Positions 1 through 64,000 of a stretch of 64,000 nucleotides of DNA are shown here, in pieces. Where the stretch lies: the NCBI GenBank assembly GCA_964618315.1, contig CAZTWQ010000002.1, forward strand, positions 22,980 through 86,979, given 5' to 3'. Positions within the stretch are counted from its first letter, which is position 1. The number at the start of each line of letters is the position of its first letter. Under the pieces are notes generated by a model. It saw only the letters and a list, made by a program, of their open reading frames with translations, was not told where the DNA came from and ran no database searches. Both the position numbers and the translations under genes were made by a program. Origin of the DNA: an uncultured Methanosarcinales archaeon (GTDB lineage Archaea; Nanobdellota; Nanobdellia; Woesearchaeales; JACPBV01).

Positions 1-36
1 GGTTTTTAAATAACTCCTTTTTCTAATATTATTACA

Positions 37-1356
37 ATGATCGTAATGAAATTCGGTGGAAGTTCAGTTGGAGACGCTGACAGGATAAAAAATGTTTCTG
101 ATATAGTTAAGAGTAGATTAGACCAAAAACCAGTTGTAGTTTGTTCTGCAGTAAAAGGTGTGACGGATAAGTTAATCGATACAGCAGAAAAAGCAGCAAA
201 AGGAGAAGATGTCAGCAAAGAGCTGGAAGAAATCAAGAAAAGACATCATGATATTCTAAAGGATCTTGAGCTTGATGAAACTCTTGTAGATTCACAATTA
301 GATGAATTCTTTAAAGTAGTTGATAAGATATTTGTTATGAAAAATATGAATCCTGAGCTTTTGGATGAAGTACAAAGCTTTGGTGAAAGATGTTCTATCA
401 GATTAGTTGCTGCTTATCTTAACAAGATAGGGATAAAGGCAGAAGCTAAAGATGCTTATGATGTTGGTATGATAACAAATCCTGATTATGGAAAAGCAGA
501 ACCTTTGCCAGATGCAGAGGAAAAGATCAAAGAAGAGATCGAGAAAGTAGATGGTGTTCCTGTTGTTACAGGATTTATCGGTAAAGATTCTTCAGGTCAT
601 ATAACTACCTTAGGCAGAGGTGGCAGTGATTATACTGCAGGTATAATCGGCGCTGCATTAGGCGCTACTGTAGAGATCTGGACAGATGTTAATGGTATAA
701 TGAGTACTGATCCAAGGGTTGTTCCTGAAGCAAAGACCATACCTAATATAAGTTTTAATGAAGCTTCTGAACTGGCTTATTTTGGAGCTAGAGTATTGCA
801 TCCAAAAACAATATGGCCTGCTGTCAAGAAGAATGTTCCTGTTAAGGTATTGAATTCATTTGAACCAGATAATAAAGGAACTACCATTGTTAAAGAATCT
901 ACTAAAACTAAAGAGATAATAAAAGCAATTGCTGCTAAAAAGAACATCAATTTGATAACTTTAACTTCTAACAGGATGTTATTGGCACATGGTTTTCTTG
1001 CCAGAGTATTCTCTGTTTTTGAAGATTACAATAGGAGTGTCGATATGGTCGCAACATCTGAGGTTTCAGTATCATTAACAGTAGATAATGATAAGCATCT
1101 TGATGATATAAAAAGTGATCTTGAAGGGGTTGCTGATGTCAATATTGTCAAGGGAAAATCAATAATCTCTATTGTCGGTGACGGCATGAGCAACGTTCCC
1201 GGAATATCTGGAAGAACATTCTCTGCCTTGGGCAAGGCTAAGATAAACATAGAGATGATCTCCCAAGGAGCTTCAGAAATCAACATCAGCTTTATCGTTG
1301 ATGACAAAGATGCTGATAATGCAGTTAAGGTATTGCATAAAGAGTACTTTGGTTAA
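37..1356 (+). CDS. lysC: aspartate kinase with C-terminal ACT domains
   Basis: 439-aa ORF with N-terminal KFGGSSVG kinase loop, TTLGRGGSDYTA motif and two ACT-like repeats at the C-terminus. Confidence 0.9.
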   Translation: MIVMKFGGSSVGDADRIKNVSDIVKSRLDQKPVVVCSAVKGVTDKLIDTAEKAAKGEDVSKELEEIKKRHHDILKDLELDETLVDSQLDEFFKVVDKIFVMKNMNPELLDEVQSFGERCSIRLVAAYLNKIGIKAEAKDAYDVGMITNPDYGKAEPLPDAEEKIKEEIEKVDGVPVVTGFIGKDSSGHITTLGRGGSDYTAGIIGAALGATVEIWTDVNGIMSTDPRVVPEAKTIPNISFNEASELAYFGARVLHPKTIWPAVKKNVPVKVLNSFEPDNKGTTIVKESTKTKEIIKAIAAKKNINLITLTSNRMLLAHGFLARVFSVFEDYNRSVDMVATSEVSVSLTVDNDKHLDDIKSDLEGVADVNIVKGKSIISIVGDGMSNVPGISGRTFSALGKAKINIEMISQGASEINISFIVDDKDADNAVKVLHKEYFG

Positions 1357-1466
1357 ATCTTTTTTATTATTCTTTCTTTAGTTATATTATTTAGATAGAA
1401 ACATTTAAATATCTAGGTGACTAATTTTAATAGAAATGTATAAAAATATATATTTGTGGTGACTAA

Positions 1467-2345
1467 ATGGCTTTTGTGAGAAAGAAGAAAATAAATGGGC
1501 GATATTATTATTATGTCGTCACATCAACAAGGAATGAAGGAAAGATAAGAAAAGTAGAACGTTATGTTGGGATCAATCCCCCCACAGATAAAGACATCCA
1601 GAAATATGCTGATAAGTTTAATAGTACAAAAGGATTTTTATCATCTAAGGAATTGGATTTTGAGAAAATAAAAAAAGATTATCTCAGTAAATTAGGGGGT
1701 GGAAAAAAAGACGAACTTACTAATATAGAAGAAGAAATCCTTGTTAAGTTTACATATGATACTAATAGGATAGAGGGCTCTAGCTTAACCTATAAAGATA
1801 CCAAAATGCTTTTGCAGGAAGGTATAACACCAAAAGAGAAACCATTAATTGATGTAAAAGAGACTGAGAACCATAAGAAAGCATTCCTTTATATGAAATC
1901 AAATCTTAATAAAGATATCAGTAAAAGATTTATTCTGGAATTACATGGGATATTGAAGAAAGACATTGCAGAAGATGCAGGCATGTTCAGAAACGGCCAG
2001 GTCTTTGTTGGGGATCTTGTCCCGATAAGACCATCTATGATAGAAGCTGAAGTAAGCAACCTTATTTCGTGGTATAAGAAAAATAAAAAGATACCTCCTT
2101 TTGAGCTTGCAACCATTTTTCATTGTGTTTTTGAGAGACTACACCCTTTTTTTGATGGAAATGGGCGGGTCGGAAGATTGCTCTTAAATTTTATACTGCT
2201 TAAAAATGATTATCCTGTAATCATAGTCCAGAACAAGAATAAAAGAAGATATTATAATGCTTTAAGGAGGGCAGATAATGAAAATTATCTTTATATGATC
2301 AAATACCTCTTTTCTGAATTGATGAACCAAAAATATTGGAAATGA
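1467..2345 (+). CDS. Fic/DOC-family protein (AMPylase-type)
   Basis: 292 aa with canonical Fic motif HPFFDGNGRVGR (HxFx[DE]GNGRxxR). The basic N-terminus resembles the second Fic copy at 55767-56711. Confidence 0.85.
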   Translation: MAFVRKKKINGRYYYYVVTSTRNEGKIRKVERYVGINPPTDKDIQKYADKFNSTKGFLSSKELDFEKIKKDYLSKLGGGKKDELTNIEEEILVKFTYDTNRIEGSSLTYKDTKMLLQEGITPKEKPLIDVKETENHKKAFLYMKSNLNKDISKRFILELHGILKKDIAEDAGMFRNGQVFVGDLVPIRPSMIEAEVSNLISWYKKNKKIPPFELATIFHCVFERLHPFFDGNGRVGRLLLNFILLKNDYPVIIVQNKNKRRYYNALRRADNENYLYMIKYLFSELMNQKYWK

Positions 2346-2346
2346 A

Positions 2347-2745
2347 TTACCAAGGCCAGTCGATACACTCTTTAAATTTGAACAAAGAATAATCTGCCTT
2401 TCCGTTTATCACAAATGTCTTTACTCTGTTATCCTTCAATACTTCTTTTGCTTTTTCTAATGTTTTTCCTGTTTTTGATATACTATCCACTATTAGTATA
2501 TTTTTATTCTTCATCAATTTCAGTCTTTTATTTAATGGCTTTTTTAGTATTGGTTCTTCTCTTATAGGTTTATTTTCTTTGTTTCTGTAGTTTAGCCATA
2601 TTACTTCTACAGGTATATCTAAGAAATGTTTTAGTAAAGAAGCAGGCATTATCCCATCTTTTCCGATTGCTACTATCAAATCAAACTTCTGGAATTTTTT
2701 CGCTTTTATCTTTTCTGTTATCTGAGTCAATGTTAGTTTTTTCAT
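2347..2745 (-). CDS. small type-I phosphoribosyltransferase-family protein (purine PRTase-like)
   Basis: 132 aa with PRPP-binding loop ILIVDSISKTGKT. Confidence 0.6.
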   Translation of the reverse strand: MKKLTLTQITEKIKAKKFQKFDLIVAIGKDGIMPASLLKHFLDIPVEVIWLNYRNKENKPIREEPILKKPLNKRLKLMKNKNILIVDSISKTGKTLEKAKEVLKDNRVKTFVINGKADYSLFKFKECIDWPW

Positions 2746-2759
2746 ATGTTTATCGATTC

Positions 2760-3917
2760 CTAAGACTTCTTTTTCTTTGTTTTCTTCTTAGTTTTATTTC
2801 TACGGAAAAAGTTTGTCAATGCAACCTTCATTGCACCCAGACCTAGAAGCATTGCCAGAAACTTTACTATCCCACCAATATAGGGGGTGTTTGTAAGAAC
2901 TATGTATATCACTATACCCAAAGCCATAGGCATCACTAGATTCTTTGGTTTTTTGATTATCAGTTTTCCAATATAAAGTGATGCAAATATCTTTGACAGG
3001 TATATTGCCAGAATATATATCATAATTAATATTATAGTTATAGGCAGCCCGATTATTGTTATTGCAAATAATACTGCTGCTGCTGGAATCGCTATCAATG
3101 ACAATAGTCCAAATAAGATCGTCTGTAATGGCTTTTTTCTTATTGTGTCTGATAGTTTGTTGGATACATTTGGCATGATCAATACTATGATTATGCTTAT
3201 CAGTAATAATACAAAAGCACCAAATAATCTTAAGTCATTTTTGTTTATATCGACTAATTTGATATTTGCTACTTCTTTTGTTATTGTGCCCTCTATCTGT
3301 TCTTCTTTGAACATAATCTCATCGCTTGTGTATTTTAAGTCTCCTTTGATCAAAGCATCTTTCCCTAGCTTGATCTTGCCTGCCTTGACTTCTACATTTC
3401 CTTCGATTATACTGTTTATCTTCAGTTCACCAGCCATGATCACCATATCTCCAAAGACCTGGCTATTGATGTTTATGTTGCCACCCATAGCAATGATGTC
3501 CCCAAGAACATTTTGATTTAGATTTATGTTGCCCCCCATAATCCTGATGTCTCCATTTACACCATTATTTACATTGATATTTCCACCAGCACTCATAAGA
3601 TCGCCAGTTATTATAGAATTAATATTTATATCTCCACCACATGCATGAACCCCTTCTCCAACTGGTGCATTTATATTTATTGCTCCACCAAAAGTTGTAC
3701 TATGCTTGCTTATTGGGGAGTTTACATTAATCTCCCCCCCAAATGCCGTTAAATCACCATTTATATTTGCGTCAATTGTTATCTCATTGCCTGCTGCATA
3801 GAGGTTTTCATCTATTTGATCTTCTACCACTATCTCTCCTTGTTCTATCACTTTAAGTGCAGATACTGCAGTTAATAATATAATCAACACAAACATATAT
3901 GGTATTATTTTTCGCAT
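2760..3917 (-). CDS. membrane protein with bactofilin-like (polymer-forming) beta-helical repeats
   Basis: 385 aa. N-terminal hydrophobic signal/anchor, about nine tandem GD(I/L)xxxGGxININ-type repeats, then a multi-TM C-terminal half and a poly-Lys tail. Confidence 0.5.
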   Translation of the reverse strand: MRKIIPYMFVLIILLTAVSALKVIEQGEIVVEDQIDENLYAAGNEITIDANINGDLTAFGGEINVNSPISKHSTTFGGAININAPVGEGVHACGGDININSIITGDLMSAGGNINVNNGVNGDIRIMGGNINLNQNVLGDIIAMGGNININSQVFGDMVIMAGELKINSIIEGNVEVKAGKIKLGKDALIKGDLKYTSDEIMFKEEQIEGTITKEVANIKLVDINKNDLRLFGAFVLLLISIIIVLIMPNVSNKLSDTIRKKPLQTILFGLLSLIAIPAAAVLFAITIIGLPITIILIMIYILAIYLSKIFASLYIGKLIIKKPKNLVMPMALGIVIYIVLTNTPYIGGIVKFLAMLLGLGAMKVALTNFFRRNKTKKKTKKKKS

Positions 3918-4126
3918 TTGGTTTACCTCCGAGTAAATATAGTATAAGGTTTAAATTCTTAATACCTAACTCATCATAATTATTAACTTTAGGTTTTATG
4001 TATATAAATATTTGTGTTCTTGGATATACTGATAATATACTGTTGCTATACCATGCTAATTATACGATAATTATATATAATACATCAATATTGATGTTTG
4101 TAAACAAAAACTTAAATGGTGATAAC

Positions 4127-4321
4127 ATGACTGAAAAGAAAAAAGGTTATTGGAAACAAATTTTCCAAGAATCCCGCTGGGATTTTTTTAAAAGCTTAGT
4201 TGATAAAATAGATAAGAAGATGGAAAAGAAAGCTTTTGTACCCAAAAGTTCGAGCAGAGCTCAATCTAAAGAAAAAGGATGCTGCTGTGGAGATAGTTCA
4301 GAAGACTCATGCTGCAAATAA
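4127..4321 (+). CDS. small Cys-rich protein (C-terminal CCCG...SCC cluster)
   Basis: The ATG at 4127 is preceded by a GGTGAT Shine-Dalgarno site. The track start at 3998 adds an implausible AT-rich leader. The C-terminus is [15 protein letters not shown], and the ORF overlaps the next gene by 13 nt. Confidence 0.45.
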
Positions 4322-5265
4322 TTGTAGATAAGTTATTGTATTCTTTTTTCAATCTTGATTCAAATTCAAGATTTGTACAGTCTTTAAACTTTTTTATCTA
4401 TGATTCTGTAAAGATTTTATTATTGTTATTTGTTATGATAGCTATTATTGGATTTTTACGGACTTATATCCATCAGGATAAGATTAAAAAGTGGCTTACT
4501 AATATGAAGATGGGCTTGGGGAATCTGTCTGCCTCTTTATTTGGAGCAATTACTCCATTTTGTTCGTGTTCATCCATCCCTATATTTCTAGGGTTTTTAG
4601 AAGCAGGAGTTCCATTAGGTATAACTTTTTCTTTTTTGATAACCTCCCCATTGATCAATGAATATTTGGTTGTTTTGATGTGGGGCTTTTTTGGATGGAA
4701 GATTACATTAGCATATATTATAAGTGGAATTTTGATTGGAACAATATCCGGCATAATCCTTGGAAAGATGAAACTTGAAAAGCATCTTGTTAAGGATCTT
4801 ATTACAAAGAAAGTTAAGGTTAAAGAGGCAATATATGATAATCTGAAAAGTAGATTCTATTTTGGGATAGCTGAAGCAAGGTCTATTGTAAGGAAGATCT
4901 GGTTATGGGTGTTGGTGGGTGTTGGGATTGGTGCTGCAATACATAATTATGTTCCTCAGGAAATCATCCAAAGTATAATCAATAAAGGGGGGATATTTAC
5001 TGTGCCTATCGCAACATTATTAGGTGTTCCTATGTATGGCAGCTGTGCTGCAATTGTTCCAATAGCTGTTGTTTTATTTCAGAAAGGGATTCCATTAGGA
5101 ACTGCATTGGCTTTTATGATGGCAACTGCTGCTTTAAGTCTGCCTGAAGCCATTATACTAAGAAGGGCTATGAAGTTGAAGTTAATAGCTATATTCTTTG
5201 GAATAGTTACTTTAGCAATCATATTTACAGGGTATCTGCTTAATGCATTGCAGGTATTCTTGTGA
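4309..5265 (+). CDS. two-repeat permease (COG0701 / ArsP-like family)
   Basis: 318 aa, polytopic, with paired Cys motifs [13 protein letters not shown] and [13 protein letters not shown] typical of this permease family (from memory). Confidence 0.65.
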
Positions 5266-5366
5266 TACAACCATATGATTCTTTTGTTGTAAATGATTGA
5301 ATTTCTGATTATTTGTTGAAGTAATGTTTATAAACAGAAAGGTATTCTCAAGAATCAGGTGGTAAT

Positions 5367-5960
5367 ATGATAAAAAGCTTTTGGGAAACTACATCTGGGA
5401 AAAGAGTTTTGTTCTTATTAATGATACCTTTAGTTGTTTTACTGAATTATTTTGCTGTGAAGACTGCAATATTTCTGAAAATACCTTTTTTTCTTGATAC
5501 CTGGGCAACTGCATTAGGAGTTATGGTTGGAGGATTAGCAGTTGGTTTAGTTGGAGGTATTTTATACAATCTGATCATGATGACTGAATGGGGGGCTTCT
5601 GCGTGGGTATGGGCTTTTGCAAATATATCAGTTGCATTATTAGTATATACATTCTGGAAATTAGGATGGGTCAATATAAGAAAGCCAGGTAAGTTATTGG
5701 TATCTGCTTTGATTATTGGATTGATTGAGACAGTTGTTGTAATTGTTATATTATTTACTGCATGGGGTGGCGTAGAAACATACGAAGGTGTGCTGCCGAC
5801 TTATACTACTCTTCTTGATGCAACTGGAAGCAAAGTAATAGCTGCAATCGGTGAGAAATTTATTACAATACCTGTTGATCAGATAGTTTCTTTGTTCCTT
5901 GCTGCAATTGTAGCATCTTCAATCTCAAAAAAGTTTATCCTGACTAAGAGGAAAAACTAG
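5367..5960 (+). CDS. polytopic membrane protein (ECF-transporter S-component-like)
   Basis: 197 aa, about 5-6 TM helices, Gly-rich helix GGLAVGLVGGILYNL. Confidence 0.45.
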   Translation: MIKSFWETTSGKRVLFLLMIPLVVLLNYFAVKTAIFLKIPFFLDTWATALGVMVGGLAVGLVGGILYNLIMMTEWGASAWVWAFANISVALLVYTFWKLGWVNIRKPGKLLVSALIIGLIETVVVIVILFTAWGGVETYEGVLPTYTTLLDATGSKVIAAIGEKFITIPVDQIVSLFLAAIVASSISKKFILTKRKN

Positions 5961-5969
5961 GTGTATAAG

Positions 5970-6668
5970 ATGGCTATTGAATATACACTACAATTATTTG
6001 GTTTTGATGTAGTTGCACAGGTTTTTATCTTGGTTGCGATAATGATGATGTATCTGAGAACTAAGGAATTATCATCTTTAAGTCTTCAGAAAGGGATAAA
6101 ATATCTTAACTATGCAATGTTATCATATTTGTTGAGTTTTACATTTAGGTTTGTCAGTACAATATATGATTTCTTTTTAGATAATATGTTTGGAACATAT
6201 ACGAAAACAATCTATGGTTTAGTATTTTCATTATTTAACATCTATGGTGCATTGCTTGGTGGTTTTTTCCTTGCATATTGTCTAGTGTGGAGAAGATTTG
6301 AAAAAGACCAGATAATGAAATGTTCAATTGGCAGGGTTGTTTCTTTATATCTAATATCTTTGATGATTGTTATAGCAGATATCCATTTTATGTTGATTGG
6401 TTATTTTATCACAGCTTATTTCTTCTATATTTCTGTGTTTACCATGCTGTTATACGCAATAATAACCAGCCATAAGGTAGTTGGGGGAAAAATAACCAGC
6501 ATAAATCCATTCTTATCTCTTGTCGGATTAGGATTAGGGGTCTATGCAGTTACTTTAATTGAGAATCTTTTGGTAAATTTTTTGTTTACTGTACATTACT
6601 ATAGTTTAGCTCTCTCAGCAATATTTACCCTAACTCTTTTATATCATGTTTTAAAGATTATCAGGTGA
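5970..6668 (+). CDS. polytopic membrane protein, unknown function
   Basis: About 7 TM helices. The ATG at 5970 lies 6 nt after an AGGTG Shine-Dalgarno site. The track's GTG start at 5961 lies inside that site. Confidence 0.45.
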   Translation: MAIEYTLQLFGFDVVAQVFILVAIMMMYLRTKELSSLSLQKGIKYLNYAMLSYLLSFTFRFVSTIYDFFLDNMFGTYTKTIYGLVFSLFNIYGALLGGFFLAYCLVWRRFEKDQIMKCSIGRVVSLYLISLMIVIADIHFMLIGYFITAYFFYISVFTMLLYAIITSHKVVGGKITSINPFLSLVGLGLGVYAVTLIENLLVNFLFTVHYYSLALSAIFTLTLLYHVLKIIR

Positions 6669-6670
6669 AA

Positions 6671-7672
6671 ATGACAAAAATAGTCCTTACAAATTCATTT
6701 AGGGGTGGAACAGGCAAGTCTACTATAATCAGCAATATAGGCAGTTATCTGGCCACGCTAGGCATGAAGGTAGTGATTATTGATGGTGATATTATAAGTC
6801 CTGGTATTCATGCAATATTCGGTTTGAGCGAAGAGAGTTTTACAAAAACCCTTACTGATTTTTTATTAGGCAAAGGGGATATTGCAGATGCAGTGTATGA
6901 TATTTCAGATAATTTAGGCTTAAGTCAGAATTCCATTATGTTAGTTCCTTCTTCTATTGCCAGCGGTGAGATAGTTACGTTATTGCAGCAGACTGGAAAT
7001 GCTGATAAGATGGCAAATGGGCTTAAAAGAATCAAAGAGAAGTTTGAGCCTGATTTTATATTAATTGATACACATCCGGGTCTTAATGATCCTTTTTTAG
7101 TTGCTACTGGTTTTAGTGATATTATCCTTAATATAGTGAGACCCGACAATCAGGATTACCAGGGAGCACAAGTAAGTGCAGAAATCTCTAGAAAAATGAA
7201 TATAAAGATGTATCTGATACTTAATAAGGTTCATAAAAAGATTGGGAAAAGTAAGTTGATCAAGAATGTAGAAGATGCTTTTAATCTGCCAGTTGCAGGC
7301 GTTTTGCCTTTTTCTGATGATGTGCTTTTTTCTGAATCTCAATTTGTTTTTTCTGAAAAATACCCTAATCATAAGTTTAGTGCGGAAATACATAATATAG
7401 TCACTAAAGTGTTTAACATCAAACCAAAAGAACATTTAGAGGTTATGCATGATCTATTGCAGTATATTAAAGATGGTAAAAAATGTTCGATAGATAATAT
7501 CTCTGGTGCTAAGGATTTGCCTTGTAAGAATTCTGGTGAATATCTGGATACATTTATTGAAGATGGTTTTATCAGGGAAATCAAGGGGAATTTAAAAATA
7601 ACTAAAAAAGGATCTAAATTCCTTAAGAAGTATCAGATTATTAAAAGATTTGCAGATGATTTTAGGCTTTAG
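6671..7672 (+). CDS. MinD/ParA-family P-loop ATPase with C-terminal winged-helix-like domain
   Basis: Deviant Walker A SFRGGTGKST and IIDGD motif, plus a ~85-aa basic C-terminal domain. The ATG at 6671 follows an AGGTGA Shine-Dalgarno site. The stop of the upstream gene overlaps. Confidence 0.75.
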   Translation: MTKIVLTNSFRGGTGKSTIISNIGSYLATLGMKVVIIDGDIISPGIHAIFGLSEESFTKTLTDFLLGKGDIADAVYDISDNLGLSQNSIMLVPSSIASGEIVTLLQQTGNADKMANGLKRIKEKFEPDFILIDTHPGLNDPFLVATGFSDIILNIVRPDNQDYQGAQVSAEISRKMNIKMYLILNKVHKKIGKSKLIKNVEDAFNLPVAGVLPFSDDVLFSESQFVFSEKYPNHKFSAEIHNIVTKVFNIKPKEHLEVMHDLLQYIKDGKKCSIDNISGAKDLPCKNSGEYLDTFIEDGFIREIKGNLKITKKGSKFLKKYQIIKRFADDFRL

Positions 7673-7685
7673 GTTTTTGAGGTAT

Positions 7686-8429
7686 TCATTTCTTAGTTGA
7701 CTCTTCACTCTTATTTTGCAGTTTCTTCTTTTTTTCAGGTTCAGAAAGATAGTTTTGCCTAGTTGTTACTGGACGGCATAATTCTTTTTCAGCATCAATC
7801 CTCGCATTTCCTTCTACATTTCCACCCCTTTTGGCAACATCTTTGTTTTTAGTAAAAGTTTCTGGTTTTTCTTCTTGTGAAATCTCAGTTGTCATACGTT
7901 CACCAAGCATTGTAAAAATTAACTCTAAATCATTCATATGATCTCTCAAATTTGCTTTTGACCGTTTTGGCAGATTCTTGAATTTTTTGTACTCAGAGGG
8001 AATCATTCCGAATGTAGCTTTAGAAATCTCTGCTGTGAGGATTGCAAAATCTCTCTTTTCTTCAATACCTCTTTCTCTCCATTCATCAGTTAGATTTTGC
8101 CTTATAGCGACACCTCTTAATCTCTTATCAATCCAATCTTTAGGGTAACCTTTTGCAGAGTAAATTTCTTTCATTCTTGCTTGAGCAAGTTCAGGATTCT
8201 CTATTTCATCAATTCGTTCTTTTCCTACTTTCGCAAGCCATCTTTTGAAAGGTTCAGCATTTTTGCTTGGAATTGATTGTATAAGCCGAAAAACATCTTT
8301 GGTATTTCCTGCAAGAATGTTTCTCTTTTTACCTGTTTCAGTCAGCATTTCTACATGGGGACAATTTGTCCCTATGTAGCTTCCAAGTTCTTCCTCTCTT
8401 TTACGTAGCTTTTTCCATTTGAAGAAATA
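7686..8429 (-). pseudogene. 5'-truncated Bro-N/DinD-like (prophage antirepressor-type) gene remnant
   Basis: The 220-aa ORF matches the C-terminal two-thirds of DinD/Bro-N-type proteins (RLIQSIPSKNAEPFKRWLAKVG ... DLELIFTMLGE). The frame stays open to 8429 without a start codon, and the N-terminal Bro-N domain is missing. Confidence 0.55.
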
Positions 8430-8545
8430 CTAGCTTGGGACTGAATTTATGCTGCAAATAAGATTTAGGGTATTCTGTCTAACGTTTTATAAAAAACCAA
8501 TAACAAAAAATAATAACTAATAAAAAAGAACAAATAATAAAAATA

Positions 8546-8762
8546 ATTCAAACTGACGGCTATCCCCGACCTAAATCTCAAGCTTGCTTGAGGGGTTAGA
8601 AATTTTAATTTCTAAGCGATTGGGGTATTTGCCGTCGGTTTGAATTCTTAGAAATTTCGCACTGAAGTGCGGGGTATTACTTTAGAATGTGAAGTCATTC
8701 TAACGGATTAGAAATGCTAAGCATTTCAAATATACCCCGTGAAAATTTCTTACGAAATTTCC
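8546..8762. ncRNA. hairpin-dense structured non-coding region (candidate ncRNA or decayed element)
   Basis: A 15-bp closing helix (8546-8560 / 8631-8645) encloses UAUCCCC/GGGGUAU plus two hairpins. A second GGGGUAU/AUACCCC-closed module has three more hairpins. The region is more GC-rich than its A-rich flanks, and a TATA-like TTTTATAAAAAA box lies at 8485-8496. Confidence 0.3.
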
Positions 8763-8775
8763 AATAAAAAATAAA

Positions 8776-10062
8776 TTATTTATTCTTCACTATTTTCTTC
8801 AAGAAACTTTCACCATAGCTGCCTTCTACTCTCTTTGGTTCTACTTTCTTTTTGCTTTTCTTTTGTTTCTTATATACTTTCCAGCCTATGAATCCTGCTA
8901 TCAATATAATTCCTAGACTTACTATCTTCCATGGGTTGTTTGGTTTGTGTTTTGATACTGTAATTGGTATCTTTTCGTTATATGTCAATACATCGTCACC
9001 AACTATACTTTTTATCTCTATATCCAGGAAGTATTTTTGCAGATTTGCATCGTCGTCCAACTTAAATTCTAATGTTCCTTGTCCTTCTTCTCCAGGTTCT
9101 AATATTGGGGCTATAAAGTCTGAGCTTTTTTCAAAGCTAATTGGCTGTTCTGTCTTTCCATAGACTTTGATCCTTACAGATTCGCCTTTTTCTTCCCCTA
9201 TGTTCTTTATAGTGATTCTTAGCCTTATATCTTTGTCACCTGCTTTTAATACTGATTGTGACAATTCTGCATTTGTTATGTTGTATATGGGGACTGCTTT
9301 GATGGCTATCTTTAATGGAATCTCTATCTCTTTGAATTCATAATCATCTTCTTCCTCATCTGGCTTGTATTTATAGGTTGTTTTTATTCCTGCTGTGTGT
9401 TCTTTTGGTATGACTGTTTTATCTACATCTATATAGAAAGTTGCTTTTGAAGTAGAGTCTGCTTCAATATTGCCCAGTAACGAAGATCCGGAATAACTTT
9501 CTGATAATGTGACCCCCCTTGGCAAGTTTACAAGTTCTGCTTTTACTCCTTGTGCTTTCCCATCTCCTAGATTTTGTATTGTAACTTCAAGTTTTACGTT
9601 TTCATCATCTGGTTTTATCCTTAATGGGTCTGATTCAATATCCCCTACAGCAAGATCAACATCTTTGAAGTCTTTGTCTGTTACTTCTATTGACAGATCT
9701 CTTTTTAATGAAGCTGTAGTTCCTTTTGTAATCCTTGCTTCTATTATGTGGGAACCCTTAAATGCTACATCATCTACTAAGAATCTGAATTGTACTATAT
9801 GGGACCCTCTTGAAGGTATTATCCCTATTGTTTTTTTATTTGGTTCACCTGATGTAAGTTTTAAGCCATCTTTAGGTGTAATTTCTATGACCAGATCTTT
9901 TTCTGCCTCATTACTTGGGTTGTCTACCTTGAACCAAATGTTAACTGCTTTTCCTGCTTCTGCAGGTCTTGGGTCATAGTCGTTTACACTAATATCAAGT
10001 GCACTTACTGCTGTGCTGAATAATAAAAGCACCATCATTAATAACATTATTTTATTCTTCAT
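8776..10062 (-). CDS. secreted/anchored S-layer-like (COG1361/CARDB-type) protein
   Basis: 428 aa with N-terminal signal peptide, beta-rich repeats, and a C-terminal TM plus Lys-rich tail. It overlaps the upstream RND gene by 4 nt. Confidence 0.55.
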   Translation of the reverse strand: MKNKIMLLMMVLLLFSTAVSALDISVNDYDPRPAEAGKAVNIWFKVDNPSNEAEKDLVIEITPKDGLKLTSGEPNKKTIGIIPSRGSHIVQFRFLVDDVAFKGSHIIEARITKGTTASLKRDLSIEVTDKDFKDVDLAVGDIESDPLRIKPDDENVKLEVTIQNLGDGKAQGVKAELVNLPRGVTLSESYSGSSLLGNIEADSTSKATFYIDVDKTVIPKEHTAGIKTTYKYKPDEEEDDYEFKEIEIPLKIAIKAVPIYNITNAELSQSVLKAGDKDIRLRITIKNIGEEKGESVRIKVYGKTEQPISFEKSSDFIAPILEPGEEGQGTLEFKLDDDANLQKYFLDIEIKSIVGDDVLTYNEKIPITVSKHKPNNPWKIVSLGIILIAGFIGWKVYKKQKKSKKKVEPKRVEGSYGESFLKKIVKNK

Positions 10063-12428
10063 TTTATCTTTCCTCCAAAAATATATTTTTTTAGGCTTGC
10101 AAAAGTCTTATTCTTGCGCTGCCTTTTATTTTTATTCTTTTGTTGTATTCTATATTGTATTGTTAGTATGGCTGGTACTATCAAGATACAGGCAAAGAAT
10201 GTTGCCATTATACCTACACCTAGTGTCCATCCTAATCGTTTTGTATTTACTAAAGCTGCAAATGATAATGCCATAAATCCTACAACTGTGGTCAGTGTTG
10301 TAATTGCCACTGCTTTTCCTGTACCCATCATCGCTTCAGGGATTGCTTTTTCTATAGAGCCGTACTCTTTTATATTGTGTTTTATGCTATGGATTATATG
10401 TATACTGAAGTCAATGCCCATCCCCATCAGCATAGATAACATGCCTGTTGTAAGAACAGTAAATGGTAGATTGATGAAACCCATTATCCCTACTGTCCAC
10501 ATCATCGCAAAGATTATTGGGAAAAATGCCAGAAATCCTGCAACTATTGATGTGTAGAATATCGCTGCAAGGATGATGACCAGTATAAAACCGATTAACG
10601 TTGTTTTCATCGTATCCCCTAATAAAGATTCGTCTAGTTCTATCATCTCTGCCTCCCCCCCTTGAGGAACGATCTTTATCTCTTTAGGCCAGGGTATACT
10701 GCTTATCTCTCTTAACATTTCATCGTATTCGTTTCTTCCTAGAATTGAGAATTCAACTTTGTACGTTGTAATACTAAAATCTTTGCTGAATTTGTTTCTT
10801 ATCTGAGGGTTTTTGTTAATTATACTTTTTAGGGTTACAAAATCATGAGGCACTTTTCCTTTGTTTACCGCTTTTATCTCCATTGTTGGTGAGTCAATAT
10901 CATCTACCCATTTTAATTCTTTAAGGATATTATCCAGAGTTCCCATTGGTCTTAAAACTCTAGGATCTCTTAAATCTTTTATTGAGTTAGAATCATACAT
11001 GCTTTCTTTGTCCAGCATAAAAAGCACATTTTGAGAACCCAGACCTGTAAAATGATAATCCATCGAGAATAAAGAATCTACAACATCATCTTCTTCTGGA
11101 AGCCAGTTTTCCCCTTCAGTATCCATATAGACTAATCCAAATCCGCCTGATAGAATAACTGTTGCGATTACTACTATGCCTATTATGAACCACGGTCTTT
11201 TTACCTGTAATAAAGCTAGTTTACTTAGGAATATATCCATAACACTTTTTTTTGTGTCTTCTGTTTTCCCCCTTATCTTGAAGACAACTTCATCCAGTTT
11301 TGAATAGATAAATTTTCTTTGTAAGATCATCAAAGGGGGCAATACCATGAATGTTGTGATGAATGCATAAAGTATTCCTATAGACAGAACTTTTCCTTGT
11401 GTTAATGCCATTGGTGAGCTTCCAAGAAGCATTGCAAGAAACCCTGCAATTGTAGTTGCAACAGATGCTACTAATGCAGAGCCTACACCTACAACTGTTT
11501 TTTCAACTGGATTTTCTTCTCCTTGTTTTATTTTTTCATGATAAGAATGAGTTAAGTGGATGGCATAGTCAACAGACATGCCGACCATCATCGCACCTAC
11601 AGACGCAATTATCATTGTTATTTTTATGTCTAAAAGATAAAGTGTTCCTGCTAACCATGTCAGTGTCAATATTACAGGTATTGTGCTAAAGAATGCTATC
11701 TTATAGGATCTGAAATATATCCATAAGATGATGAAAACAGCTATTATCGCCAGACCTATCGTATTCATATTATCGCTGATGAGAAACCACATGATTCTGT
11801 TTATCAAGATTGGCATCCCTGTTAGTGTTGCTTTTACACCAATAGGAAATGGTGATTGATCTACTTTTTGTCTTGTGTTATCTTCTATCCTTTCTAATGC
11901 TCCCGGTTTTCTCTCAACATTTATAGATACTGCAATCAAGGCATTGCTTAGGTCTTTGCTTAACATGCCTTTTAATGGTCCTGCTTTTATCTCTTCTGGC
12001 AGGTTATTTATCATCTCTTTTGATTCTTCGAGAGTTTCTGGGAGTTTTCCATATGATTGCAAGAATCCATATGCAAGACTCATCGTTGAATAGACATGCG
12101 TTTCTGCTTCAAGACTTTTTTGTAAAGAAACCATCGCTTTTAGGACATCTGGATGTCTTATGTCCTGAATTCTGTTTAGATCATTTACTTCATTGTCTAT
12201 AGAGACTAAGATATATAATAAATCTGTAGAGCCAAATTCATTTGATACTAATTTTTTCAATTGAAGTGTATCTGAATCTTCATTGTATAATACATCAAAA
12301 GAAGAATCTGTTTCAACCCTTAATGCATAATATCCTAGAAATAATGTTATTGTCAATATTATTAGGACTATTGGAATGGGGTGTTTTTTTTGAAGTGTTG
12401 CTAACTGCTTTAGTTTCTTTTCTATCAT
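10059..12428 (-). CDS. RND-superfamily exporter (COG1033 / MMPL-type)
   Basis: 789 aa with two 6-TM bundles, each preceded by a large soluble loop. Pairing with a COG1361 protein is typical. Confidence 0.8.
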   Translation of the reverse strand: MIEKKLKQLATLQKKHPIPIVLIILTITLFLGYYALRVETDSSFDVLYNEDSDTLQLKKLVSNEFGSTDLLYILVSIDNEVNDLNRIQDIRHPDVLKAMVSLQKSLEAETHVYSTMSLAYGFLQSYGKLPETLEESKEMINNLPEEIKAGPLKGMLSKDLSNALIAVSINVERKPGALERIEDNTRQKVDQSPFPIGVKATLTGMPILINRIMWFLISDNMNTIGLAIIAVFIILWIYFRSYKIAFFSTIPVILTLTWLAGTLYLLDIKITMIIASVGAMMVGMSVDYAIHLTHSYHEKIKQGEENPVEKTVVGVGSALVASVATTIAGFLAMLLGSSPMALTQGKVLSIGILYAFITTFMVLPPLMILQRKFIYSKLDEVVFKIRGKTEDTKKSVMDIFLSKLALLQVKRPWFIIGIVVIATVILSGGFGLVYMDTEGENWLPEEDDVVDSLFSMDYHFTGLGSQNVLFMLDKESMYDSNSIKDLRDPRVLRPMGTLDNILKELKWVDDIDSPTMEIKAVNKGKVPHDFVTLKSIINKNPQIRNKFSKDFSITTYKVEFSILGRNEYDEMLREISSIPWPKEIKIVPQGGEAEMIELDESLLGDTMKTTLIGFILVIILAAIFYTSIVAGFLAFFPIIFAMMWTVGIMGFINLPFTVLTTGMLSMLMGMGIDFSIHIIHSIKHNIKEYGSIEKAIPEAMMGTGKAVAITTLTTVVGFMALSFAALVNTKRLGWTLGVGIMATFFACILIVPAILTIQYRIQQKNKNKRQRKNKTFASLKKYIFGGKIK

Positions 12429-12535
12429 TTTAAATCTAAGAACCCCTTTTTATGTGTGAGAATACTTTTGGATTTATAAAGATGATGAAAATCATCACTT
12501 AGTAGAAAAATCCTAATATTATCATCATAGGCAGG

Positions 12536-13018
12536 TTAGGCTAAATTCCTAATTTTCTTATAACTTAGTTTTGCAACAACTGCCCATAATATATTGCTAA
12601 ATAACAAAGCGATTATAACTCCTTGAACAACCTTTACTGGCATATGCACTAAGTAAACATCTGTAAGGTATAGCCAGGGTAATTGAATCAGGTAAGATGT
12701 TAAGACAGCTAGAATAATATTCCACTTTAATCTTATCAGCACCCCAAACACAGTCCCTAAGATGATATTTCCTATCATGATATAAGGATTGTTTAATGCA
12801 AATGAGGTGTATATCGAACCCACAGCCCCAGATATAAAACCTCCTGCAGGACCATATATGATTGCCGCCAGGAATATTAAGTATTGGAAGAAATGAACCC
12901 TAACTCCAAATATATTCACATGAAATAATCCTAAGATATTAGGGAATACTGCTAAGAAAGCAAGTAATGTGATGTTTTTCAATGTTAATTGAAAGTTGAA
13001 AATATTTTTGTATTGCAT
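12536..13018 (-). CDS. small polytopic membrane protein (ECF S-component-like)
   Basis: 160 aa, about 5 TM helices, GPAGGFISGAVGS motif. Confidence 0.4.
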   Translation of the reverse strand: MQYKNIFNFQLTLKNITLLAFLAVFPNILGLFHVNIFGVRVHFFQYLIFLAAIIYGPAGGFISGAVGSIYTSFALNNPYIMIGNIILGTVFGVLIRLKWNIILAVLTSYLIQLPWLYLTDVYLVHMPVKVVQGVIIALLFSNILWAVVAKLSYKKIRNLA

Positions 13019-13064
13019 TATAAAAAAGTTGATTAAACTAGTATAAATAGTTTGGGTTTAATAT

Positions 13065-13227
13065 GGTTTAGTAGAAAATATCGGTTGCCATCAATTTATG
13101 AGCTTCTTAAATAGATACATCTAACTGACAAGGGGGAAGTCCCTTACGGGGAATGTCAGTTATCTATGCCAACATCAAGAAGCGAATCCGATGGCAACCC
13201 GACCAACGGGAGATTTTCTACTAAGCC
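13065..13227. repeat. ~163-nt rod-like palindromic element, copy 1
   Basis: Nested complementary arms: GGTTTAGTAGAAAAT/ATTTTCTACTAAGCC, TTGCCATC/GATGGCAA, ATAGATA/TATCTAT, CTGACA/TGTCAG. The core is about 85% identical to 63252-63415. Flanks are GTTTAATAT and GTTTAATTT. Confidence 0.7.
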
Positions 13228-13273
13228 GTTTAATTTTTTATTTAATACTTTTAATGACTATTAGAAAACTAAA

Positions 13274-14545
13274 TCACTCCATGGTTTCTATTCTGATAAC
13301 TACTGTCTTTTCTTTCGTAACTTCTAAAGCATTTATCTCTTTTACTGCCTTTACTAAGTTTTCTTCAACTGATTCATGGGTCGTGACTATAACAGGCACT
13401 ATATTCTGATTGATCTCTTTTTGTTCTACAGCTGCGATGCTAATCTTGTTGTCACCTAAGATTTTTGATATCTTAGCAAGTACACCTGCTTTATCCTCAA
13501 CAGTATACCTAAGATAGTATCTTGACTTAATCTTGTTCTTGTCCTTTACTTTTACATCTTCAAAATAGGACACGTCTTGTTTTCCTTTTGCTATATCTAT
13601 CACATCGCCTAGAACTACTGTTGCTGTCGGCAGCTGACCAGCTCCTTTTCCATATAGCATTGATTTTGTAGTGTTCTCAGCTACAAGATAGATAGCATTA
13701 AGCTCATCTTTAACAGAAGCCAGTTCATGATTTATAGGTATCATCGTTGGATGGACTCGTAATTCAATCTCATCATCTGTTTTTTTGGCTATTGCCAGAA
13801 GTTTTATCTTATAACCTATATCTTTTGCATATTTTAGATCGTTTTTGTTTATCTTTGTGATGCCATTTGTAAATATATCATCTTCTATCTCTGCATTAAA
13901 TGCTAATCTTGATAGTATCACTAGTTTTTGTGCAGCATCCTTCCCTTCAACATCAAATGCAGGGTCTGCTTCTGCAAAGCCAAGATCTTGTGCTGTCTTT
14001 AATGCATCTTTGTATTCCTGACCTTCTTCCATCTTTGTCAATATGAAATTAGTCGTTCCATTCAGTATACCATATATCTCTTTTATATTGTCTGCTGCAT
14101 AACTTTCTTTTATAGTCTTTATTATAGGTATACATCCGCCGACTGCAGCTTCAAATGCAATGTTTACATCATTGTTTTTTGCAGCTTCAAATATCTCTTT
14201 GCCATGTTTTGCAATAACTGCTTTGTTTGCAGTAACAACATGTTTTTTGTTCTTTAAAGCACTTAGAATTATATCTTTTGCAGGAGTATAACCCCCTATA
14301 AGCTCTATTATCAAGTTGATGTCTGGGTCGTTGATCAATTCGTTGTAATCTTTTGTCAATTGATCGTCTTTTAATCCAAGATCTTTCGCATTACCTAGAT
14401 TACAATCACAGACCTTTTTTAAGTTAATCTTAATACCTGTTCTTTTCTCTATAGTATCCTTGTTATTATTTAGTATCTTAACTACTCCACCGCCTATTGT
14501 TCCGATTCCCACTAATCCAATATTTATTTCTGGCATCTTAATCAT
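13274..14545 (-). CDS. hom: homoserine dehydrogenase with C-terminal ACT domain
   Basis: 423 aa with GLVGIGTIGGGV Rossmann loop and LNGTTNFILT motif. Confidence 0.9.
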   Translation of the reverse strand: MIKMPEINIGLVGIGTIGGGVVKILNNNKDTIEKRTGIKINLKKVCDCNLGNAKDLGLKDDQLTKDYNELINDPDINLIIELIGGYTPAKDIILSALKNKKHVVTANKAVIAKHGKEIFEAAKNNDVNIAFEAAVGGCIPIIKTIKESYAADNIKEIYGILNGTTNFILTKMEEGQEYKDALKTAQDLGFAEADPAFDVEGKDAAQKLVILSRLAFNAEIEDDIFTNGITKINKNDLKYAKDIGYKIKLLAIAKKTDDEIELRVHPTMIPINHELASVKDELNAIYLVAENTTKSMLYGKGAGQLPTATVVLGDVIDIAKGKQDVSYFEDVKVKDKNKIKSRYYLRYTVEDKAGVLAKISKILGDNKISIAAVEQKEINQNIVPVIVTTHESVEENLVKAVKEINALEVTKEKTVVIRIETME

Positions 14546-14554
14546 CTGTATTTT

Positions 14555-14575
14555 ATGTTTGTTTATAAATCTTAT
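14555..14575 (-). promoter_or_regulatory. hom promoter box (TATA plus conserved flank)
   Basis: On the minus strand ATAAGATTTATAAACAAACAT lies about 10-30 nt upstream of the hom ATG. It matches the asd promoter box at 25537-25557 at 20 of 21 positions. Confidence 0.5.
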
Positions 14576-14813
14576 CCTTAGTTCTTATATTTGATTATTT
14601 TTTAGGTTTTTATTATATCTAGTTTTTATTAGTTATTTTTATCAGTACTTTTAATTGATTTTGTTTATTGGTTAAAAAATAATTAATCCTTGTTTTATTG
14701 AAATTCTTTGATTTTTGATACCTCTTTTTTATCCTTGTTATCGAGGTGTTCTGCCTATCTTCAAGTAGTTACAGAAAAAAGGTTTAAATATAAGTTGTTA
14801 TTTCCGGTAGTTT

Positions 14814-15725
14814 ATGGGAATTTTAGCTAGGGTTACAGGTGCAATTGGTGCAGCTATACATCATAGTGGAGCATCTAATGGAGCAGCAAAGACTATAGAT
14901 GATTTTGCTGTTACTGATGATTTTGATTCTGATTTGGCTGCATTGAATGAATTTGTGTGTTCTGCTGTTTCTGTACTTTATCCCACTACTACATTTCATA
15001 GTTATAGGGGAACTCTTGAAGAATTTCAAACAGATAGTGGTTACAGTTCTTTTGTGGATAATATGACTCATAATCTTTGTATGATGAATCCAAAAAATAG
15101 GTATGAGACAAAGGCTGTTAAATCTGATGCAGGAAAACCAGCAGCAGCTGCAAATGAGGCAAAAGAAGCAGAAGCTGGAGTTACAATCGCAACAACAAAA
15201 GAAGAAGTTCCAAATACAAATGACCAATATAGATTTGTTAATGCTATTGGTGCGTTTGTAGCTCATTATCAAACAGAATCAAGAAATTTATTAGGTGGTG
15301 TATTAGATTTTGCTTATACTATGGCAGCAACAGAAGGAGTTAAGAGTCATACCCTTACTAGTCCGAATGGGAGAGGATTACCTCCAGGTTATAATCCTGA
15401 GAGGATAGGTGGGGTAGAAACTAGGGGCCATTATTCTGGTGATTTTGAGAGGGGGGCCAATTTAATTGTAAACATAGCAGGTGATGATCTTGGTACTCAT
15501 ATTGCTAATTTAATCAATAATGTAATTATTGAAAATGCAAAGGTTAATGTTAGATATACCAATGATCATGAGGTAGCTGATTTTGAGTATTTTAATGATG
15601 ATAAAGCAGAAGCAGTTAGATTAGCAGAACATATTGGCATGGTTGATCAAGTTAATGGCGTATTTAATCAGATTCAAGCACCTTATATGAAAAAGAAGCA
15701 AGCTCCAGCACAACCCCAACCATAA
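14814..15725 (+). CDS. hypothetical protein (Lys-poor, atypical composition)
   Basis: 303-aa ORF with a TATA-like GGTTTAAATATAAG about 30 nt upstream. No family recognised. Confidence 0.55.
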   Translation: MGILARVTGAIGAAIHHSGASNGAAKTIDDFAVTDDFDSDLAALNEFVCSAVSVLYPTTTFHSYRGTLEEFQTDSGYSSFVDNMTHNLCMMNPKNRYETKAVKSDAGKPAAAANEAKEAEAGVTIATTKEEVPNTNDQYRFVNAIGAFVAHYQTESRNLLGGVLDFAYTMAATEGVKSHTLTSPNGRGLPPGYNPERIGGVETRGHYSGDFERGANLIVNIAGDDLGTHIANLINNVIIENAKVNVRYTNDHEVADFEYFNDDKAEAVRLAEHIGMVDQVNGVFNQIQAPYMKKKQAPAQPQP

Positions 15726-15953
15726 AAAAAACTTCTTAGTTTTTACTACCAACATTAGACAAATACCTCGTCGTTAAATCAGTAAACTATATAAACAGGT
15801 AATTAATAATCCAGAATAATTACGTGTTTTGTTTTAGATAAGGCGATTGAAACGGTAAATCAACTCTTAAACAAAAGTGAATCTTATTTCTTAGATTATC
15901 TTATGGAATGTAGTTTTGAGAATAAAAGAATTATAAATGGAGGATGATTGAGA

Positions 15954-17042
15954 ATGGCAGATAAACCAGCAGCAAAACCAGTATATATAGGTGAAGATGG
16001 ACTAACAAACTATAGATTTTCATTTGGACCATGGAATATCCATGAAGGTGCAGATCCATTTGGACCAACAGTCAGACCAACAGTTGAGTTTGCAGATAAA
16101 GTTGCACTTTATAGGGATTTAGGTTATGAAGCGATACAGTTTCACGATGATGATGTTGTGCCTAACGTTAGTGACCGCTCGCATAGGTCAGTTATGCGAA
16201 GGGCAGGGGAAGTTAGAAAACTGATTGATGGCGAAGGATTACAACCAGAATTTGTCGCCCCTAGATTATGGGAAGATGCTAGAACTATTGATGGAGCATA
16301 TACTTCTAATAGTGCAACTGATCGTCAATACGCTAGGATTAGATCAAGAGTTGCTATCGATATAGCTGATAGGCTCGGAACAGACCTGATAGTGCTTTGG
16401 TTAGCAAGAGAAGGAACCTATACTCGAGCAGCAAAAGATCCTAAACGTTCAACAGATTATTTAGTAGGGGCAATCAATGATATGTTAGGGCATAATCCTA
16501 ATATTAGAATTGCAATTGAGCCAAAGCCCAATGAGCCGGCGGGTCAAGCATATATACCTACAATAGGGCATGCTGTAGCTTTGGCTTATATGACTGATGA
16601 TCCTAGTAGGGTAGGCGTAAATCTGGAGAGTGCTCATGTGATATTGGCTAACTTAGACCCTTCAGATGAAATGGGATTTGCAATGGCAGCTAATAAGCTT
16701 TTGACAGTTCACTTAAACGACCAGGAAGGGCCTCAATTTGACCAAGACCTATCATTCGGATCAGCAAATCTACTAAGGGCTTTTCACCAAGTAAGAGTTC
16801 TTGAACAAAATGGTTATGGTAGAAATGGGGAAATTGTAGGCTTAGATGTTAAGGCAATGCGAACTCAAAGGGCAGATGTTGCAACAAAGCATTTAAAGTA
16901 TAGCAGAGAGACGTTTGAAACTCTGCTTCAAAAGGTTAGAACCCTAGATGAAGGTGCTGTGGCTCATCTTACAGAAGCAAGGGATTATGAAGAATTAAAC
17001 CGTTTAATAAAGAACCACATTATGGGTGTAGACACAAGATAA
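15954..17042 (+). CDS. xylose-isomerase-like TIM-barrel enzyme, class I (short, actinobacterial-type) architecture
   Basis: FSFGPWNI...DPFG, FHDDDVVP, LWLAREG, IEPKPNEP, HLNDQ...FDQDL motifs parallel class-I xylose isomerase. The ATG at 15954 lies 8 nt after GGAGGATGA. The track's TTG start at 15948 sits between that site and the ATG. Confidence 0.7.
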   Translation: MADKPAAKPVYIGEDGLTNYRFSFGPWNIHEGADPFGPTVRPTVEFADKVALYRDLGYEAIQFHDDDVVPNVSDRSHRSVMRRAGEVRKLIDGEGLQPEFVAPRLWEDARTIDGAYTSNSATDRQYARIRSRVAIDIADRLGTDLIVLWLAREGTYTRAAKDPKRSTDYLVGAINDMLGHNPNIRIAIEPKPNEPAGQAYIPTIGHAVALAYMTDDPSRVGVNLESAHVILANLDPSDEMGFAMAANKLLTVHLNDQEGPQFDQDLSFGSANLLRAFHQVRVLEQNGYGRNGEIVGLDVKAMRTQRADVATKHLKYSRETFETLLQKVRTLDEGAVAHLTEARDYEELNRLIKNHIMGVDTR

Positions 17043-17096
17043 ATCTTTTTTATTTTTTTATAATTAATAAAAGAAATATTAACGAGGGGATGTAGA

Positions 17097-18530
17097 ATGG
17101 CAGAACAAATGGCACCAGTTGCACAGAAAGCAATAGATATGTATGAAAGAAAAGATTTTTGTACTGGAATTGCAGGGGCAGTACCTTATGAACCAGGCAC
17201 AATATTAACACCTAAATTAAAGGGTGGAAATCAAATTATTTTCAGGGATTATGATTCAAATGAAGATATAATCTACAAAAAGAGTGATGGAACTATCGTT
17301 CAATCAACTATGGGTGCAACAGTCAATCCTTCATTAGCATATTGGCATGCAATGAGGGGTACTGGTCAAGACCCATTTGGAGCTCCGACAATGGTTAGGG
17401 AATGGGCTCAACCAACAGATGAAATGGAAGCTGCAGAATGGACAATGGTAGCAACATTTCAGATTTGTAAAAGACTAGGGCTTGATTATTGTTTTCACGA
17501 TGAAGATATTGCACCCAGAGGTGCATCTTTAACAGAATATAGAAGTAACCTTGACCATATGGCTGAATTTGCTTATGGTTTACAACAACATACTGGTGTT
17601 GGACTTAGATGGAATACATCTAATATGTTTAGTGATCCCAGATTTGCACATGGAGCAGCCACTAACCCAGATGCTACAGTACTTGCACATGCAGGAGCAC
17701 AAGTAAAAAAAATGATTGAAGTAGGAAAGTACTTGGGTGCTAAAAATTATGTATTCTGGGGCGGTAGAGAAGGATATGAAACTTTATTAAACACAGATAT
17801 GGGAAGAGAACAAGCACATTTAGCTAGATTTTTGCATATGGCAGTAGATTACGCAAAAGAAATTGGATTTGATGCACAATTCTTAATAGAACCAAAAGCA
17901 AAAGAGCCAACAAAACACCAATATGATTTTGATGCAGCAACAGTTATAGGATTTTTAACACAGCATGGCCTTAGGGATCATTTTAAACTTAATGTCGAAG
18001 CTAATCATGCAACTTTAGCTACTCATACATTTGAACATGATTTAACTGTTTCTTCTATGAATGGTATGTTGGGGAGTATTGATGCAAATAGGGGAGATAC
18101 ATTACTTGGATGGGATACAGATCAATTTCCATTAGATGTCTATTCAAATGTTATGGCTATGATGGTTGTTCTAGGTCAGGGTGGTCTTGAAAATGGTGGC
18201 TTTCATTTTGATGCAAAGCTAAGAAGAGGATCTACAGATTTAGAAGATATATTTATTGCTCATACTGGAGCAATGGATGCTCTTGCTAGGGGGGCTAGGG
18301 TAGCTGCAAAAATGAGTAGGGATGGGGCGTTATCTGATTTTGTAGCAGAAAGATATGCTTCATTTGATGATGGTATAGGTAAAGCATTTGAAAATGGCGA
18401 GGTTAGTCTAAGAGAACTCGAAGCATTTGCTTTAGCACATGAACCTGAACCAATTAGTGGTAAGCAAGAATTGCTAGAAAATGTAGTTAATCAATACATT
18501 CAAATGGGTACCCATGAATTAGCTCAATAA
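17097..18530 (+). CDS. xylA: xylose isomerase, class II
   Basis: 477 aa with FCFHDEDIAP, VFWGGREGY, LIEPKAKEPTKHQYDFD, NVEANHATLA and GSIDANRGD..LGWDTDQFP motifs. Confidence 0.9.
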   Translation: MAEQMAPVAQKAIDMYERKDFCTGIAGAVPYEPGTILTPKLKGGNQIIFRDYDSNEDIIYKKSDGTIVQSTMGATVNPSLAYWHAMRGTGQDPFGAPTMVREWAQPTDEMEAAEWTMVATFQICKRLGLDYCFHDEDIAPRGASLTEYRSNLDHMAEFAYGLQQHTGVGLRWNTSNMFSDPRFAHGAATNPDATVLAHAGAQVKKMIEVGKYLGAKNYVFWGGREGYETLLNTDMGREQAHLARFLHMAVDYAKEIGFDAQFLIEPKAKEPTKHQYDFDAATVIGFLTQHGLRDHFKLNVEANHATLATHTFEHDLTVSSMNGMLGSIDANRGDTLLGWDTDQFPLDVYSNVMAMMVVLGQGGLENGGFHFDAKLRRGSTDLEDIFIAHTGAMDALARGARVAAKMSRDGALSDFVAERYASFDDGIGKAFENGEVSLRELEAFALAHEPEPISGKQELLENVVNQYIQMGTHELAQ

Positions 18531-18610
18531 TTTTATTTTTTATTTTATTTTTAAATTTTAAATCAAAAAAAGAGGCTTGACTTGATATAGTAATATCATA
18601 GGTAATTATA

Positions 18611-19768
18611 ATGGCAGCAATAGACGGAATGTTAACAAGATCAAAGCTTGAAGATGAACTAGAAGGAGAACGTCGTTATTCATTTGATTATAAAGACGGC
18701 GCTTCTGTATGGTTGACTGAATTTGGAGCAAGAGCTATAGGCTTGTTCCATTCTTCTGATTCTAATACTATGAATGGTGTTTGGACTCCACCAAACACTA
18801 AAGAAGTTACTCAAAGAATAAGAAGTGCAGGCAGTTATACTGAAGATATCTTGGGTGGAGAAAGAGGGTGGTTTGGGAATGAAGCAGGGTTTCATGATTG
18901 GGATAATTGGAAGGTCCAGACCTCCATGGATCCTGGAAGATTTGAGACTATAAATCATATGATCGATGCTTTTTTATTTCGTAATTCAGGAACATTAGAA
19001 GATTTTCAGACAAATGATAGATATAAATTTGAAGTTGATAGAACTTTCTCAAAGCTTGAAGACCCTTTTTCTGCAACTGATGTAACTTATGTCGGTTTTG
19101 GTCTGCGTTATTCAATTGCTATAACATCTACAGATCTTAGTAGAATCAATAATCCAAAAGTAAATCCCTGGTCTTTGATGACTACTTATTCAGGAACTAA
19201 AGATTATCCAGGAACAGTTATAGCGATAACAAATCCAGGTGCTAAATCAATAACTTATGAAGATGATAAACAGGGTTTGCCTATGGGAGAAAGAGTAAGG
19301 ATAGAAGATGCTGCTGTTTATTTTAGGACTGATAATGTTGGATGTCATCAGATCGCTGTTAAGCCTGAAGACCTAAGATATGTAGATGATCATGCTGTAC
19401 TGATGAAGGTCAACCAAGTTCCAGACGGTTCTGGATTATATGAATTGACAGTCAAAAGAGTTCCAGACACACCATTAGACAGGAATCTTCCTGCAACATG
19501 GCAAGACATCCATGACATACCCCATTATAATCCTGAAGGTGAAAGGGGAACATTGCAGGCATATAATGGACCTGCACCAAGTGATGCAACTCAAAGATTT
19601 ACAGAGATGGAATTTATGCTGGCTCCTTTAGTGCGTACTAGGGGTGGCTATGAAAGAACAGTCCATCTTGAAGTGATACAATATAGGGGAGAATTCGATA
19701 AGATAGTTGGACTAGTGCAAAGGATTGGGCAGATGAGCAATGTACCTTATCTTTTTGCTAGTGAATAA
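18611..19768 (+). CDS. hypothetical protein within the sugar operon
   Basis: 385 aa, same strand, 80-nt gap from xylA. No family recognised. Confidence 0.55.
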   Translation: MAAIDGMLTRSKLEDELEGERRYSFDYKDGASVWLTEFGARAIGLFHSSDSNTMNGVWTPPNTKEVTQRIRSAGSYTEDILGGERGWFGNEAGFHDWDNWKVQTSMDPGRFETINHMIDAFLFRNSGTLEDFQTNDRYKFEVDRTFSKLEDPFSATDVTYVGFGLRYSIAITSTDLSRINNPKVNPWSLMTTYSGTKDYPGTVIAITNPGAKSITYEDDKQGLPMGERVRIEDAAVYFRTDNVGCHQIAVKPEDLRYVDDHAVLMKVNQVPDGSGLYELTVKRVPDTPLDRNLPATWQDIHDIPHYNPEGERGTLQAYNGPAPSDATQRFTEMEFMLAPLVRTRGGYERTVHLEVIQYRGEFDKIVGLVQRIGQMSNVPYLFASE

Positions 19769-19801
19769 ATATTAAAGAAAAATTTTGGAGGATGATATAA
19801 A

Positions 19802-21010
19802 ATGGCACAACCAAATATAATGTATGATCAGAGAAACACACCAGACAGTCAATTTACAGCTAATAGGGGTGCAGTTAGTGTAGCTATAGAAACTTGTCAG
19901 GAAGGAATTTCAAAAGGGGCTAGAATTCTTACGGTAAATGATAGTGAAGGTGGACTCCAGTATGAAGTGCAGTTGTCACATGGTATGAATATTGGTCCAG
20001 ATTCTTCTTATAAGGGTAAGAGTATATTTTGGGATGCGCCAAATCCTTTAAGAGTTTATTCAGAGGCAGAGATGGACACGGAATTACAAAGAGCAAAAAC
20101 TCATAAAAAAGATGGTGCTGTAATTGGTGGTCTAGGTGGTTGGCTTGATACTTTTAATGCTGGGTTAATATTGTGTGGTCTGGATTGTTGCGGTTCTCCT
20201 GGAGAGGACCCTGTTACTGGAGAATCTTTAACTCTACACTCAAGAATTGGACTTCTTCCAGCTGAAAATGTTACTGTAAGATATCAACAAATTGGTGAAG
20301 CTAGATACCAAGTTGTAATTGAGGGGGATGTTACTCAATATATGGGGGATGTTCCTAGTTACAAACTACATAGAAGGATAACAACAGACGTTGGTGGAAA
20401 TGAAATAGGGGTTGAGGATACAGTTGAAAACCTTACTGATGTTACATTACCACTCGATGCACTATACCATATACAACTTGGTGGAGCTGCACTGGAGAAA
20501 GGTTCTGTATTTAGTACTCCTGCTATTGCGCACCTAGATAGAGATGATGATGCTAAAGCTGGAAGAGCGAATATAAACTCAATGCCTGGAATTGGAGATA
20601 CTAAATATGAACGAGAAAAATTATGGTTCCATATCTTTCCAGAAATTGAAAAGGTAACGTCATTACTTAGAAATCCTGATGCTAGTTTTGGCGTTTATAC
20701 AAGACATGACCAAAGAGAGTTACCCCAATTTTCACAATGGCAACAAAATGGTGGTTGGCAGTTTAAGATCGAAGACCCTGAAAACTATAAAGAAGTGTGG
20801 TATGTGAATGCTCCTGAGCCAGGATTTACCAGATGTCCAAATAGGTCTGTTGAGAGAGAAGAAGGAAGACTTCAATATCTTGGACCAAGAGAGAGAAGAA
20901 CTGTGCACGTTGTAGTTGGAGCATTGGATCAGCAATCGCAAATAATGTCAATTGAAGACATCATTAAACAGCATAAATCTGTTCCAAGAGATGAATTTAT
21001 AGCTGCGTAA
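19802..21010 (+). CDS. hypothetical protein (possibly mutarotase/DUF4432-like fold; weak)
   Basis: 402 aa with a GGAGG Shine-Dalgarno site. The N-terminal pattern GGLQYEVQLSHGMNIGPDSSYKGKSIFW resembles aldose-epimerase-like DUF4432 proteins, from memory only. Confidence 0.5.
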   Translation: MAQPNIMYDQRNTPDSQFTANRGAVSVAIETCQEGISKGARILTVNDSEGGLQYEVQLSHGMNIGPDSSYKGKSIFWDAPNPLRVYSEAEMDTELQRAKTHKKDGAVIGGLGGWLDTFNAGLILCGLDCCGSPGEDPVTGESLTLHSRIGLLPAENVTVRYQQIGEARYQVVIEGDVTQYMGDVPSYKLHRRITTDVGGNEIGVEDTVENLTDVTLPLDALYHIQLGGAALEKGSVFSTPAIAHLDRDDDAKAGRANINSMPGIGDTKYEREKLWFHIFPEIEKVTSLLRNPDASFGVYTRHDQRELPQFSQWQQNGGWQFKIEDPENYKEVWYVNAPEPGFTRCPNRSVEREEGRLQYLGPRERRTVHVVVGALDQQSQIMSIEDIIKQHKSVPRDEFIAA

Positions 21011-21045
21011 TCATAAATTATAATTTAGGGGGGAATGATTGTAAA

Positions 21046-22680
21046 ATGGCAGAACAAAGAAGATTATCTTTAGGATTAGATTCAAGCACACAAGGCATAA
21101 AAGCTGTTGTTATTGATGTGGATTCTGGGCAGACAGTCTATGAAAATGCCCTTAGTTATGATGAAGATCCCAGATTAGCAAAATATAATGTTGATGGAAG
21201 TATATTCATGCCTTCAAAACTAGGTCTTGCTGAGCAAGATCCAAGAATGTTTGTCGCTTCTTTAGATGCTATTTTTGAAGATATGGGTAGAAGTGAAGAA
21301 TTTGATATGGGTGAAATAAGGGTTATAAATGATTCTGGACAGCAGCATGGTCATGTTTATTTGAATGGGCAATCTAGACAAAAGTTTGCTCAGCTTCAGA
21401 CAGGAGACTCTGCAAGCAGCAACTTAACTACTATCTTAGATGGATGTTTTTCATATCCTGGTGCGCCAATCTGGAAAACAGACAATACTCAAGCTGAGGC
21501 AGATTATCTTAGGCAGGCAGCTGGTGGTAAAGAACAAATGATTCGTCTTACTGGTTCTGATTCTCCATTAAGGTTTACAGCAGCACAAATGATGATGATT
21601 GGAAGATATATGCCAGAAACCATTGCAGATACAGAAACTGTTCAGCTTATCAGTAGTTTTATTCCTGCAATACTTGCTGCAAATACAAGATCTCCTTTGG
21701 ATATTGGGAATGGTGCTGGAACTTCTATTATGGATTATGCGCAGAGAACAAATTCTCAGGTAATGATTGAAGCAGCTGCAAGATATTGTAGAATAGAATC
21801 TTGGGATTTTGCATCAAAGCTTCCTGGTTTAACAGCACCTAATTCTATTGTTGGAATGGCCTCTAAATATCTCCAGCAAAAGTATGGGTTTAGGGCTGAT
21901 TGTATGGTTACTGCTGGATCAGGTGATAATCCTCAACTAAAGGTAATGACTGAAGATGACTTATTAACATTAGGTACGAGTGGAGTTTATATTATTTCTA
22001 CTGATGGCAATACATTTGACATGACAGGGGTTGGAAATGCTATGTATGACGGTCTTGGAAGGCCTTTGTTGTTTAGATGTAGAAGTAACTGTGCTACTGG
22101 TATGGATAGGATCAGGGCAGTTAATGGTTTAGGGCCAAAGGATTACGCTACAGCAGATGATGCAATTGAACAAGAACCTTTTGGAAAATATATCTATATC
22201 TGGCATCCTGATGGAGCAGAAACATTACCTATTTCTCCTATGCTTGAAGAACCTTATGTTGAAGGTTTTGGTTCATCAGGCGGATTAGGACCTGAATATG
22301 CAGGAGTAGTTGATTCTGTAATCGGAGCAATTCGTGCATATTCTGGATCTGATGAATCAGATTCTAAAAAGCCTCTTCTTTTATCTGGAGGTCCATCTAA
22401 TAGTAGGCAAATAAAGTTGAGGGCAAGTGGTATTTTTGGTGGGAGGCCAGTAATCTCAATGGGTGATGTTGGAGCTGCACTTGGTGCAGCTGTTGCAGGT
22501 GCTGATGCTTATTTAAATAGATTAGCAGAAGAACATGATATTGAATTGCTTTGTGGGAATGTATTGCCTAGAAGTGAACCAGTTATAGCTGGTCCAGAAA
22601 TTGTTGCAGCATATAATGGGAAAGGTATGTTTTTAGATAGATTAACAGCAGCTTATGATAAAGTAATTGCTGGAAAATAA
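21046..22680 (+). CDS. FGGY-family carbohydrate kinase, xylulokinase-like (eukaryote-type long form)
   Basis: 544 aa with LGLDSSTQGIKAVVID N-terminal motif, SGQQHGHVY, and LTGSDSPLRFTAAQ. Confidence 0.8.
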   Translation: MAEQRRLSLGLDSSTQGIKAVVIDVDSGQTVYENALSYDEDPRLAKYNVDGSIFMPSKLGLAEQDPRMFVASLDAIFEDMGRSEEFDMGEIRVINDSGQQHGHVYLNGQSRQKFAQLQTGDSASSNLTTILDGCFSYPGAPIWKTDNTQAEADYLRQAAGGKEQMIRLTGSDSPLRFTAAQMMMIGRYMPETIADTETVQLISSFIPAILAANTRSPLDIGNGAGTSIMDYAQRTNSQVMIEAAARYCRIESWDFASKLPGLTAPNSIVGMASKYLQQKYGFRADCMVTAGSGDNPQLKVMTEDDLLTLGTSGVYIISTDGNTFDMTGVGNAMYDGLGRPLLFRCRSNCATGMDRIRAVNGLGPKDYATADDAIEQEPFGKYIYIWHPDGAETLPISPMLEEPYVEGFGSSGGLGPEYAGVVDSVIGAIRAYSGSDESDSKKPLLLSGGPSNSRQIKLRASGIFGGRPVISMGDVGAALGAAVAGADAYLNRLAEEHDIELLCGNVLPRSEPVIAGPEIVAAYNGKGMFLDRLTAAYDKVIAGK

Positions 22681-22706
22681 TCTTTATTAAATGGAGGTAA
22701 ATTAAA

Positions 22707-23921
22707 ATGACAGGAAACAAAACAACATTTATGTATGCAGGACATATATGTCTTGATATACTTCCAGGTATTCCAGTTCAACAGTCATTAGACTTAGAAA
22801 AAATAGCAAGTCCTGGAGCACTTGTTCAGGTTATTGAACCAATAATCGGTACTGGTGGGCCTGTTTCTAACTCTGGAATTGCAGCTCATATAATTGGGGG
22901 GCAGATAGGGTATACTGCATTACTTAATGGTAAGATTGGTGACGATGATCTTGGGAAGGTTCTCCAAGCAAAAATAGCAGAAAGAGGATTGGATCCAGGA
23001 GCCATGACTGTGGATGGAACAACTAAAACTTCTTATACTGTAGTAATTGGCTTTGACGATACTAATGGGGGTACAAGAGATAGAGTATTTTTTCATGGCC
23101 CTTTAGCAAATGATACATTTGGATTTGAAGATGTTGCATGGGATAGTGCTGGGGAAGCAGATGGAATTCATTTAGGATACCCTCCATTGATGAGGCTGCT
23201 TTATTCTGATGGTGGAGCTACTCTTAGTAAAATTATGAGGTATGCAAAAGAATTAGGTTTAACAACAAGTCTTGATATGGCAGCTTGTGATCCAAATTCT
23301 GATGCTGGAAAAGCTGATTGGGATTCAATTCTTCGAATGTCTTTACCTAGTGTTGATATGTTTACACCTAGTATAGGTGAGACATTGTATATGACTGATA
23401 GGGCGTTGTTTGATGAACTTGATGAAACAAAAACAGATCTTGTTGATCGTGTAGATGGTAATCAAATTTCTTCTGTTTCTGAAAAATTAAGTGGATATGG
23501 GAATGAAATTCCAATTATTGTTCTTAAAATGGGGCATAGGGGAGTATATATGGTAACAGGTAGTAGAGAAAGCCTTGAAAGAATGGGGAGATTTAAACCT
23601 GAAGATCTTGATGCGTGGGCTAATAGAGAATTGTGGCATACTAGTTATCATGCAGAATTCCCGATGGCAACCGGAGCAGGAGATACAACAATTGCAGGTA
23701 TGCATGTTGCAATGCATATGGGATTATCACCTGAAAGTGTTTTAGAAAGAGGCACACTTTATGGTTGGCAATGTGTTGGTGCTCCTGATGCTCTTGGTGG
23801 TCTAAAACCTTGGAGTGAGTCAACGACAGCAGGATTAACAAAAAATCCTCTTGAAGTTAAAGGGAAAGGGTGGAAAGAAGTTGGAGGGGGATTGTATGCT
23901 GGCCCGAGAAACAAAGGTTAA
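22707..23921 (+). CDS. PfkB/ribokinase-family sugar kinase
   Basis: 404 aa with C-terminal GAGDTTIAG signature of PfkB kinases. Confidence 0.75.
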   Translation: MTGNKTTFMYAGHICLDILPGIPVQQSLDLEKIASPGALVQVIEPIIGTGGPVSNSGIAAHIIGGQIGYTALLNGKIGDDDLGKVLQAKIAERGLDPGAMTVDGTTKTSYTVVIGFDDTNGGTRDRVFFHGPLANDTFGFEDVAWDSAGEADGIHLGYPPLMRLLYSDGGATLSKIMRYAKELGLTTSLDMAACDPNSDAGKADWDSILRMSLPSVDMFTPSIGETLYMTDRALFDELDETKTDLVDRVDGNQISSVSEKLSGYGNEIPIIVLKMGHRGVYMVTGSRESLERMGRFKPEDLDAWANRELWHTSYHAEFPMATGAGDTTIAGMHVAMHMGLSPESVLERGTLYGWQCVGAPDALGGLKPWSESTTAGLTKNPLEVKGKGWKEVGGGLYAGPRNKG

Positions 23922-24059
23922 TTCATTTATTTCCTCAATTTTATATAATTTATATATTTAACCTACACATTTTTAAATAGAACTGTATTTTAGTAGATTA
24001 ATTCTTAGTTATTAGCATAGTTAATAATTAGTTGAAATGATGTTATTGGGTTGAATAAT

Positions 24060-25472
24060 ATGGCTGGAACAATTTTAAGTGTAACAAAAAGTGGAAGCAA
24101 TACCCCTACTGAGAGTCTTCCTGAAGAAATTCGTAATAGAGAAACTCACCAGGTAGATATAGGAGCATCATATTATGCTGGTTCATTAACAATTCCAAGC
24201 CTTAATCAGGCATTTAGCGTATTTGATCCTGCACCTATACTAGAAGAAGAGATTGGATTAGTAGGCGATTCTGGAAAAGGGGGAACAAGTAAAGTTTTTA
24301 GAGGTAGTTATGGTGATAGGCAGGTATGTGCTATAAAAGTCATGGATTGGCGAGCACTTTTAGGGCGTTCACCTGATTATATTGAAGATTATCTGCGTAA
24401 ATTTGGTGGAGAGGGCAGAGATGTTCAAACTATGTTTCGTAGGTGCAGTGATGATCCTAGATTAGCAAGGATAATTCAAGTACATAAATATGGGTCTTAT
24501 ATCATACCTCATATTATTATGGAATTTGTTGATGGCACTGACCTTGATAACATTGTTTTAGATAGGACTATCAGTACAAATTTAACTCCTGGACTTAGCA
24601 GAAGTGATGTAGTGAATAATATCTATCCAAGAGCCCCTGTTTCAACCATGGATGAAGTTCATCAATTGCTTAGGTCTTATATTCAATCTTCAGAAGGATT
24701 AGAACTTCTTCATGAACAGAGTATTATCCATAGAGATATTAAACCAGCAAATATATTAGTCGATAGAAGTGGCAATATTAGGATAACTGATCTAGGTCTT
24801 GTGAAATCCCTGGATACAGAAAGAGTAAGAACAAAAGGTACTATTATAGGAACTCCTGTTTTTATGTCTCCTGAACAGATAAATATGGCTCATAATAGCA
24901 GAGAATTGACTGTGCAAAGTGATACTTATTCATTTGGGGGTACAATGTTTTATACCCTTACAGGGCAATATGCACATTCTTTTTCTGATGCAGATACTTC
25001 AACAACTAAGGCAATGTGCATTGTAGGTAATGTAGCTGGAATTAAAGGATTTGATATATTAAGTGATGAACTTGGAGCAAGATTAGAATATTCATTTGGT
25101 CCTATAAAAGATTGGTGTTTAGAATATGACCCAGTTGATAGGCCTACTACAAAAGCAAGGACTTATGCTATTATTGGAGCTGCTGTAGAATTGGGTGTGG
25201 AACCAGAACATATTAGATCATATTCATATGTAGAGCAGGACGATGTTTCTGAATTAGTAGCAGATGTATATTCTTGGACTGATTCCAGAAGAAAAGAATT
25301 GGTAGTATCAGGCCTTAAGCATGCAGGGCATACAGATGTTATGGATGCATATGAAACAGCTCTTAATCAAACTGCATATTCTGAAGTTGATACAAGCAAG
25401 CTAAAACTTTCTGAAAGATTAACATTAGCTGCTAATGCAGTTATAAATATAATGTCTGGTAGCAATCAATGA
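24060..25472 (+). CDS. Hanks-type Ser/Thr protein kinase with uncharacterised C-terminal domain
   Basis: GKGGTSKVF Gly loop, CAIKVM, HRDIKPANIL, TDLG, and SPE motifs. The first ATG is at 24060; the track starts at a TTG at 24051. Confidence 0.85.
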   Translation: MAGTILSVTKSGSNTPTESLPEEIRNRETHQVDIGASYYAGSLTIPSLNQAFSVFDPAPILEEEIGLVGDSGKGGTSKVFRGSYGDRQVCAIKVMDWRALLGRSPDYIEDYLRKFGGEGRDVQTMFRRCSDDPRLARIIQVHKYGSYIIPHIIMEFVDGTDLDNIVLDRTISTNLTPGLSRSDVVNNIYPRAPVSTMDEVHQLLRSYIQSSEGLELLHEQSIIHRDIKPANILVDRSGNIRITDLGLVKSLDTERVRTKGTIIGTPVFMSPEQINMAHNSRELTVQSDTYSFGGTMFYTLTGQYAHSFSDADTSTTKAMCIVGNVAGIKGFDILSDELGARLEYSFGPIKDWCLEYDPVDRPTTKARTYAIIGAAVELGVEPEHIRSYSYVEQDDVSELVADVYSWTDSRRKELVVSGLKHAGHTDVMDAYETALNQTAYSEVDTSKLKLSERLTLAANAVINIMSGSNQ

Positions 25473-25536
25473 TTCCCCTCATAACATAAAGTTTTAGAAG
25501 AATTACTTCCTAAAACCATTATGTTCCTATCATAAC

Positions 25537-25557
25537 ATAAGGTTTATAAACAAACAT
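25537..25557 (+). promoter_or_regulatory. asd promoter box
   Basis: ATAAGGTTTATAAACAAACAT. It forms an inverted repeat with 14555-14575, and an AGGTGA Shine-Dalgarno site lies before the asd ATG. Confidence 0.5.
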
Positions 25558-25597
25558 TTTGTTCTCTGAGTAGGTTAACTATAATAGGTGATATAAT

Positions 25598-26674
25598 ATG
25601 GATAAATTAAAAGTAGGAATATTAGGTGCAACTGGAATGGTTGGACAAAGGTTTATATCTTTGTTAGATGATCATCCTTGGTTTAATGTAGTAGCAGTAG
25701 CTGCTTCTCCAAGATCAGCAGGAAAGAAATATTCAGAAGCTGTAGAAGGAAGATGGGTATCTAAAAAAGATATCCCTTCAGATGTTAAGGATCTTGTAGT
25801 TTCAGATGTTGCAAATATAGATGACATGAAAGGAAAAGTTGATTTTGTGTTTTCAGCTATAGAAGCTTCCAAAGAAGAGATTAGAGAATTTGAGAATAAA
25901 TACGCAGAGAATGATATTCCTGTTGTGTCAAACAACTCAGCTCATAGGTGGACAAAAGATGTTCCTATGGTAGTTCCAGAGATCAACCCTCAGCATATTG
26001 AGATGATCGACATACAAAGAAAGAACCATGGATGGAACAAGGGTTTTGTAGTTGTAAAACCAAATTGCTCATTGCAGAGCTACCTGCCAGCTATTGCTCC
26101 ATTAATGAAATTTAATCCTAAGAAAATTATTGTAACTACAATGCAGGCTATTTCAGGAGCAGGAAAAACATTTGAAACATATCCAGAAATCTTAGATAAT
26201 GTTGTACCTAATATTGGCGGAGAAGAAGAAAAAACTGAAAAAGAACCATTAAAGATATTGGGAAAGATTGAGGATGGAGAGATCAAGAATTTTGAAGGTA
26301 TAGATATTAGTTCAACTACAACAAGAGTTCCTGTTACAGACGGACATATGGCAACTGTATATGTTGAATTTGAGAACAAACCAACAAAGGAAGATATCTT
26401 AGAGATATGGAAAAACCACAAAGCAGAACCTCAGGAATTAGGTTTGCCAAGTGCTCCAAATCCATTATTAATATATCACGAAGATGAGTTTAGACCTCAG
26501 ACTAAACTAGACAGAGATGCTGGAAAAGGAATGGCAATAAGCATCGGAAGACTTCGTGATTGTAATGTGTTTGACTATAGGTTTGTTGCTTTAAGTCATA
26601 ATACAATTAGAGGTGCAGCTGGTGGTGCCGTTCTTGTAGCTGAATTGTTGAAAGCTAAAGGTTATTTGGGTTGA
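25598..26674 (+). CDS. asd: aspartate-semialdehyde dehydrogenase
   Basis: 358 aa with GATGMVGQR loop, KPNCS active-site Cys, and SHNTIRGAAG. Confidence 0.9.
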   Translation: MDKLKVGILGATGMVGQRFISLLDDHPWFNVVAVAASPRSAGKKYSEAVEGRWVSKKDIPSDVKDLVVSDVANIDDMKGKVDFVFSAIEASKEEIREFENKYAENDIPVVSNNSAHRWTKDVPMVVPEINPQHIEMIDIQRKNHGWNKGFVVVKPNCSLQSYLPAIAPLMKFNPKKIIVTTMQAISGAGKTFETYPEILDNVVPNIGGEEEKTEKEPLKILGKIEDGEIKNFEGIDISSTTTRVPVTDGHMATVYVEFENKPTKEDILEIWKNHKAEPQELGLPSAPNPLLIYHEDEFRPQTKLDRDAGKGMAISIGRLRDCNVFDYRFVALSHNTIRGAAGGAVLVAELLKAKGYLG

Positions 26675-27073
26675 TTATTTCCCTAGATAAATAACTTCTT
26701 TTTCTTTTTTAAAATGAGGGTCTCCTGTTACTAATTGTAACTTATGGGCTTTTGCACTTTCATAAATCAAAGAATCACCTAAGCCCCATTTTTTCTTATG
26801 ATTTGTTTTAGCAGCATTTAAAGCTGTTTCAGCTTCAATAGGTATTAAGAAACACCTTGACATCATTAAAGATACAATTTTATCTGCGTGTTTTTCGTTT
26901 GTTTCTGATAAATATTTCTTGTATACTTCTGATAGATTAATTACACTAATAAATAACATTTGATCGCTATCTATGTAATTAGCTATTTGTTTACCTATTT
27001 TTGATCCATTAGCAAATTCTATCCAACACCAAGAATCAAGCAAAACGGTCAATTTCTTCCCTCTTGAATTCAC
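26675..27073 (-). CDS. vapC: PIN-domain toxin (VapC-like)
   Basis: 132 aa with acidic PIN residues (LLDS, SEV, GDS, TGD). It overlaps the upstream small ORF and abuts the asd stop codon. Confidence 0.65.
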   Translation of the reverse strand: MNSRGKKLTVLLDSWCWIEFANGSKIGKQIANYIDSDQMLFISVINLSEVYKKYLSETNEKHADKIVSLMMSRCFLIPIEAETALNAAKTNHKKKWGLGDSLIYESAKAHKLQLVTGDPHFKKEKEVIYLGK

Positions 27074-27230
27074 TCACTGTTGGAAATTTTCCAAAATAAG
27101 ACTTTTTTGGTTTTTTTATTTTACTTATTAATTTTTGAATAGTGTCGTCGTATGTTGGGGTGTCTAATTCTTCTTTTACCATCTTTAATAAGGAATATGT
27201 ATCATCCTTTAGTGCAATTGTTGTTGACAT
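27036..27230 (-). CDS. small antitoxin-like protein (VapB-type partner)
   Basis: 64 aa, immediately upstream of and overlapping the PIN gene. Confidence 0.45.
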   Translation of the reverse strand: MSTTIALKDDTYSLLKMVKEELDTPTYDDTIQKLISKIKKPKKSYFGKFPTVSEFKREEIDRFA

Positions 27231-27383
27231 TTATATCACCATATATTATAGTGCTATATGTTATATTTAAATGTTTTGGTTTTTTGTTTAGAAACATTTT
27301 AGAAAAATAAAATTTTTAATCCTTTAAGTTTCTCGTTTCACTCGAACCGTAAAGTTTAAAAACACGATAATAACATTCTAACT

Positions 27384-27749
27384 ATGGCAACCTATAAGAA
27401 AATTGGAACTAAGACAGTAATCGGTTTAGTTGAACCAGTTATTTTGTATAGCAAGACTCAAGGCAACAAGACCATAATGGCTAAGATAGATACAGGAGCT
27501 TCAAAAAGCTCAATAGATGTCAACCTTGCTTCACAATTAAGATTAGGACCCATAATCAAGTCAAAGCTAGTCAAGTCAGCTTCAGGAAATAAACTAAGAC
27601 CAGTTATAGAATCTGTTGTAGAGTTGGCTGGTAAGAAGATGAAAGAAGAGTTTACTTTAGCAGATAGATGGCATATGAAATATAGAGTATTGATTGGCCA
27701 GAATGTGTTAAAACATGGTTATTTGATAGATCCATCATTGAAAAAATGA
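27384..27749 (+). CDS. retropepsin-like aspartic protease (RimB / DUF785-type)
   Basis: 121 aa with the KIDTGAS active-site motif. It overlaps rimK by 4 nt. Confidence 0.65.
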   Translation: MATYKKIGTKTVIGLVEPVILYSKTQGNKTIMAKIDTGASKSSIDVNLASQLRLGPIIKSKLVKSASGNKLRPVIESVVELAGKKMKEEFTLADRWHMKYRVLIGQNVLKHGYLIDPSLKK

Positions 27750-28819
27750 AGGCAGCTATAATATCCCTGGGCTCAACCAGTTCAAAATGGACTGCTGAGG
27801 CAATGGAAAAGTATTTTGATAGTGTAGATCTTATAGACCTAAAAGGTATTGAGGTTAATCTTTCTTCTGGTAAGTCAATTGTTTTGTATGATGGAAAACC
27901 ATTGAATGATTATGATTGTATCCTTGCAAAAGGCAGTTTCAGATATGCTCAGACTTTAAGAGCCGTAACTGGAGCATTGTATCCTACTACTTATATGCCG
28001 ATAAAGGCTGGTGCTTTTACAGCAGGGCATGATAAATTATTGACCCATTTATTTCTACAGCAGTCTAAGATTCCGATGCCTACTACATATTTAACTTCTT
28101 CACCAACAGCTGCTAAGAAGATATTAAAAAAAGTAAATTATCCTATCATATTTAAATTTCCTTCTGGAACAGGCGGCAAAGGAGTTATGTATGCAGAGAG
28201 TTATGCTGCAGCTTCGTCTTTGATGGATGCTTTAGAATCATTAAGACAGCCTTTCTTGATCCAGGAATATATAGAGACTAGTGGTGAAGATATCCGAGCA
28301 ATAGTTGTTGGCGGTAAATTAGTTGCTGCAATGAAAAGAAAAGCAGTAGTTGGTGAGAAACGAGCTAATATCCATGCAGGTGGAGAAGGAGAAGCTTTCC
28401 TGCCTGATGCCCATATGAAGAAGATGGCTATTGAGGCTGCAAAAGCGATTGGGGCTGAGATTTGCGCTGTCGACATATTAGAAAGCATAAAAGGGCCAGT
28501 AGTTATAGAACTTAACTTAAGCCCTGGTTTGCAGGGAATAACTAAAGCAACGGGTGTTGATGTTGCAGATAAAATGGCAAAATACCTTTATCAAAGAACT
28601 AAAGAGTATACTGAGAAAGGCACCAAGAAAAATACAGTAGAAGTCATGAAAGAATTGAATATCGATAAATCCAATGAACAGCAGATTGTTACTAATCTTG
28701 ATTTTAGGGGAGAAAGAATACTGCTCCCTAAACTAGTCACTGATATGTGCAAGTTCAGTGATAAGAATGAGTGTATTGTTAAGGTCAAGAAAGGTAAGAT
28801 AGAGATTGAAAAGATTTGA
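27746..28819 (+). CDS. rimK: RimK-family ATP-grasp ligase
   Basis: 357 aa with ATP-grasp motifs (FKFPSGTGGKGV, QEYIE, AVDILES..GPVVIELN). Confidence 0.8.
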   Translation: MKAAIISLGSTSSKWTAEAMEKYFDSVDLIDLKGIEVNLSSGKSIVLYDGKPLNDYDCILAKGSFRYAQTLRAVTGALYPTTYMPIKAGAFTAGHDKLLTHLFLQQSKIPMPTTYLTSSPTAAKKILKKVNYPIIFKFPSGTGGKGVMYAESYAAASSLMDALESLRQPFLIQEYIETSGEDIRAIVVGGKLVAAMKRKAVVGEKRANIHAGGEGEAFLPDAHMKKMAIEAAKAIGAEICAVDILESIKGPVVIELNLSPGLQGITKATGVDVADKMAKYLYQRTKEYTEKGTKKNTVEVMKELNIDKSNEQQIVTNLDFRGERILLPKLVTDMCKFSDKNECIVKVKKGKIEIEKI

Positions 28820-28853
28820 TGTTTTTTCTTGAGAGATTTAGTTGATCATTTGA

Positions 28854-29210
28854 TTATCTCGTCAATTCTACATTAGTATATGCTTCCCATGTTGTACCTG
28901 GTGATTGATCAAGATAATAACCTATAGGCGAATTACAAACTTGCTCACCCATAAATAGCCCCAGATGTAATTCAATATCATCGCTTTGTCCAAATCCATG
29001 TTTTACATAATCTGTTAGATATAATAATCTTGGTCTTAGAAGCTCTGGTGCATCTTCAGGTATTTCTGCTACTTTTCCATGTATAATAAAGTTACATACC
29101 TTTGATGGTTTTGTATCTCTACGGATTAAAAGAACATCTGTTCCAGTCGGAAGATGCGCTAATTCATCAATACTTCCAACTTTATTCAATTTAAGATGCG
29201 CAGCATGCAT
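28854..29210 (-). CDS. hypothetical protein (atypical composition)
   Basis: 118-aa ORF, Lys-poor, no family recognised. Confidence 0.4.
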   Translation of the reverse strand: MHAAHLKLNKVGSIDELAHLPTGTDVLLIRRDTKPSKVCNFIIHGKVAEIPEDAPELLRPRLLYLTDYVKHGFGQSDDIELHLGLFMGEQVCNSPIGYYLDQSPGTTWEAYTNVELTR

Positions 29211-29426
29211 ATAAATTAGGGGTGTAAGATAAGCTATAAGCTTTTCTGTTGTACTTTATTATTTGGGATTATGTTAGTTAATAATAAGAAATATTAATAA
29301 AATAATGAGAATTAAAAAATAAATCCAATAAAAGAAAAAATCAATAAAAATTAAATTTAATAAAAACAATACCAATAAAATAAATAATATAAAGAAAAAA
29401 TCAATAAAATAAGAAATAAAAATAAT

Positions 29427-30689
29427 CTAAAACAAAAATTCTTCTTTCAATATCATTGTCTGAGATCTTTTAGGTCCTGTAGATAGGATAGAGATAGGAA
29501 TTCCTGTAAGTTCTTCTAATCTCTTTGCATATTTCTTTGCATTTTCAGGAAGATCTTCAAAGTTAGTTATACCTGAGATATCACAGCACCATCCATCCAT
29601 CTCTTCATAGACTGGTTTTGCTTTTTCTAATCTTTCCAGATCAGTAGGGTAGTTCTCTGTCTTTTCTCCATCAATCTCATAATGGGTACATAGCTTGATC
29701 TTTTTCAGGTCTGAGAAACAGTCTAGTTTTGTGACAGCCATAGAACTTAAGCCATTGATCCTTACAGAATATCTTGTTATGACTGAATCAAACCAGCCTG
29801 TTCTTCTTGCTCTCCCTGTTGTGGTCCCATATTCTGCCCCTCTTTTTCTTAATGCCTTTCCAGTACAATATTCATCTCCGCTATTTGCATTATTTATATC
29901 TTCTTCTGTTAGTTCATCATCTTTATTTTCATTCATTGTCTGTTCATCAGTCCCTTGTTCTGTTGTGAATGGACCTCTCCCTACTCTTGTAGTATATGCT
30001 TTTATTATACCTATAACATTAGTTATCTTTGTAGGTCCTATACCTAATCCAGTACAAGCACCACCTGATGTTGGGTTAGATGATGTTACAAATGGATAAG
30101 TTCCATGATCTATATCTAATAAAGTACCTTGTGCACCCTCTACCAATACATTTTTGTCAGACTCTATAGCTTCATTGACTATAACATATGTATCTTTAAC
30201 AATTGGTTTTAGCCTTTTCGCTGCCTCATTATCCTGTTTGATAAAATCAGACATCCTTAGGCCTGTTCTTTCTATCTTAGCCATGTAACAAGGACCTATT
30301 CCTCTTCCAGTTGTCCCCACTTTACCGCCTGTTTTTTTGTCAAGCTCAACTTGTTCTTCTGTAATAACATGTGCTGATGAACTTAGTAATAGATTCTTCT
30401 CAGTTATCGAGTATCCTCTTTTTTCAAGATCTTCAATCTCCTCAATAATCTTTGGAGGATAGATAACCATGCCATTTCCACATAGGTTTAATTTTTCTTT
30501 ATGAACAATCCCAGAAGGAATTAAATTAAATTTGAATGTTTCATCTCCAACTACAACTGTATGACCTGCATTATTTCCGCCAGTTGCTCTTGCAACAATA
30601 TCAGCTTTTTCTGTCAAGAAATCAACAACTTTTCCTTTGCCCTCATCGCCCCATTGACCACCCACAATTACTATAACTTTGCCCATCAT
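29427..30689 (-). CDS. purA: adenylosuccinate synthase
   Basis: GGQWGDEGKGK P-loop and GTTGRGIGPCY motif. The ATG at 30689 follows a GAGGTG Shine-Dalgarno site. The track's TTG start at 30701 lies at that site. Confidence 0.9.
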   Translation of the reverse strand: MMGKVIVIVGGQWGDEGKGKVVDFLTEKADIVARATGGNNAGHTVVVGDETFKFNLIPSGIVHKEKLNLCGNGMVIYPPKIIEEIEDLEKRGYSITEKNLLLSSSAHVITEEQVELDKKTGGKVGTTGRGIGPCYMAKIERTGLRMSDFIKQDNEAAKRLKPIVKDTYVIVNEAIESDKNVLVEGAQGTLLDIDHGTYPFVTSSNPTSGGACTGLGIGPTKITNVIGIIKAYTTRVGRGPFTTEQGTDEQTMNENKDDELTEEDINNANSGDEYCTGKALRKRGAEYGTTTGRARRTGWFDSVITRYSVRINGLSSMAVTKLDCFSDLKKIKLCTHYEIDGEKTENYPTDLERLEKAKPVYEEMDGWCCDISGITNFEDLPENAKKYAKRLEELTGIPISILSTGPKRSQTMILKEEFLF

Positions 30690-31070
30690 TAAACACCTCA
30701 ATAAAAAAGAAATATATATAATATATAAAATCTTCTATTTTATAATAGTCGTGAAAAGTAGGCATTATTGATTTTAAACAAGTTCAATTCTACCCAGTTC
30801 CCCCTGTGTTAAAGTTCTCATCTTCATCATCTGGATCTGCTTTTGTCAGGAAATACAACACAGTATTGACTATCCATAGTGCTATCTTTTTTATAGGTGA
30901 TATGATCAGGTTTGTTGGTTTTCTTATTGTTCTTATCATTTTACTACATTCAATTTAGTCTGTTTACTACTTAATCCTATTTAGATTCTATATTAATTAT
31001 TTAAACATTATCTCCCCCTTAGGGGGTTGAGATAGAAAGATTTTTATATTAGTTTAAGTTATTAAAGTAT

Positions 31071-32240
31071 ATGGAAAATAAATTACTAGAAGAAATAGGC
31101 TTAACAAAAGGTGAGATATCTGTTTACTTTGCGTTATTAGAACTAGGGAGCTGCACAGTAGGACCTATAGTAGACAAGGCTAAAGTCAGCTCTTCCAAAG
31201 TATATAATATCCTTGAGAGGCTTACCCATAAAGGACTCGTTAGTTTTGTCATAAAAGAAAATACAAAATATTTTGAGGCCTCCCCCCCAGAACAGATCCT
31301 GGATTATCTTAAAGAACGAGAAGAGAGTATAAGTGAACAAAAAAGAAAGATCAAAGACATCCTCCCTGAACTTGAGCTTAAAAGGAAACTGTCAAAGTAT
31401 AAGAATGAAGCTACTGTGTTTAAAGGATTAAAAGGGGCAAAAACTGCTTTTGATGATGTTCTTAAATCCCTAAAAAAAGGAGAAGAATATCATGTATTGG
31501 GCTTTACCGATGTTTCTGGTTCGCTTCTTGCATTTCTCAAGAACTTTCACAGGCAAAGATCAAAAAAAGGCATCAAAGTAAAACTATTATTTTCAGAACA
31601 AGGAAAAGAATATGCTGAAACAATAAAAAGCATCCCCTCTACAGAGATAAAATTTGCTCCAAGCCAATTATTAAGTTCTTCTTTTGTATTGATGTACAAT
31701 GATAAAGTCTTGATTACAGTTGCTACTAAAGACAATCTGACCTTATTTAAGATAGAGAACAAAGAAGTAGCTGATTCATTTAGATCACAGTTTAAGTTAA
31801 TCTGGAACCAAGATACTATTGTTAATAAGGGGTTTAAAGCAATGAGTGATGCTTTGTATAATATTATCAATACAGTTGATCCTAAAAAAGGTTATTCTGC
31901 TTTAAATGCTTGTTGGGGTACTGAGCCATACAGGCAGAAATACATTGATTTTTTTAAGAAATACCATAAAGAGAGAATGAGATTAAAGGTTAATGCAAAG
32001 TTACTATTTAATCCTGGAATTCGATATATCCTTGAAGATAATAAAAGCAATTATGAAAAATATCTCCAATACAAAGTAATGCCTTATAAACCAGAATCTC
32101 CTGTTGAGGTTTTTACTACAGAAGATAAAGCTATACTCATTATACAAGAAAAAGAACCAATAGTTATAACAATCAATAATAAAGAAGTTTCAAAATCTTT
32201 TAAGACTAACTTTGAGGCATTGTGGAGCATATCTAAGTAA
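31071..32240 (+). CDS. TrmB-family transcriptional regulator with large C-terminal domain
   Basis: N-terminal wHTH LGLTKGEISVYFALLELGSCTVGPIVDKAKVSSSKVYNILERLTHKGLV. It ends 12 bp before the argF operator module. Confidence 0.7.
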   Translation: MENKLLEEIGLTKGEISVYFALLELGSCTVGPIVDKAKVSSSKVYNILERLTHKGLVSFVIKENTKYFEASPPEQILDYLKEREESISEQKRKIKDILPELELKRKLSKYKNEATVFKGLKGAKTAFDDVLKSLKKGEEYHVLGFTDVSGSLLAFLKNFHRQRSKKGIKVKLLFSEQGKEYAETIKSIPSTEIKFAPSQLLSSSFVLMYNDKVLITVATKDNLTLFKIENKEVADSFRSQFKLIWNQDTIVNKGFKAMSDALYNIINTVDPKKGYSALNACWGTEPYRQKYIDFFKKYHKERMRLKVNAKLLFNPGIRYILEDNKSNYEKYLQYKVMPYKPESPVEVFTTEDKAILIIQEKEPIVITINNKEVSKSFKTNFEALWSISK

Positions 32241-32252
32241 TATTATCATGAT

Positions 32253-32310
32253 GTCCAATATTAGACATTTATGTTTATATTGTTTTATTTAAGTCAATAA
32301 CTTTATAAAT
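32253..32310 (+). promoter_or_regulatory. arg promoter/operator module 1 (upstream of argF)
   Basis: GTCCAATATTAGAC-ATTTAT-GTTTATATTGTT...GTCAATAACTTTATAAAT. It has the same architecture as the modules at 35241 and 46400. Confidence 0.6.
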
Positions 32311-32377
32311 GGATTGTATTGAATAGGTAGATATTAAGCCTGTAATTTAACAAGCTTTGATTTAACAGAGAGAAAAA

Positions 32378-33235
32378 ATGAACTTACTAGCATTAAATGA
32401 TTTGTCTGGAAAGGAAATAATAGATCTAATAGATGATGCTCTTTTAATCAAAGAAGATCCTGATAAATATTTTAATGTGTTGAAAGGAAAGACAATGGCT
32501 ATGCTATTTGAGAAAACTTCAACAAGAACCAGGATTAGTTTTGAAGTGGGTATGGCACAATTAGGGGGGCATGCTTTGTTTCTCGATTGGAAAAGTACTC
32601 AGTTAGGCAAAGCAAATCTTAAAGATGAGATCCAATGTATAGGAAGATACGTTGATCTAATCATGGCTCGTGTATATGATCATAAAGATATAGAAACTAT
32701 GGCTAAATATGGCGGAAAGCCAGTCATCAATGCTTTGAGTGACCTTTACCATCCATGTCAGATATTGGCAGACCTTATGACAATAAAGGAAAAGTTAGGA
32801 AAACTTAAAGGCATGAAATTAGCTTATGTTGGCGATGGAAATAATGTTTGTAATTCATTGATAATTGGATGTAAAAAAGTTGGTATGACAATTAATGTCG
32901 CTTGTCCAAAAGGTTATGAACCTACGGAAAAACCAGACATGTTGACCACTGATATTGAGAAAGCTGTTAAGGGTGTTGATGTTATATATACAGATACATG
33001 GGTATCCATGGGACAGGAAGCTGAGAAGAAAAAAAGATTAAAAGTATTTCCACCATATCAAGTAAACAATAAGATCTTAGGAAAAGCATTATTCATGCAT
33101 TGCCTGCCTGCATACAGGGGTTATGAAGTTACAGATGATGTTATTGATTCAAAACAAAGCATTGTTTTTGATCAAGCTGAAAATAGGCTGCATGCTCAAA
33201 AAGCAGTTATATTGAAACTGATGGGTAAAATTTAA
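32378..33235 (+). CDS. argF: ornithine carbamoyltransferase
   Basis: STRTR, HPCQ, DTWVSMG, and HCLPA motifs. Confidence 0.9.
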   Translation: MNLLALNDLSGKEIIDLIDDALLIKEDPDKYFNVLKGKTMAMLFEKTSTRTRISFEVGMAQLGGHALFLDWKSTQLGKANLKDEIQCIGRYVDLIMARVYDHKDIETMAKYGGKPVINALSDLYHPCQILADLMTIKEKLGKLKGMKLAYVGDGNNVCNSLIIGCKKVGMTINVACPKGYEPTEKPDMLTTDIEKAVKGVDVIYTDTWVSMGQEAEKKKRLKVFPPYQVNNKILGKALFMHCLPAYRGYEVTDDVIDSKQSIVFDQAENRLHAQKAVILKLMGKI

Positions 33236-33253
33236 TTTTAAGGGGTGTATCAG

Positions 33254-34414
33254 ATGAAATTACTACAAAAGAATGTTTGTTCAGTATATGGAATCAAGGC
33301 TTTGGGTAAGCATATCGGTGTAAAAAAAGGAAAAAAAGATTTTGCTATCATATATTCTAAGAAACTTTGCAGTGCAGCAGCTGTTTACAGCCAGAATAAG
33401 ATAAAAGCGCCTGCGATAGAAATTACAAAAGACCACCTTAAAAATGGCAAGGCCCAGGCTATTGTCGTCATTTCTGGAAATGCAAATGTGGCTACTGGAA
33501 AGACTGGGCTTAATGATGCTGATAAGATCTGTAAATTAGTTGCAGAAGAGATTAATGTAAAGCCAAAAGACGTTCTTATCGCAAGTACAGGCATAATAGG
33601 CAAGAGGCTTCCGATGGATATCATAACAAGAGGTATAGTGGGTTCTAAAAAACAACTTCAGAAAGTAAATATGGTTGCAGAATCTTTGCTTACTACAGAT
33701 ACTGTAAAAAAAGAGATCGCTTTACAGGTTGATGGTTTTAAGATCGGAGCCATAGCTAAAGGTTCTGGGATGATACATCCTAATATGGCTACAATGCTTT
33801 GTTTTATCACAACAGATGCAGATATATCTTCTGATAACATTAAAAAATATCTAACTGAGGCTGTTGATGATAGTTTTAACATGCTTTCAGTTGACATGGA
33901 TACATCTACATCAGATATGGTGATGATAATGAGCACCAACAAGAAGAAAGTAAAGAAGACCCATTTTAAAGAAGCACTAAATCATGTCTGCCATGATATG
34001 GCTAAACGTATAGCTGCTGATGGAGAAGGGGCTACTAAGATGTTAGAAGTCACTGTAAAAGGTGCAACTACAAAAGAGTCTGCTAAGAAGATAGCTAAGA
34101 ACATAATTTCTTCTAACCTTGTCAAGTGCGCTATGTTTGGAAATGATCCAAATTGGGGCAGGATAATTGCAGCTGTTGGCAATTCAGATGTTGTCTTTAA
34201 GGAAGATAAGATTAGTATATTTCTTCAGAATGAAGCCATAGTCAAAGGCGGCAAAGAAGTTCCTAATTTTGATGGACATAAGATATCCAATCTGTTAAAA
34301 GGCAAAGAAGTCAGCATAGTCGTAAATCTAAATCAGGGAAAGGAGAAAGCGACTGCTTATGGATGTGACATGGGTTATAATTATATTCATATAAATGCAC
34401 AATATGGTCATTAA
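33254..34414 (+). CDS. argJ: bifunctional ornithine acetyltransferase / N-acetylglutamate synthase
   Basis: ATMLCFITTDA autoprocessing site. The ATG at 33254 follows AAGGGGTG. The track's GTG start at 33245 lies in the Shine-Dalgarno site. Confidence 0.9.
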   Translation: MKLLQKNVCSVYGIKALGKHIGVKKGKKDFAIIYSKKLCSAAAVYSQNKIKAPAIEITKDHLKNGKAQAIVVISGNANVATGKTGLNDADKICKLVAEEINVKPKDVLIASTGIIGKRLPMDIITRGIVGSKKQLQKVNMVAESLLTTDTVKKEIALQVDGFKIGAIAKGSGMIHPNMATMLCFITTDADISSDNIKKYLTEAVDDSFNMLSVDMDTSTSDMVMIMSTNKKKVKKTHFKEALNHVCHDMAKRIAADGEGATKMLEVTVKGATTKESAKKIAKNIISSNLVKCAMFGNDPNWGRIIAAVGNSDVVFKEDKISIFLQNEAIVKGGKEVPNFDGHKISNLLKGKEVSIVVNLNQGKEKATAYGCDMGYNYIHINAQYGH

Positions 34415-34416
34415 AA

Positions 34417-35241
34417 ATGGATAAGATATACAAGAAAGCGGAAGTGTTGATCGAAGCATTGCCCTATATCCAGGAATATTCTGGAAAGATTTTTGTTATA
34501 AAGTATGGCGGTAATGTGATGGTTGATGATGATACAAAAAAATCCATCATAGGTGATATAGCTTTGCTTCGTCATGTTGGGATCTTGCCTATAATTGTCC
34601 ATGGTGGCGGACCTGATATAAACAAGGAAGCTCAAAAAGAGCATATCATTCCTAAATTTATCAAAGGTTTAAGGTATACAGATGAAAAAACAATGAAGAT
34701 TGTCAAAAGAGTTACTGGTGATATAAGCAAAGAGATCATAGATATGCTTAAAGATGAGAAATGCAAGGCAATTAATGTAACTTCTGGATTGATAAAGTCT
34801 AAAGTTCGTAGTAAAGAATTAGGATTAGTCGGAGATGTTGTAAGCATAAATGAAAAGAAAATATTGGCTAAACTAAAGAAAGGAATTATTCCAATCATAA
34901 GTCCATTGGGTTATGATGGTAAAAACTTTAACAATATAAATGCAGATACTGTCGCAACTAAAATAGCAGAATCTGTTAAGGCAGAAAAACTGACTATATT
35001 GACCAATGTTGAAGGTGTTTATGAAGAAGGTAACCTTATCAGCCACCTAAGTATAGATGATGTCAAGAAAGGAATTAAGAAAGGCATAATCAGCCGTGGA
35101 ATGATACCTAAGGTTAAGGCTTGTGTCCATGCTATCAACAAAGGAGTTAAAAAAGTTCATCTTATAGATGGATTGCATAAACATGGTTTGTTATTAGAGA
35201 TATTTACTGATACTGGTATTGGTACTGAGATTGTTAAATAG
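34417..35241 (+). CDS. argB: acetylglutamate kinase
   Basis: VIKYGGN and HGGGP motifs, 274 aa. Confidence 0.9.
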   Translation: MDKIYKKAEVLIEALPYIQEYSGKIFVIKYGGNVMVDDDTKKSIIGDIALLRHVGILPIIVHGGGPDINKEAQKEHIIPKFIKGLRYTDEKTMKIVKRVTGDISKEIIDMLKDEKCKAINVTSGLIKSKVRSKELGLVGDVVSINEKKILAKLKKGIIPIISPLGYDGKNFNNINADTVATKIAESVKAEKLTILTNVEGVYEEGNLISHLSIDDVKKGIKKGIISRGMIPKVKACVHAINKGVKKVHLIDGLHKHGLLLEIFTDTGIGTEIVK

Positions 35242-35298
35242 TCTAGTATTGGACATTAATGTCTAATCTGTCTATTTCTAGTCAATAACTTTATAAAT
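35241..35298 (+). promoter_or_regulatory. arg promoter/operator module 2 (upstream of argD)
   Basis: GTCTAGTATTGGAC-ATTAAT-GTCTAATCTGTC...GTCAATAACTTTATAAAT. The 14-bp box is the exact reverse complement of the box in module 3. Confidence 0.6.
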
Positions 35299-35358
35299 TA
35301 AAGTGTTTAACTTATCAGTTAGTAGGTTATAATTTTGTATATTGTTTAACTTGATAAA

Positions 35359-36516
35359 ATGGATTCAAAAAAAATAAAAGAAAATGAGAAAAAACATGTA
35401 ATGCAGACTTATGGTAGGTTTGACATCATAGTTGATCATGGTAAAGGCTGCTATGTCTATTCAAAAGAAGGAAAAGAATATCTTGATTTTCTTGGAGGGA
35501 TAGCTTGTTGTTCAGTTGGACATTCTAATAAGAAAGTTACTGATGCAATCTCAGATCAGGCTGGCAAATTACTTAATGTTACAAATTATTACTATACAGA
35601 ACCACAAGTTGAACTAGCTAAGAAGTTAAGCGAACTATCTGGACTAAAGAAATGTTTTTTTGCTAACTCAGGTACAGAAGCAAATGAAGCTGCAATTAAG
35701 TTAGCTAAGAAAATAACAGGCAAAAAGAAATTTATTGCTTTTAATCATTGTTTTCATGGCAGGACTACTGGAAGTTTATCAGCTACATGGAAAGAGAAAT
35801 ACAAGAAACCTTTTGCTCCATTAGTACCCGAGGTTAAATTTGTTCCTTATGATGATATTGATGCTTTGGAAAAAGAGATCAATAGTGATATCGCAGGGGT
35901 TATTATCGAACCTATCCAGGGCGAAGCAGGTATAATTGTTCCATCTGATTGTTATCTAAAAAAAGTTAAAGAACTTTGTTCTAAAAATAAAGTTTTGATG
36001 ATAGTTGATGAAGTTCAATCAGGAAATGGGAGGACGGGAAAGTATTTCGCTTATCAGCATTCTGGTATAAAACCAGATATTGTAACAACAGCTAAAGGAT
36101 TAGCTAATGGTGTTCCAATCGGAGTTTGTATATCTGACTATGATTTTGATAAAGGGGATCATGCTTCAACATTTGGTGGCAATAATTTAGCCTGTGCAGC
36201 TGCAAATGCAACAGTTGATTTCATTATTGATAATAATCTGATGGAGAATGCTGTTGATGTTGGAGAATATTTCATGTCAGAATTGAATAAGTTAAAGTCA
36301 AAACATCCAGTTATTAAAGAAGTTCGTGGCAAGGGATTGATGATAGCTGTTGAACTAAATAAAGATGAAGGCAAGAAGATTGTTGACAACTGTTTAGATG
36401 ATGGTATGTTAATAAATAATGCTGCTGAGAATATATTAAGGTTTTTGCCACCTTTGACTGTTACAAAGAAAGAAATTGATAAAGCGATTAGTATTTTGGA
36501 TAAGGTGTTATCATGA
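35359..36516 (+). CDS. argD: acetylornithine aminotransferase
   Basis: Class-III aminotransferase with GTEANEAA, DEVQSG, and the PLP Lys in TTAKGLANG. Confidence 0.9.
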   Translation: MDSKKIKENEKKHVMQTYGRFDIIVDHGKGCYVYSKEGKEYLDFLGGIACCSVGHSNKKVTDAISDQAGKLLNVTNYYYTEPQVELAKKLSELSGLKKCFFANSGTEANEAAIKLAKKITGKKKFIAFNHCFHGRTTGSLSATWKEKYKKPFAPLVPEVKFVPYDDIDALEKEINSDIAGVIIEPIQGEAGIIVPSDCYLKKVKELCSKNKVLMIVDEVQSGNGRTGKYFAYQHSGIKPDIVTTAKGLANGVPIGVCISDYDFDKGDHASTFGGNNLACAAANATVDFIIDNNLMENAVDVGEYFMSELNKLKSKHPVIKEVRGKGLMIAVELNKDEGKKIVDNCLDDGMLINNAAENILRFLPPLTVTKKEIDKAISILDKVLS

Positions 36517-37493
36517 AATCAGTTGGAATAATCGGAGCATCAGGATATACTGGATATGAATTGATTAAGTTACTTAAAGGGCACTCTAAAGTTTCTCTTA
36601 AAGTTCTGAACAGCAAAAGCTATGATGGTAAGAAAGTTTCAGAGCTTTATCCTGATTATTCTGGTGAAGAAGAATTTACTAATTATTCTATTGATGAGAT
36701 CAATAAGATGAAATTAGACTGTGTTTTTTTATGCATCCCACATACAACTGCTTTTGATATCGTTCCTAAACTGAAGTGCAAAAAGATAATAGACCTATCA
36801 GCTGACTACAGGTTTAAGAAAACATCTGATTACGAATCTGTTTATGATGTCAAGCATTTAGATGAATCTGGAAATAAGAAAGCAGTCTATGGGCTTCCTG
36901 AATTATTTAAAGAGAAAATCTCAAAAGCAAAGATAGTAGCTAACCCTGGTTGTTATCCCACTGTATGCTTACTAAGCGCCTTTCCGATTCAGAAATTGGC
37001 CAAAAATATCATCTTGGACTGTAAGACAGGATGGAGTGGTGCTGGGAAGAAATCTAAGTTTGCTAAAGACCATTCGACCATAAAAGAAAACATTATCGCT
37101 TATAATTTAGTTAGTCATCGACATAAACCTGAGATGGAACAGTTTTTGAAAGCAAAGATTAGTTTTACACCACATGTCATCGATGCTTTTCAGGGAATGA
37201 TGTGTACTGCTCATGTTATTTTAAAAAAACCAATAAAAAAAGAAGAGATTATTAAATTATTTGAAGACCAATACAAAGATGAATCATTTGTAAAGATAGT
37301 AAAGGATAAAATACCAGAAATAAAAGATGTTGCAGGAACAAACTATTGCCATATAGGCGGTTTTGAAATTGATGATAATAATCAATTAGTAATTGTTTCA
37401 GTGATTGATAATTTGTTAAAGGGTGCATCTGGACAAGCTGTTCAGAATATGAATTTGATGTTTAAGTTTGATGAAACGGAGGGTTTAAAATGA
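36513..37493 (+). CDS. argC: N-acetyl-gamma-glutamyl-phosphate reductase
   Basis: GASGYTG loop and NPGCYPT active-site Cys. It overlaps argD by 4 nt. Confidence 0.85.
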
Positions 37494-38710
37494 AAGAAAA
37501 AGTTATATTAGCATACTCAGGTGGTTTAGATACATCTATAATATTAAAATGGTTGATAGACAAAGGCTATGATGTAGTCTGTTATATAGCAGACGTAGGC
37601 CAAGACGATGATTTTAAGGCTGCTGAAAAAAAGGCTATTGATCTGGGTGCTTCTAAAGTCTATATTGAGGATCTGAAAAAAGAATTTATCACTGATTTTG
37701 TCTATCCTGCTTTAAAGGGTAATGCTATCTATGAAGGTAAGTACCTGTTAGGTACTGCTTTAGCTCGTCCTTTAATTGCCAAAAACCATATTGAGATTGC
37801 TAAGAAAGAGAAGACAAATATCGTTGCTCATGGCGCTACTGGAAAAGGAAATGACCAAGTGAGGTTTGAGATGACATATTACACATTGATGCCTAATGTA
37901 AAGATAATTTCACCATGGAAAGATCCATCATTCTTAGATGAATTTAAAGGTAGAAGTGATATGATAGATTATGCTAAGAAAAAAGGAATACCTATTCCAG
38001 TAAGTAAGAAAGCCCCATATAGTTCTGACCCTAATATCATGCATATAAGCTATGAAGCAGGTGTATTAGAAGATCCCATGTATACACTGCCCGAAGAAGC
38101 TTTTCAGATGACAAAATCACCTAAAGAGGCTCCTGATAAAGAAACTTCTATCATGATCGAATTCAAAAAAGGAATTCCAGTTAAGGTTGAGAATAAAAAT
38201 GCAAATGTTGTTGAGACAGAACCACTTAAACTGTATTCTTATCTTAACAAGATTGCAGGTGAGAATGGCATAGGCCGTATAGATCTTGTTGAAGACAGAT
38301 TTGTAGGCATGAAAAGCCGTGGAGTGTATGAAACTCCAGCTGGAACTATACTTCGTGCTGCCCATCTTGATATAGAAGGTATGACAATGGATAGGGAAGT
38401 TATGGTTATCCGGGATAGTTTAATCCCTAAGTTTTCACAGTTGATTTATTTCGGATTCTGGTATGCTCCTGAGATGGAACTGCTTATGAGCTTAATAGAC
38501 AAATCCCAGGAGAATGTCAACGGAAAAGTCTATCTGAAACTGTATAAAGGGAATGTAAATGTTGTAGGCAGAGAAAGCTCCAGTTCGCTTTATGATGAGA
38601 AGATAGCATCAATGGATGAACTAGGCGGATATGACCAGACAGATGCCATAGGCTTTATCAAATTGAATGCTCTTAGGTTAAAAGCCTGGGCAAAAAGGAA
38701 GAAGATCTAA
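37490..38710 (+). CDS. argG: argininosuccinate synthase
   Basis: AYSGGLDTS and [13 protein letters not shown] motifs. Confidence 0.95.
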
Positions 38711-38712
38711 AG

Positions 38713-39162
38713 ATGAAAGCATTAGTCGCTTATTATTCAAGAACAGGAAATTCTAAAAAAATAGCCTTAGAGATAGCTAAGAAGCTAAATGCTGACATAG
38801 ATGAGATCAAAGACAAGAAGAAAAAAGGGATATTTGGTATGGTATGGTCATGCAGGCAGGCTATCAAAAGAAAATCCTCTTTGATTGATTATTCTAAGGA
38901 TGCTTCTGATTATGATCTTGTAGTTCTTGGAGGACCTGTATGGGCATTTAACCTTCTTCCACAACTCAGAAAATACCTTGAAGAGAATAAGATCAAAAAG
39001 CTGGGTTTTTTCCTGACTTATGGGGGCAATCCTGGAAAAAGCTTTGAACAGGCTGATAATCTGAAAAAGACAATAGCTACAGCAGGTTTTATAGATAAAG
39101 ATATTAGGGCTGGAAAGTATAAAGATAATTTGAATAAGTTTGTTAAAGAATTGAGTTTTTGA
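38713..39162 (+). CDS. flavodoxin-like protein
   Basis: MKALVAYYSRTGNSKK N-terminus, 149 aa, 2 nt after argG. Confidence 0.55.
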   Translation: MKALVAYYSRTGNSKKIALEIAKKLNADIDEIKDKKKKGIFGMVWSCRQAIKRKSSLIDYSKDASDYDLVVLGGPVWAFNLLPQLRKYLEENKIKKLGFFLTYGGNPGKSFEQADNLKKTIATAGFIDKDIRAGKYKDNLNKFVKELSF

Positions 39163-39172
39163 TATTCTTATA
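39055..39172 (+). repeat. 118-bp direct repeat, copy A (3' end of flavodoxin-like gene plus 10 nt)
   Basis: Base-for-base identical to 39881-39998, checked by hand. Confidence 0.95.
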
Positions 39173-39272
39173 ATTCAAACTGACAGTTGGATGTTTGATT
39201 GAGTTGATAAATTTCTGGATAAGGCCAAAAAACAAAAGAAATTTAAATAAATTACCATTCTTGAATAGTAGA

Positions 39273-39836
39273 ATGTCCTATGCACTTTATGATGAAACCC
39301 AAGCAGCTTTAAAAGCTATGAATCTACCCTTTCGTGGACCAATAGGACTCCGACAAAGGTGTGATAGTATACCAGGTAGTGTTTTAGTGGCTGCACTTGT
39401 AGATGAATATCTTGGTCCTTTTGTAAAGTCTGTTGGAGACTTAGTAATTGCAGAGGGACATTCATCATCTGCAGGACATGGAATCACCACATATGGAGGT
39501 AGTGGATCAGTTCAGATCGTTCTTAGTGATCTATATCATGGATATGTTTTTAGACAAGCAATTCAAGCGCATAAAGGTAGACGTGAACGGGCTGTTGGTG
39601 ATTTAGCTAATAGTAGTTTCGAAACCAATCCAGCTCAAATAATTAGAAGATATGGTCTTGATGCTAGTGGTAATGATCAGTTTAATAATCCATTTGGTGA
39701 TACATTTTATACAGTAGACTCAATCAAGGCAGCAATAAATCTGGCTGTTGAAAGACGTATAGCTGAGCTGGTAGCAGAAGACGATAAAGAACATCTGGGT
39801 GGTTTAGATCCTAATAAATACCTACTCCAAACTTAA
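39273..39836 (+). CDS. hypothetical protein (atypical composition) in the 708-bp insert
   Basis: 187 aa from the ATG at 39273, with a TATA-like AAATTTAAATAAATT about 25 nt upstream. The track's TTG start at 39195 adds a Lys-rich leader unlike the rest of the protein. Confidence 0.5.
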   Translation: MSYALYDETQAALKAMNLPFRGPIGLRQRCDSIPGSVLVAALVDEYLGPFVKSVGDLVIAEGHSSSAGHGITTYGGSGSVQIVLSDLYHGYVFRQAIQAHKGRRERAVGDLANSSFETNPAQIIRRYGLDASGNDQFNNPFGDTFYTVDSIKAAINLAVERRIAELVAEDDKEHLGGLDPNKYLLQT

Positions 39837-39880
39837 TAGCTCAATATTTAATCTATTGATCAAATAAATTCTATGATTAA

Positions 39881-39998
39881 GATAATCTGAAAAAGACAAT
39901 AGCTACAGCAGGTTTTATAGATAAAGATATTAGGGCTGGAAAGTATAAAGATAATTTGAATAAGTTTGTTAAAGAATTGAGTTTTTGATATTCTTATA
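39881..39998 (+). repeat. 118-bp direct repeat, copy B (orphan 3' gene fragment)
   Basis: Identical to 39055-39172. It encodes the last 35 codons of the flavodoxin-like gene with no upstream gene body. Confidence 0.95.
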
Positions 39999-40025
39999 TA
40001 ATAGAATAAAGAAATAATATTTAAT

Positions 40026-41288
40026 CTAAATTCCAAACGTTTGCTTAAATTGGTTAACCATAGTATTAGGCACAAGATAACCTGAAACATCAGTATGAGT
40101 TTCTGCAAAGCAACCATATATCAATCCATAGGTCTCTTTTGCTTCCCTAACTAATTTGCTTACATCTTTTGTGTCTTTTGGTTCTGGTGTAAGCTGCATA
40201 ACTCTTGTTCTTTCTGCTGTAGGTATTAACCAATCCTGATAAACATCACAATAAAGTTCTGGGTGGGGTGATTTATTTGTTCCTTCTTTTTCATCCCTAA
40301 CATTAAGATCTCTTTGAACATTTTCAGAAGTTGGCATGCCATGGGCATTATCATATAAAGAATTAAAATGAACAATCCATGCAGGCCAGACAACTTCCCT
40401 AGCGTATGCTGCCAGATCATAATCTCCAGCTTGTTTTGGTCCATCTGCTCCAACAGCTACATGACCTATATCCATATGCGCATAAACTTGGCAAGGGCTA
40501 TTAGTTTGTATAATCCTATGCATCCTGTTCATCTGGTCTATCCCTACTGGAGCCATCCCATCATGCTGGTACATAAGTTCAGTTGTACTGGAAATACCAT
40601 AATCATTTCTGTTCAATGCAATTGCAGTCTGAATGTTTAATGCTTCTGCTTCTGTTATATTTACTGAACTATCCACCTTATCAGGTAATTTCCATCCAAA
40701 GTGACCTGCCCATTGATTGATTGAATATGTAGTCATATGCCTTTCAGGAAAGGCAGTTAAAACCCTATGGCCTCCAACAGTTCTTCCTCCAACTGCATCT
40801 GCACACCTAATCAAATTTCTATATGCCCTAGTTGCTTTTGTTTGTTGCAACACATCAAATTCAAGATGCCCTGTTTTATCTAATGCAAGCATCCTTGTAT
40901 AAAGAAATTGACCTGTTCCAGTACCCTGTATCTTAAGGTCATATTTTTGAGCTAATCTTTTGATAAGATCCACTCTCTCCTGAAGCCATCCTGGAAATTC
41001 ACCTTGAAAATCAAGACCATTAAAGATTCCTGGCTTTTCGGGATTTTCAAATATATCTTCAGCCAACTCAACTTGAAGTATGTCTGCATCTAATTGGGGT
41101 AGAAAAAGATTAGCTTCAATCTCATCTAAAGATAACCTATCGGGCCTTATAAATCCTTTATCATCAGACTGCCTGTTTATACCATATGCATAAGTGTTTA
41201 ATCCTGGAACTATAATAGGTCCTTGCTGCATCTCTGGGTCTTCCTCTTTATGGAAGGTTATGCATTGTTCTAGAGTTGGTTTTGACAT
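40026..41288 (-). CDS. hypothetical protein, possibly TIM-barrel sugar isomerase/epimerase-like (weak)
   Basis: 420 aa, Lys-poor. His/Asp-containing strands (AHMDIGHV, WIVHFNS) resemble metal-dependent sugar isomerases; this is unverified. Confidence 0.45.
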   Translation of the reverse strand: MSKPTLEQCITFHKEEDPEMQQGPIIVPGLNTYAYGINRQSDDKGFIRPDRLSLDEIEANLFLPQLDADILQVELAEDIFENPEKPGIFNGLDFQGEFPGWLQERVDLIKRLAQKYDLKIQGTGTGQFLYTRMLALDKTGHLEFDVLQQTKATRAYRNLIRCADAVGGRTVGGHRVLTAFPERHMTTYSINQWAGHFGWKLPDKVDSSVNITEAEALNIQTAIALNRNDYGISSTTELMYQHDGMAPVGIDQMNRMHRIIQTNSPCQVYAHMDIGHVAVGADGPKQAGDYDLAAYAREVVWPAWIVHFNSLYDNAHGMPTSENVQRDLNVRDEKEGTNKSPHPELYCDVYQDWLIPTAERTRVMQLTPEPKDTKDVSKLVREAKETYGLIYGCFAETHTDVSGYLVPNTMVNQFKQTFGI

Positions 41289-41334
41289 TTTTTATCCTGC
41301 ATATATTTTTAATAAAAAAGTAAAAATAAAAAAA

Positions 41335-42126
41335 CTAACCTAAAATTGATTTCATACTAATCAATAACTCTTCAAGTTTAGGCGTACCAGAAACAGGAAA
41401 AGTAACTGTTCTTGAACCAGAATCAGTAGTTGTTAAATGTAATCTAGAGTCATACATTCGGCGTTTTCTTGATGCTACTACTTTCTCTGCTACGTTTCTT
41501 GTTGTTGCTGCTTCAGCTACTTTTTTTGCTGCTGCTTCTTCATCTTCTGGTGTTGTATCCTTATAATAAGATTGGTTAGGAAAAATCCCTAATGCTCTGT
41601 CAACAAGTGCGTCTACCATATACTCGTTTGATAATCCTAATTCTCTTACTCCAGCTAATCTTTTTAATTTACTTAGTGCCTCTCCTGCTACAGTATCAGT
41701 AACTGAGCTTGAAAAACTAACTGTAACATAATGGTGATCACTAGCATCCCTCACACTTACAGTAGTACCTGGTAATGCATAGACACCCACTCTACTTACA
41801 CCATTGGTTGATTCTAATCGCTTACCCCCTGCTTGTGAATCTTCATAAGACACATTTAAACCAACCTTATCTCCAACTCCAGCTAGATATTGTTCAAACC
41901 TTGCATTCATAGCATCCCTAACTCCATCATTCATCCAGACTTGTATCATTGGTGCAGGATCAGTTGGTTTTTTTGAATCTTGTTGTGCTGGTTCAGCACC
42001 ATTATAATTCTGTCGATGCCAATCTGCAAAAATCTGATCACGTTCTGCCCTAAATGCCCATACCTCAGGACCTTTATTGTTATATACTATCTGTGCTGCT
42101 GGCGCACTTTGAGTTTCTTGTACCAT
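41335..42126 (-). CDS. hypothetical protein (atypical composition)
   Basis: 263 aa from the ATG at 42126, which is preceded by GGAGGGG. The track's TTG start at 42141 lies at the Shine-Dalgarno site. Confidence 0.5.
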   Translation of the reverse strand: MVQETQSAPAAQIVYNNKGPEVWAFRAERDQIFADWHRQNYNGAEPAQQDSKKPTDPAPMIQVWMNDGVRDAMNARFEQYLAGVGDKVGLNVSYEDSQAGGKRLESTNGVSRVGVYALPGTTVSVRDASDHHYVTVSFSSSVTDTVAGEALSKLKRLAGVRELGLSNEYMVDALVDRALGIFPNQSYYKDTTPEDEEAAAKKVAEAATTRNVAEKVVASRKRRMYDSRLHLTTTDSGSRTVTFPVSGTPKLEELLISMKSILG

Positions 42127-42270
42127 TATTATCCCCTCCAAAAATATTAATATTTAATGAAATTAAATGATGGTATTTAAATCTTTCTATCGTCTCTATT
42201 TTAAAGTAGTTAATGGTGGAAAGGTTTATAAATATAAATGAAACTGTAATGAAAAATAAGGGGATAAAAA

Positions 42271-43476
42271 ATGCCATCAGTAGTCATAGAAGGAGCAGGG
42301 AATGCAGGAAGAGCAGTACATGCACCTAGATTTCTTGAAGCAGGTTATAAGGTTACATTAGTAGATGTCAATCCAGGTCTTGTAGGTCATCTTAAAAAAG
42401 AAGGAAAGTATACTGTTGAGGTAGTTGGAGATGGTGCAAAAACATATGATGTAAGTGGTTTTGAGATGCTTCACGGCAATGAAGATAGGGATGCAGTTGT
42501 AGCAAGGATTAGAGATGCTGATCTTGCGATAACTGCAGTAGGTGAAAGAGCACTTCCTTTTATATATCCTGTTTTTGCAGAAGCATTAGGACAAAGAGGC
42601 AGACCATTGAGTGTTATTCTTGCAGAGAACATGGGTCAGCCTGAAACTGTATTTAGACAAGGAATTAATGATATTAATCCAGCAGCAGCTTCTGAAGACA
42701 TGTTATATCTTACAGGTGCGTGTATCGGCACTATGATGCCATTACCTGTTAAAGGGGAATTCTCAGTTGTCAGAAGAGAAGCATATGATAAGGTAATCAT
42801 AGCAAATCAAGCTTTTCCAGATGGCTTTCCACAAGTGCCTAACCTGGAAGGAGTTCACAATTTTCCAGCACACCTAAGTGAAAAATTATTAGTTCATAAT
42901 GGGGGGCATTCTGCATTGGCTTATTTTGCACACCAATATGGTATTGATTATATCTGGGAGGCTGCAGCCAGATCAGATCTTATGGGATATGCAAGAGCTG
43001 TTATGGACTTAGCAGGAGAAGTTCTTGTCAGGGAACATCCTGATGATTTTGATGAAGCCTATATGCAAGCCCACACCGCTGATCTAGAAGCGAGATTTGG
43101 AAATCAAAGATTAGGCGATACAGTTTACAGAGTCGGAAAAGACCTATTGAGAAAATTAGGACCTACAGATAGACTCGCCCCCACAGTCAGATTAGCACAA
43201 AAATATGGACTTGATCCTGATCCAGTTTTAAGGGCAATTGGTGTTGGAATATTCTTTTATGATGCAGTAGACGAAGATGGAAAGCCTCATGCAGGAGATG
43301 CCGCTGTAAGGGATATATTCATGAATGAGGGACACATGGATGATGGTGATGGACATAGTGGTGTAAGAAATGTATTGACAGCTGTCTGTAATTTTGACCC
43401 TCAAGTAGATAGTGCCATTATAGATAGAACATATCAACTTGCTGAGGAGTTTAATCAGAGTGTACATTCTAAGTAA
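42271..43476 (+). CDS. mannitol-dehydrogenase-family enzyme, mannitol-1-phosphate 5-dehydrogenase-like
   Basis: N-terminal IEGAGNAGRAV...VTLVDVN parallels MtlD's HFGAGNIGRGF. LVHNGGHSALAY parallels the MtlD central motif. 401 aa. Confidence 0.55.
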   Translation: MPSVVIEGAGNAGRAVHAPRFLEAGYKVTLVDVNPGLVGHLKKEGKYTVEVVGDGAKTYDVSGFEMLHGNEDRDAVVARIRDADLAITAVGERALPFIYPVFAEALGQRGRPLSVILAENMGQPETVFRQGINDINPAAASEDMLYLTGACIGTMMPLPVKGEFSVVRREAYDKVIIANQAFPDGFPQVPNLEGVHNFPAHLSEKLLVHNGGHSALAYFAHQYGIDYIWEAAARSDLMGYARAVMDLAGEVLVREHPDDFDEAYMQAHTADLEARFGNQRLGDTVYRVGKDLLRKLGPTDRLAPTVRLAQKYGLDPDPVLRAIGVGIFFYDAVDEDGKPHAGDAAVRDIFMNEGHMDDGDGHSGVRNVLTAVCNFDPQVDSAIIDRTYQLAEEFNQSVHSK

Positions 43477-43601
43477 TTTCTCTCTTTTTCCAGTAACCAC
43501 AAATTCTTATATATCATAAATTTGTTTATTAACTTCTTAACAATAACCACAAACTTTTATATACTCAACATCCATTTCTAAGTTAATTAGGGGGTAATAA
43601 T

Positions 43602-44675
43602 TTGATATCACATAGAAAATACATGGAATTAGCTTTAAAATTAGCTGAAAGGGGCAAAGGTAGTGCTTCACCTAATCCTGTAGTCGGTTCTTTGATAGTT
43701 AAGAGGGGCAGGGTTGTTGGCAGAGGCTGGCATAAAAAATGCGGTGATGATCATGCTGAAGCATGTGCTTTAAAAGAAGCTGGAGGCAAAGCTAAAGGCA
43801 GTATACTTTACGTCACTTTAGAACCATGTTCACATTGGGGTAGAACACCTCCTTGTACTAAGAAGATTGTAGAAGCAGGTGTTAGGGAAGTTGTCATTGG
43901 TATGAAAGATCCTAATCCAATAGTTAATGGTTATGAGCAACTAAGATTTATGGGGATAAAGACAAGGATAGGCATATTAGAAGAAGAATGTAAGAAATTA
44001 AATGAACCATATTCCAAGTGGATAAGAACAAAAAAACCTTTTGTGATTGTTAAAGCAGCTATGTCTTTAGATGGCAAGATTGCTACTAAAATAGGGGATA
44101 GCAAATATATCACAGGCAGAGAAGCCAGAAAATTAGTGCATGAGATGAGAGCAGAACTTGATGCAGTTATGGTCGGTATAAATACTGTTATGAAAGACGA
44201 TCCTCAATTGACAGTAAGACTTGCAAAGGGAAGAAATCCCATGAAGATTGTTGTCGATACTAAATTAAGAATACCTTTAAATTCCAAGATCATTAAAAAT
44301 GAACCTGAGAAATTGATTATAGCCACATCTAACAAAGCCAGTAAGAAAAAAGTAAAAGCATTACAGCAAAAAGGCCTTAATGTTATCCTTACAGAGCTTA
44401 AGGATGGTAAGATTGACCTGAAAAAGCTTATGAAAGAGCTTGGAAAATCTGAGATAACTTCTATTATGATAGAAGGCGGAGCAGAACTCAATGCAGAAGC
44501 ACTACGTTCAGGTATAGTTGATAAGATATTATTCTTTATCTCACCTAAGATGATTGGCAAAGGGATAGGCGCTGTAGGCGACCTGGGTATAAATAAGGTT
44601 GACAAATCAATGAATCTTAAGAGTATTGATTATAAGAAAGTTGGAAGAGATATTCTTATAGAAGGATATTTGTAA
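43602..44675 (+). CDS. ribD: bifunctional riboflavin deaminase/reductase
   Basis: HAEACAL...PCSHWGRTPPC zinc deaminase motifs plus a C-terminal reductase domain. The TTG start follows AGGGGGT. Confidence 0.9.
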   Translation: MISHRKYMELALKLAERGKGSASPNPVVGSLIVKRGRVVGRGWHKKCGDDHAEACALKEAGGKAKGSILYVTLEPCSHWGRTPPCTKKIVEAGVREVVIGMKDPNPIVNGYEQLRFMGIKTRIGILEEECKKLNEPYSKWIRTKKPFVIVKAAMSLDGKIATKIGDSKYITGREARKLVHEMRAELDAVMVGINTVMKDDPQLTVRLAKGRNPMKIVVDTKLRIPLNSKIIKNEPEKLIIATSNKASKKKVKALQQKGLNVILTELKDGKIDLKKLMKELGKSEITSIMIEGGAELNAEALRSGIVDKILFFISPKMIGKGIGAVGDLGINKVDKSMNLKSIDYKKVGRDILIEGYL

Positions 44676-44739
44676 GTTACTCATATTAGAGTAAGATTAA
44701 ACCATAATTTTTTAAATAATACCTTTTTCTTTAAATATT

Positions 44740-45345
44740 ATGTTTGGTAAGATAGAATACGCAATAAAACAATTACAAAGAGGAGACTTTATTATTCTTG
44801 TAGATGATGAAAACAGGGAAAATGAAGGCGATCTAGTCATAGCTGCAGAAAAAGCAACACCTTCAAAGCTTAATTATTTTATTAAATATGCTGGTGGTTT
44901 GATGTGCGTTCCTATGTCTGGTTCTAGATTAGATAAATTAGAAATTCCCATGATGGTTAAAGATAGTACAGACAGATTAAATACACCGTTTACTGTTTCT
45001 GTCGATGCTAAAGACAATACATCTACTGGAATGAGTGTCAATGATAGATTAGAAACTTTAAAAGTATTGCTTGATGACTCAAGTAAATCAGGTGATTTGT
45101 CAAGACCAGGTCATATGTTCCCTTTACGATCTTCTGACAATGGTGTTTTTGATAGGGAAGGTCATACTGAAGCGTCTGTTGATCTATGTAGATTAGCAGG
45201 TTTAAAGGAAATTGCTGTTATCGCAGAGATAATGAATGAAGATGGTTCAATGGCAAAGCTGCCTAATCTTGAAAAGTTTGCTAAAGAACGAAAACTTGAG
45301 ATCTATACTATAAAAGATCTGATTGAATATAGAAAGAGTAATTAA
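44740..45345 (+). CDS. ribB: 3,4-dihydroxy-2-butanone-4-phosphate synthase
   Basis: DDENRENEGDLV and GHTEAS motifs. Confidence 0.9.
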   Translation: MFGKIEYAIKQLQRGDFIILVDDENRENEGDLVIAAEKATPSKLNYFIKYAGGLMCVPMSGSRLDKLEIPMMVKDSTDRLNTPFTVSVDAKDNTSTGMSVNDRLETLKVLLDDSSKSGDLSRPGHMFPLRSSDNGVFDREGHTEASVDLCRLAGLKEIAVIAEIMNEDGSMAKLPNLEKFAKERKLEIYTIKDLIEYRKSN

Positions 45346-46370
45346 GTTGGGAAATGCCTGCTATATCTTTCAAATAATCTCCCCCATAAATCAAATTTTT
45401 CTTCTGTTGTTCTATTTGTCCTAAATGGGTTACCAGAAGAGATACCTTCTCTTAGAGGTCTTACCAATTGAACCATTGCTTTAGTTCCTCTTTCTGTTAG
45501 GGATAAACTAACAAGATCATAAGGGGTAAGTTTAGTGATAACTTCATCACTTTCTAATCTTCCAAGGGTCTTATATAAGTGTGATCTATCTGTTCTTAAC
45601 CTACCATTTAATTGACTAACAGTCATAAAAACATTGTCACCCCTAAGGAGACTTACTACTTGTTCAGAAGTTCCGCTAAGACCGCTTACTTCTGGATTTG
45701 TTAATCTATAAAGCTTTCCAGATTTAATTTCAGGCATTTCACCATCAGCAGATACAAGACCTTGTTCAATAAGCCTGGCGCATAGTTTATATGCTTGGCT
45801 AGGATTTAATTCAACAATACCCCTATCACTTTTTGTACTAGCACTTAACTGAGAATAGGTTTGAGTGCCCCCTTCATGTAAATGCTCCAATGCTTCTGCT
45901 CGACTTAAAGTTGAATTGCCTTGGCCTGTTGCAGAACCAAATGTTGCTGATAGGCATATGTCTAATTCATCTGCCTTTTCTAGAAGGAAATATAATGGTC
46001 CTACCATCCCCCTATATTCTTCGTTAGCATACCACCCATTTACAGATTCTTTGCCCCTAGTGGGATGTTTTTGTGTAGTTGTTCCTTGATCAATAAATGC
46101 AATTGATCCTTGCCCTCTTCTTGCAAAACTGGTACTCATCTCATGGATTGTTCCCTTCTTAAAATATTGCCCAGCAAAAGGGTATCTTTCTCTTAACTCA
46201 TTAGCTAAACTACCTTCAGAAACAGGCCATGAACTTGATCTATTATACATTTCAAATACTAAAGCCCTTCTTTCATCTGCTAAGCTCCATATAGTACTAC
46301 ATAATCGAGCATATCCATTATTTTGCGCCATCTGCCATTGGAAACTTATTCTTTTTTTAAATCTTACCAT
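45342..46370 (-). CDS. hypothetical protein with repeated winged-helix-like segments (atypical composition)
   Basis: 342 aa with several wHTH-like stretches (e.g. AYKLCARLIEQGLVS, LYKTLGRLESDEVITK). Its stop codon overlaps the ribB stop. Confidence 0.45.
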   Translation of the reverse strand: MVRFKKRISFQWQMAQNNGYARLCSTIWSLADERRALVFEMYNRSSSWPVSEGSLANELRERYPFAGQYFKKGTIHEMSTSFARRGQGSIAFIDQGTTTQKHPTRGKESVNGWYANEEYRGMVGPLYFLLEKADELDICLSATFGSATGQGNSTLSRAEALEHLHEGGTQTYSQLSASTKSDRGIVELNPSQAYKLCARLIEQGLVSADGEMPEIKSGKLYRLTNPEVSGLSGTSEQVVSLLRGDNVFMTVSQLNGRLRTDRSHLYKTLGRLESDEVITKLTPYDLVSLSLTERGTKAMVQLVRPLREGISSGNPFRTNRTTEEKFDLWGRLFERYSRHFPT

Positions 46371-46399
46371 TATGAGTACTAAATAGTAGTTAGATTATT

Positions 46400-46457
46400 G
46401 TCCAATACTAGACATTAATGTCTAATCTGTCTATTTCTGGTCGATAGCTTTATAAAT
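46400..46457 (+). promoter_or_regulatory. arg promoter/operator module 3 (upstream of argH)
   Basis: GTCCAATACTAGAC-ATTAAT-GTCTAATCTGTC...GTCGATAGCTTTATAAAT. It contains the perfect 16-bp palindrome TAGACATTAATGTCTA at 46409-46424. Confidence 0.6.
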
Positions 46458-46489
46458 AAGCAATAGTAATAATCCAATAGGTAAGTAAA

Positions 46490-47650
46490 ATGACTAAGAT
46501 ATGGCAAGGTAATGTAAACAAGAAGATTGAGAAGTTTACAGTAGGTAATGACTTTATAATAGATCAGAAACTATTGAAATATGATTGTATCGCTTCTATC
46601 GCACATTCAAAGATGTTAAAGAAAATTAAGATATTAACAGAGCAAGAACAAAAAAAGCTTGAAGATGAACTGAATAATATAATTGAATTAAATGATAAAT
46701 GCAAATTTACAATAAAATCAGAAGATGAAGACTGTCATACTGCTATCGAAAATCACCTTACAAAGAAATTAGGCGATCTAGGAAAAAAGATACATACTGC
46801 AAGGTCAAGGAATGACCAGGTAGTTGCTGCAATGAAACTTTATGAGAAAGATGAACTTAACGATGTTTCTAAATTAGTCAAGGACCTAATTAATGCCCTG
46901 AAAAAGATACCAGATGTTATTATGCCTGGCTATACTCATATGCAGAAGGCCATGCCTAGTTCTACTAAGCTATGGGCAGAAGGTTTTATCGAGACTTTAG
47001 AAGATGACCTTGTATTACTGTCTAGTGCTTTAGGCATTATAGATAAGAATCCATTAGGGAGTGCTGCTGGTTATGGTGTTCCATTAGATATAGACAAAAA
47101 TATTACCAAAAAAGAATTAGGATTTAAGGCTAATTATTCTTCTGTCACTTCAGTCCAGATCTCACGAGGCAAGCATGAAGCCATAATCCTGAATGCTTTG
47201 GTCAATGTGATGTATACTTTGAATAAGATAGCATCTGACATGATATTATTCTCTATGCCTGAATTTGGTTATTTTTCATTGCCTGCTGAATTCACAACAG
47301 GTAGCTCTATAATGCCTCAGAAAAAGAATCCAGATGTCTTAGAGTTAGTCAGGGGCAAGTATTCAATCGTCTTAGGCTATGAATTTCAATTGAAAAGTTT
47401 GATTGCTAATCTCATATCTGGCTATAATCGTGATCTGCAGCTGACAAAAGAGCCCTTGATGAAAGGGTTTGATACTGTTAAAGAATGTGTTGAGATAATG
47501 ACTTTGGTGGTTAATGGTCTAAAAATTAATACCAAAAAATGTACCAAAGCCATGACCTCTGAACTGTATGCTACTGAAGAAGTTTATAAATTAGTCAAAA
47601 AAGGAAAATCATTCAGGGAAGCTTATAAAGAAATAAAAAAGGCATTGTAA
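46490..47650 (+). CDS. argH: argininosuccinate lyase (short form)
   Basis: Fumarate-lyase signature GSSIMPQKKNPD and TARSRNDQ. At 386 aa it is shorter than typical ArgH. Confidence 0.85.
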   Translation: MTKIWQGNVNKKIEKFTVGNDFIIDQKLLKYDCIASIAHSKMLKKIKILTEQEQKKLEDELNNIIELNDKCKFTIKSEDEDCHTAIENHLTKKLGDLGKKIHTARSRNDQVVAAMKLYEKDELNDVSKLVKDLINALKKIPDVIMPGYTHMQKAMPSSTKLWAEGFIETLEDDLVLLSSALGIIDKNPLGSAAGYGVPLDIDKNITKKELGFKANYSSVTSVQISRGKHEAIILNALVNVMYTLNKIASDMILFSMPEFGYFSLPAEFTTGSSIMPQKKNPDVLELVRGKYSIVLGYEFQLKSLIANLISGYNRDLQLTKEPLMKGFDTVKECVEIMTLVVNGLKINTKKCTKAMTSELYATEEVYKLVKKGKSFREAYKEIKKAL

Positions 47651-47657
47651 TTCTAAG

Positions 47658-48185
47658 ATGAACAAGCTAAAGATCACTAAGATAGACAAGGAGTTGTATA
47701 ATTTTAAGGGATTTGACCACATAGGGTGCCATAAATCAGGATGTGACGATGCTTGTTGTATACATGGTGCTGATTTTGACAAAGAATCTTATGACCTTGT
47801 ATTTAAGTATAAAGACCTTATAGAAAAAGAGACAGGAATCAAAGTTAAAGACTGCTTTACAGGAGAATGGTATGATGATCCTGAATTTCTAGGCGGGAAT
47901 GCGACTGAAAGCAAGGTTTTAAGTTCTGGTTTTTGTGCTTTTCATACACCTAATGGGGAAGGTTGTATTTTGTATAAGCTAGTAAATGAAAAAGGATTAC
48001 CTAGAAGATTGATACCAACTATCTGCAGGTTATATCCATTGACATGGGGAAATCAAGAATTATTTATCGCTGAAGACCTCTACTCTAAATGCAATTGCAC
48101 CCATAAGAATTGTTCTTCTAAGAATATATTAGAGACACAGAAAGAAGAAGTTGAAGATATATTTGATATAGAATTAGATCAGTAA
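47658..48185 (+). CDS. Cys-rich protein (YkgJ/UPF0153-like zinc/iron-chelating domain)
   Basis: 175 aa with GCHKSGCDDACCIHG and further Cys clusters. It starts 7 nt after argH. Confidence 0.4.
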   Translation: MNKLKITKIDKELYNFKGFDHIGCHKSGCDDACCIHGADFDKESYDLVFKYKDLIEKETGIKVKDCFTGEWYDDPEFLGGNATESKVLSSGFCAFHTPNGEGCILYKLVNEKGLPRRLIPTICRLYPLTWGNQELFIAEDLYSKCNCTHKNCSSKNILETQKEEVEDIFDIELDQ

Positions 48186-49426
48186 GACTCTCCAGTAAAA
48201 CTTACTGGAGGATATGGCAAAACTTCAAGCTTTCGCCTTCCTAATTCAGTCATAAATGCAGTTTCTTGTTCTTGTGCAAGTGTTGGATTCTCAACTATTG
48301 GTCTTTCACCATTTACTCTAACTAATTTACGTGGTACATAAATTGTTGGCTTGTTTTCATTACCAAATATCCCTGTATCTACAAAATCTATCGATTCTTG
48401 AACATGATTTCCTGATTCAAATCCTGCTCCTAAGTTATATGAATGTGGAACTCCTGAGTCTCTTAATATTTCAACAACTCTTCTCAGTTCTGGCATACCT
48501 ATGCTTCTTTTCATTTTTCTCATAGATTCTTGTGAAAATGTTTCTGCTCCAACATCGACATCATCGATTATGCCTTTTAGCTCTGCTATATCAGAACCTA
48601 CTCTTAGTATGTCTTCTGGATGTGCAAAAACAAATATTTTAGCACCTGGACGATGCATCTCTCTGACTTCTCTTGCAAATCCCAAGAAATTATTGAAGTC
48701 ACCCCCCATCCCCCTGTTGTTTCCTATAAAAACATCAAAATCAACAACATCATTATAATCATCATCACCTAATATGCCTCGATATACCTGATGTTGATTT
48801 TTAAGATCATCAAGTGTTCTTTCTACTATTCTCCCCTGACCATCAACAAATAGACAACCAGGACATCTCTCTCCACACCCCTTAGTTGCAGAATATGTTA
48901 CTACATTATATCCTGTCTTTAATACGTATGGGGATATTATAGGAACATGACCTAAAACATTAACAAGACTTCTTGCATCTTGTTTTCTTTCCTGACTTGT
49001 TTTTAGTTTTCCTAATATAGCCAGAACTTCATCCAGTGAACTAAATTCTGTTGTTTCATAAGGATGCCCCTCAAACTTAACATCACCAATTTCATCTATA
49101 GCTCTATCAATCAATACCTCTGCCAATGATAATTTTCTGTGTTCAGAATCAACATATTTTGGATGGTCTGGCGTTAGTCTCTCAACATATCCTCTATGAA
49201 ATTGTCTATAACCAAAAATACCCCCACCACCTAATGCATGATAAACTCTAATCCCTTCATCTATACCATGATTCAGGTATTTCAATGATCCATTCCTATA
49301 GAAATTACCCCAGATCATACCTCCAGTACCTACTTCAATACGATAGTTTAATGGACCATGATAATTATCATGTACTCTGACTTTTCTGAGTGTGATCGAA
49401 AAATCATCAAATTTAATTGTTGCCAT
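48179..49426 (-). CDS. radical-SAM-like protein with ~180-aa N-terminal extension (atypical composition)
   Basis: 415 aa with CGERCPGC (CX3CX2C followed by LF) at about residue 185. It overlaps the stop region of the convergent core gene by 7 nt. Confidence 0.45.
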   Translation of the reverse strand: MATIKFDDFSITLRKVRVHDNYHGPLNYRIEVGTGGMIWGNFYRNGSLKYLNHGIDEGIRVYHALGGGGIFGYRQFHRGYVERLTPDHPKYVDSEHRKLSLAEVLIDRAIDEIGDVKFEGHPYETTEFSSLDEVLAILGKLKTSQERKQDARSLVNVLGHVPIISPYVLKTGYNVVTYSATKGCGERCPGCLFVDGQGRIVERTLDDLKNQHQVYRGILGDDDYNDVVDFDVFIGNNRGMGGDFNNFLGFAREVREMHRPGAKIFVFAHPEDILRVGSDIAELKGIIDDVDVGAETFSQESMRKMKRSIGMPELRRVVEILRDSGVPHSYNLGAGFESGNHVQESIDFVDTGIFGNENKPTIYVPRKLVRVNGERPIVENPTLAQEQETAFMTELGRRKLEVLPYPPVSFTGESY

Positions 49427-49526
49427 TTCAATCTTTGTAGTTGAGTTTCCACTTAAAAATATATGTTTTTGATACAGTCATATCTCAACCAAAAGATTTA
49501 TAATATTCTATAGTTCTTTTCTACTT

Positions 49527-51182
49527 ATGGACTTTAAAGAAGAGATAATCAAAGTTTTAGAAAAAGAAACTAATGTTAAAGAAATTAATCTAGAAGTCCC
49601 CCCTGATCCTGCTATGGGTGATTTTGCTTTTCCGTGTTTTTCTTTAGCTAAAGTGTTTAAGAAAAGCCCTATTGAGATTGCAGCAGATCTAGGTAAGAAG
49701 ATTAAATTAAGCAATGTTATTGAGAAGATAGAGATAAAAGGACCTTATCTGAATTTCTTTGTACATAAAGGCAGTTTATCTTCAAATGTCTTGAAGGAAA
49801 TAATCAAAAATAAAAATTATGGTTCTTTAAGTTTAGGAAAAGGAAAGAAAATATTAGTTGAACATACATCTATCAATCCAAACGCTTCCCCTCATGTTGG
49901 CAGGGCAAGAAATGCCCTTATCGGCGATTCTATAGTACGTATCCTAAAGTTCCAGGATTATAAAGTCGAAACACATTATTTTGTAAACGATATAGGAAAG
50001 CAGATTGCTATGCTCATAATGGGCGCAAAAAGAAAGAAGAAGATTACATTTAATGATCTGCTTAAGATCTATGTCGATATCAATGAAAAAGCAAAGAAAG
50101 ACCCTAAGATCGAAGAAGAGGTATTCTCTTTACTTAATAAGCTCGAAAATGGAGATTCTGATGTTAAGAAACAGTTTAAAGATATAGTAGATATATGTGT
50201 TAAAGGGCAGACAAAGATCTTTTCTGAACTTAATATCAATTATGACAAATTTGATTATGAGTCTGACTATCTATGGTCTAAGAAAACAGATGAGATATTG
50301 GCTAAATTAGACAAAACAGGCAAGTTATTTGTTGATGATGATGGAAGAAAAGTTTTGAACCAGGAAGAGTTCAACCTCCCTATGAAAAGCCCTGTTTTTG
50401 TGCTTACAAGAGGAGATGGAACTTCGCTTTATCCTTTACGTGATCTGGCCTATCATATTGATAAGAAAAAAGATGAGAATATTATATTATTAGGTGAAGA
50501 CCAGAAATTATATCATCAACAGATTACAGCTGCATTAAGTTTGCTTAGCTTCAAGCCACCCCGTGCTGTTCATTATTCTTTTGTTTTATTACAAGAAGGC
50601 AAGATGTCAACAAGGAAAGGCACTGTAGTCCTCTTGGAAGATTTCATGAAAGAAGCTTTAGAGAAGGCAAAAAAAGAAATCTCTAAAAGACATGGTTCAG
50701 TAAAAGAAGAAAATGCCAAAAAAATTGCATATGGTGCGATAAAATATGCAATATTAAAAGTAAGCTCTGATAAGAACGTAACGTTTAATCTAGAGTCTGC
50801 TTTAAGTTTCGAAGGCGACACAGGACCTTATCTTCAATATGCTTATGCCAGGATCAGCTCTATACTTGCTAAAGATAAAGTTAAATCAGACTCTAAAGTT
50901 GATTTTAGTTTATTGGAAGCTCCTGAAGAGATCCAACTGATCAAGAAATTAGGTGATTTCCCTATTGTTGTTAAAAACGTAACTAATAATCTAAAACCCC
51001 ACTTGATATCTAACTATATCTATGAATTGAGTTCTTTGTTTTCTGCATTTTATAATAACTGTCCTGTCTTAAAAGCAGAAGAAAAGGTCAAGAAAGCAAG
51101 GTTAGTTCTTATTGAATGCGTTAAAATAGTTCTTAAGAATGGATTATCTCTTTTGGGTATAGAAGTTCTTGAGAAGATGTGA
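49527..51182 (+). CDS. argS: arginyl-tRNA synthetase
   Basis: 551 aa with the class-I HIGH-region SINPNASPHVGRARN and the KMSTRKG motif. Confidence 0.9.
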   Translation: MDFKEEIIKVLEKETNVKEINLEVPPDPAMGDFAFPCFSLAKVFKKSPIEIAADLGKKIKLSNVIEKIEIKGPYLNFFVHKGSLSSNVLKEIIKNKNYGSLSLGKGKKILVEHTSINPNASPHVGRARNALIGDSIVRILKFQDYKVETHYFVNDIGKQIAMLIMGAKRKKKITFNDLLKIYVDINEKAKKDPKIEEEVFSLLNKLENGDSDVKKQFKDIVDICVKGQTKIFSELNINYDKFDYESDYLWSKKTDEILAKLDKTGKLFVDDDGRKVLNQEEFNLPMKSPVFVLTRGDGTSLYPLRDLAYHIDKKKDENIILLGEDQKLYHQQITAALSLLSFKPPRAVHYSFVLLQEGKMSTRKGTVVLLEDFMKEALEKAKKEISKRHGSVKEENAKKIAYGAIKYAILKVSSDKNVTFNLESALSFEGDTGPYLQYAYARISSILAKDKVKSDSKVDFSLLEAPEEIQLIKKLGDFPIVVKNVTNNLKPHLISNYIYELSSLFSAFYNNCPVLKAEEKVKKARLVLIECVKIVLKNGLSLLGIEVLEKM

Positions 51183-51195
51183 AAAAGAAAGAAAA

Positions 51196-52986
51196 TTATT
51201 TTCCATTTAGATTTAATCTATAGACTGGGACTCCACTTTTGCCTGTTGATTGGGTTTTTACAAATCTTGATTTTGCCATATCCTCTTCTGAAACACCAGG
51301 TAATTGATAAACAAGAATATTTCTTAGTTTTCTTTTTCCAGCTGCCCTTATTGCAGGCGGCAATATTTCAGCAAGTACCTTCGAATTAAGATTTGCAAAA
51401 TCATAAGCATGAGTGTGTCTGACCAATACAGAGTTTCTTGCATAAGATCGATCTACATTACCCCCCCTCATAAAAAGTGGGTCTGGGTCGATATCGTAAA
51501 AACCAACAATTTCCTGATTATCATCTGAAATAACTGTATATATATGCCCTTTAGCTAATGATACTTGCAGAATATCTGCACTTTTAGATACTGCATTAAT
51601 TGCTAATATCTCTTGTTCTACAGCTGCTAATAATAATGTAGGTAGATCAGCAAACGTAGCCCTCCTTACTGAGAGATCTTTTGTTTTTCCAGGGTGGGGT
51701 AAATCAGGGTTTGCATATTGGATAAATGGTATGGTCTCTCTATCATCATTATGTCTAAAGAAAGAATAGGGGTTAGGGCATGCTTCTGCATCACTTCTAT
51801 GGAAAATACGCTCGTGATCAAATGAATCTGATATTCTTGCCCTTAGTTCATTTAATGCAGTAATTTTCTCAAATAAGCCTGTAGATATATATCTTCCATA
51901 ATGATCCATCAAACTTGTGTATGCTTCCATTGTAGAATCAGTATAATCCATCCATGCTTTTCTAAATGGAGAACCCTCACTAGGGTCTTTTAATTTAGTA
52001 CCTTCAGCTGCTCGAAGTAATGTAGCAAATGTATCTGTTGAGGAGTATTCACCTTCTCTAAGTGGATTGTCAGCCAATTGACCAAAAGGAGTATTTGCTC
52101 TTTTACACATAGCACTCATTATTGTTTGTGCTTCAGTTATACTCTCCCCCATATCAGTTTTTGCTCCCTCTATATCAACCATGATTTCCATAGCTAGCTC
52201 TTCATATTCCCTCATCAAAGTATATGCTTCTTCAGCTCCACCTATCAATCTAGTGGATCTTGTAGTGATGTCTGCAATTATTTCAAGGTCTTTAGGTGTT
52301 AGGTTAAATTTATCAGACTGTTCTTGTACAAATGAGATTCTATCCTCACTAAATTCCCTTAAATTAGATAAATATTCATCAAATTTGGATTTATCATCCT
52401 GATCGATTGCTGTTGATACCAGAATTTCAAGCAAGAAGTAATGTGCACGCATAGCAACAGCCATTGAAGGACCTGTCGATTCCATCTCAAAATGCATATC
52501 TCCTTCAGCTGCAATTCTTTCTAATGAATCTGTTAGTGTATTGCAATGTTCTGCAGCATAATCTAATGTTCTTGAACTAGCAGTAAAACTATGGTACATA
52601 TCTAAATAAGGATCAGGTGTATGTGCTAATGTATCTTCAGTGAGATGTCTAGTAAGCAGTTCTGCAGCATCAGTTATCTCGAGTTCAAATGCTTCCTGGA
52701 GGTGTTCATCATGCAATATGTCAGTATCTATACTATCTCTTTGTTTTGTTGGAACATAGTATCCTGTTCCATCATTACCAGCATATACAAGAACTCCTTT
52801 TGTTTTGGATGTTATTGGTATTTTACTCAACAATTTTTGTGTTGGGTCACTACCTTCTAAACAATGAAGCCCATATAATCTGGATTCTGTGCTTACTCTT
52901 GGATCGAATAATAATGTAGTTTCATCAGGGTTAGCCCCCTTACTACCAGTATTACGTCCACCATTTCTTCTTTTATTTTTACCCAT
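51196..52986 (-). CDS. large hypothetical protein with GNAT-like C-terminal region (atypical composition)
   Basis: 596 aa from the ATG at 52986, with a basic Gly/Arg-rich N-terminus. The C-terminal ~170 aa start with VRRATFADLPTLLLAAVEQE, a GNAT-like beta1-alpha1 pattern (weak). Confidence 0.5.
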   Translation of the reverse strand: MGKNKRRNGGRNTGSKGANPDETTLLFDPRVSTESRLYGLHCLEGSDPTQKLLSKIPITSKTKGVLVYAGNDGTGYYVPTKQRDSIDTDILHDEHLQEAFELEITDAAELLTRHLTEDTLAHTPDPYLDMYHSFTASSRTLDYAAEHCNTLTDSLERIAAEGDMHFEMESTGPSMAVAMRAHYFLLEILVSTAIDQDDKSKFDEYLSNLREFSEDRISFVQEQSDKFNLTPKDLEIIADITTRSTRLIGGAEEAYTLMREYEELAMEIMVDIEGAKTDMGESITEAQTIMSAMCKRANTPFGQLADNPLREGEYSSTDTFATLLRAAEGTKLKDPSEGSPFRKAWMDYTDSTMEAYTSLMDHYGRYISTGLFEKITALNELRARISDSFDHERIFHRSDAEACPNPYSFFRHNDDRETIPFIQYANPDLPHPGKTKDLSVRRATFADLPTLLLAAVEQEILAINAVSKSADILQVSLAKGHIYTVISDDNQEIVGFYDIDPDPLFMRGGNVDRSYARNSVLVRHTHAYDFANLNSKVLAEILPPAIRAAGKRKLRNILVYQLPGVSEEDMAKSRFVKTQSTGKSGVPVYRLNLNGK

Positions 52987-53188
52987 AATTAATAAAAACA
53001 ACGATTTCTTTTTAAAGTTTTCCCTAAAGAGTAGTTAAATAATTAAGGTATTGGGATCTTTACAAACATTTAAACATTTTCATATTGACGATAAATTTGT
53101 GATAAGCTGGTGACAAAAAAGTCAGTTTTAATAAAACAAAAGTTTTTTATATGCATATCTCTAATTTAGATAAAAAGAGTGTAAAATA

Positions 53189-54415
53189 ATGCTATTATTA
53201 AGAGAACAGATTATCATTTTAGGTATTATGTTAGTTTTGTCTGCATTCTTTTCTGGTTCTGAAACTGCTATAATGGGTATTGGCAGGTTAAAAGCTATCC
53301 ATCTTCTTGAGAAAAAGAAAAAAGGTGCCAAAACCCTGATGAAGTTAAAGGATGAGGTCCATAGAACTTTAACAACCATATTGATAGGAAATAATGTTGT
53401 CAATGTTGGTGCTTCTGTCCTTGCTACATCCATAGCTTTTGAACTTTTCAGTAATTATGCTCTAAGCGCCACAACAGGAATAATGACCTTATTGATATTG
53501 GTATTTGGAGAGATAACTCCTAAATCATTAGCTACAATCCATATGGAAAAGTTTGCTTTGATAGCTGCAAAGCCAATATACTGGTTGAGTATATTGTTAT
53601 TCCCGATAATCTGGTTTTTTGATGTCTTTACTCGATTACTAACACGAAATGTTGAAGAAAAGCCTTTGATAACAGAAGATGAGATCAAGACTATTGTCAG
53701 AGCAGGAGAAGAAGTAGGTGCTATTGAAGAAGAAGAACATAAGATGATACAGAGAGTGTTTAAGTTTGACGATATCAATGTCAGTGAAGTGATGACACCA
53801 AGACCCGATATGATTTCAATAAACCAAAATGCTTCTTTAAAAGATCTAAAGAAAATAGTCAATAAGCATGCTTTCTCAAAAATACCTGTATACGATAAGA
53901 CTAAAGACCATATTGTAGGTGTTGTATTTACTAAAGATCTACTTAAACAAAAAGATCTAAACAAAAAAGTTAATAATATCATTCTAAAGATTCATTTTGT
54001 TCCTGAAACACAAAAATTAGATACATTATTAGGGCAGTTAAAAAAGAGGAAAGAATCAATAGCCATAGTGGTAGATGAGCATGGGACCGTTGCAGGGTTA
54101 GTCACAATTGATGATCTTTTGGAGGAAATCGTCGGAGAAATAGTTACAGAAAAAGATAAAGTAAGCCCTTCTATAAAGAAAACAGGCAAGAAAACATGGA
54201 TTGTTGAAGGCAAAACAGATATCCAGGAAGTTAATTCTAAGCTAAAGAGTAAGTTTAAGGAAGAAGAGGATTTTGAGACTATTGGTGGTTATGTTCTGGA
54301 TAAGCTGGAAAGGATACCTAAAGAAGGGGATAAACTATCTGTTGGCAAGTATACTTTTTCTGTCATTAAGTTATCAGGTAAAAGGATAAAAGAGATAAAG
54401 ATAGAGAAGAAATAA
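53189..54415 (+). CDS. CNNM/CorC-family transporter (DUF21 + CBS pair + CorC_HlyC)
   Basis: 408 aa with an N-terminal 4-TM DUF21, two CBS repeats, and a C-terminal CorC domain. Confidence 0.85.
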   Translation: MLLLREQIIILGIMLVLSAFFSGSETAIMGIGRLKAIHLLEKKKKGAKTLMKLKDEVHRTLTTILIGNNVVNVGASVLATSIAFELFSNYALSATTGIMTLLILVFGEITPKSLATIHMEKFALIAAKPIYWLSILLFPIIWFFDVFTRLLTRNVEEKPLITEDEIKTIVRAGEEVGAIEEEEHKMIQRVFKFDDINVSEVMTPRPDMISINQNASLKDLKKIVNKHAFSKIPVYDKTKDHIVGVVFTKDLLKQKDLNKKVNNIILKIHFVPETQKLDTLLGQLKKRKESIAIVVDEHGTVAGLVTIDDLLEEIVGEIVTEKDKVSPSIKKTGKKTWIVEGKTDIQEVNSKLKSKFKEEEDFETIGGYVLDKLERIPKEGDKLSVGKYTFSVIKLSGKRIKEIKIEKK

Positions 54416-54454
54416 ATTTATATATATCAATTAGTTCTTTATTTTTGTGAGATT

Positions 54455-54880
54455 ATGGTCGATATATACTTAGCAGCTACAGATTCACTTGATATAGTTG
54501 GTTCTGAAGATGATGGATCACATATTGATCTGATAGGAAGTTGTTTAGAACAGGCTATATTGAGTATGATAGGTGCTAAAAGGTTTGCTGATTGCGATAC
54601 AGGCAGAACTTATTCATATTCCAGACGTGTTTCTGGTTCTCTTGATGGAAGAGACGTAACTGTCATTCTTGCACTTTTTCGAGAGGGTGAGAAAGCACAT
54701 GTTGATGTTTTTACAGATCTAGAAGAACTTGCTTTACCTGATTGTCCTGATGATCTAGGTCTTGATAATGCAATTAGTACAGGATATGGAATATATTTGG
54801 ATTTTGTTAATCAATTAGAAGCTAAGAGAAGAACTCAGGATAATCTTGATACATACTTCCCTCATGCCCATGGTTATTAG
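54455..54880 (+). CDS. hypothetical acidic protein (atypical composition)
   Basis: 141-aa ORF, no family recognised. Confidence 0.4.
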   Translation: MVDIYLAATDSLDIVGSEDDGSHIDLIGSCLEQAILSMIGAKRFADCDTGRTYSYSRRVSGSLDGRDVTVILALFREGEKAHVDVFTDLEELALPDCPDDLGLDNAISTGYGIYLDFVNQLEAKRRTQDNLDTYFPHAHGY

Positions 54881-54958
54881 AACTTTTACAAAGTAATATT
54901 TCTATAATAACTAATATCAACAGTTAAATTTAAAACCCTTTTAGTAATTCTCTCTAAT

Positions 54959-55714
54959 ATGCCTAAACAAGATAAATTAATAATCCTTGACCTGGATGGT
55001 ACTGTCTGGGATGTTGGTGGTTTTAATATTGAAGCCTCTAAAGCTGTTTTTGATGGACACAATCGTGAAGGAGACATCAGAAATGCTAATTCCCATGGAA
55101 GCACCATGTATCTAGTCAATAAGGCATTGATGAGACTTGTAGTTGATGCACCAACTTATGGGCATATAACTGGTGCAATGGGGAGATGGATAAACAGAGG
55201 CAAAGAATTACTAGATGATGACCCCAATTCATTAGAGCCTTTCAGACTTTATTCAGGTGTTACGGATTTACTAAGTTTACTTGATAAAACTGCTCATCTA
55301 GGTATAGTATCAGGTAATCATCGTGACTTAGCTCAACCCATCCTAGAGTATTTTAGTCTAGAAGACATTTTTACACCTGAATCACAAATATATCAGGATG
55401 GTTTTATAGGCAATGGCAGGATAAGTTCAATAGCAGCACGTGCTAGCGGCATAATTATCTGCATGATGAGACAAAGACAAAAAGGCATCAAATTCAATGA
55501 AGTATTTTATGTAGGCGATGCACCAACAGACATTGAATCAGCTAATAAGGCAGACAATGTAGTATCCGAGCTTTCAGGAATCAGAGTTAGGGGAGTTGCC
55601 GTTGCCCATACCCACACGATGAATCAACTTTTAGCTCAAAACCCAGCTTATTGTTTTGAAAACCTCAAGGATCATGAACATGTCGCTAATCAAATACTTT
55701 ATGGAACTCAGTAG
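54959..55714 (+). CDS. HAD-superfamily hydrolase/phosphatase
   Basis: Motif I LILDLDGTVWD and motif IV YVGDAPTDIESA. Confidence 0.7.
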   Translation: MPKQDKLIILDLDGTVWDVGGFNIEASKAVFDGHNREGDIRNANSHGSTMYLVNKALMRLVVDAPTYGHITGAMGRWINRGKELLDDDPNSLEPFRLYSGVTDLLSLLDKTAHLGIVSGNHRDLAQPILEYFSLEDIFTPESQIYQDGFIGNGRISSIAARASGIIICMMRQRQKGIKFNEVFYVGDAPTDIESANKADNVVSELSGIRVRGVAVAHTHTMNQLLAQNPAYCFENLKDHEHVANQILYGTQ

Positions 55715-55741
55715 ATCACAAATACCCTTTCTTAAGATTAG

Positions 55742-55770
55742 GTGACCACAATAAATATAAGTGTGGTCAC
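55742..55770. terminator. 9-bp-stem hairpin between convergent HAD and Fic genes
   Basis: GTGACCACA-(11 nt)-TGTGGTCAC. It overlaps the Fic stop codon and is built from the same TGTGACCACA box found in the Fic promoter. Confidence 0.4.
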
Positions 55771-56711
55771 ATATTTTTTAGTTGTTTTTTTAGTGTTTTA
55801 TATTCTTTTAGGATTAGGTCTATCATTGGTCTTAAATTTCCTTCATGTTCGTACATTTGAAGTGCTTGATAATACTCCTGCCTATTCTTTAGTTCAATAT
55901 TCATAGGGGGCAGCCCATTTTTTAACAAAATATTATTAAGCAGTAATCTTCCTACCCTACCATTGCCATCTTGAAATGGGTGAATATTTTCGAATTGATT
56001 GTGAACTACAACTGCAAGCAGCAAAGGGGGGTATTTCTTCTTATTTTCATCATACCATTTGATTAATTCTTTCAATAAACTAGTTACTGATTGAGATGGC
56101 GCACCCCTATGGATAATATTTCCAAATTTATCCCTTATCCCTACTTCAACTCCTTTTGGCCTGATTTTTCCTGCAAAATCTTTTGAGTTTTTAAAGCAGA
56201 ATCTATGTAAGTCTCTTATTAATCTTAATGATATATGTACTTTTGTCTCCCTTATATAGTCTACTGCTCCTGCTACACCATAAGTTTCTGAGATCTCCCA
56301 TTTTGAGGTATCTTGGGGCCATTCATCATTTTCAATTATATTTTCTACTTCATGAAACGTTACAGTTGAACCTTCTATAGCATTAGTATCATAAGTAAAT
56401 CTTTCTGTAAAATGTAGCCAATCCCTTTTAGATAAATGGTTTATCCTTATTGTTTCTTTTATGTTAAGTTTTTCTAATTCTTTTATCTCTTTAGTTGATA
56501 ATATATAGTTTAAAGGATTTCTTATTGTCTTGTAGCTCTTTATTTGTTCTTTGATCATTTCTTCGGCTCTTTTTTTAAGTTTCTCTAGCTCTTTTTTAGA
56601 TAAGTTAGACCCCAGATACCTCCTGATCTTTCTTGTTTTATCTTTCTCTCTAAAAGAATATGTAAGATAATATAGTATTTTCTTGCCTTTTTTTCTTATT
56701 TCTATAAACAT
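55767..56711 (-). CDS. Fic/DOC-family protein, second paralogue
   Basis: HPFQDGNGRVGR motif. The start is taken at Met26 of the track ORF (MFIEIRKKGKK...) by analogy with the first Fic N-terminus. Confidence 0.8.
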   Translation of the reverse strand: MFIEIRKKGKKILYYLTYSFREKDKTRKIRRYLGSNLSKKELEKLKKRAEEMIKEQIKSYKTIRNPLNYILSTKEIKELEKLNIKETIRINHLSKRDWLHFTERFTYDTNAIEGSTVTFHEVENIIENDEWPQDTSKWEISETYGVAGAVDYIRETKVHISLRLIRDLHRFCFKNSKDFAGKIRPKGVEVGIRDKFGNIIHRGAPSQSVTSLLKELIKWYDENKKKYPPLLLAVVVHNQFENIHPFQDGNGRVGRLLLNNILLKNGLPPMNIELKNRQEYYQALQMYEHEGNLRPMIDLILKEYKTLKKQLKNM

Positions 56712-56723
56712 ACTAATATATAG

Positions 56724-56765
56724 TGTGACCACATATTTAAACTTTTCTATTTTATGTGACCACAT
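56724..56765 (-). promoter_or_regulatory. two direct TGTGACCACAT boxes bracketing the Fic TATA box
   Basis: 11-bp repeats at 56724-56734 and 56755-56765, 31 bp apart, with a TTTAAATAT TATA-like element between them on the minus strand. Confidence 0.4.
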
Positions 56766-56815
56766 AATATCATATAACCAATACATTTAAAAAAACAAAA
56801 TAATTCTTAAATACT

Positions 56816-57610
56816 ATGAAAATAATAAAGATTCCTTCATCTCAAGGGGGTCTAGGAAAAGCAGATGGTTCAGAGCTAGCCCCAGATAAGATTATTGAGC
56901 AGACTAAAGAATTATTCATGTCTGAAGATAAAGTTCTGCCTGTCTTTGATGTTGATTCAGTTGATGTCATAAGTTCAAATATAGAAGAGACAAATAAGAA
57001 CATATTCAACAAAGCAAAAGAGGCACTATCAAATAATACAAAGCCATTGTTTTTAGGCGGTGACCATTCTGTAACATTTCCTATTGTCAAAGCCTTTTCA
57101 GAAACTTATCCTTCTAACCCAGGAATCATAATATTTGATGCACATCCTGATTGTGAAAATGATTTTACACCACCTACGCAGGAAGACCTGGTCAATGGGC
57201 TGGTCAATCAGAATATTATAAAAAAAGAGAATATTATCTTAGTAGGTATCAGAAATTGGGATAAGAATGAGATTGAGTTCCTTTCTAAGAATAATATAAA
57301 GTATTTCTCCATGAAAGAGATCATGGCTAATGGTATACATGATGTTTCTGATTCTTTTATGAGCGTCGCAAAAGATTTTTCTGACCTTTACATAAGCATT
57401 GACATAGATGTGCTTGACCCTGCATTTGCTCCAGGTACTGGTTATATCGAACCAGGGGGACTAAGTACAAGAGAATTGCTATTTTTCTTACAAAGGCTGA
57501 AAAGACTGAAGAATCTTCGTGCCTATGATCTTGTTGAGATAAATCCTGCTAAAGATATCAATGATATGACTTCTAAAGTAGGGGCTAAGATATTGGTTGA
57601 GTTGTGTTAG
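56816..57610 (+). CDS. arginase/agmatinase-family ureohydrolase
   Basis: GGDHSVT, DAHPD, and SIDIDVLDPAFAPGTG Mn-binding motifs. Confidence 0.85.
   Translation: MKIIKIPSSQGGLGKADGSELAPDKIIEQTKELFMSEDKVLPVFDVDSVDVISSNIEETNKNIFNKAKEALSNNTKPLFLGGDHSVTFPIVKAFSETYPSNPGIIIFDAHPDCENDFTPPTQEDLVNGLVNQNIIKKENIILVGIRNWDKNEIEFLSKNNIKYFSMKEIMANGIHDVSDSFMSVAKDFSDLYISIDIDVLDPAFAPGTGYIEPGGLSTRELLFFLQRLKRLKNLRAYDLVEINPAKDINDMTSKVGAKILVELC
57560..57610 (+). repeat. ureohydrolase 3' end, copy A of a diverged direct repeat
   Basis: The last 14 codons plus stop are re-found at 58336-58380. Confidence 0.8.
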
Positions 57611-57651
57611 ATTACAAAATTATTTAAATAAAAGCAAATATTTATATATTA

Positions 57652-57984
57652 ATGAATGATAATGAATATATAATAAAATATTTAAGGAAATATAAAAAAG
57701 AAGATATCTTAATAGATAAACACGCTGAATTAAGGGCTAAACAAAGGGACCTCGATTTAGAAGAAGTATATTATAATTTGTTAAACCCTTCCAAAAGATT
57801 ATCATTCACAAATAAACTTGAAGAAGAAAGCGATGGTTTAGAAAAATTTAAATGTTATTTTGGCTATAGTAAAACACAATGTCAAATTTACATAATAAAA
57901 TTTAGTGACAAATTAATCATCAAAACAATAATAAAATTAAATAAAAGATGGCAGAAAAGGGCTGAAAAATATGGAAAAATTTAA
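57652..57984 (+). CDS. DUF4258-like small protein (putative toxin)
   Basis: 110 aa with the HAELRAKQRDL pattern typical of DUF4258 (from memory). It overlaps the next ORF. Confidence 0.4.
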   Translation: MNDNEYIIKYLRKYKKEDILIDKHAELRAKQRDLDLEEVYYNLLNPSKRLSFTNKLEEESDGLEKFKCYFGYSKTQCQIYIIKFSDKLIIKTIIKLNKRWQKRAEKYGKI

Positions 57985-58327
57985 TATAGATTATGATAAC
58001 GAATCAGATGATTTGTTTCTTTATGCTAAAGAGAAAAGTAAGGGTTCAGTTGAAATTGGAGACTTAATATTGGATTTTGATAGGGGTGGAAAATTAGTGG
58101 GTATAGAGATGTTGAATGCAACTAATTTTTTATGTGATTGTGTGGCAGATAAAGATAAAATTTCTAAAGAATTCTTATCTAAGCTAGTGAAATGTGAAAT
58201 CGAAGTTAAACAAAAAAATAATTTCTTATTTATAAAAGTTAATTTAATCGGTAAGGATGTGATTGTTCCTTGTCCAATAAATGCTCCAATTGTTACTGAA
58301 ACAAGCCCTGCATTGGCTTATACTTAG
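57971..58327 (+). CDS. DUF2283-like small protein (putative antitoxin partner)
   Basis: 118 aa with YDNESDDLFLY...GKLVGIEML, the pattern of DUF2283. Confidence 0.45.
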   Translation: MEKFNIDYDNESDDLFLYAKEKSKGSVEIGDLILDFDRGGKLVGIEMLNATNFLCDCVADKDKISKEFLSKLVKCEIEVKQKNNFLFIKVNLIGKDVIVPCPINAPIVTETSPALAYT

Positions 58328-58330
58328 AGA

Positions 58331-58380
58331 AATGTATGACTTCTAAAGTAGGAGCTAAAATATTAGTTGAGTTATGTTGA
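58331..58380 (+). repeat. orphan copy B of the ureohydrolase 3' end
   Basis: It still reads MTSKVGAKILVELC-stop. It differs from copy A by four third-position G-to-A changes and a TAG-to-TGA stop change. Confidence 0.8.
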
Positions 58381-58426
58381 TAAAAACATAAATCTTTTAT
58401 AAAAGATATATTTCTTATTTAATGAA

Positions 58427-59779
58427 ATGTCAAGAATAATGTTCAAAAGCACAAACAAACAAGCACCATTAGTCAGTTTTAAACAAGCTTTGCTTAAGGG
58501 TCAGGCTCCTGATTATGGATTATATATGCCTACTTCCATTCCAAGATTAAGCAAAGAAGAGATTAATTCTTTTAAGAATAAGGAATATCATGAGATCGCT
58601 TTTGATGTTGCTAAAAAATTTCTACAAGAAGAGATAAGCGATGAGGAATTAAGAAGCTTATGTAAAGATGCTTATAATTTTGATGTCCCTTTGGAAAAGA
58701 TTGATGGTAATTTATACATAATGAGGTTAGACAGAGGACCTACAGCTTCTTTTAAAGATTTTGCAGCTAGGTTGATGGGAAGGCTGATGCATTATTTTGC
58801 TAAGCAGGAAGATCAGAGATTAACTGTCTTAGTTGCAACTTCAGGTGACACTGGCGGCGCAGTAGCAGATGCTTTTTACGGATTAGATAATGTCAATGTT
58901 ATTGTTTTGTTTCCAGAAAAAGAGATTTCAGAAAGACAAAGAAAACAAATGACAACATTAGGCAAGAATGTCAAGGCATATGCAGTCAAAGGAAAGTTTG
59001 ATGATTGTCAGGCCATAGTAAAAAGGGCTTTTAATGATCCTGAATTAAATAATCTAAATCTTACATCTGCAAACTCAATCAACTTCGGAAGGCTATTGCC
59101 CCAGATTGTCTATTATATATATGCTTATTCAAGATTAGGTTCTGATAAGATTACATTTGCAGTACCCTCTGGTAATTTTGGAGATCTGATGGGTGGTATC
59201 TTAGGGAGAGAGATGGGGATGCCTTTTGATAAATTTATCGTAGCTGTTAATGAGAATGATGAATTTCCTAACTTTTTAGAAAAAGGGGAGTATAAAGCAG
59301 TTGTTCCATCTAAAGAATGCAGTTCAAATGCTATGAATGTAGGACATCCTTCGAATTTAGCCAGATTAATAAACCTTTATGGTGGTTGGTTAAAAGATGA
59401 AAGAGATTCTTCTGGTAAAGTTATCAAAAAAGGTGTTTTGAAAGAAAGACCTAATATGGATAATTTAAGAAATGATTTTATCGGTTTTTCAATCAGTGAC
59501 CATGAAGTAGATGAAACAATAAAAGAAACTCAGGATAAATATAATACAATAATAGAACCACATGGAGCTGTTGGACTAGCTGCTGTCAAGAAAGCTGCAT
59601 TGCCTGGATTAATAGTTTCTCTGGAAACAGCTGATCCTGCAAAGTTTCCTGATAAGATAAATGAATTATTAGATGTAGATCCTAAAGTTCCAGATTCATT
59701 ATCTAGTTTAGATGGCAAAGAAGAAAGTTTTGAAGTTATTGAAGATAGTTATGAAGAATTTAAAAGTAAGATAGTATAA
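58427..59779 (+). CDS. thrC: threonine synthase
   Basis: PLP-Lys motif GPTASFKDFAAR and SGDTGGA loop, 450 aa. Confidence 0.85.
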   Translation: MSRIMFKSTNKQAPLVSFKQALLKGQAPDYGLYMPTSIPRLSKEEINSFKNKEYHEIAFDVAKKFLQEEISDEELRSLCKDAYNFDVPLEKIDGNLYIMRLDRGPTASFKDFAARLMGRLMHYFAKQEDQRLTVLVATSGDTGGAVADAFYGLDNVNVIVLFPEKEISERQRKQMTTLGKNVKAYAVKGKFDDCQAIVKRAFNDPELNNLNLTSANSINFGRLLPQIVYYIYAYSRLGSDKITFAVPSGNFGDLMGGILGREMGMPFDKFIVAVNENDEFPNFLEKGEYKAVVPSKECSSNAMNVGHPSNLARLINLYGGWLKDERDSSGKVIKKGVLKERPNMDNLRNDFIGFSISDHEVDETIKETQDKYNTIIEPHGAVGLAAVKKAALPGLIVSLETADPAKFPDKINELLDVDPKVPDSLSSLDGKEESFEVIEDSYEEFKSKIV

Positions 59780-59823
59780 GTTTCTAAAAACATTTATAAA
59801 TAATACAAAAAACACTCTAGCCA

Positions 59824-61032
59824 ATGAAATACATAATATTCCTAATAGATGGTTCAGCAGATCATCCTATCGAAGAACTAGACAATAAAACACCTTTGCA
59901 AGTAGCTGATAAGCCTAATATTGACAGTTTAGCTAAGAAAGGAAGATGTGGATTGTTCAAGACTATACCTGATAATTTTAGCAAAGGTTCTGCTGTAGCT
60001 AATCTCTCTGTTCTTGGTTATGACCCATTAATATGCTTCCAGGGTAGAGGTGTACTTGAAGCAGCTGCAATGGGTATTTCGTTAGATGATAATGATATTG
60101 CTTTTAGATGCAACACACTTTGTATTTCTGAAAATAAAATAAAGAGTCATTCTGCAGGGCATATAACTAATGAAGAATCTCATGAATTGATCAGAGCTTT
60201 GAATCAGCAGCTAGGAAATGCTAAGATAAAATTTTATCCAGGTGTCAGCTATAGACACTTATTAGTTTTAAAAGAAGATTATAGTTCTGAAGTTGAGTGT
60301 ATGCCCCCACATGACAACCCTGATGGGAAAGTTGTTGATCTATTGGTTAAGGCAAAATCTCCAGAAGGCGAGAAAACTGCAGCTTTGCTGAATAAGCTTA
60401 TATTTGACTCTAAACCAATCTTAGAGAAACACCCTGTCAATATTGAAAGGGTCAAAAAAGATAAAAATCCTGCAAATATGATCTGGCCCTGGTCACCTGG
60501 CAGAAAGCCACTTATGAAAAGTTTCAAAGAACTATATGGAATTAAAGGGGCTGTGATATCTGCAGTTGATCTAATCAAAGGCTTAGGTATTTATGCAGGT
60601 CTTGATGTGATTAATGTTAAGGGTGCAACTGGATTGTATGATACTAATTATGAAGGTAAGGCAGATGCTTGTATTAAATCTTTAGAAGACCATGATTTTG
60701 TATATGTTCATGTTGAAGCTGCTGATGAAGCAGGACATGAAGGTGATCTAAAGTTGAAGATAAGATGTATTGAAGACTTTGATAAACGATTACTTGGAAG
60801 AGTGTTAGAGAAACTAGGTTCTGTTAAAGACGAAGTCAGGATAGGGATATTACCTGACCACCCAACACCTGTTAAGATAAGGGCACATGTTTCTGATCCA
60901 GTTCCTTTCTTGATATATGACCCTAATGTTTCTGGAGATTCCGTTTCAGAGTTTGATGAAGCAAGCTGTAAAGATGGTTCTTTTGGATTGCTTGAGAAAG
61001 ATGGATTTATCAGAGAATTGTTTAAGAAGTGA
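59824..61032 (+). CDS. apgM: cofactor-independent phosphoglycerate mutase, archaeal type
   Basis: IFLIDGSADHP and VHVEAADEAGHEGD motifs, 402 aa. Confidence 0.85.
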   Translation: MKYIIFLIDGSADHPIEELDNKTPLQVADKPNIDSLAKKGRCGLFKTIPDNFSKGSAVANLSVLGYDPLICFQGRGVLEAAAMGISLDDNDIAFRCNTLCISENKIKSHSAGHITNEESHELIRALNQQLGNAKIKFYPGVSYRHLLVLKEDYSSEVECMPPHDNPDGKVVDLLVKAKSPEGEKTAALLNKLIFDSKPILEKHPVNIERVKKDKNPANMIWPWSPGRKPLMKSFKELYGIKGAVISAVDLIKGLGIYAGLDVINVKGATGLYDTNYEGKADACIKSLEDHDFVYVHVEAADEAGHEGDLKLKIRCIEDFDKRLLGRVLEKLGSVKDEVRIGILPDHPTPVKIRAHVSDPVPFLIYDPNVSGDSVSEFDEASCKDGSFGLLEKDGFIRELFKK

Positions 61033-61205
61033 TTAAGTTCATTTTCTAAAAAATAAGATTATACAAAAGAAAAAATTTATTTTTTTAAGTATATTGACTA
61101 TAATTTTTCTAGACTTTCAAAACCTTTATAAACTTAAAAATACTACCCAAATACAATAGCTTTTGAGTAAAAACATAAATAACAAATATCAGTGAGGGGA
61201 TAAAC

Positions 61206-61487
61206 ATGGCAGAAGACAATGCAATTTTTATTGGCGGGAAGCCGTTTATGAACTATGTGACTGCTGTTGTAATGCAGTTTACGACAAAGAACGCACCAGA
61301 AGTGATTGTAAAAGCAAGAGGGAAGTTTATTTCTAGAGCAGTGGATGTTGCAGAAGTAGCTTCAAAAAGATTTTTGACTGGGCAAGTTGCAGTTAAGAAC
61401 ATAAATATAAATTCTGAAGAGTTTCAGAACAAAGAAGGCAGAGATGTCAGGGTTTCTACAATGGAGATCCTTATAGGAAAACTTTAG
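61206..61487 (+). CDS. albA: Alba DNA/RNA-binding chromatin protein
   Basis: 93 aa with IFIGGKPFMNYV...VKARGKFISRAVDVAE, typical of Alba. Confidence 0.9.
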   Translation: MAEDNAIFIGGKPFMNYVTAVVMQFTTKNAPEVIVKARGKFISRAVDVAEVASKRFLTGQVAVKNININSEEFQNKEGRDVRVSTMEILIGKL

Positions 61488-61594
61488 TTTTTCTTTATTA
61501 TTTTTCTTTTTTATTAAACAAGTTTCTAAACTTTAAAGCGAAGCTTTAAATTTACTTAAGTTTTATATAGTAGTTTTGAATATGGTTGTTTATT

Positions 61595-61683
61595 GGGCCT
61601 ATAGCATAGCCTGGATAGTGCAATTGGCTTCGGATAGAAATAGAAGCTACCAGTTGACCGGGGTTCGAATCCTCGTAGGCCCA
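61595..61683 (+). tRNA. tRNA-Arg (anticodon UCG) with 15-nt intron after position 37
   Basis: Hand-folded cloverleaf. Acceptor GGGCCTA/TAGGCCC; D arm GCAT..GTGC; anticodon stem ATTGG/CCAGT with loop CT-TCG-G. Intron at 61634-61648; T arm CGGGG-TTCGAAT-CCTCG. A TATA-like GTTTTATATAG lies about 28 nt upstream. Confidence 0.8.
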
Positions 61684-62133
61684 GTTTATTCTCTTTCAAA
61701 GAAATGATTCATACTTAAGTTTAACAGCAGTTCCATAAGTTTGTAACAAGATTATTGCAACTAGAACTTTTATTAGGCAATAATGTTCTATTTCCAAAAT
61801 ATTTAACTAATTGTGGTGGGTAATACAATAAAAACAACAACTTGTGGTGGTAAGATTTCTGGAACAAAAAAAAGATTTATTGAATTTATCAAAAAAGAAT
61901 ATTTCAAAGAACACGAAGAATACCCATAATTCTAGATTCATTATCTTTTCTACAGCATTCTTACAATAATTATTTCCTAGATAAAAAGATAAGTTTATTT
62001 CAACTTTTGAAAAAGACCAATAAACTGGATATATCAGTTTTCTTTGGAAATGACTATGATTTGTTATCCCAAACAGTGTCCAAAAGATAATAGTCCTGTA
62101 TGTTTATAAGCTAATAAATATTCTTCTTTATTT

Positions 62134-62514
62134 ATGACAGAAGAACCAGAATCAGAAGGTTGGGAATCTGTTCCATGGCACCCTCCAAGATTTGTAAATG
62201 GGAGAGTTACAGATGATATTTGCATAGTACATATCCTATACATGATGTCTATGGTACCCCATCATAGAACTGGATCTCTCGTTAAGGGGGATGATAGAGA
62301 CCTAGACAGCACCCTAGTTGAACATAGAGATAGGTTGATTCAAGAACATGGTATTGATATGGGTCTATATGTCGAATTAGGAACAAAATTCATGTATACC
62401 TATAAGGATCAACAAGAGAAGTTTGAAGCAGGCATGAAATTATATGATATATTAACTCCCCTATACACTGGACTTCATGAATCAGGATTATCCCATACCC
62501 AAATATTCGGATAA
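62134..62514 (+). CDS. hypothetical acidic protein (atypical composition)
   Basis: 126-aa ORF about 450 bp downstream of the tRNA. No family recognised. Confidence 0.4.
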   Translation: MTEEPESEGWESVPWHPPRFVNGRVTDDICIVHILYMMSMVPHHRTGSLVKGDDRDLDSTLVEHRDRLIQEHGIDMGLYVELGTKFMYTYKDQQEKFEAGMKLYDILTPLYTGLHESGLSHTQIFG

Positions 62515-62535
62515 TCAGTTTTGGAACTTATTCCA

Positions 62536-63192
62536 TCATTTCTTCTTATCTTTTTTTACTGGTTTTACTTCTTCTGTTTCTTCAACTGATTCTTTTTTTG
62601 TTCTAAATGGTATTGTCAATACATGAAGTATCCTTAGAACAAACTCAAGTAATATTATGAATCCTAAGTAATAAATCATGGTCTTCCACATTGCTGGAAA
62701 TCCTTTTATCGTTGCTATTGATGCTTCTAATGAAAAATATCCTATATCCAGCAAGAATACACCTAATAATGCAAATGGCAGCATCTTAGCCAGATCTTTT
62801 GATAAATCTTCATTATAATATGCAGTTATCCTGATCGATGAAACTAATGCTATCGCTATAAGCAAAAGAGAACTTACATCTGATTTTGAGAGTGTTGATA
62901 ATACTAATGTGAGTATCAAAAACCAAAAAAACGTGAATAATGGAAATACTAACAGATATTCTACCATATAAAATATTACATCGACAATATTCTTGATAGT
63001 TCCCAGCAATGACTGGCTGTATTTTTGTAGGTTTAAACTAAAGATATCTCTTTTAGCTATAAATCTGTAGAACTTAAATATGAATATTGAGTATATGACA
63101 ATTCCTGCTATGAACAATATCAAAGGCTTTACTGCAGTCTGAGCTTCTGCTAATGATAGATCAAGAAAAGTTATACCACTGGCATTTATCAA
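62536..63192 (-). CDS. polytopic membrane protein with Lys/Glu-rich tail
   Basis: 218 aa, about 6 TM helices. The TTG start lies 5 nt after a strong GAGGTGAT Shine-Dalgarno site. Confidence 0.5.
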   Translation of the reverse strand: MINASGITFLDLSLAEAQTAVKPLILFIAGIVIYSIFIFKFYRFIAKRDIFSLNLQKYSQSLLGTIKNIVDVIFYMVEYLLVFPLFTFFWFLILTLVLSTLSKSDVSSLLLIAIALVSSIRITAYYNEDLSKDLAKMLPFALLGVFLLDIGYFSLEASIATIKGFPAMWKTMIYYLGFIILLEFVLRILHVLTIPFRTKKESVEETEEVKPVKKDKKK

Positions 63193-63251
63193 TCAAATCA
63201 CCTCTTTTATCTATTTATTAAGATTATAGTATAAAAAGTTTACTGATGATT

Positions 63252-63415
63252 GGGCTGCGTTGAAAATATGAATTGCCATCAATTCGTGGGCTTGATAGAT
63301 AATCACTTCAAACTGACAAGGGGGATGCCTCTTACGGGGAACGTCAGTTATCTATACTAACTTCAAGAAGCGAACCCGATGGCAACCCGAACGTAGTGAG
63401 ATTTTCAACGCAGCC
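63252..63415. repeat. ~164-nt rod-like palindromic element, copy 2
   Basis: The outer stem GGCTGCGTTGAAAAT/ATTTTCAACGCAGCC differs from copy 1 but is still complementary. The inner TTGCCATC/GATGGCAA, TATCTAT and CTGACA/TGTCAG arms are conserved. It is flanked by a CTGATGATT direct repeat. Confidence 0.7.
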
Positions 63416-63579
63416 TGATGATTAGTTTATAATACTCGTTTGTTAGAATAATAACATTAAATTAATATAATAACATTGCGTTATATAGTATATGGAATCA
63501 GACTTAGAGGATATTGCTAAATTCTTAGGTGTGATGGAAGAAATAGTAGATAAAAATATGGAGTTATGTGATAAGTAAA

Positions 63580-63993
63580 TTAGATATTATCAATAAAGAA
63601 ATCCTGGTTCTCTTTTACTCTATAATCTGGAAATGTATGCCAAAACCTTTCTACATTTTTTTCTTTGAATTCAAGCACTTTATGAGCATACACTCCGCCC
63701 CCCAAATCTTCTTTATAGTTTGTTCCTGACTTAAATGAAGCCAGAACTAATTCATCCCCATTTATATAGCCAGGATCCAAATTTATGGTTCTATTTTCGT
63801 CTTTTAAAAACTCTTTCTCTATTTCAGTTATTTTATTTTTAATCTCAATTAAATCTTTCTTTTCTATATCTTTAACAAATATCAAGAATCTTTTTACCAA
63901 CCCCTTTCCCATCTCTTTTTCATAAAAACTAGTAAACTGGTCAAAGTCATATTCATCACTTTCTGCTTTTATCTCGCCATACTCTTTTATCAA
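63580..63993 (-). CDS. DUF4416-like protein (may extend beyond window)
   Basis: YDFDQFTSFYEKEMG...INLDPGY pattern. The ORF reaches the window edge. Confidence 0.45.
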   Translation of the reverse strand: MIKEYGEIKAESDEYDFDQFTSFYEKEMGKGLVKRFLIFVKDIEKKDLIEIKNKITEIEKEFLKDENRTINLDPGYINGDELVLASFKSGTNYKEDLGGGVYAHKVLEFKEKNVERFWHTFPDYRVKENQDFFIDNI

Positions 63994-64000
63994 TATATCT

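Follow-up and report, generated by a model that had tools for sequence, protein, structure and literature searches.

A dispersed family of short hairpin elements beside archaeal promoters, probably IS903-type MITEs with well-kept arm pairing

Two copies of a rod-shaped palindrome

The stretch of DNA that we analysed (the window, 64 kb) is archaeal, has a G+C content of 34%, uses promoters of the BRE/TATA type and encodes a tRNA with an 18-nt insertion in its anticodon loop; an Alba gene is present in contigs of the population. It holds two copies of a 163-bp palindromic element, both on the plus strand: copy A at 13065-13227 and copy B at 63253-63415 (Table 1). Copy A ends 46 nt from the start of a gene for an ECF-S-like membrane protein, which has its TATA box at 13043-13050, and a similar BRE/TATA arrangement precedes the gene at 62536-63192 next to copy B. 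No third copy was found in the window by nhmmer or by pattern scans that gave 0 chance matches. Both copies lie where the original prediction for this DNA had placed them, apart from a small correction to the start of copy B (63253 rather than 63252).

The two copies are 80.4% identical overall, with 75.8% identity in the 5' arm, 87% in the tip and 82.4% in the 3' arm, the last value replacing an earlier figure of ~85% for the 3' half. Every helix in the initial description of the palindrome is present, from the outer 15-bp stem through GGTTGCCATC/GATGGCAACC, GCTTCTT/AAGAAGC, ATAGATA/TATCTAT and CTGACA/TGTCAG to the G-rich tip, with the qualification that copy B pairs its GCTTCTT helix in a shifted register and has an A-C mismatch as the last pair of its CTGACA helix. 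The outer stems differ between the copies at 5 of 15 positions and each difference is mirrored on the opposite arm, as first noticed by the original prediction; the 5' arm of copy A carries one additional C-to-T change (GGT against GGC) that creates a G-T pair. Folded as RNA, the plus strand of copy A reaches -61.7 kcal/mol (z = -6.1), its minus strand has z = -6.7 and copy B has z = -4.9, while a DNA fold gives a rod with z = -6.3. None of the shuffled sequences folded as well as the element. Its G+C content is 43-46%, against 34% for the genome, and its coding capacity amounts to chance open reading frames of 31-36 amino acids, none of them common to both copies.

The sequence had initially matched no known ncRNA family, and a search of the whole window against Rfam at the gathering thresholds bears this out, returning one tRNA only; at E-values of up to 10, nothing relevant was found in the interval 12990-13290. 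We also compared the element by eye with SRP RNA, RNase P RNA, H/ACA and C/D RNAs and known ribozymes and rejected all of them, since the element does not show their motifs and Rfam gave no match.

Table 1. Coordinates of the element's parts and flanks in the window (TSD, target-site duplication; TIR, terminal inverted repeat)
Feature	Position	Strand	Remark
Outside the element: BRE/TATA (TATAAATA, 13043-13050) and start codon (13016-13018) of the ECF-S-like membrane-protein gene	13016..13055	-	
Copy A, left TSD GTTTAATAT	13056..13064	.	8/9 match to 13228-13236
Copy A, left TIR = 5' strand of outer stem P1, GGTTTAGTAGAAAAT	13065..13079	+	pairs with 13213-13227, one G-T
Copy A, helix P2, 5' strand GGTTGCCATC	13083..13092	+	pairs with 13190-13199
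Copy A, variable middle helices, 5' strands (GCTTCTT 13102-13108, ATAGATA 13111-13117)	13102..13117	+	pair with 13177-13183 and 13161-13167
Copy A, apical helix P5, 5' strand CTGACA	13125..13130	+	pairs with 13154-13159
Copy A, asymmetric conserved tip AGGGGGAAGTCCCTTACGGGGAA	13131..13153	+	family comparison
Copy A, 3' strands: P5 13154-13159, middle 13161-13167 and 13177-13183, P2 13190-13199	13154..13199	+	
Copy A, insert CGACCAACGGGAG, 3' arm only: 2-bp mini-hairpin within GA...GAG	13200..13212	+	no 5'-arm counterpart
Copy A, right TIR ATTTTCTACTAAGCC	13213..13227	+	
Copy A, right TSD GTTTAATTT	13228..13236	.	
Copy B, left TSD TGATGATTG	63244..63252	.	8/9 match to 63416-63424
Copy B, left TIR GGCTGCGTTGAAAAT	63253..63267	+	perfect complement of 63401-63415
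Copy B, 5' strands: P2 TTGCCATC 63273-63280, middle helices, P5 CTGACA 63313-63318	63273..63318	+	
Copy B, tip AGGGGGATGCCTCTTACGGGGAA	63319..63341	+	
Copy B, 3' strands: P5 CGTCAG, middle helices, P2 GATGGCAA from 63378; insert CGAACGTAGTGAG 63388-63400	63342..63400	+	
Copy B, right TIR ATTTTCAACGCAGCC	63401..63415	+	
Copy B, right TSD TGATGATTA	63416..63424	.	

A large, dispersed family with 9-bp target-site duplications

The outer limits first drawn around copy A, 13056 and 13236, are the exact outer edges of a flanking 9-bp direct repeat that had been overlooked. The repeats read GTTTAATAT/GTTTAATTT around copy A and TGATGATTG/TGATGATTA around copy B, and the latter match at 9/9, as CTGATGATT, once both boundaries move by one base.

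Genomic and metagenomic copies were gathered, as the original prediction had called for, and yielded more than 110 relatives in archaeal MAGs and metagenomes. A genome collection scanned with a pattern from the 3' arm gave 2 full-length relatives, one in a Candidatus Woesearchaeota MAG (locus L012) and one in a MAG labelled Methanosarcinales (L003), along with 18 chance matches. Metagenomes scanned with a pattern from the tip gave at least 116 loci, mostly from groundwater and sediment, and a covariance model built on 33 full-length copies matched at least 113 times across 100 sources, many contigs bearing two or more copies. No match to the element turned up among viral contigs or in the records of phages and plasmids. 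Copies are mostly 157-168 bp long across the family, and near-identical copies of each of the two subtypes in the window occur at other sites (L113, L056, L084 and L118). The copies belong to a large family of DPANN-type archaea, namely Woesearchaeota and their relatives. We also noted GC-rich relatives that appear not to have P1: some have a different type of terminal inverted repeat together with a 9-bp duplication (L023:847-1006 and L055), and others have indistinct ends.

Across the family, the element is a mobile one. When direct-repeat lengths from 5 to 13 bp were compared, the identity between the two flanks was 0.70 at 9 bp and 0.28-0.43 at the other lengths. The flanking 9-mers are perfect repeats in 12 of 36 copies and match at 8/9 in 6 more, whereas unrelated flank pairs average 2.6/9; if a boundary shift of at most 2 bases is allowed, the number of unique sites with 8/9 or better is 54. 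The 15-bp termini form inverted repeats (TIRs) that are 94% paired over 111 copies, with 14/15 matches in copy A and 15/15 in copy B. Their family consensus is GGCTnnGTnGAAAAT, with GGCTTTGTTGAAAAT in some copies, and positions 4-10 vary widely among subfamilies. Sequence conservation ends exactly at the stem base, where the TIRs end, the neighbouring genes are unrelated from locus to locus, and the orientation of the copies shows no bias. Assemblies that contain the homoserine dehydrogenase gene flanking the element break 76-101 nt past that gene, inside the repeat. A search with flanking proteins and an all-against-all BLAST of the loci recovered no empty-site allele; all population contigs with the flanking genes either carry the element or break within it.

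TIRs, a duplication of fixed length, the lack of coding capacity and many dispersed copies together mark the family as one of MITEs. We put the probability at about 0.8 that both palindromes are non-autonomous DNA transposons, ~163-bp MITEs of the IS5/IS903 type, where the kind of transposase is inferred. The original prediction had treated a MITE as the outcome that would overturn its structural reading; that opposition does not hold, as the element is a MITE and yet the covariation described below is real in every helix.

Could the hairpin instead be a single-stranded DNA site of some other system, either an integron attC site or a REP or IS200/IS605-type element moved by a Y1 transposase? 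An attC site is typically an imperfect palindrome that has co-varying arms and extrahelical bases, and hairpins are what Y1 transposases act on. However, neither attC sites nor IS200/IS605 elements produce a target-site duplication, and this element produces an exact one of 9 bp. It has the ends GGC...GCC and none of the RYYYAAC/GTTRRRY core sites, its conservation is highest at the centre, the reverse of the pattern in attC, and its copies are isolated, neither forming cassette arrays nor lying next to an integrase or TnpA/RAYT gene. An origin of this sort is extremely improbable.

Insertion beside BRE and TATA boxes

The spacing between the element end and the ATG of the closest outward-pointing open reading frame has a sharp mode at 45 nt (19 flanks), and 38 of the 168 flanks fall at 42-49 nt, the left and right sides equally. 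About 40% of copies lie ~45 nt upstream of a start codon, adjoining BRE and TATA. A perfect TTTAWAWA starts 15 nt from the element end, that is, 6 nt past the duplicated 9-mer, in 18 flanks, versus 4 of 178 control windows taken further out, and the reconstructed empty sites have the form ...TTTATAAAnnTTT-nn-[9 bp]-n-AAAnnTTTATAAA... The element inserts directly upstream of the BRE of leaderless-gene promoters and leaves them intact. This is why a TATA box stands beside each copy: the original prediction placed both copies beside the TATA box of a small membrane-protein gene, but such a box is not part of the element and reflects its preferred insertion site.

The same boxes might be taken to suggest that the two palindromes are stand-alone small RNA genes, non-mobile paralogues with TATA promoters of their own. 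A TATA-like box does lie 14-22 nt upstream of both copies, a T-run follows copy A, and the fold is strong. The boxes, however, stand at canonical distance from the start codons of the divergent neighbouring genes and too near the stem base to start a transcript there, and the flanking sequences are target-site duplications, synteny is absent and Rfam has no match, all of which makes stand-alone RNA genes a most improbable reading.

The placement of the MITE could reflect a choice of target, by sequence, by shape or through bound TBP/TFB, or it could reflect survivorship in a compact genome. The peak in distance is tight, even with more than 100 nt of free spacer on the other flank of copy B, and this favours targeting.

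A candidate transposase

The TIRs resemble the inverted repeat of IS903, GGCTTTGTTGAATAAATC, a sequence that we confirmed on plasmid records annotated as IS903B (IS5 family), and the termini begin with GGC. IS903 generates 9-bp duplications and has the target motif WTTYA-N9-TRAAW (PMC2577343). Around the target sites of the element, T is enriched at -4/-3 and A at +2 to +4; the IS903 target motif matches weakly overall, scoring 5.5/10, slightly more than the 4.2-5.4 of shifted registers, and this signal overlaps the BRE.

With the IS903B transposase as query, tblastn returned a single relative, which lies on a contig that bears MITE copies as well (L040); the protein family of this relative has 556 members of ~311 amino acids with the domains PF13737 and PF01609. 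The insertion sequences that encode this transposase belong to the IS903 group and occur in the same metagenomes; they have the TIR TGCTGTGTTGCATAATTC, a 9-bp duplication and a small, divergent archaeal DUF2080 open reading frame, and the termini of co-occurring insertion sequences and MITEs match at only ~10 of 18 positions. No autonomous insertion sequence with TIRs identical to those of the MITE emerged from TIR-pair scans in all loci, tblastn, a protein search or two contig look-ups, and the 64-kb window contains no transposase gene. Three small elements (L075, L077 and L117) have the same type of TIR and the 9-bp duplication around unrelated interiors, which fits a shared transposase family.

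We also considered IS6 elements (IS26-like, GGCACTGTTGCAAA) as the source. Their termini are similar, but IS6 elements make 8-bp duplications and the peak here is at 9 bp, so we rejected this candidate.

We propose that the 15-bp TIRs (GGCTnnGTnGAAAAT) would be bound by a DDE transposase from the IS903 group of the IS5 family, provided in trans, which would excise the element and insert it at a 9-bp staggered cut, the repair of which would leave the 9-bp direct repeats. The preferred target would be A/T-rich and lie immediately upstream of the BRE and TATA box of an outward-pointing promoter, which would remain intact.

Covariation of the arms and the level of the constraint

Covariation, which the original prediction had wanted to see tested, was measured on 111 distinct copies. 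Standard pairs fill 92.9% of cells; the controls reach 64.2% when shuffled and 28-44% when slid. Double changes occur in each of the 36 pairs tested, and 984 cells are double-changed where 242 were expected. P1, P2 and P5 each occur in 17-20 distinct, perfectly complementary variants. P2 is 96% paired across the family with 19 such variants, and P5 is 97% paired with 20, among them CCGACA/TGTCGG and GCTGG/CCAGC. The middle helices are 75% paired, in a region that aligns poorly across the family.

The best conserved parts are the two that break the symmetry, namely the 23-nt tip AGGGGGnnGnCnCTTACGGGGAA and the 13-nt insert in the 3' arm. The tip sequence was itself the pattern for the metagenome search, and in the two genome relatives, which came from a different pattern, it is changed at 3-4 positions and otherwise unchanged. 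The insert has the consensus CGAGCnnnGCGAG, and its 2 pairs covary (CC/GG, AC/GT, GC/GC) and are 91% paired. By eye, the insert looks like a K-turn, with GA...GAG around a 2-bp hairpin. A K-turn or K-loop, the binding site of L7Ae, has tandem sheared G-A pairs beside a canonical stem and a 3-nt bulge, and the insert does not fit a simple K-turn geometry.

Why would a transposon keep its arms complementary? For the outer stem an answer is at hand, as both ends must fit one transposase and mirrored changes are expected without any folding. As for compensatory change as a signature of selection on structure, the covariation is real and general, but in the outer stem it need not depend on a fold. 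Even there, fit to the transposase alone may not explain the changes in P1, since two TIR variants coexist in one genome and, at L126, the end types of two copies do not match, yet one of these copies has an 8/9 duplication. For the inner helices, transposase fit offers no obvious explanation of mirrored change, and to our knowledge none of the known DDE cut-and-paste mechanisms needs clean covariation of inner helices or a conserved asymmetric tip.

About 94% of the pairs are Watson-Crick and G-U pairs occupy ~2.7% of cells. On the plus strand, G-U outnumbers A-C by 78 cells to 46 (~1.7-fold), a comparison in which the covariance-model alignment itself favours G-U, and the plus strand is the more stable in 42 of 88 copies, which makes the strands equally stable. 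Pairing that is nearly pure Watson-Crick, together with so weak a strand bias, points to a constraint on DNA. The original prediction had offered either an RNA or a DNA cruciform or hairpin; the DNA option fits these data, and little in them speaks for RNA, given the rarity of non-Watson-Crick pairs, the equal strands and the absence of a conserved promoter and of an orientation bias. In the inner helices complementarity is also actively maintained, most likely at the level of DNA rather than RNA, for reasons that can at present be suggested as follows.

The rod is the extended inverted-repeat architecture of the element. A hairpin or cruciform may bring the ends of this very short element together, arm-to-arm template switching may restore complementarity, or both. 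The tip and the insert in the 3' arm would be under sequence-specific selection, most likely as a protein-binding site.

Two other accounts of the pairing have to be weighed here. In one, the MITE carries a functional structured RNA, and its plus-strand transcript might, for example, use the tip and the GA-flanked mini-hairpin to bind a protein, or else act on neighbouring transcripts. Strong covariation in all helices, conserved unpaired motifs that are asymmetric, a G+C content well above that of the genome (43-46% against 34%) and the excess of G-U over A-C, which leaves some room for a single-stranded function, are all in keeping with it, and there is a bacterial precedent in bcr1, which is transcribed and shows compensatory changes (PMC3184786). 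Nevertheless, neither an internal promoter nor an oligo-T terminator is conserved, the copies lie in either orientation and mostly upstream of promoters, where no transcription is expected, and the two strands do not differ in the stability of their folds. The share of G-U is also far below that of typical RNAs, even with an alignment that favours such pairs. We consider a functional RNA rather unlikely.

In the other account, structure is under no selection at all, and intramolecular template switching, through quasi-palindrome correction or arm-to-arm conversion, mimics compensatory evolution. Template switching is an established mechanism for bacterial quasi-palindromes, and it would suit both the almost purely Watson-Crick, nearly strand-symmetric pairing and the many distinct perfect variants of each helix. 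It should, however, also remove whatever is asymmetric, namely the bulges, the 13-nt insert and the 23-nt tip. Because these symmetry-breaking parts are the best conserved of all, neutral correction between the arms would not by itself be the whole story, and the difference between the middle helices (75% paired) and P2 and P5 (96-97%) suggests constraint that is specific to position. We give this account somewhat more weight than a functional RNA, while still thinking it probably wrong as a full explanation.

Discussion

The family is of a known kind, the MITE, and has unusually well-kept hairpin pairing. Its case carries a practical lesson: mirrored changes in a palindrome are insufficient for calling a structured RNA, and flanking direct repeats and the context of the copies should be checked first. 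It also adds a widespread and well-defined MITE family to the DPANN archaea, whose mobile elements are barely characterised. Two of its properties stand out, the retention of hairpin pairing across very divergent copies and the exactness of the insertion point beside BRE and TATA. The element also breaks metagenome assemblies of its host genomes.

A more ambitious reading combines these properties in a MITE that targets promoter edges, a 'safe haven' in compact DPANN genomes, with its 9-bp target abutting the BRE, and that has a functional hairpin core made up of the covarying helices and the 23-nt tip. This core would either act as an RNA or be recognised, in the form of a cruciform or a single-strand hairpin, by a host factor or the transposase. 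We regard this combination as a minority possibility. If the placement reflects targeting rather than survivorship, the family would be an archaeal counterpart of eukaryotic promoter-tethered integration, and its copies would be natural markers of leaderless-gene promoters in uncultured archaea. The yeast Ty3/Ty1 and Tf1 retrotransposons insert in safe havens that lie a set, short distance away from the machinery of transcription initiation. The MITE shares with them a fixed short distance from promoters and the sparing of genes in a compact genome, but they are retroelements that use eukaryotic tethering factors, whereas it is an archaeal DNA element for which tethering is hypothetical.

Of the known systems, IS903 is similar in its GGC start, in a very similar inverted repeat (GGCTTTGTTGAAAAT in some copies of the MITE versus GGCTTTGTTGAATAAATC), in its exact 9-bp duplication and in target flanks that are A/T-rich and roughly palindromic. 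Unlike IS903, the MITE has no transposase gene, lives in archaeal hosts, varies at TIR positions 4-10 and has a conserved hairpin interior.

Among bacterial elements, in which MITEs with very stable hairpin folds are common (PMC3184786), bcr1 of the Bacillus cereus group is ~155 bp long, has 5-bp direct repeats, is transcribed and forms two stem-loops with compensatory changes (PMC3184786). Both are small interspersed mobile repeats with short flanking direct repeats and a stable predicted fold that has undergone compensatory change, but the archaeal element is a single rod with 9-bp repeats rather than a bacterial pair of stem-loops with 5-bp repeats. The MITEs Chunjie (Geobacter) and Nezha (cyanobacteria) are intergenic, 130-235 bp long and bounded by TIRs, with very stable hairpins, and the direct repeats of Chunjie are 9 bp (PMC3184786). 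The archaeal family resembles them as a small intergenic hairpin MITE with TIRs, and Chunjie also in its 9-bp repeats; they differ in being bacterial, A/T-rich and each confined to a single lineage, and neither a deeply conserved loop motif nor promoter-edge targeting has been reported for them.

Our search of the accessible literature brought up no account of the family or its conserved core, and none of an archaeal insertion sequence or MITE that inserts at promoter edges, although absence there is no proof of novelty. Archaeal MITEs as such are familiar from SM1-SM4 of Sulfolobus. A census counted 105 MITEs per Mb in a Woesearchaea genome, placing it among the most MITE-dense archaea, with the families left undescribed (PMC11602168). 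Like SM1-SM4 and the MITEs of the census, the element reported here is non-autonomous and archaeal, and has inverted repeats and target duplications.

Insertion position and genomic neighbourhood

Across the family (the window copies together with loci L021-L136), the MITE end lies at a fixed distance from the start codon of an outward-pointing gene, with a mode of exactly 45 nt, and the TATA element begins 6 nt past the 9-bp target-site duplication; the corresponding stretches of the window are 13016-13064 and 63192-63252. Taken together, the fixed spacing and the TATA offset point to insertion directly upstream of the BRE in the promoters of leaderless genes. Across L021-L136, this promoter-side placement is equally frequent on both sides of the MITE. 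Adjoining or nested pairs of copies show that members of the family also insert beside or inside one another.

In the window's source population, assemblies break at the repeat: six independent ones carrying the homoserine dehydrogenase gene (contigs L140-L146) stop 76-101 nt past the gene, at end points that fall within the MITE. The 160-aa membrane protein encoded downstream of copy A weakly matches the S component of ECF transporters, under Pfam thresholds. The sole Rfam match in the window is a tRNA gene; its anticodon loop is interrupted by an 18-nt insertion, an archaeal-type intron.

Locations of MITE copies, related elements and neighbouring genes
Feature	Location
Adjoining or nested MITE pairs	L035:555-940; L082:1166-1494; L079:6540-6900
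Homoserine dehydrogenase gene	window 13274-14545
Membrane protein gene	window 12536-13018
tRNA gene	window 61595-61683
Two MITE copies, 660 bp apart	L126:56-218; L126:880-1044
Near-identical relatives of copies A and B	L084:525-720; L118:11399-11600
GC-rich MITE relatives	L050:7252-7383; L045:1280-1385; L023:1526-1643; L107:12218-12297
Archaeal-type IS903-group IS	L147-L153 (e.g. L148:~410-1620); L040:9697-10286

Variant copies and related insertion sequences

Both copies in L126 are chimeras of two end types, with a left end GGCTCTGTAG... and a right end ...GAACGGTGCC that are not complementary; the first copy retains 8/9 of the duplication despite this. The near-identical relatives of copies A and B in L084 and L118 carry an additional insertion of ~50 bp in the 5' arm, in the interval between the outer stem and P2, and a perfect duplication, AGTTAGACC, surrounds the L084 element. 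The GC-rich relatives retain the tip and inner helices, and neither an outer stem nor a duplication is recognisable in them.

The metagenomes that contain the MITE also harbour, in great abundance (556 relatives), an archaeal-type insertion sequence of the IS903 group. It encodes a 311-aa transposase (PF13737 + PF01609) and a divergent 51-aa DUF2080 ORF, has the TIR TGCTGTGTTGCATAATTC, and is flanked by a 9-bp duplication (ATTATTTTT in L148). At the right end of IS903B (L137:~2310-2335), the subterminal CCCGCTACGGGGGAGACTTACCC bears a loose likeness to the MITE tip in reverse complement (CCCCGTAAGGGACTTCCCCC), which may be coincidental.

Follow-up and report, generated by a model that had tools for sequence, protein, structure and literature searches.

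The 64,000-nucleotide window analysed here comes from the chromosome of a marine Woesearchaeota/Nanoarchaeota (DPANN) archaeon. Its 61 ORFs of ≥80 aa comprise 19 Lys-poor ORFs in nine blocks, here called atypical, and 42 others, with per-ORF K/(K+R) values of 0.27–0.56 and 0.61–0.96, respectively, and no atypical ORF lies at 1–14.5 kb (Table 1). An unsupervised five-dimensional Gaussian mixture on K/(K+R), GC1, GC2, FYMINK and GARP preferred two components (BIC −871 vs −658), and its minor cluster was exactly the 19 ORFs picked out by eye in an earlier note, covering 19.9 kb of the 57.9 kb of coding sequence. The two proteome compositions described in that note are therefore confirmed, with non-overlapping K/(K+R) ranges and recovery of all nine blocks, and its hand counts were exact (41 Lys and 5 Arg in the 274 aa of ArgB; 13 Lys and 31 Arg in the class-I xylose isomerase-like ORF). 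Overall, Lys makes up 4.1% of residues in the atypical class and 11.3% in the rest.

Table 1. Features of the Lys-rich core, the Lys-poor blocks and the repeat-bracketed insertions, by position in the window.
Positions	Strand	Feature	K/(K+R)	GC3	Further detail
14814–15725	+	ORF, 303 aa	0.54	0.16	First gene of 10.7-kb block; GC1 0.53
15948–17042	+	Xylose isomerase-like TIM barrel, class-I type			PF01261, E = 1e-18
17097–18530	+	Class II xylose isomerase		0.18	TIGR02630, 584.8 bits (above cut-off 533.25)
18611–19768	+	ORF, 385 aa, familyless	0.35
19802–21010	+	DUF4432, aldose-1-epimerase-like	0.40		PF14486, E = 1e-44
21046–22680	+	FGGY-family sugar kinase, xylulokinase-like	0.39	0.19	PF00370, E = 4e-10
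22707–23921	+	PfkB-family sugar kinase	0.56	0.19	PF00294, E = 4e-12
24051–25472	+	Ser/Thr protein kinase	0.37		PF00069, E = 1e-28; last gene of 10.7-kb block
28854–29210	-	ORF, 118 aa	0.55	0.15	GC1 0.54
32378–38710	+	argF-J-B-D-C-G	0.79–0.96		Lys-rich core
39055–39172		118-nt direct repeat, left copy			Last 108 nt of flavodoxin-like gene + 10 nt
39273–39836	+	ORF, 187 aa	0.39	0.18	Inside 118-nt repeats
39881–39998		118-nt direct repeat, right copy			Non-functional remnant of flavodoxin-like gene 3' end
40026–41288	-	ORF, 420 aa, familyless
41335–42141	-	ORF, 268 aa	0.45	0.19	GGAGG at −13
42271–43476	+	Mannitol-dehydrogenase-family oxidoreductase	0.35		PF01232 + PF08125; below NCBIfam cut-offs
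43602–45345	+	ribD-ribB			Core; 61–77% identity to 14 Woesearchaeota/Nanoarchaeota MAGs
45342–46370	-	Winged-helix (PadR-like) protein, 342 aa	0.34		PF03551, E = 2e-6, 28.0 bits (cut-off 27)
48179–49426	-	Radical-SAM-domain protein	0.38	0.18	PF04055, E = 1e-7
49527–51182	+	argS			Core; many Woesearchaeota/Nanoarchaeota homologs, 60–79% identity
51196–53001	-	ORF, 601 aa (596 aa by gene finders)			argS/CNNM gap
54455–54880	+	ORF, 141 aa, acidic	0.27	0.16	pI 4.3
54959–55714	+	HAD-family hydrolase	0.43		PF00702 + PF13419
57565–58378	+	Two-ORF cassette, DUF2283			Lys-rich; ORFs 57652–58327
62134–62514	+	ORF, 126 aa	0.45

Ten of the 19 atypical ORFs have a Pfam match. In the 10.7-kb block (14814–25472), the class-I xylose isomerase-like protein scored 200.7 bits against TIGR02631, below the cut-off of 447, and is 33–35% identical to Thermus and actinobacterial XylA. 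Further along, the DUF4432 protein shares 25–28% identity with plasmid-borne bacterial aldose 1-epimerase family genes, the FGGY kinase reached 112 bits against TIGR01312 (cut-off 380), and PADLOC matched the Ser/Thr kinase as a generic kinase only. Outside this block, the PadR-like and radical-SAM ORFs are convergent with ribB and with an upstream core gene, respectively, and the stop-codon overlaps reported earlier are real (4 nt at 45342–45345 and 7 nt at 48179–48185). The sugar or polyol theme proposed previously also stands, as seven of the ten Pfam-matched ORFs could belong to such metabolism, namely the two xylose isomerase-like TIM barrels and the DUF4432/aldose-epimerase-like, FGGY, PfkB, mannitol-dehydrogenase-family and HAD proteins, with the role of the last suggested by its family. 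Two Gfo/Idh/MocA genes lie just outside the window. However, the proposal that these dispersed genes form a co-regulated regulon is not supported, with no operator found to be shared among the atypical genes and the sole operator-like repeat belonging to the arg genes.

The remaining nine atypical ORFs have no Pfam family, and ORFs without homologs have the same composition as the recognisable Lys-poor enzymes. The 303-aa ORF that opens the 10.7-kb block, with a TATA box (TTTAAATA) at −31, also lacked NCBIfam and PDB sequence matches, while the 118-aa ORF, flanked by rimK-like and purA genes, and the 187-aa ORF had no PADLOC match, and the 268-aa ORF had none in NCBIfam or PADLOC. Likewise, the 385-aa and 420-aa ORFs had no NCBIfam, PADLOC or PDB match, and a single-sequence AlphaFold2 model of the latter was unusable (pLDDT 34). 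Two further Pfam-negative ORFs encode the 141-aa protein and the 126-aa protein, with a tRNA gene (61595–61683) 450 nt upstream of the latter. The 601-aa ORF had no PDB or PADLOC match, and a phmmer search of 1.84 billion representative proteins returned only itself, a surprising result had the genes come from ordinary marine bacteria.

Comparison with related genomes placed the atypical genes as insertions. Orthologs of the arg genes in relatives are 53–86% identical with their order kept, and arg, ribDB, argH, argS, CNNM, an arginase-family gene, thrC, apgM and alba are contiguous in relatives, including the loci L014, L016, L083 and L086. BLASTP matched none of the 19 atypical ORFs to any of 14 related loci (E < 1e-5) nor, with the looser limit of E < 1e-3, to L083 or L086, which bears out the earlier statement that the blocks sit singly between housekeeping operons. 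Some relatives carry other, non-homologous Lys-poor cargo in the same gaps: a four-gene block in the argS/CNNM gap of L083 (UxaC, two unknown genes and a mannitol-dehydrogenase-family gene, so that sugar genes recur there), and cargo between argG and ribD in L007 and L008, between ribD and ribB in L010, and after ribB in L020. Atypical genes of different relatives showed no homology to one another. About one third of the genes in the window are thus lineage-specific acquisitions, at least some of them bacterial. No ArgS homologs were found between 79% and 100% identity, which implies a long unsampled branch on which such gains could age.

Two compositions on one contig might also mean that two organisms had been joined in assembly, as the earlier note had allowed, or in binning. 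However, the junctions and gene order recur at 99.98–100% nucleotide identity over 10–21 kb in other contigs, which come from several samples and from ENA, JGI and other assemblies and whose names are in the style of MEGAHIT, SPAdes and JGI, and proteins of both classes are each found on 11–21 contigs of up to 140,892 bp. Gene-by-gene interleaving at nine sites, the stop-codon overlaps, and common codon preferences and promoters are also incompatible with a mis-join, and the chance of a chimera is negligible.

Two insertions have left scars. The 118-nt direct repeats bracketing the 187-aa ORF are 100% identical (z = 67) and are found in this species' other assemblies spanning the site, and the intergenic right copy still encodes 35 aa identical (100%, tblastn) to the C-terminus of the flavodoxin-like protein. 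The DUF2283 cassette carries another such scar: it lies between copies of the 3' end of the arginase-family gene that match at 91% over 44 nt, with the repeat reaching about 90 nt (z = 21.5), and the remnant encodes 14 of 14 identical amino acids. The perfect repeats indicate that the 187-aa ORF, which has its own TATA box at −31, is recent at its site, and since its GC3 is already low its immediate source must have been AT-rich, whether in the same genome, in a related one or on a mobile element; this speaks against the account of old transfer given below.

These scars lend themselves to a reading in which small, already AT-recoded Lys-poor cassettes circulate among Woesearchaeota or their unsampled viruses and plasmids and enter behind core genes through a recombination in which the 3' end of the target is duplicated, so that the composition would be that of the pool and no sign of lagging adaptation after direct transfer from bacteria. 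Reuse of the same gaps with different cargo, the many familyless ORFs (one without any homolog) and a 110-aa Lys-poor ORF in L006 with a GC3 of 0.22 in a host of about 0.5 would fit such a pool. None-the-less, in 13 Woesearchaeota loci whose hosts span 0.24–0.54 in GC3, the GC3 of Lys-poor ORFs tracks that of the host (slope 0.96–1.07, r = 0.88–0.91), which speaks against one AT-rich pool of donors, as does the lack of mutual homology among the relatives' atypical genes. Furthermore, four tested atypical proteins had no relative in IMG/VR or JGI metagenome scans (the 385-aa and radical-SAM proteins in viral contigs, the 420-aa protein in metagenomes, and the 187-aa protein, with no close relative, in both), no integrase or transposase was found in the window, the 187-aa ORF is the only atypical gene with a scar (one of nine Lys-poor blocks), and xylose isomerase and sugar kinases are atypical as mobile-element cargo. 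We regard this reading as unlikely.

The higher GC content first ascribed to the blocks is genuine but modest (0.35–0.41 per ORF vs 0.23–0.38 in the rest) and is due to codon positions 1 and 2 alone. GC1 is ~0.53 in the Lys-poor ORFs vs 0.42 in the other 42 (Mann-Whitney p = 7e-9) and GC2 ~0.40 vs 0.31 (p = 4e-9), whereas GC3 is lower (0.20 vs 0.27, p = 8e-7), as is fourfold-site GC (0.136 vs 0.196 in the core). Silent sites of atypical genes are at or past the AT-richness of the host in every neighbouring-base context, and preferred codons are common to both classes. Recent arrival from a GC-rich donor is not supported by these fully host-like silent sites. Lys-rich accessory genes (PIN, the DUF2283 pair, HEPN/NTase) likewise have GC3 of ~0.19–0.21, indicating that low GC3 marks accessory genes in general; the slightly sub-core GC3 would reflect accessory, probably weakly expressed genes that lack the mild preference of the core for C/G-ending codons. 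As noted earlier, both classes carry the same signals, TATA boxes lying near −30 and GGAGG between −12 and −15. Within the atypical class, K/(K+R) and GC3 are uncorrelated (rho = −0.12) and the highest GC3 is ≤0.29, giving no gradient of ages, which speaks against old transfer.

The description of these proteins as Lys-poor and A/G/D/E/R/T-rich held for their Lys poverty but not for acidic residues, as D+E is almost equal to the core (13.8% vs 12.4%). Their pI is mostly 4.7–5.8 (3 of 19 outside that range), and this and the few Lys residues might suggest that the donor resembled a halophile, with the acidic proteome of the salt-in type. The lower pI, however, follows from the reduced Lys, so the proteins are not halophile-like. 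In salt-in halophile proteomes D+E is roughly 18–20%, far above the level here, and Arg is raised rather than lowered, the nearest homologs come from PVC and Armatimonadota-type bacteria, and silent sites are host-like. Such a donor is highly improbable and effectively refuted.

Judged by their closest sequence matches, two genes have bacterial affinity. The best matches of the class II xylose isomerase are 63–68% identical, the few named ones being Kiritimatiellia, Lentisphaerae and Victivallales, which points to PVC bacteria; two contigs with homologs have GC of 0.56–0.58 and GC3 of 0.61–0.71. Its composition falls within the homolog distribution, with Lys below the homolog median. The mannitol-dehydrogenase-family protein falls in its own 90% cluster, followed by matches of ≤38% identity among 5.8 billion clusters, and its nearest matches, some named Armatimonadota, have 1–2% K and 8–9% R and come from GC-rich genomes; K/(K+R) is ~0.17 in these homologs, between which and the host core (~0.85) the window protein is intermediate. 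Donor taxonomy rests on these two genes, and the donors proposed for the remaining genes are presumptive.

Native genes, or genes of whatever origin, might instead have been selected for a Lys-poor composition, through avoidance of lysine-directed modification or residence in another cellular or host compartment. Replacement sites that resist strong AT pressure (fourfold-site GC 0.14) and the shared composition of homologless ORFs would suit such selection, as would the xylose isomerase: its conserved columns carry 42 substitutions specific to its lineage, among them two K>R changes, M>R and N>R, without any bias towards AT (codon GC up 19, down 17). The lack of AT bias also counts against old transfer. 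However, absence from all relatives indicates that the atypical genes are not native, and because their composition is that of ordinary proteins of ~50% GC genomes and of their own bacterial homologs, no special selection is needed. Their functions are those of ordinary cytoplasmic enzymes, and no signal peptides were seen on inspection of the translations by eye. We consider this selection very unlikely.

The interleaved Lys-poor genes are real but probably a mostly ordinary product of gene transfer long ago. In the fuller account that we favour, and hold to be reasonably probable, GC-richer bacteria and unknown donors gave rise to old and repeated transfers, after which silent sites equilibrated to the host while protein composition lagged behind. 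The Lys/Ile/Asn-rich core (aspartate-family, arginine, riboflavin and threonine biosynthesis, argS, apgM and alba) would be long resident, and along the long branch to this species foreign genes would have inserted repeatedly between transcription units, singly or as small operons and often antiparallel to their neighbours, some from GC-richer bacteria and others from unsampled sources. The strongly AT-biased mutation of the host would then have driven all silent positions to its equilibrium, including synonymous first-position choices such as AGA (Arg) and TTA (Leu), while the genes gained TATA and GGAGG signals of archaeal type. Replacement sites would be held by purifying selection, and amino-acid composition with them, near the donor state, which at about 4% Lys and 6% Arg resembles that of E. 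coli.

Per-ORF statistics bore out the division, proposed in the earlier note, of the window into a Lys-rich core and nine interspersed Lys-poor blocks. The hand counts behind that proposal were exact, with 41 Lys and 5 Arg in ArgB and 13 Lys and 31 Arg in the class-I xylose isomerase (XI)-like ORF, and the 19 ORFs of the nine blocks have K/(K+R) ratios of 0.27-0.56, compared with 0.61-0.96 in the remaining 42 ORFs of at least 80 aa. A five-variable Gaussian mixture favoured two components (BIC -871 vs -658), the minor cluster being exactly the 19 ORFs, which make up 19.9 of the 57.9 kb of coding sequence. Relative to the core, the atypical class is depleted in Lys (4.1% vs 11.3%) and Ile (5.6% vs 9.7%) and enriched in Arg (5.9% vs 2.8%), with Ala, Gly, Asp, Thr, Pro, His and Gln also raised. 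The pI of the atypical proteins is mostly 4.7-5.8 (extremes 4.3 and 9.1), and since their D+E content is almost equal to that of the core (13.8% vs 12.4%), this low pI reflects a deficit of Lys and not a surplus of acidic residues. Roughly, these proteins have the composition typical of a ~50% GC genome, spelled in the AT-rich codons of the host. Overlaps of atypical blocks with the stop codons of core genes were likewise found where they had been reported, and both classes use the same TATA (about -30) and GGAGG (-12 to -15) signals.

Coordinates of Lys-poor blocks and other features (window positions unless another locus is named)
Feature	Coordinates	Remarks
Atypical block	14814-25472	eight genes
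Atypical block	28854-29210	
Atypical block	39273-39836	
Atypical block	40026-43476	three genes
Atypical block	45342-46370	
Atypical block	48179-49426	
Atypical block	51196-53001	
Atypical block	54455-55714	two genes
Atypical block	62134-62514	
Class II XI ORF	17097-18530	
Operator-like repeat	32250-32310	upstream of argF
Operator-like repeat	35238-35298	upstream of argD
Operator-like repeat	46397-46457	upstream of argH
21-nt promoter motif	14555-14575	hom, minus strand
21-nt promoter motif	25537-25557	asd, plus strand
Perfect 118-nt direct repeat	39055-39172 and 39881-39998	
Second footprint	57565-57608 and 58335-58378	
Hairpin element	13064-13229 and 63252-63417	
Small membrane-protein genes	12536-13018 and 62536-63192	minus strand
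Fic paralogs	1467-2345 and 55767-56786	33% identical
PIN gene	26675-27073	
DUF2283 pair	57652-58327	
HEPN/nucleotidyltransferase pair	3198-4141 of L087	locus extending left of the window
Biosynthetic genes	25598-61487	
tRNA	61595-61683	

The blocks had also been described as higher in GC, which holds at codon positions 1 and 2 (GC1 0.53 vs 0.42, GC2 0.40 vs 0.31) and is reversed at position 3, where the atypical class has the lower GC3 (0.20 vs 0.27, p = 8e-7). Fourfold-site GC is 0.136 in atypical and 0.196 in core genes, with twofold-site C/(C+T) at 0.156 and 0.228 and twofold-site G/(A+G) at 0.257 and 0.338, respectively. A codon-context artefact, caused by next codons that start with G, was rejected as the source of the lower GC3 because the gap persists in all four next-base contexts. 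The preferred codon is identical between the classes for every amino acid, AGA/AGG account for 87% of Arg codons in both, and GC3 is 0.15-0.28 in all 19 atypical genes. Host-like silent sites of this kind led us to reject a recent transfer from a GC-rich donor. All 19 genes would escape screens for gene transfer that rely on GC or codon usage, while K/(K+R) or GC1/GC2 finds them.

We looked for an amelioration clock within the atypical class, and found no correlation between K/(K+R) and GC3 (rho = -0.12, p = 0.62) and no range of ages, none of the 19 genes having less adapted silent sites. Adaptation within the host and a common AT-rich donor pool were then set against each other in 13 Woesearchaeota loci with core GC3 from 0.24 to 0.54. 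The GC3 of Lys-poor ORFs tracks that of the host with a slope of 0.96-1.07 (r = 0.88-0.91, intercept -0.04 to -0.08), which indicates that silent sites are set by the genome harbouring the gene. Accessory genes of toxin/defence type also occur in the Lys-rich class, namely the Fic pair, the PIN gene, the DUF2283 pair and the HEPN/nucleotidyltransferase pair, and in all except the two Fic genes GC3 is likewise low, at ~0.19-0.21. As low GC3 is thus not confined to Lys-poor genes, it is a mark of accessory genes in general, and Lys-poverty is the mark of foreign origin. Matches of the window to PADLOC defence models were to generic kinases only.

An assembly chimera, in which the two compositions would have been joined artificially, had been offered as one source of the pattern, and the presence of two compositions on one contig speaks for it. 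The junctions, however, recur at 99.98-100% identity in contigs from at least five samples, so that this explanation has next to no probability and is effectively excluded. Many of the core/atypical junctions are crossed by five contigs from ENA and JGI samples (their names being of MEGAHIT, SPAdes and JGI style), which agree with the window at 99.98-100% identity along 10-21 kb. The assembly collection indexes the exact ArgB sequence in 45 blocks, and ten proteins from both classes were each found on 11-21 contigs, the longest of 140,892 bp. Contigs of this species are 99.98-100% identical to one another, and an apparent 100-nt difference in the same-species locus L002 proved to be a run of N, a scaffold gap inside a repeat.

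The core genes place the host among marine archaea. RibD and ArgS match Woesearchaeota/Nanoarchaeota MAGs at 57-79% identity, several of them from marine samples that include the Mariana and Yap trenches, and the next RibD matches are clostridial and other bacterial proteins at about 49%. Relatives of ArgS are numerous at 60-79% identity and the interval from 79% to 100% is empty, which puts the species at the tip of a long unsampled branch. In four relatives (L014, L016, L083 and L086), the genes of the backbone argF-J-B-D-C-G, ribD, ribB, argH, x, argS, CNNM, arginase-family gene, thrC, apgM, alba adjoin one another completely or almost completely. Biosynthesis is unusually complete for DPANN in this region, with aspartokinase, hom, asd, thrC, argF/J/B/D/C/G/H, ribD/ribB and an arginase/agmatinase-family gene, and this completeness is relevant to the host dependence of the lineage.

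The 19 atypical ORFs gave zero BLASTP matches in 14 related loci (E < 1e-5) or in L083 and L086 (E < 1e-3), and in several relatives the same gaps hold other, non-homologous ORFs that are Lys-poor, high in GC1 and low in GC3, mostly without a Pfam match. Between argS and CNNM the window carries the 601-aa ORF and L083 (78% ArgS identity) a four-gene block of UxaC, two genes without a Pfam match and a 484-aa mannitol-DH family gene, and the gap is empty in L086, L014 and L016. Between argG and ribD there are five genes in the window, one or two others in L007 and L008, and none in L083 and L086. Cargo also differs across related genomes between CNNM and the arginase-family gene, and single Lys-poor genes lie between ribD and ribB in L010 and after ribB in L020. 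About one third of a supposedly reduced genome is, in this region, lineage-specific cargo. The interleaving extends past both ends of the window: in the 10 kb to the left (L087 1-7482) there are six more Lys-poor ORFs without a Pfam match, including two adjacent paralogs of 41% identity, and to the right, on a JGI contig, DUF4416-proC-proA-proB is interrupted by two Pfam-less ORFs and two Gfo/Idh/MocA genes.

Searches of the large sequence databases covered three of the 19 atypical proteins (the class II XI, the mannitol-DH-family protein and the 601-aa ORF), and the two with homologs point to bacteria. The class II XI scored 584.8 bits against TIGR02630, above the curated equivalog cut-off of 533.25, and its best matches are 63-68% identical, the named ones coming from Kiritimatiellia, Lentisphaerae and Victivallales (PVC bacteria). 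Two contigs with homologs have a GC of 0.56-0.58 and a GC3 of 0.61-0.71, compared with a GC3 of 0.18 in the window gene, while the amino-acid composition of the window protein is mid-distribution among its homologs. Its 42 lineage-specific substitutions showed no AT bias (19 up, 17 down) in what is a weak test, covering conserved columns only. A shared donor contig was rejected, as the PfkB, HAD and protein kinase genes beside the PVC XI are not specifically related to those of the window. Among 5.8 billion clusters the mannitol-DH-family protein matched its own 90% cluster and then others at no more than 38% identity, the nearest being proteins of a GC-rich type, with 1-2% Lys and 8-9% Arg, and some being labelled Armatimonadota. 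The class-I XI-like and DUF4432 proteins have matches of 25-35% only, to bacterial genes on plasmids. A halophile donor, suggested earlier for its acidic proteome, would agree with the low pI of the atypical proteins, but given their D+E content and nearest homologs (PVC and Armatimonadota-labelled), this origin is very improbable and effectively excluded. The cargo includes a bona fide bacterial-type XI together with several sugar kinases and dehydrogenases, which bears on the metabolic dependence of marine Woesearchaeota.

Many of the remaining genes belong to no recognised family. A Pfam family is lacking for nine of the 19 atypical ORFs, 1.84 billion representative proteins contain no homolog of the 601-aa ORF, and four family-less ORFs compared with PDB sequences gave nothing below E = 0.07. 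Scans of viral and JGI metagenome collections, which detect close relatives only, returned none for four atypical proteins, and single-sequence AlphaFold2 produced an unusable model of the 420-aa ORF (pLDDT 34).

Insertion left recognisable scars at two sites. The 187-aa ORF lies between the two copies of the perfect 118-nt direct repeat, a duplication of the flavodoxin-like 3' end, and a Lys-rich two-ORF cassette lies between those of the second footprint (44 nt at 91%, traceable over about 90 nt), a duplication of the arginase-family 3' end. The arginase-family gene and its remnant differ at four positions, always as G in the live copy against A in the remnant and always at synonymous third positions, with 14/14 residues identical; the remnant could therefore derive from a related functional allele rather than from decay in place. 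Because the 118-nt repeat is perfect, the 187-aa cassette must have arrived recently at its present site, already AT-rich at silent sites, so that its last move was either intragenomic or began in an AT-rich relative or mobile element. Around the remaining eight Lys-poor blocks no repeats rise above shuffled controls, a search of all intergenic regions for gene-fragment remnants found only the flavodoxin-like and arginase-family copies, and no integrase or transposase Pfam family occurs among the window genes. Near the sole tRNA of the window the only candidate is a 126-aa ORF, 450 nt off and without a repeat. This tRNA, of 89 nt, scored 49.9 bits with Rfam, was missed by ARAGORN and probably contains an intron. 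A classical integrase/tRNA genomic island was rejected, given no mobility gene and no tRNA insertion; direct repeats flank one of nine Lys-poor blocks and one Lys-rich cassette. The two repeat-flanked cassettes offer a hint on the route by which single genes enter these genomes.

The proposal that the atypical genes form a dispersed but co-regulated regulon was not upheld, as repeat searches found no motif common to their promoters. The only operator-like repeat is the palindrome TAGACATTAATGTCTA, which lies upstream of argF, argD and argH and is followed by a TTTATAAAT box, and an exact copy of the TAGACATTAATGTCTA repeat is present at the argH start in the relative L009. It is probably the operator of an arginine regulon. 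The copy at 46409 also lies 20-45 nt upstream of a divergent atypical PadR-like gene. A second motif, ATGTTTGTTTATAAAyCTTAT (z = 5.8), occurs in mirrored copies at both edges of the 10.7-kb sugar block; considered as the end of an element, this 21-nt inverted match was rejected, being a motif common to the hom and asd promoters, and its arrangement suggests a divergent hom/asd promoter region as the site at which the sugar block entered. Separately, a long-hairpin element of ~165 nt is present in two copies, 77-82% identical, each immediately upstream of the TATA box that precedes a gene for a small membrane protein. It has an MFE of -61.8 kcal/mol (z scores of -6.7 and -6.4 for the minus and plus strands), paired changes between the copies in its outer stem and no Rfam match at E <= 1, and may represent either a structured RNA or an element resembling a MITE (miniature inverted-repeat element).

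We consider it probable, with some reserve, that the atypical genes were acquired repeatedly along the long branch that ends in this species and now have silent sites equilibrated to the host and a protein composition near the donor state. Some would have come from GC-richer bacteria and others from unsampled sources, inserting where gaps between transcription units tolerated them, often in antiparallel orientation to the adjacent genes, and evolving or capturing host expression signals. Strong AT-biased mutation would have brought all silent positions to equilibrium, with purifying selection holding protein sequences, and hence composition, near the donor state, and the slightly lower GC3 may reflect little or no codon selection on accessory genes, an argument from presumed expression. 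Transferred genes classically adapt at third positions, then first, then second, and equilibrium at third positions with positions 1 and 2 lagging fits this order. Equilibrated silent sites beside unchanged protein composition could serve to calibrate silent against replacement rates under strong AT pressure.

Several observations fit repeated acquisition poorly, namely the lack of an age spread and of a K/(K+R) vs GC3 trend, XI substitutions without AT bias, the large share of family-less ORFs, and a recently placed 187-aa cassette that was already AT-recoded. These keep two further explanations alive. The genes may belong to an unsampled pool and move about as cassettes that are already AT-recoded, which we judge unlikely given that the GC3 of Lys-poor ORFs follows each host, or low lysine may itself be under selection, which is improbable. 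A more far-reaching reading, decidedly doubtful, holds that the Lys-poor class, together with its long ORFs that lack homologs among 1.84 billion representative proteins, is a distinct unsampled pool moving among marine Woesearchaeota as small promoter-bearing cassettes, and not a leftover of ordinary bacterial transfer. Such cassettes, lacking their own recombinase, would enter downstream of core genes through a recombination that duplicates 44-118 nt of the target 3' end, and their non-equilibrium composition (GC3 ~0.2, E. coli-like amino-acid usage) would be actively maintained.

A literature search found no description of this locus or of a compositional split in Woesearchaeota, and we compared both with known systems. 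In the amelioration of Lawrence and Ochman, transferred genes reportedly drift to host base composition, with third codon positions ahead of first and first ahead of second. Here GC3 and synonymous first-position choices are similarly host-like and GC1 and GC2 lie ~0.10 above core; however, all 19 atypical genes are equilibrated at silent sites with no visible spread of ages, GC3 is below core rather than nearing it from above, XI replacement changes are without AT bias, and many members have no detectable homolog and hence no nameable donor. Bacteria-to-DPANN interdomain gene transfer has been reported for DPANN archaea generally, and the window likewise holds bacterial-type metabolic genes in a small archaeal genome, with an XI nearest to PVC bacteria, although this set is separable by protein composition alone and, at about one third of regional coding sequence, includes ORFs without homologs.

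Site-specific integrative elements bring with them a duplicate of the 3' end of the gene that they target, classically a tRNA gene. Two cassettes here have direct repeats of the upstream gene's 3' end, but the targets are protein-coding, the inserts are 0.7-0.8 kb, no recombinase is recognisable and the eight other Lys-poor blocks have no such repeat. Integration hotspots, or flexible islands, are known between conserved core genes in prokaryotic pangenomes, and the argS|CNNM, argG|ribD and CNNM|arginase-family gaps resemble them in having syntenic core flanks and differing cargo. Unlike those, most insertions here comprise one gene, no integrase or transposase is encoded in the window, and the comparison spans genus/family divergence (60-79% amino-acid identity) in a DPANN host instead of strains. 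On present evidence a new kind of system is not indicated, and the observation itself is solid and clean, a very clean natural case in which protein composition alone, and no longer codon usage, separates acquired from ancestral DPANN genes. The locus is useful as a marker and calibration case, its two insertion scars are intriguing, and in its behaviour it resembles integration hotspots or flexible islands that hold transferred genes in the course of ageing.

Follow-up and report, generated by a model that had tools for sequence, protein, structure and literature searches.

The window, i.e. the whole 64-kb stretch of archaeal DNA that was analysed, carries a block of eight genes (14814-25472) between hom and asd, and raises the question of which sugars its six central genes would act upon and whether the block is native to its host. 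Our preferred reading, to which we give a probability of roughly 0.6, is that the six genes constitute a foreign sugar-catabolic operon in a Woesearchaeales-type DPANN archaeon, with two parallel lines of three steps, each made up of a mutarotase-fold helper, a metal-dependent aldose-ketose isomerase and a kinase for the ketose. Each line is backed by gene neighbourhoods that recur elsewhere, and we infer the pairing of the genes into two lines, the substrates and what becomes of the sugar phosphates.

Gene layout between hom and asd

The initial annotation had described six genes on one strand separated by 26-80 nt, and both coordinates and gaps were confirmed; all ORFs of the block were found in place, the six + strand genes (15954-23921) are intact and the intergenic gaps are, in order, 54, 80, 33, 35 and 26 nt. 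Shine-Dalgarno sites and MA- starts had also been pointed out, and both turned out to be enriched against the background of the window: a GGAG or GAGG motif was found 4-18 nt upstream of four of the six operon genes but only 6/43 of the others (Fisher p = 0.012), and an N-terminus starting MA- in 5/6 operon genes against 3/43 other window genes (p = 1.7e-4). With one strand and short gaps the architecture is operon-like, as had been proposed, and the six genes are presumably co-transcribed. Independent metagenome assemblies contain the block with identical proteins and identical neighbours, on 24 or more contigs in all, and an assembly artefact can therefore be excluded.

The left flank is hom (homoserine dehydrogenase, 13274..14536, - strand; NF004976 507 bits, cut-off 205), with 12.4% Lys of the host type, and the right flank is asd (aspartate-semialdehyde dehydrogenase of the archaeal/eukaryal type, 25598..26674, + strand; NF006416 483.8 bits, TIGR00978 377.8 bits with a cut-off of 301.2), also of host-type composition. 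Inside these, a 303-aa ORF and a Hanks-type Ser/Thr protein kinase border the operon, all four in the positions previously described. The 303-aa orphan (14814..15725, + strand, Lys 4.3%, GC3 0.158), located 228 nt upstream of the operon, belongs to a 90% cluster of only 3 members; the HMM search that had been suggested for it gave no family, and there was no match in Pfam, NCBIfam, PADLOC, PHROGs or PDB. It is probably a transcription unit of its own. The kinase (470 aa, 24060..25472, + strand; PF00069 1.3e-28), 138 nt downstream of the operon, likely starts at the ATG at 24060 rather than at the TTG at 24051, gave generic kinase-domain matches only (PADLOC, PHROGs) and is as Lys-poor as the operon.

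When searching for hairpins followed by a T-run only one notable case appeared, upstream of the first operon gene, and none between the operon genes, while consensus scans did not rise above chance. The stretch that separates the 303-aa ORF from the operon contains an inverted repeat, AAACAGGTAATTA-N11-TAATTACGTGTTT followed by TTTTGTTTT (15793..15840, + strand), with a predicted fold of -9.7 kcal/mol. Such a repeat arises in only 2% of shuffles and only 2 of this kind exist in the whole 64 kb, and we class it as a terminator-like or operator-like element.

Composition of the block, host and origin

The host was judged to be a Woesearchaeales-type DPANN archaeon because of the relatives of its ArgRS and an intron-bearing tRNA. 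When comparing composition along the window, the eight genes were found to contain 3.3-4.7% Lys as against 8-15% in housekeeping genes (3.9% in the block and 11.3% in host genes) and to be rich in Arg, with GC1 and GC2 higher and GC3 lower than in host genes, and the shifts in Lys/Arg, GC1, GC2 and GC3 coincide exactly with positions 14814 and 25472. Close homologues were also missing: the best one of XI1, the first isomerase, is 68% identical with none at 68-100% in a search of 5.8 billion proteins, and the best one of the 385-aa protein is 39% identical with none at 39-100% among 1.8 billion. Because of the Lys-poor and Arg-rich composition, the very low GC3 and the apparent lack of close homologues in related lineages, the data indicate a foreign origin of the block and an arrival that was not recent; GC3 in the block is host-like or lower and therefore nothing points to recent arrival. 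The initial claim of an acquired operon is thus sustained by amino acid composition and by the apparent lack of close homologues, but not by raw GC.

A cluster that is ancestral and vertically inherited in the host lineage, its composition reflecting functional constraint and not transfer, would agree with the GC3 values and with the presence of the block on every contig that carries this asd, no island-free variant of the hom-asd region having been seen among the contigs matched. The closest XI1 homologue, moreover, is carried by another Nanoarchaeia MAG and has the N-terminal extension in common with XI1. There, however, the gene has other surroundings, with an IS66 transposase next to it, and beyond this MAG the nearest relatives of XI1 are from PVC bacteria. 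ArgRS, Asd and Arg enzymes are equally constrained yet Lys-rich, the composition switches precisely at the edges of the block, and the identity gap for XI1 and the 385-aa protein stands against plentiful ArgRS relatives at 72-79% identity. We therefore regard vertical inheritance as very unlikely and retain foreign origin as the preferred reading.

A putative xylose line

The protein families assigned at the outset, i.e. two xylose-isomerase-like TIM barrels, an FGGY kinase, a PfkB kinase and a protein kinase, were all upheld by Pfam and NCBIfam. The second isomerase, XI2 (17097..18530, + strand), has an N-terminal extension of ~40 residues and scored 584.8 bits with TIGR02630, above the curated cut-off of 533.25 (NCBIfam), and its alignment with PDB 6int (1.5e-142) showed the motifs FHDEDI, EPKAKEP, NVEANHATLA, SIDANRGD and GWDTDQFP all to be present. 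Of the two isomerases, XI2 alone can thus be called, on its sequence, a bona fide D-xylose isomerase of class II (XylA). For the FGGY-family kinase (21046..22680, + strand) the closest solved structure is human xylulokinase, 4bc2 (1.5e-38 over residues 4-314, which span the sugar-binding domain), with GQQHG, RFT and GDNP conserved in the N-domain while the C-domain is very divergent and barely aligns. It reached 112.1 bits with TIGR01312 (bacterial XylB), below the cut-off of 380.25, and is a xylulokinase by JGI naming; we propose it as a candidate D-xylulokinase. A route from xylose to xylulose-5-phosphate, rarely described in archaea, had been claimed for this locus, and the score of XI2 and the human xylulokinase as nearest structure speak for such a route. 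As to its rarity, xylose isomerase together with xylulokinase has been stated to be absent from archaea except Halorhabdus (Sutter et al. 2020, PMC8551123).

Two proteins of about 390 aa had been listed as unknowns. Both have a galactose-mutarotase fold, although neither matches PF01263 (Pfam). For the first, the 385-aa protein (18611..19768, + strand), the profile search and structure prediction that had been recommended pointed to a GalM-like fold and a distant member of DUF6786. The protein has 50 representatives among 1.84 billion proteins searched. Matches to PF20583 (DUF6786) came from 27 of the 34 relatives aligned with it, though not from the protein itself, and its AlphaFold2 model (pLDDT 94) matched GalM structures (1lur, 1l7k and others) with a Foldseek probability of 1.0 at 7-13% sequence identity; it has the beta-sandwich fold of GalM (PF01263), with a TM of only 0.43-0.50. 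Canonical mutarotases use a His/Glu pair, His170 and Glu304 in GalM of L. lactis. Among the 34 aligned sequences of the 385-aa family Glu91, Glu332 (near the C-terminus) and two Gly are invariant, and no invariant or nearly invariant His was found.

The sole close relative of the 385-aa protein (39% identical) is located between XylA and a sugar kinase (L007-L010), on four metagenome contigs where the adjoining XylA is 48% identical. The sugar kinase adjoining this homologue is unrelated to the FGGY kinase of the window, and the neighbourhoods of distant family members showed no sugar context, both of which, like the missing His, count against our reading. The model and this neighbourhood led us to propose the protein as a candidate sugar-anomer or sugar-binding helper of XylA, possibly with mutarotase activity. 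In the first line, the 385-aa protein would supply or bind the right anomer of D-xylose, XI2 would turn D-xylose into D-xylulose, and the human-type FGGY xylulokinase would phosphorylate xylulose to xylulose-5-phosphate. To use this product further, the cell would need pentose-phosphate or phosphoketolase steps.

This resembles the bacterial xylAB genes (with the xylM mutarotase) and those of Halorhabdus, where a class II XylA followed by xylulokinase also leads to xylulose-5-phosphate. A mutarotase-type helper within the operon is shared with bacterial xylAB operons, and some Firmicutes xylose operons include such a helper. The xylose genes of Halorhabdus likewise look foreign to their archaeal host, which is a haloarchaeon while the host here is a DPANN archaeon. 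Compared with bacterial xylAB, however, the kinase of the window is nearer to human xylulokinase than to XylB, the putative helper is DUF6786-like with a GalM fold and not a PF01263 aldose 1-epimerase, a second set of isomerase, helper and kinase is interleaved, and XylR and a transporter are lacking (profile searches revealed neither a sugar transporter nor a glycoside hydrolase nor a dedicated regulator in or adjoining the operon, which counts against our reading).

XI1 and a putative second line

The first isomerase, XI1 (15954..17042, + strand), is a class-I-like xylose-isomerase-fold protein whose closest characterised relatives are the class I xylose isomerases in PDB (~5e-47). It has the same fold, ring-opening His/Asp and catalytic Lys as the class I xylose (glucose) isomerases of Streptomyces, Thermus and Actinoplanes, keeping H54, D57, E181, K183, E217, H220, D255, D257 and D287 (S. 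rubiginosus numbering) and seven of the eight metal-ligand positions, while its C-terminal domain is shorter and different. The motifs FHDDD, EPKPNEP, ESAH and FDQD align with the class I enzymes and are invariant in the subfamily. The class I metal-1 ligands we take to be Glu181, Glu217, Asp245 and Asp287 (S. rubiginosus numbering); in XI1 Asp245 is replaced by His253 (VHLNDQ) and the other three are kept. This replacement, together with a pocket change from TTNLF to APRLW, is invariant in 14/14 aligned XI1 family members. With TIGR02631 (class I) XI1 scored 200.7 bits, less than half of the cut-off of 447, which together with Asp245His ruled it out as a bona fide class I xylose isomerase. 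Of the two xylose isomerases originally claimed XI2 therefore stands, whereas XI1 belongs to a separate subfamily.

L-rhamnose isomerase (E. coli RhaA type) is, like XI1, a two-metal aldose-ketose isomerase of the xylose-isomerase fold, with Glu/Asp/His/Asp at its first metal site and therefore a His where XI1 has one, the positions presumably being equivalent. The similarity is however marginal (TIGR02635 E = 3.6e-6), and the class I xylose isomerases are much nearer to XI1. Homologues at 58-68% identity were found in PVC bacteria and in the one Nanoarchaeia MAG, and XI1 belongs to an uncharacterised, conserved subfamily of putative class-I-like aldose-ketose isomerases, common in PVC bacteria.

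The second ~390-aa protein, of 402 aa (19802..21010, + strand), was identified as DUF4432 by the profile search that had been called for (PF14486 153 bits, gathering cut-off 32.5). It is mutarotase-like, matching PDB 3ty1, a 'hypothetical aldose 1-epimerase' (4.8e-16), and PGAP assigns DUF4432 to the aldose 1-epimerase family; in rhizobia, DUF4432 adjoins XI-fold enzymes, an FGGY kinase and sugar ABC transporters. The last operon gene (22707..23921, + strand) encodes a divergent PfkB-family sugar kinase of 404 aa (PF00294 46.4 bits, gathering cut-off 25.8) with no NCBIfam equivalog near its cut-off. In the second line the DUF4432 protein would act as helper for XI1 on a second aldose, XI1, with the full catalytic set kept save Asp245His and an altered sugar pocket, would be the isomerase, and the long PfkB kinase would phosphorylate the ketose made by XI1. 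What speaks against two lines is the order of the genes, which would alternate between them (XI1, XI2, helper 1, helper 2, kinase 1 and kinase 2).

A fixed cluster that begins with an XI1-type gene and includes a ~400-aa PfkB, DUF4432 and a mannitol-dehydrogenase-family gene occurs in 17-20 of 39 bacterial loci. The uncharacterised PVC cluster consists of an FAD-oxidoreductase, XI1-type, PIG-L, a 309-aa protein, long PfkB, DUF4432 and the mannitol-dehydrogenase family (e.g. L032, L065, L029). It shares with the window the XI1 type (58-68% identical, with an invariant His-containing metal site in both), the ~400-aa PfkB and DUF4432. The window also has a gene of the mannitol-dehydrogenase family, but no counterpart of PIG-L, of the FAD oxidoreductase or of the 309-aa protein. 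The PfkB and DUF4432 of the window are distant family relatives of those in the cluster (pairwise E = 0.087 and 25% identity, respectively), and since the match is at family level only, the second line rests on analogy and not on orthology.

That the substrate range extends beyond xylose had been suspected from the beginning, and the extra isomerase, the extra kinase and the two mutarotase-fold proteins point in that direction. If instead all six proteins served D-xylose/D-xylulose, XI1 would be redundant or differ in metal dependence and PfkB would have a side-product or regulatory role. The kinship of XI1 to solved class I enzymes, with almost all catalytic residues kept, and the position of both isomerases at the head of one operon fit such a single-substrate operon. 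We nevertheless hold it to be unlikely: XI1 is below half of the class I cut-off, its subfamily is separately conserved with invariant changes in metal site and pocket, and bacterial XI1 occurs without XylA or xylulokinase, in another fixed cluster. Keeping to two lines, we tentatively suggest, as a possibility somewhat doubtful in itself, that XI1, DUF4432 and long PfkB mark an undescribed and widespread non-xylose route, possibly for an acidic or modified hexose, with a third XI-fold class having a His metal site and abundant in PVC bacteria, which a DPANN archaeon would have fused with a xylose route using a new GalM-fold helper family. If this were true, a nano-archaeon supposed to depend on a host could ferment two sugars by itself.

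A more specific version, with an acidic or modified substrate (e.g. uronate to keturonate) instead of a neutral hexose, a PfkB acting as a 2-keto-3-deoxygluconate-type kinase and the mannitol-dehydrogenase-family oxidoreductase at 42271..43476 (+ strand; PF01232 and PF08125) acting as keturonate reductase, has in our view only an outside chance. It draws on the invariant Arg that XI1 has at the position of Asn92 in its pocket loop (APRLW), on a faint KDG-kinase match of the PfkB, and on the bacterial clusters, which encode a deacetylase (PIG-L) and an FAD oxidoreductase bearing a galactose-binding-like domain. It also draws on the mannitol-dehydrogenase family, to which fructuronate and tagaturonate reductases belong and whose genes come after DUF4432 in 20/39 loci of PVC bacteria. 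By analogy with these loci, the gene at 42271-43476, situated in another Lys-poor patch, is possibly linked in function to the operon. Against this version, neither the operon nor the bacterial clusters that were inspected yielded a dehydratase or aldolase, and the oxidoreductase gene is 18 kb away from the operon.

Organisation of the block between hom and asd

The block of eight genes (14814-25472) located between hom (13274-14536, - strand) and asd (25598-26674, + strand) is centred on a run of six + strand genes: XI1, encoding an isomerase-fold protein (15954-17042), XI2, a xylA gene (17097-18530), the gene of a 385-aa protein (18611-19768), a gene for a 402-aa DUF4432 protein (19802-21010), an FGGY kinase gene (21046-22680) and a PfkB kinase gene (22707-23921). 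The ORF map, with spacings of 54, 80, 33, 35 and 26 nt, agrees with the initial annotation, which had described six same-strand genes with gaps of 26–80 nt. The Shine-Dalgarno-like sites and MA- starts reported there are enriched over other genes of the window, a GGAG/GAGG motif being found upstream of 4 of the 6 operon genes and 6 of 43 others (p = 0.012) and an MA- N-terminus in 5/6 versus 3/43 proteins (p = 1.7e-4). Also the flanking positions, between hom and asd, of a 303-aa ORF (14814-15725, 228 nt upstream of the run) and a Hanks-type Ser/Thr kinase (24060-25472, 138 nt downstream) were borne out; both genes have the same composition as the island, and database searches assigned a role to neither. 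Independent assemblies yielded the identical block on at least 24 contigs, every time in the same context; the block and its sequence features are real and above chance.

When analysing the region between the 303-aa ORF and XI1, an inverted repeat followed by a T-run was identified at 15793-15840, of a type that just 2% of shuffles produce and that occurs no more than twice in the 64 kb, suggesting that the 303-aa ORF is probably transcribed separately. Scans for σ70 promoters and intrinsic terminators gave results at or below chance level. A TrmB-family regulator (sugar-sensing type, host-type composition) is located 5.6 kb downstream of the island (31071-32240), and no operator motif common to its gene, the island upstream region and a mannitol-dehydrogenase-like gene was found.

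The Ser/Thr kinase gave strong PADLOC matches to the single-gene kinase defence models PD-T4-6 and mad6; its PADLOC and PHROGs matches go through the generic kinase domain only, which speaks neither for nor against a function in defence, and its C-terminal ~150 residues matched nothing. Directly abutting asd is a toxin-antitoxin-like pair, a PIN-domain gene with a small upstream partner of 64 aa (26675-27267), followed by a RimB-like/RimK ATP-grasp pair (27384-28819).

Isomerases and kinases

The operon had been proposed to contain two xylose isomerases, and this holds for one of them. XI2 scores 584.8 bits against a curated class II xylose isomerase cut-off of 533.25 and aligns at about 1e-142 with the solved enzymes of Firmicutes and Thermotoga, every motif being present; its sequence marks it as a true class II xylose isomerase. 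XI1 reaches 200.7 bits, where the class I cut-off is 447, and aligns to solved class I enzymes with E about 5e-47. The ring-opening His/Asp, the catalytic Lys and 7 of 8 metal-ligand positions are kept, while the metal-1 ligand Asp245 (S. rubiginosus numbering) is replaced by His and the pocket loop TTNLF by APRLW, both changes being invariant among 14 aligned members of the family. By these features XI1 differs from the standard xylose isomerases. L-rhamnose isomerase has a known Glu/Asp/His/Asp metal site, and XI1 has its His at metal 1; a literature search for a third class of xylose isomerase found nothing.

The recognisable pairing of a xylose isomerase with a xylulokinase-like FGGY kinase was confirmed, the best alignment of the latter being to human xylulokinase (1.5e-38) with GQQHG, RFT and GDNP conserved and a score below the bacterial XylB cut-off. 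The PfkB kinase passes the Pfam threshold and matched no substrate-specific model.

XI1 belongs to a very common and highly conserved family, with more than 590 loci in metagenomes, whose proteins are mostly 344 aa long, 58–68% identical to XI1, a range that spans archaea and PVC bacteria, and labelled by NCBI with nothing more specific than "TIM barrel protein". Members with names come from Planctomycetota, Sedimentisphaerales and Kiritimatiellales, and the closest match (68%) is a Nanoarchaeia MAG protein sharing an N-terminal extension with XI1. Of the 39 loci that extend far enough downstream, 17–20 have an XI1-type gene at the head of a fixed bacterial cluster, in the order XI1, PIG-L deacetylase, 309-aa protein, ~405-aa PfkB kinase, DUF4432 protein and mannitol-dehydrogenase-family enzyme, often with an FAD oxidoreductase upstream, which bears an F5/8-type C domain, and an EamA transporter downstream. 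The conserved, uncharacterised cluster of seven to eight genes belongs to PVC-type bacteria and is seen in the loci L032 (6414-17521), L065 (6369-19014) and L029 (4380-16692). Four of its members have family-level counterparts in the window: XI1 (66% identical), the DUF4432 protein (25% identical, E = 6e-22), the mannitol-dehydrogenase-like gene at 42271-43476 (E = 2e-13) and the PfkB kinase (family level only, E = 0.087). The 309-aa protein was considered as a counterpart of the 303-aa ORF and is unrelated to it. With its clean metal-site change and fixed gene partners XI1 is directly testable, and a target for enzyme discovery.

The closest XI1 homologue lies inside a different sugar island on a Nanoarchaeia MAG contig (L026, 617-21062), in the order L-arabinose isomerase, 535-aa unknown, XI1-like gene and IS66 transposase, with a toxin-antitoxin-like pair, an FGGY kinase, Gfo/Idh/MocA oxidoreductases and a galactarate/altronate dehydratase-type gene nearby. 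The 535-aa neighbour was tried as an orthologue of the window's FGGY kinase and found to be unrelated.

Mutarotase-fold proteins and a proposed two-line pathway

Profile searches and structure prediction had been suggested for the ORFs at 14814, 18611 and 19802, and gave a mutarotase-fold model for the second and a DUF4432 assignment for the third. The 385-aa protein has no Pfam or NCBIfam match, a word-indexed homologue search returned only the protein itself, a profile search of PDB sequences gave nothing, and only 50 relatives were found among 1.84 billion cluster representatives, with a DUF6786 match in 27 of 34 aligned relatives. AlphaFold2 needed the family alignment, with which it reached pLDDT 94; the single-sequence prediction (pLDDT 31) was useless. 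Foldseek matched the model to galactose mutarotases at probability 1.0 (TM 0.43–0.50), and no conserved His is present in the family. The only close relative (P0002, 39% identical) is encoded on four metagenome contigs, flanked by a XylA with 48% identity to XI2 and by a sugar kinase that is unrelated to the window's FGGY kinase and was rejected as its orthologue. For P0003 and P0004 the contigs were too short to give an informative gene context. A scan of a species-representative genome collection, which does not include the host genome, revealed relatives of only 22–28% identity in Asgard, Wolframiiraptor, Nitrososphaeria and Chitinivibrionales; no sugar link was seen near the distant DUF6786 relatives (including Asgard and Wolframiiraptor), their neighbours being radical SAM, NifS/NifU, SDR and deacetylase genes.

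The DUF4432 protein matches a "hypothetical aldose 1-epimerase" structure. On rhizobial plasmids a DUF4432 gene is annotated "aldose 1-epimerase family protein" and neighboured by an XI-fold "sugar phosphate isomerase/epimerase", Gfo/Idh/MocA oxidoreductases, an FGGY kinase and sugar ABC transporters, and a literature search on DUF4432 found nothing. For DUF4432 and a DUF6786 branch, both families of unknown function, this is a first functional context, tied to sugar isomerases.

The most economical reading would be two parallel lines, each combining an isomerase and a kinase with a mutarotase-fold helper. In line 1 D-xylose would be converted to xylulose-5-phosphate by the 385-aa protein, XI2 and the FGGY kinase; in line 2 the DUF4432 protein, XI1 and the PfkB kinase would turn a second aldose into a ketose phosphate. 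For line 1 the chemistry has good support; the pairing of the genes, what the helpers do and the line 2 substrate are inferred. Weak points of the model are that no sugar transporter accompanies the operon, that the gene order interleaves the two lines, that line 2 is based on family-level matches only, and the lack of a conserved His in the 385-aa family.

Host lineage and origin of the block

A tRNA at 61595-61683, detected by Rfam and missed by ARAGORN, has in its anticodon loop an insert of 18 nt which fits an archaeal intron, and asd is of the archaeal/eukaryal type. Relatives of the arginyl-tRNA synthetase (ArgRS) are densely spaced from 61 to 79% identity, the named ones (61–75%) being Woesearchaeota, Nanoarchaeota or Nanoarchaeia with one exception labelled only "bacterium". 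By these markers the host is a DPANN archaeon of Woesearchaeales type. DPANN are usually regarded as metabolically minimal and host-dependent, and the biosynthesis genes within the window (37-1356, 13274-14536, 25598-26674, 32378-38710, 43602-45345, 46490-47650 and 58427-61032) are surprisingly many for such an archaeon. They include hom, asd and thrC, genes for aspartate kinase and a proposed homoserine kinase, an argF-J-B-D-C-G operon of ArgJ type with a Lyase_1 gene, and ribD and ribB. A Fic/DOC-family protein (1467-2345) adjoins the aspartate kinase.

Published work places xylose isomerase and xylulokinase, among archaea, in Halorhabdus only (PMC8551123), and a literature search for either enzyme in Woesearchaeota or DPANN found no paper; a complete-looking isomerase route is now seen in a DPANN archaeon. 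The xylose chemistry itself is already known, while the host lineage, the doubled architecture, the human-type kinase, the two unusual helper families and the uncharacterised XI1 subfamily are new.

The block has a higher raw GC (0.39 vs 0.347), which could be taken as a sign of recent transfer, but this was ruled out as its GC3 is lower, not higher (0.21 vs 0.27; lower in 17 of 18 codon families). The excess GC is due to the first two codon positions, a result of protein composition, with Lys at 3.9% vs 11.3% and Arg at 5.6% vs 2.7%. For XI1, database searches left a gap in homologues from 68% to 100% identity, and for the 385-aa protein one from 39% to 100%, in contrast to ArgRS, for which relatives at 72–79% are plentiful. 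Composition and homologue gaps together support a foreign origin that is not recent, in line with the earlier description of the operon as acquired, and its synonymous sites have apparently relaxed to the AT mutational equilibrium. Foreign genes in very AT-rich genomes may be recognisable by amino-acid composition (the Lys/Arg ratio) and unusually low GC3, not by raw GC. No island-free variants were seen among the contigs of the population, which are 100% identical and hence clonal, so that dN/dS is not computable.

Gene by gene the window falls into two classes, the Lys-poor class consisting of exactly 14814-25472 and several other patches. Lys-poor, Arg-rich and of low GC3 like the island are three orphans with the mannitol-dehydrogenase-like gene (39195-43476), a PadR-like protein (45342-46370), a radical SAM protein (48179-49426), a 596-aa orphan (51196-52986) and a 251-aa orphan (54959-55714). 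These patches alternate with Lys-rich housekeeping genes, giving the genome the look of a fine two-class mosaic.

Follow-up and report, generated by a model that had tools for sequence, protein, structure and literature searches.

Several regulators of amino-acid biosynthesis offer a basis for comparison with the locus described here. In Methanothermobacter thermautotrophicus, TrpY reportedly acts at TRP boxes, several short boxes in a region shared with the divergent, autorepressing regulator gene. LysM, a regulator of the Lrp/AsnC type, reportedly pairs a DNA-binding N-terminal domain with a ligand domain that is ACT-like (RAM). In Thermococcus kodakarensis, Tar (TK0271) binds the palindrome TGGACA-N8-TGTCCA upstream of BRE/TATA and activates amino-acid biosynthetic operons when amino acids are absent (PMC6737238). 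For TrpY, the same source summarizes that TBP is blocked at the promoter of the operon by a complex whose assembly requires the amino acid.

The window, a 64-kb stretch of DNA from a Woesearchaeota/DPANN archaeon, contains three arginine-biosynthesis transcription units, and all three (3/3) are preceded by a 58-bp control module. The first unit (32378-35241, + strand) consists of argF (ornithine carbamoyltransferase), argJ and argB, identified by Pfam matches to OTCace_N/OTCace, ArgJ and AA_kinase. The second (+ strand) was delimited by Pfam matches and ORF spacing and comprises argD, argC and argG (35359-38710) and, downstream of them, a flavodoxin gene and an unknown ORF of 213 aa; its matches are Aminotran_3, Semialdhyde_dh, Arginosuc_synth (argininosuccinate synthase) and Flavodoxin, and its transcript probably covers 35359-39836. 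The third unit (46490-48185, + strand) is made up of argH, with a Lyase_1 match at 46490-47650, and an unknown 175-aa ORF, which is 52% identical to the ORF adjoining argH in locus L097, where the order after argH is the same. Two genes for putative regulators lie next to the modules: a TrmB-like gene (31071-32240, + strand; 389 aa) with a winged helix-turn-helix at residues 6-74 (PF01978, E=1.3e-15), and a PadR-like gene divergent from argH (45342-46370, - strand; 342 aa; PF03551, E=2.3e-6, 28 bits).

Re-reading of the sequence confirmed modules at 32253-32310, 35241-35298 and 46400-46457, the positions given in the earlier note, counted from the start of the 14-bp box core. The argF module (32251-32310, + strand) begins with an 18-bp palindromic box, ATGTCCAATATTAGACAT (32251-32268), whose 14-bp core is GTCCAATATTAGAC (32253-32266); the spacer ATTTAT, a second element GTTTATATTGTT (32273-32284), the gap TTATTTAA, GTC plus BRE in GTCAATAAC (32293-32301) and the TATA box TTTATAAAT (32302-32310) follow. 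In the argD module (35239-35298, + strand), the box core GTCTAGTATTGGAC (35241-35254), which overlaps the argB stop codon, is followed by the spacer ATTAAT, the second element GTCTAATCTGTC (35261-35272), the gap TATTTCTA, GTCAATAAC (35281-35289) and TATA TTTATAAAT (35290-35298). The argH module (46398-46457, + strand) has the box core GTCCAATACTAGAC (46400-46413), the same ATTAAT spacer and second element GTCTAATCTGTC (46420-46431), the gap TATTTCTG, GTCGATAGC (46440-46448) and TATA TTTATAAAT (46449-46457).

The similarities first reported among the three copies were reproduced. After the box, the argD and argH modules are identical at 41/44 positions; the argF and argH boxes have a single mismatch, and reverse-complementing the argH box gives the argD box exactly. 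The argD module is a chimera that equals the argH copy over its distal 25 nt and the argF copy over its proximal 19 nt, and the G at position 6 of its box is unique among the 41 instances compared. The perfect 16-bp palindrome claimed for the argH module, TAGACATTAATGTCTA, is present at 46409-46424. The box proves to be an 18-bp palindrome, ATGTCYAAWWTTRGACAT, whose dyad symmetry is shown by the four combinations of positions 4 and 11 being about equally common (13, 8, 9 and 10). The inverted argH-type box at argD is therefore explained as swapped half-sites of a symmetric site.

The palindrome is the distal end of a longer array. TGTC-type half-sites occur 3' of it at approximately +20, +29 and +41, spaced by roughly one or two helical turns, and the last of these, GTC, lies directly 5' of a normal BRE/TATA (RATANN-TTTATAAA); the BRE matches the generic RWAA-NN-TATA pattern of promoters in the window. 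The center of the strong palindrome is about 47 bp upstream of TATA, and the offset from box to TATA is 49 or 50 bp in 41/41 instances. The information content was 0.8-1.4 bits per position within the module vs. 0.2 in both flanks. Furthermore, TTTATAAA stands 20-26 nt before the start codon in 13/23 arginine-linked metagenome matches, a distance that fits leaderless mRNAs and would support the TATA assignment.

The possibility was considered that the module belongs to a family of generic strong promoters or repeats, or that the palindromes are terminators of the upstream genes. Two of the three modules do begin no more than 12 nt from the stop codon of the gene upstream, and the TATA sequence TTTATAAA is common in the window. 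However, the boxes are confined to the three arginine promoters. With up to 3 mismatches, GTCAATAACTTTATAAAT was matched 3 times vs. 0.37 expected by chance, and GACATTAATGTCTAATCTGTC twice vs. 0.02 expected. A weight matrix trained solely on instances from outside the window scored the argF box at 27.2 bits, the argH box at 25.5 and the argD box at 16-17.5, while the next-best site anywhere in the 64 kb reached 10.4 bits. There was no further box in the window or in the 84 kb that include its ±10-kb contig extensions, and the GTC elements are absent from the other promoters of the window. As terminators, the palindromes would form stems of 3-6 AT-rich bp, and no common T-run follows them.

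Conservation in other genomes also argues against a generic element. Eight woesearchaeal relatives were located by their ArgJ, independently of the motif, and the module is present at the arginine promoters of 8/8, with 17 sites scoring at least 15 bits in 123 kb of their loci. No box reached this threshold in 72 bacterial ArgJ loci (1.05 Mb). In the closest relative, L004, the orthologous argF module lies at about 4595-4655, and there is no module at the argD position; argH is preceded by the orthologous module in L004, in L006 and in 11 metagenome loci. Metagenomes were scanned blindly with a query in which the left half of the box was unspecified, and approximately 31/40 matches nevertheless carried the full box, in which GTC precedes GAC by exactly 11 nt. 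Of about 28 matches that could be assessed, at least 24 sit upstream of argH, argG, argF or argJ, the genes downstream of the full-box matches being ArgH (11), ArgG (8), ArgF (2-3) and ArgJ (2). Across species, the modules follow the arginine genes regardless of which gene lies upstream. Both outcomes that the earlier note had named as refuting its proposal, a generic or repeat-like distribution and absence from the arginine promoters of relatives, were thus looked for, and neither was found. The metagenome scan, the matrix scan of the window and the bacterial ArgJ loci largely refute the generic or terminator reading, and its remaining probability appears negligible. Dozens of related uncultured archaea carry the module before their arginine genes, and the regulon is therefore real; it is strongly supported, from comparative genomics, that the 58 bp combine the operator and the core promoter of a regulon for arginine biosynthesis, a cis-regulatory region kept across a Woesearchaeota clade. 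The literature search found no description of the motif, and the regulon is apparently undescribed.

The protein that binds the module is a separate question. The TrmB-like protein had been proposed as the obvious binder: its gene ends at 32240, leaving only 12 nt to the argF box, its winged helix-turn-helix is genuinely of the TrmB type, and TrmB-family dimers typically bind palindromes. This proposal did not withstand comparison and is now very doubtful. About 50 related module loci were compared, 8 genome and about 31 metagenome loci among them, and none has a TrmB-like homologue nearby; L004 keeps the modules with an ArsA-like ATPase in the position upstream of argF. The two nearest homologues examined (49-51% identity) have unrelated neighbors and no arginine genes, and more than 750 members of the family are spread over Woesearchaeota. 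Moreover, a contig from the same strain carries a 26-bp frameshifting deletion in the TrmB-like gene with the modules intact, and the matrix detected no box upstream of the gene itself. The binder is probably not this neighboring protein. The PadR-like protein is a second local candidate. Its gene is absent from all related module loci and its position is not conserved; in L004, ribB is found in its place directly 5' of argH.

When ORF families were clustered across the module loci, no recurrent family resembling a transcription factor was found. The only recurrent family with a ligand-sensing domain, arginine enzymes aside, was p211, an uncharacterized family of about 211 aa with a basic four-helix N-domain and tandem ACT domains, found in 16 module loci. 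The other recurrent families apart from the arginine enzymes were syntenic rib genes and argS, and p211 itself is part of a block of conserved gene order, rimK … p211-ribA-ribD-ribB-argS. The p211 gene is divergent from argGFHJBDC in L127 and L138, from an AA-kinase-GDPD-carAB operon in L140 and from argJ-argB in L121. In 9 lineages its own promoter is GTCCRAAACAAAAC-ATTTAWATA, with a weaker box abutting TATA, and the boxes of p211 promoters score 15-18 bits with the arginine-box matrix. AlphaFold models the protein with a mean pLDDT of 85; by structure comparison, residues 80-211 match the ACT regulatory domains of aspartokinase (E=1e-8, probability 1.0), and one member carries the JGI annotation 'predicted regulator of amino acid metabolism with ACT domain'. 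Among the relatives of the N-domain there is no named homologue. No p211 homologue was detected in the window or its ±10-kb extensions, and in this organism the protein would have to be encoded outside the 84 kb examined. The 213-aa and 175-aa ORFs were considered as remote p211 homologues and rejected on comparison.

We infer that p211 is the best-supported candidate for the protein that binds the box. It could equally be a co-regulated member of the regulon or the ACT regulatory subunit of an enzyme, and the alternative, that a factor encoded elsewhere binds the boxes, appears rather unlikely. In that case p211 would only be co-regulated with the arginine genes; it could be an arginine-sensing ACT subunit of an enzyme, for example of ArgB with its AA-kinase fold, or could act by binding RNA in the structured leader of its own gene. 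The tandem ACT domains do resemble aspartokinase regulatory subunits, a conserved hairpin and small ORF lie upstream of the p211 gene, the N-domain gave no significant structural match to DNA-binding folds (best E=3.5), and the linkage to arginine genes could in part be inherited gene order. However, no second regulator-like family is recurrent around the modules, and p211 has the layout of a classic regulator, divergent from its target operon with boxes between the two and a weaker box over its own promoter. Additionally, its basic N-domain contains an invariant helix-turn-helix-like segment, G25-x-x-N28-Y-S-x-L-x-R34.

The reading preferred here combines the arginine-regulon module, p211 as the ACT regulator that binds it, and arginine-dependent repression by occlusion of BRE/TATA, and as a whole it is given a probability of roughly 0.6. 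A dimeric transcription factor, for which p211 is the best candidate, would bind the palindrome; with arginine bound at the ACT domains, dimers would bind cooperatively, from the strong palindrome at the distal end to the weak sites close to the promoter, and this occupancy would occlude BRE/TATA and repress argFJB, argDCG and argH. At its own promoter, p211 would repress itself. The operator lies mostly upstream of BRE/TATA, which counts against repression, and such a position is typical of archaeal activators, e.g. Tar (PMC6737238). The same operator may serve an activator that recruits TFB/TBP from the BRE-abutting site when arginine is scarce and is released by arginine, a reading that appears rather unlikely. 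The position of the palindrome and the end of the array exactly at BRE would suit an archaeal activator, Tar would be an analogous precedent for activation from a related upstream palindrome in the absence of amino acids, and the fixed 49-50 bp offset suits stereospecific contact with the basal machinery. However, the TATA of the arginine promoters is close to consensus and their BRE is ordinary for the organism, so an activator should be unneeded, and the box in the p211 promoter overlaps the BRE position, a repressive arrangement.

Each of the known systems shares some of these features. Like the Tar sites, the module has a palindrome of TGTCC/GGACA-type half-sites upstream of BRE/TATA that is common to several amino-acid biosynthetic operons. 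However, the half-sites are everted and closer, TGTCYA-N4-TRGACA and then TRGACA-N4-TGTCTA, and Tar is a MarR-like activator encoded within the aro operon, whereas the modules described here have no linked Tar-like gene. As with ArgR/AhrC, dispersed arginine units have a common 18-bp palindromic operator, and arginine-dependent oligomerization with cooperative promoter binding may be a further likeness. In contrast to that system, the promoters are of the archaeal BRE/TATA type, a search for the bacterial ARG-box sequence in the modules found none, and no ArgR gene or ArgR-domain protein is encoded in the window (Pfam among the searches). LysM and other Lrp proteins would be analogous to p211 in pairing an N-domain with an ACT-like ligand domain, and to the proposed system in a site upstream of a biosynthetic promoter and a response to the end-product amino acid, although p211 has no AsnC/Lrp Pfam match, its ACT domains are tandem and of the aspartokinase type, and its all-helical N-domain is different. 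The TrpY system differs in its box (TGTACA vs. ATGTCYAAWWTTRGACAT) and its amino acid, and in the window the candidate regulator is not adjacent and three dispersed units have a common module. Nevertheless, TrpY too places an amino-acid operon under several short boxes in a region shared with a divergent regulator, an arrangement that the layouts in L127, L138 and L140 mirror.

A module of about 58 bp was read from the sequence ahead of all three arginine units of the window (3/3), at 32253-32310 upstream of argF (start codon at 32378), at 35241-35298 upstream of argD (start codon at 35359) and at 46400-46457 upstream of argH (start codon at 46490). The identities of the genes behind it, OTCase/ArgJ/ArgB, ArgD/ArgC/ArgG and ArgH, are backed by Pfam. 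The three sites were re-read and agreed with the description in the earlier note: each consisted of a 14-bp GTC-N8-GAC box, a 6-nt ATTWAT spacer, GTYTAWWYTGTY, a gap of 8-9 nt and GTCRATARC-TTTATAAAT. The details of that description were likewise correct: the argD and argH copies are identical at 41 of 44 positions, the argF box has a single mismatch, the argD box is the exact reverse complement of the argH box, a perfect 16-bp palindrome lies at 46409-46424, and 12 nt separate the TrmB-like ORF from the argF module. The window has a G+C content of about 33%, and across its 64 kb the halves of the module are restricted to these sites (3 matches vs. 0.37 expected, and 2 vs. 0.02 expected). When it was scanned with a weight matrix trained solely on instances from elsewhere, the three boxes scored 16-27 bits and the best other site 10.4. 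The matrix detected no box at the argS, arginase-family and aspartate-family genes of the window, and carAB is absent among its genes.

The anatomy of the module was derived from 41 distinct instances. Information content is 0.8-1.4 bits per position within the module and 0.2 in the flanks, taken as the 15 nt before and the 30 nt after it. The box has as its core an 18-bp palindrome, ATGTCYAAWWTTRGACAT, and several columns beyond those set by the searches are near-invariant: C3 (41/41), A6 (39/41), R11 (41/41) and the G preceding the proximal TC (40/41). The four combinations of bases at positions 4 and 11 occur with near-equal frequency (13, 8, 9 and 10), indicating that the two halves are independent and the site functionally symmetric, which accounts for the "flipped" argD box. 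Additional TGTC-type half-sites follow at +20 (TGTCTAW), about +29 (TTGTY) and +41 (GTC), those at +20 and +41 being two and four helical turns away from the left half of the palindrome.

The terminal GTC lies immediately 5' of RATA(A/G)N-TTTATAAA. RATA(A/G)N agrees with the BRE-like RWAA-NN pattern preceding other TATA boxes of the window; only the GTC is specific to the module at this point. Every one of the 41 instances has an offset of 49 or 50 bp between box and TATA. In archaeal core promoters a purine-rich BRE precedes an A/T-rich TATA 8-mer whose centre lies about 26 nt before the transcription start, and each of the three modules of the window contains TTTATAAA(T). The TATA assignment is supported by the start codons of relatives, which fall 20-26 nt past TTTATAAA in 13 of 23 arg-linked cases, as for leaderless mRNAs. 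The leaders predicted in the window are about 45 nt for argF, 38 nt for argD and 10 nt for argH. It was also observed that TTTATAAA is its own reverse complement, so that within 46370-46457 the argH TATA could also drive the divergent PadR-like gene (45342-46370, minus strand, ATG at 46370). If it does, the operator would fall within the transcribed leader of that gene. The BRE looks poor on the PadR-like side.

Over 35239-35298 the argD copy is chimeric, the 25 nt past the box being identical to the argH copy (46398-46457) and the final 19 nt to the argF copy (32251-32310). Its box has a G at position 6 that is found in no other of the 41 instances and that complements C9 of the argH box; the argD box therefore looks like a genuinely inverted box of the argH type. 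In the closest relative, L004, argD has no module ahead of it and a G+C-rich hairpin is present instead. The sequence comparison suggests that the argD module is an internal promoter built recently, through recombination or gene conversion between modules.

Relatives were sought with ArgJ as the query, one genome being taken per GTDB species, and the motif was not used in the search. The scan gave eight loci of Woesearchaeota, L002-L009, in which ArgJ identity is 52-65%; bacterial sequences came next, at 45% or less. The earlier note had let its claim depend on the arg promoters of relatives, and the module stands at the first gene of the arg clusters in all eight loci: ahead of argF in L002, L003, L004, L005 and L009, of argH in L004 and L006, of argG in L005 and L006, and of argJ in L007, L008 and L009. 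At a threshold of 15 bits or more, the 18-bp matrix found 17 sites in these eight loci (123 kb) and none in 72 bacterial ArgJ loci (1.05 Mb).

A motif that served as a generic promoter, or belonged to a repeat family, would be expected upstream of many genes outside arginine synthesis. JGI metagenome contigs were scanned blindly with the pattern GACANNNNTGTNTN{16,19}TCRATANNTWTWTAAA, which leaves the left half of the box unconstrained. In about 31 of 40 matches a GTC was nevertheless present exactly 11 nt 5' of the GAC, and the about 8-9 of 40 without it are seemingly chance matches. The genes behind the full boxes were ArgH in 11 cases, ArgG in 8 (counting a 33%-identical paralogue), ArgF in 2-3 and ArgJ in 2; the rest comprised an unknown 256-aa protein (three loci, nearly identical to one another), a membrane protein in one case and a few contig ends. 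The predominance of arg genes rules out the generic promoter and the repeat family, and marks the module as an arginine-regulon signal. Furthermore, in L140 an operon containing carAB is preceded by the box. The reading of the module as a putative operator/promoter of an arginine regulon is thus backed by the window, the relatives, the blind scan and the empty bacterial loci, and we assign it a probability of roughly 0.9 on this sequence evidence.

A few genes other than arg genes also stand behind full modules and are candidate members of the regulon: the 256-aa ORF (L091, L111 and L117), a 187-aa ORF (L124, 8024-8587) and the small membrane protein (L085), none of which matched a Pfam family. 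GDPD-like (glycerophosphodiester-phosphodiesterase) genes occur twice inside arg or carAB operons (L009, 13795-14496; L140, 6226-6705) and are candidates as well. A second, divergent ArgG-like gene, 33% identical to ArgG, follows a full module and precedes argJ in L006 (8763-9995) and L107 (1449-2549), and both of these relatives also have a normal argG. The closest ArgJ sequences from outside the woesearchaeal clade come exclusively from bacteria (Dehalococcoidales, Bacillota, Sumerlaeota and others; 45% identity or less; L002-L081), which hints that the ArgJ-type pathway of these DPANN archaea was acquired from bacteria.

The earlier note had favoured the TrmB-like gene adjoining the argF module (31071-32240, 389 aa) as the source of the binder. 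Its product does have a TrmB-type winged helix-turn-helix (PF01978 at residues 6-74, E=1.3e-15). The NCBIfam TrmB and TrmBL1 models match its N-terminus only, far under their cut-offs, and its homologues are labelled Woesearchaeota or Nanoarchaeota, which places the window in a DPANN archaeon. However, the gene adjoins a module in this organism only. No homologue was detected by tblastn near the modules of L002-L009 and L082-L120, an ArsA-like ATPase takes its place in L004, and two of its closest homologues lie in unrelated contexts. The TrmB-like protein was dropped as leading binder on the strength of the tblastn of related loci and the two context look-ups, and we now regard it as a very improbable one. 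The PadR-like gene was also rejected, since it is unique to the window and has a homologue in none of the related loci. L001, an ENA contig of 9.6 kb, derives from the same strain and is 99.7% identical to the window, which makes it uninformative for footprinting. Its TrmB-like gene is missing 26 bp (window 31303-31328; L001 5267/5268), and the frameshift leaves ORFs of 79 and 313 aa. The arg modules downstream of this deletion are identical to those of the window. The deletion reflects either natural loss of function in a variant or, at 5x coverage, an error of assembly.

A different candidate emerged when the ORFs of all module-bearing loci were clustered without prior assumptions. The p211 family, uncharacterised proteins of about 211 aa, is present in 16 loci and is the sole recurrent family other than the arg enzymes to bear a ligand-sensing (ACT) domain. 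Arg enzymes, the syntenic rib genes and argS make up the remaining recurrent families, and no transcription-factor-like family was seen among the 30 largest clusters. In L127 and L138 the p211 gene is transcribed divergently from a single argGFHJBDC operon; its divergent partner is argJ-argB in L121 and L094, a unit beginning with argG in L105, AA-kinase-GDPD-carA-carB in L140 and, in L124-L126, the unknown 187-aa gene, which has a full module of its own. In nine lineages its own promoter reads ATWWAT-GTCCRAAACAAAAC-ATTTAWATA. The left half of that box is good and the right half, abutting the TATA, is weaker; with the arg-box matrix the box scores 15-18 bits vs. 19-27 for the arg boxes.

The family is large and well conserved, with more than 1,188 matches at 60-70% identity, assigned to Woesearchaeota wherever the source is named. 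The AlphaFold model of p211 (pLDDT 85) places a tandem ACT unit of the aspartokinase-regulatory type at residues 80-211 (Foldseek matches to 3c1n, 2hmf, 3tvi and 2dtj, E=1e-8 to 1e-6, probability 1.0). Pfam gave just weak DUF7523 and ACT_7 matches, and a sequence search of the PDB and NCBIfam returned nothing useful. The N-terminal 79 residues are modelled as a basic four-helix domain with an invariant G-x-x-N-Y-S-x-L-x-R at a helix-turn-helix-like position. When this domain was modelled alone and searched against solved structures, nothing significant was found, with weak homeodomain/POU-like matches at E>3; DNA binding by p211 consequently stays a candidate function. The N-domain is nearly confined to the ~210-aa architecture (at least 409 clusters at 50% identity), and its distant relatives are all named "hypothetical". 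We consider p211 a credible candidate binder of the box, at slightly less than even odds.

The 5' leader of the p211 operon contains a conserved 13-pair hairpin with compensatory changes at four of its pairs and a conserved loop, GAGUACCAC. It was found in L124 (8740-8845), L127 (9800-9895), L091 (10965-11090), L002, L138, L105 (~890-1040, minus strand) and L008 (~3420-3540, minus strand). A conserved small ORF of ~31 aa (MQKDLSEWI…) follows the hairpin. Rfam returned tRNAs only for the p211 leader regions and the window, and neither hairpin nor small ORF is present in the window. The leader may constitute a second, RNA-level layer of control.

No p211 and no further box were detected in the 84 kb made up of the window and its two 10-kb flanks. 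Two ORFs of the window, orf213 downstream of argG and orf175 downstream of argH, were compared with p211 as possible diverged copies and rejected (hhalign probability 0.1%). The gene order in relatives is [arg cluster]-p211-x-ribA-ribD-ribB-x-argS, where the x after p211 is a short ORF. In the window, 38713-43476 replaces p211 and ribA with five unrelated genes: a flavodoxin gene, ORFs of 213, 420 and 268 aa without a family, and a mannitol-dehydrogenase-like gene; ribD and ribB are present in the visible 84 kb and ribA is missing. Both p211 and ribA have probably been relocated elsewhere in this genome. Other features of the window were also observed. An 89-nt tRNA gene at 61595-61683 was recognised by Rfam (49.9 bits) and missed by ARAGORN run in bacterial mode, as would fit an archaeal tRNA with an intron. 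A run of genes resembling sugar metabolism at 15948-23921 (two xylose-isomerase-like TIM barrels, a DUF4432 gene, an FGGY kinase and a PfkB kinase) has a G+C of 0.38 vs. 0.33 and a strong positive GC skew, and may be a laterally acquired island.

What is seen directly is a site of dyad symmetry, accompanied by phased half-sites and set at a constant distance from a normal BRE/TATA, that is common to the arg units and conserved across the clade. If the module is an operator, we lean slightly towards repression, in view of the near-consensus TATA and ordinary BRE of the arg promoters and of the box that overlaps the promoter at p211. A dimeric factor would nucleate at the palindrome, whose centre lies about 47 bp upstream of that of the TATA. 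Additional dimers would then occupy the weaker sites at intervals of two turns, the last of them covering the BRE/TATA. A tandem-ACT sensor could couple oligomerisation to arginine and so act as an end-product repressor, and the weaker box over the regulator's own BRE/TATA would confer autorepression. The strong site is positioned upstream, as would be expected of an activator; Tar of T. kodakarensis binds TGGACA-N8-TGTCCA upstream of the BRE/TATA and activates aromatic amino-acid operons. Activation of this type is a less likely mode of action for the operator than repression, and we think it rather improbable.

To our knowledge, and in the literature searched, the classical ArgJ-type arginine pathway has no described regulator in any archaeon, and we know of almost nothing on gene regulation in DPANN archaea. 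Neither the motif nor arginine regulation in Woesearchaeota turned up in full-text searches. A transcription-factor operator serving an amino-acid regulon is an ordinary kind of system; what is new here is the motif, the clade and the probable family of the regulator. The regulator of the module may represent a new family of archaeal transcription factors. More specifically, we tentatively propose, with the odds somewhat against so detailed a scheme, that the ~210-aa p211-type proteins, with their novel basic four-helix N-domain and tandem ACT domain, are such a previously uncharacterised family. In Woesearchaeota they would sense arginine and act as master regulators of both arginine and carbamoyl-phosphate biosynthesis, binding the ATGTCYAAWWTTRGACAT array and autoregulating through the weaker box on their own BRE/TATA; their gene would lie behind a conserved structured leader RNA and a small ORF of 31 aa. 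Such a system, if true, would be an archaeal functional analogue of ArgR made from unrelated parts, in a DPANN lineage usually credited with neither biosynthesis nor elaborate regulation. The module provides a sharply defined, phylogenetically validated operator with fixed BRE/TATA geometry and a concrete ligand-sensing candidate for its regulator, so that arginine sensing in these archaea can now be addressed in vitro with a protein, 60-bp DNA and arginine. The finding also indicates that these Woesearchaeota retain the whole arginine pathway, with its putative regulation, and do not depend entirely on a host.

The module was compared with known systems. The ARG-box consensus TNTGAATWWWWATTCANW, with up to 3 mismatches allowed, has no match inside any module and 69 across the window vs. 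89.6 expected by chance, and no window ORF matched the Arg_repressor domains of ArgR in Pfam. The FFRPs of the Lrp/AsnC type, such as LysM, pair HTH_AsnC with RAM/AsnC_trans_reg, a pair that p211 does not have, and Pfam revealed no Lrp/AsnC gene among the window ORFs. The TGM motif of the TrmB family differs from the box. The Tar site shares the location upstream of the BRE/TATA, but where it reads TGGACA-N8-TGTCCA the module has TGTCYA-N4-TRGACA followed by TRGACA-N4-TGTCTA. TrpY of M. thermautotrophicus is reported to follow the same logic of repression and autorepression (summary in PMC6737238). The TRP box, TGTACA, is by inspection clearly different from the box described here. The window does not show the TrpY-type divergent layout, no p211 lying in the 84 kb that include its 10-kb flanks. 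In L127, L138, L140, L121, L105 and L094, p211 does have this layout: it is divergent from the biosynthetic operon, the region between them holds boxes, and its own promoter carries a site. The arginine-dependent repression proposed here would follow the same logic as that of bacterial ArgR.
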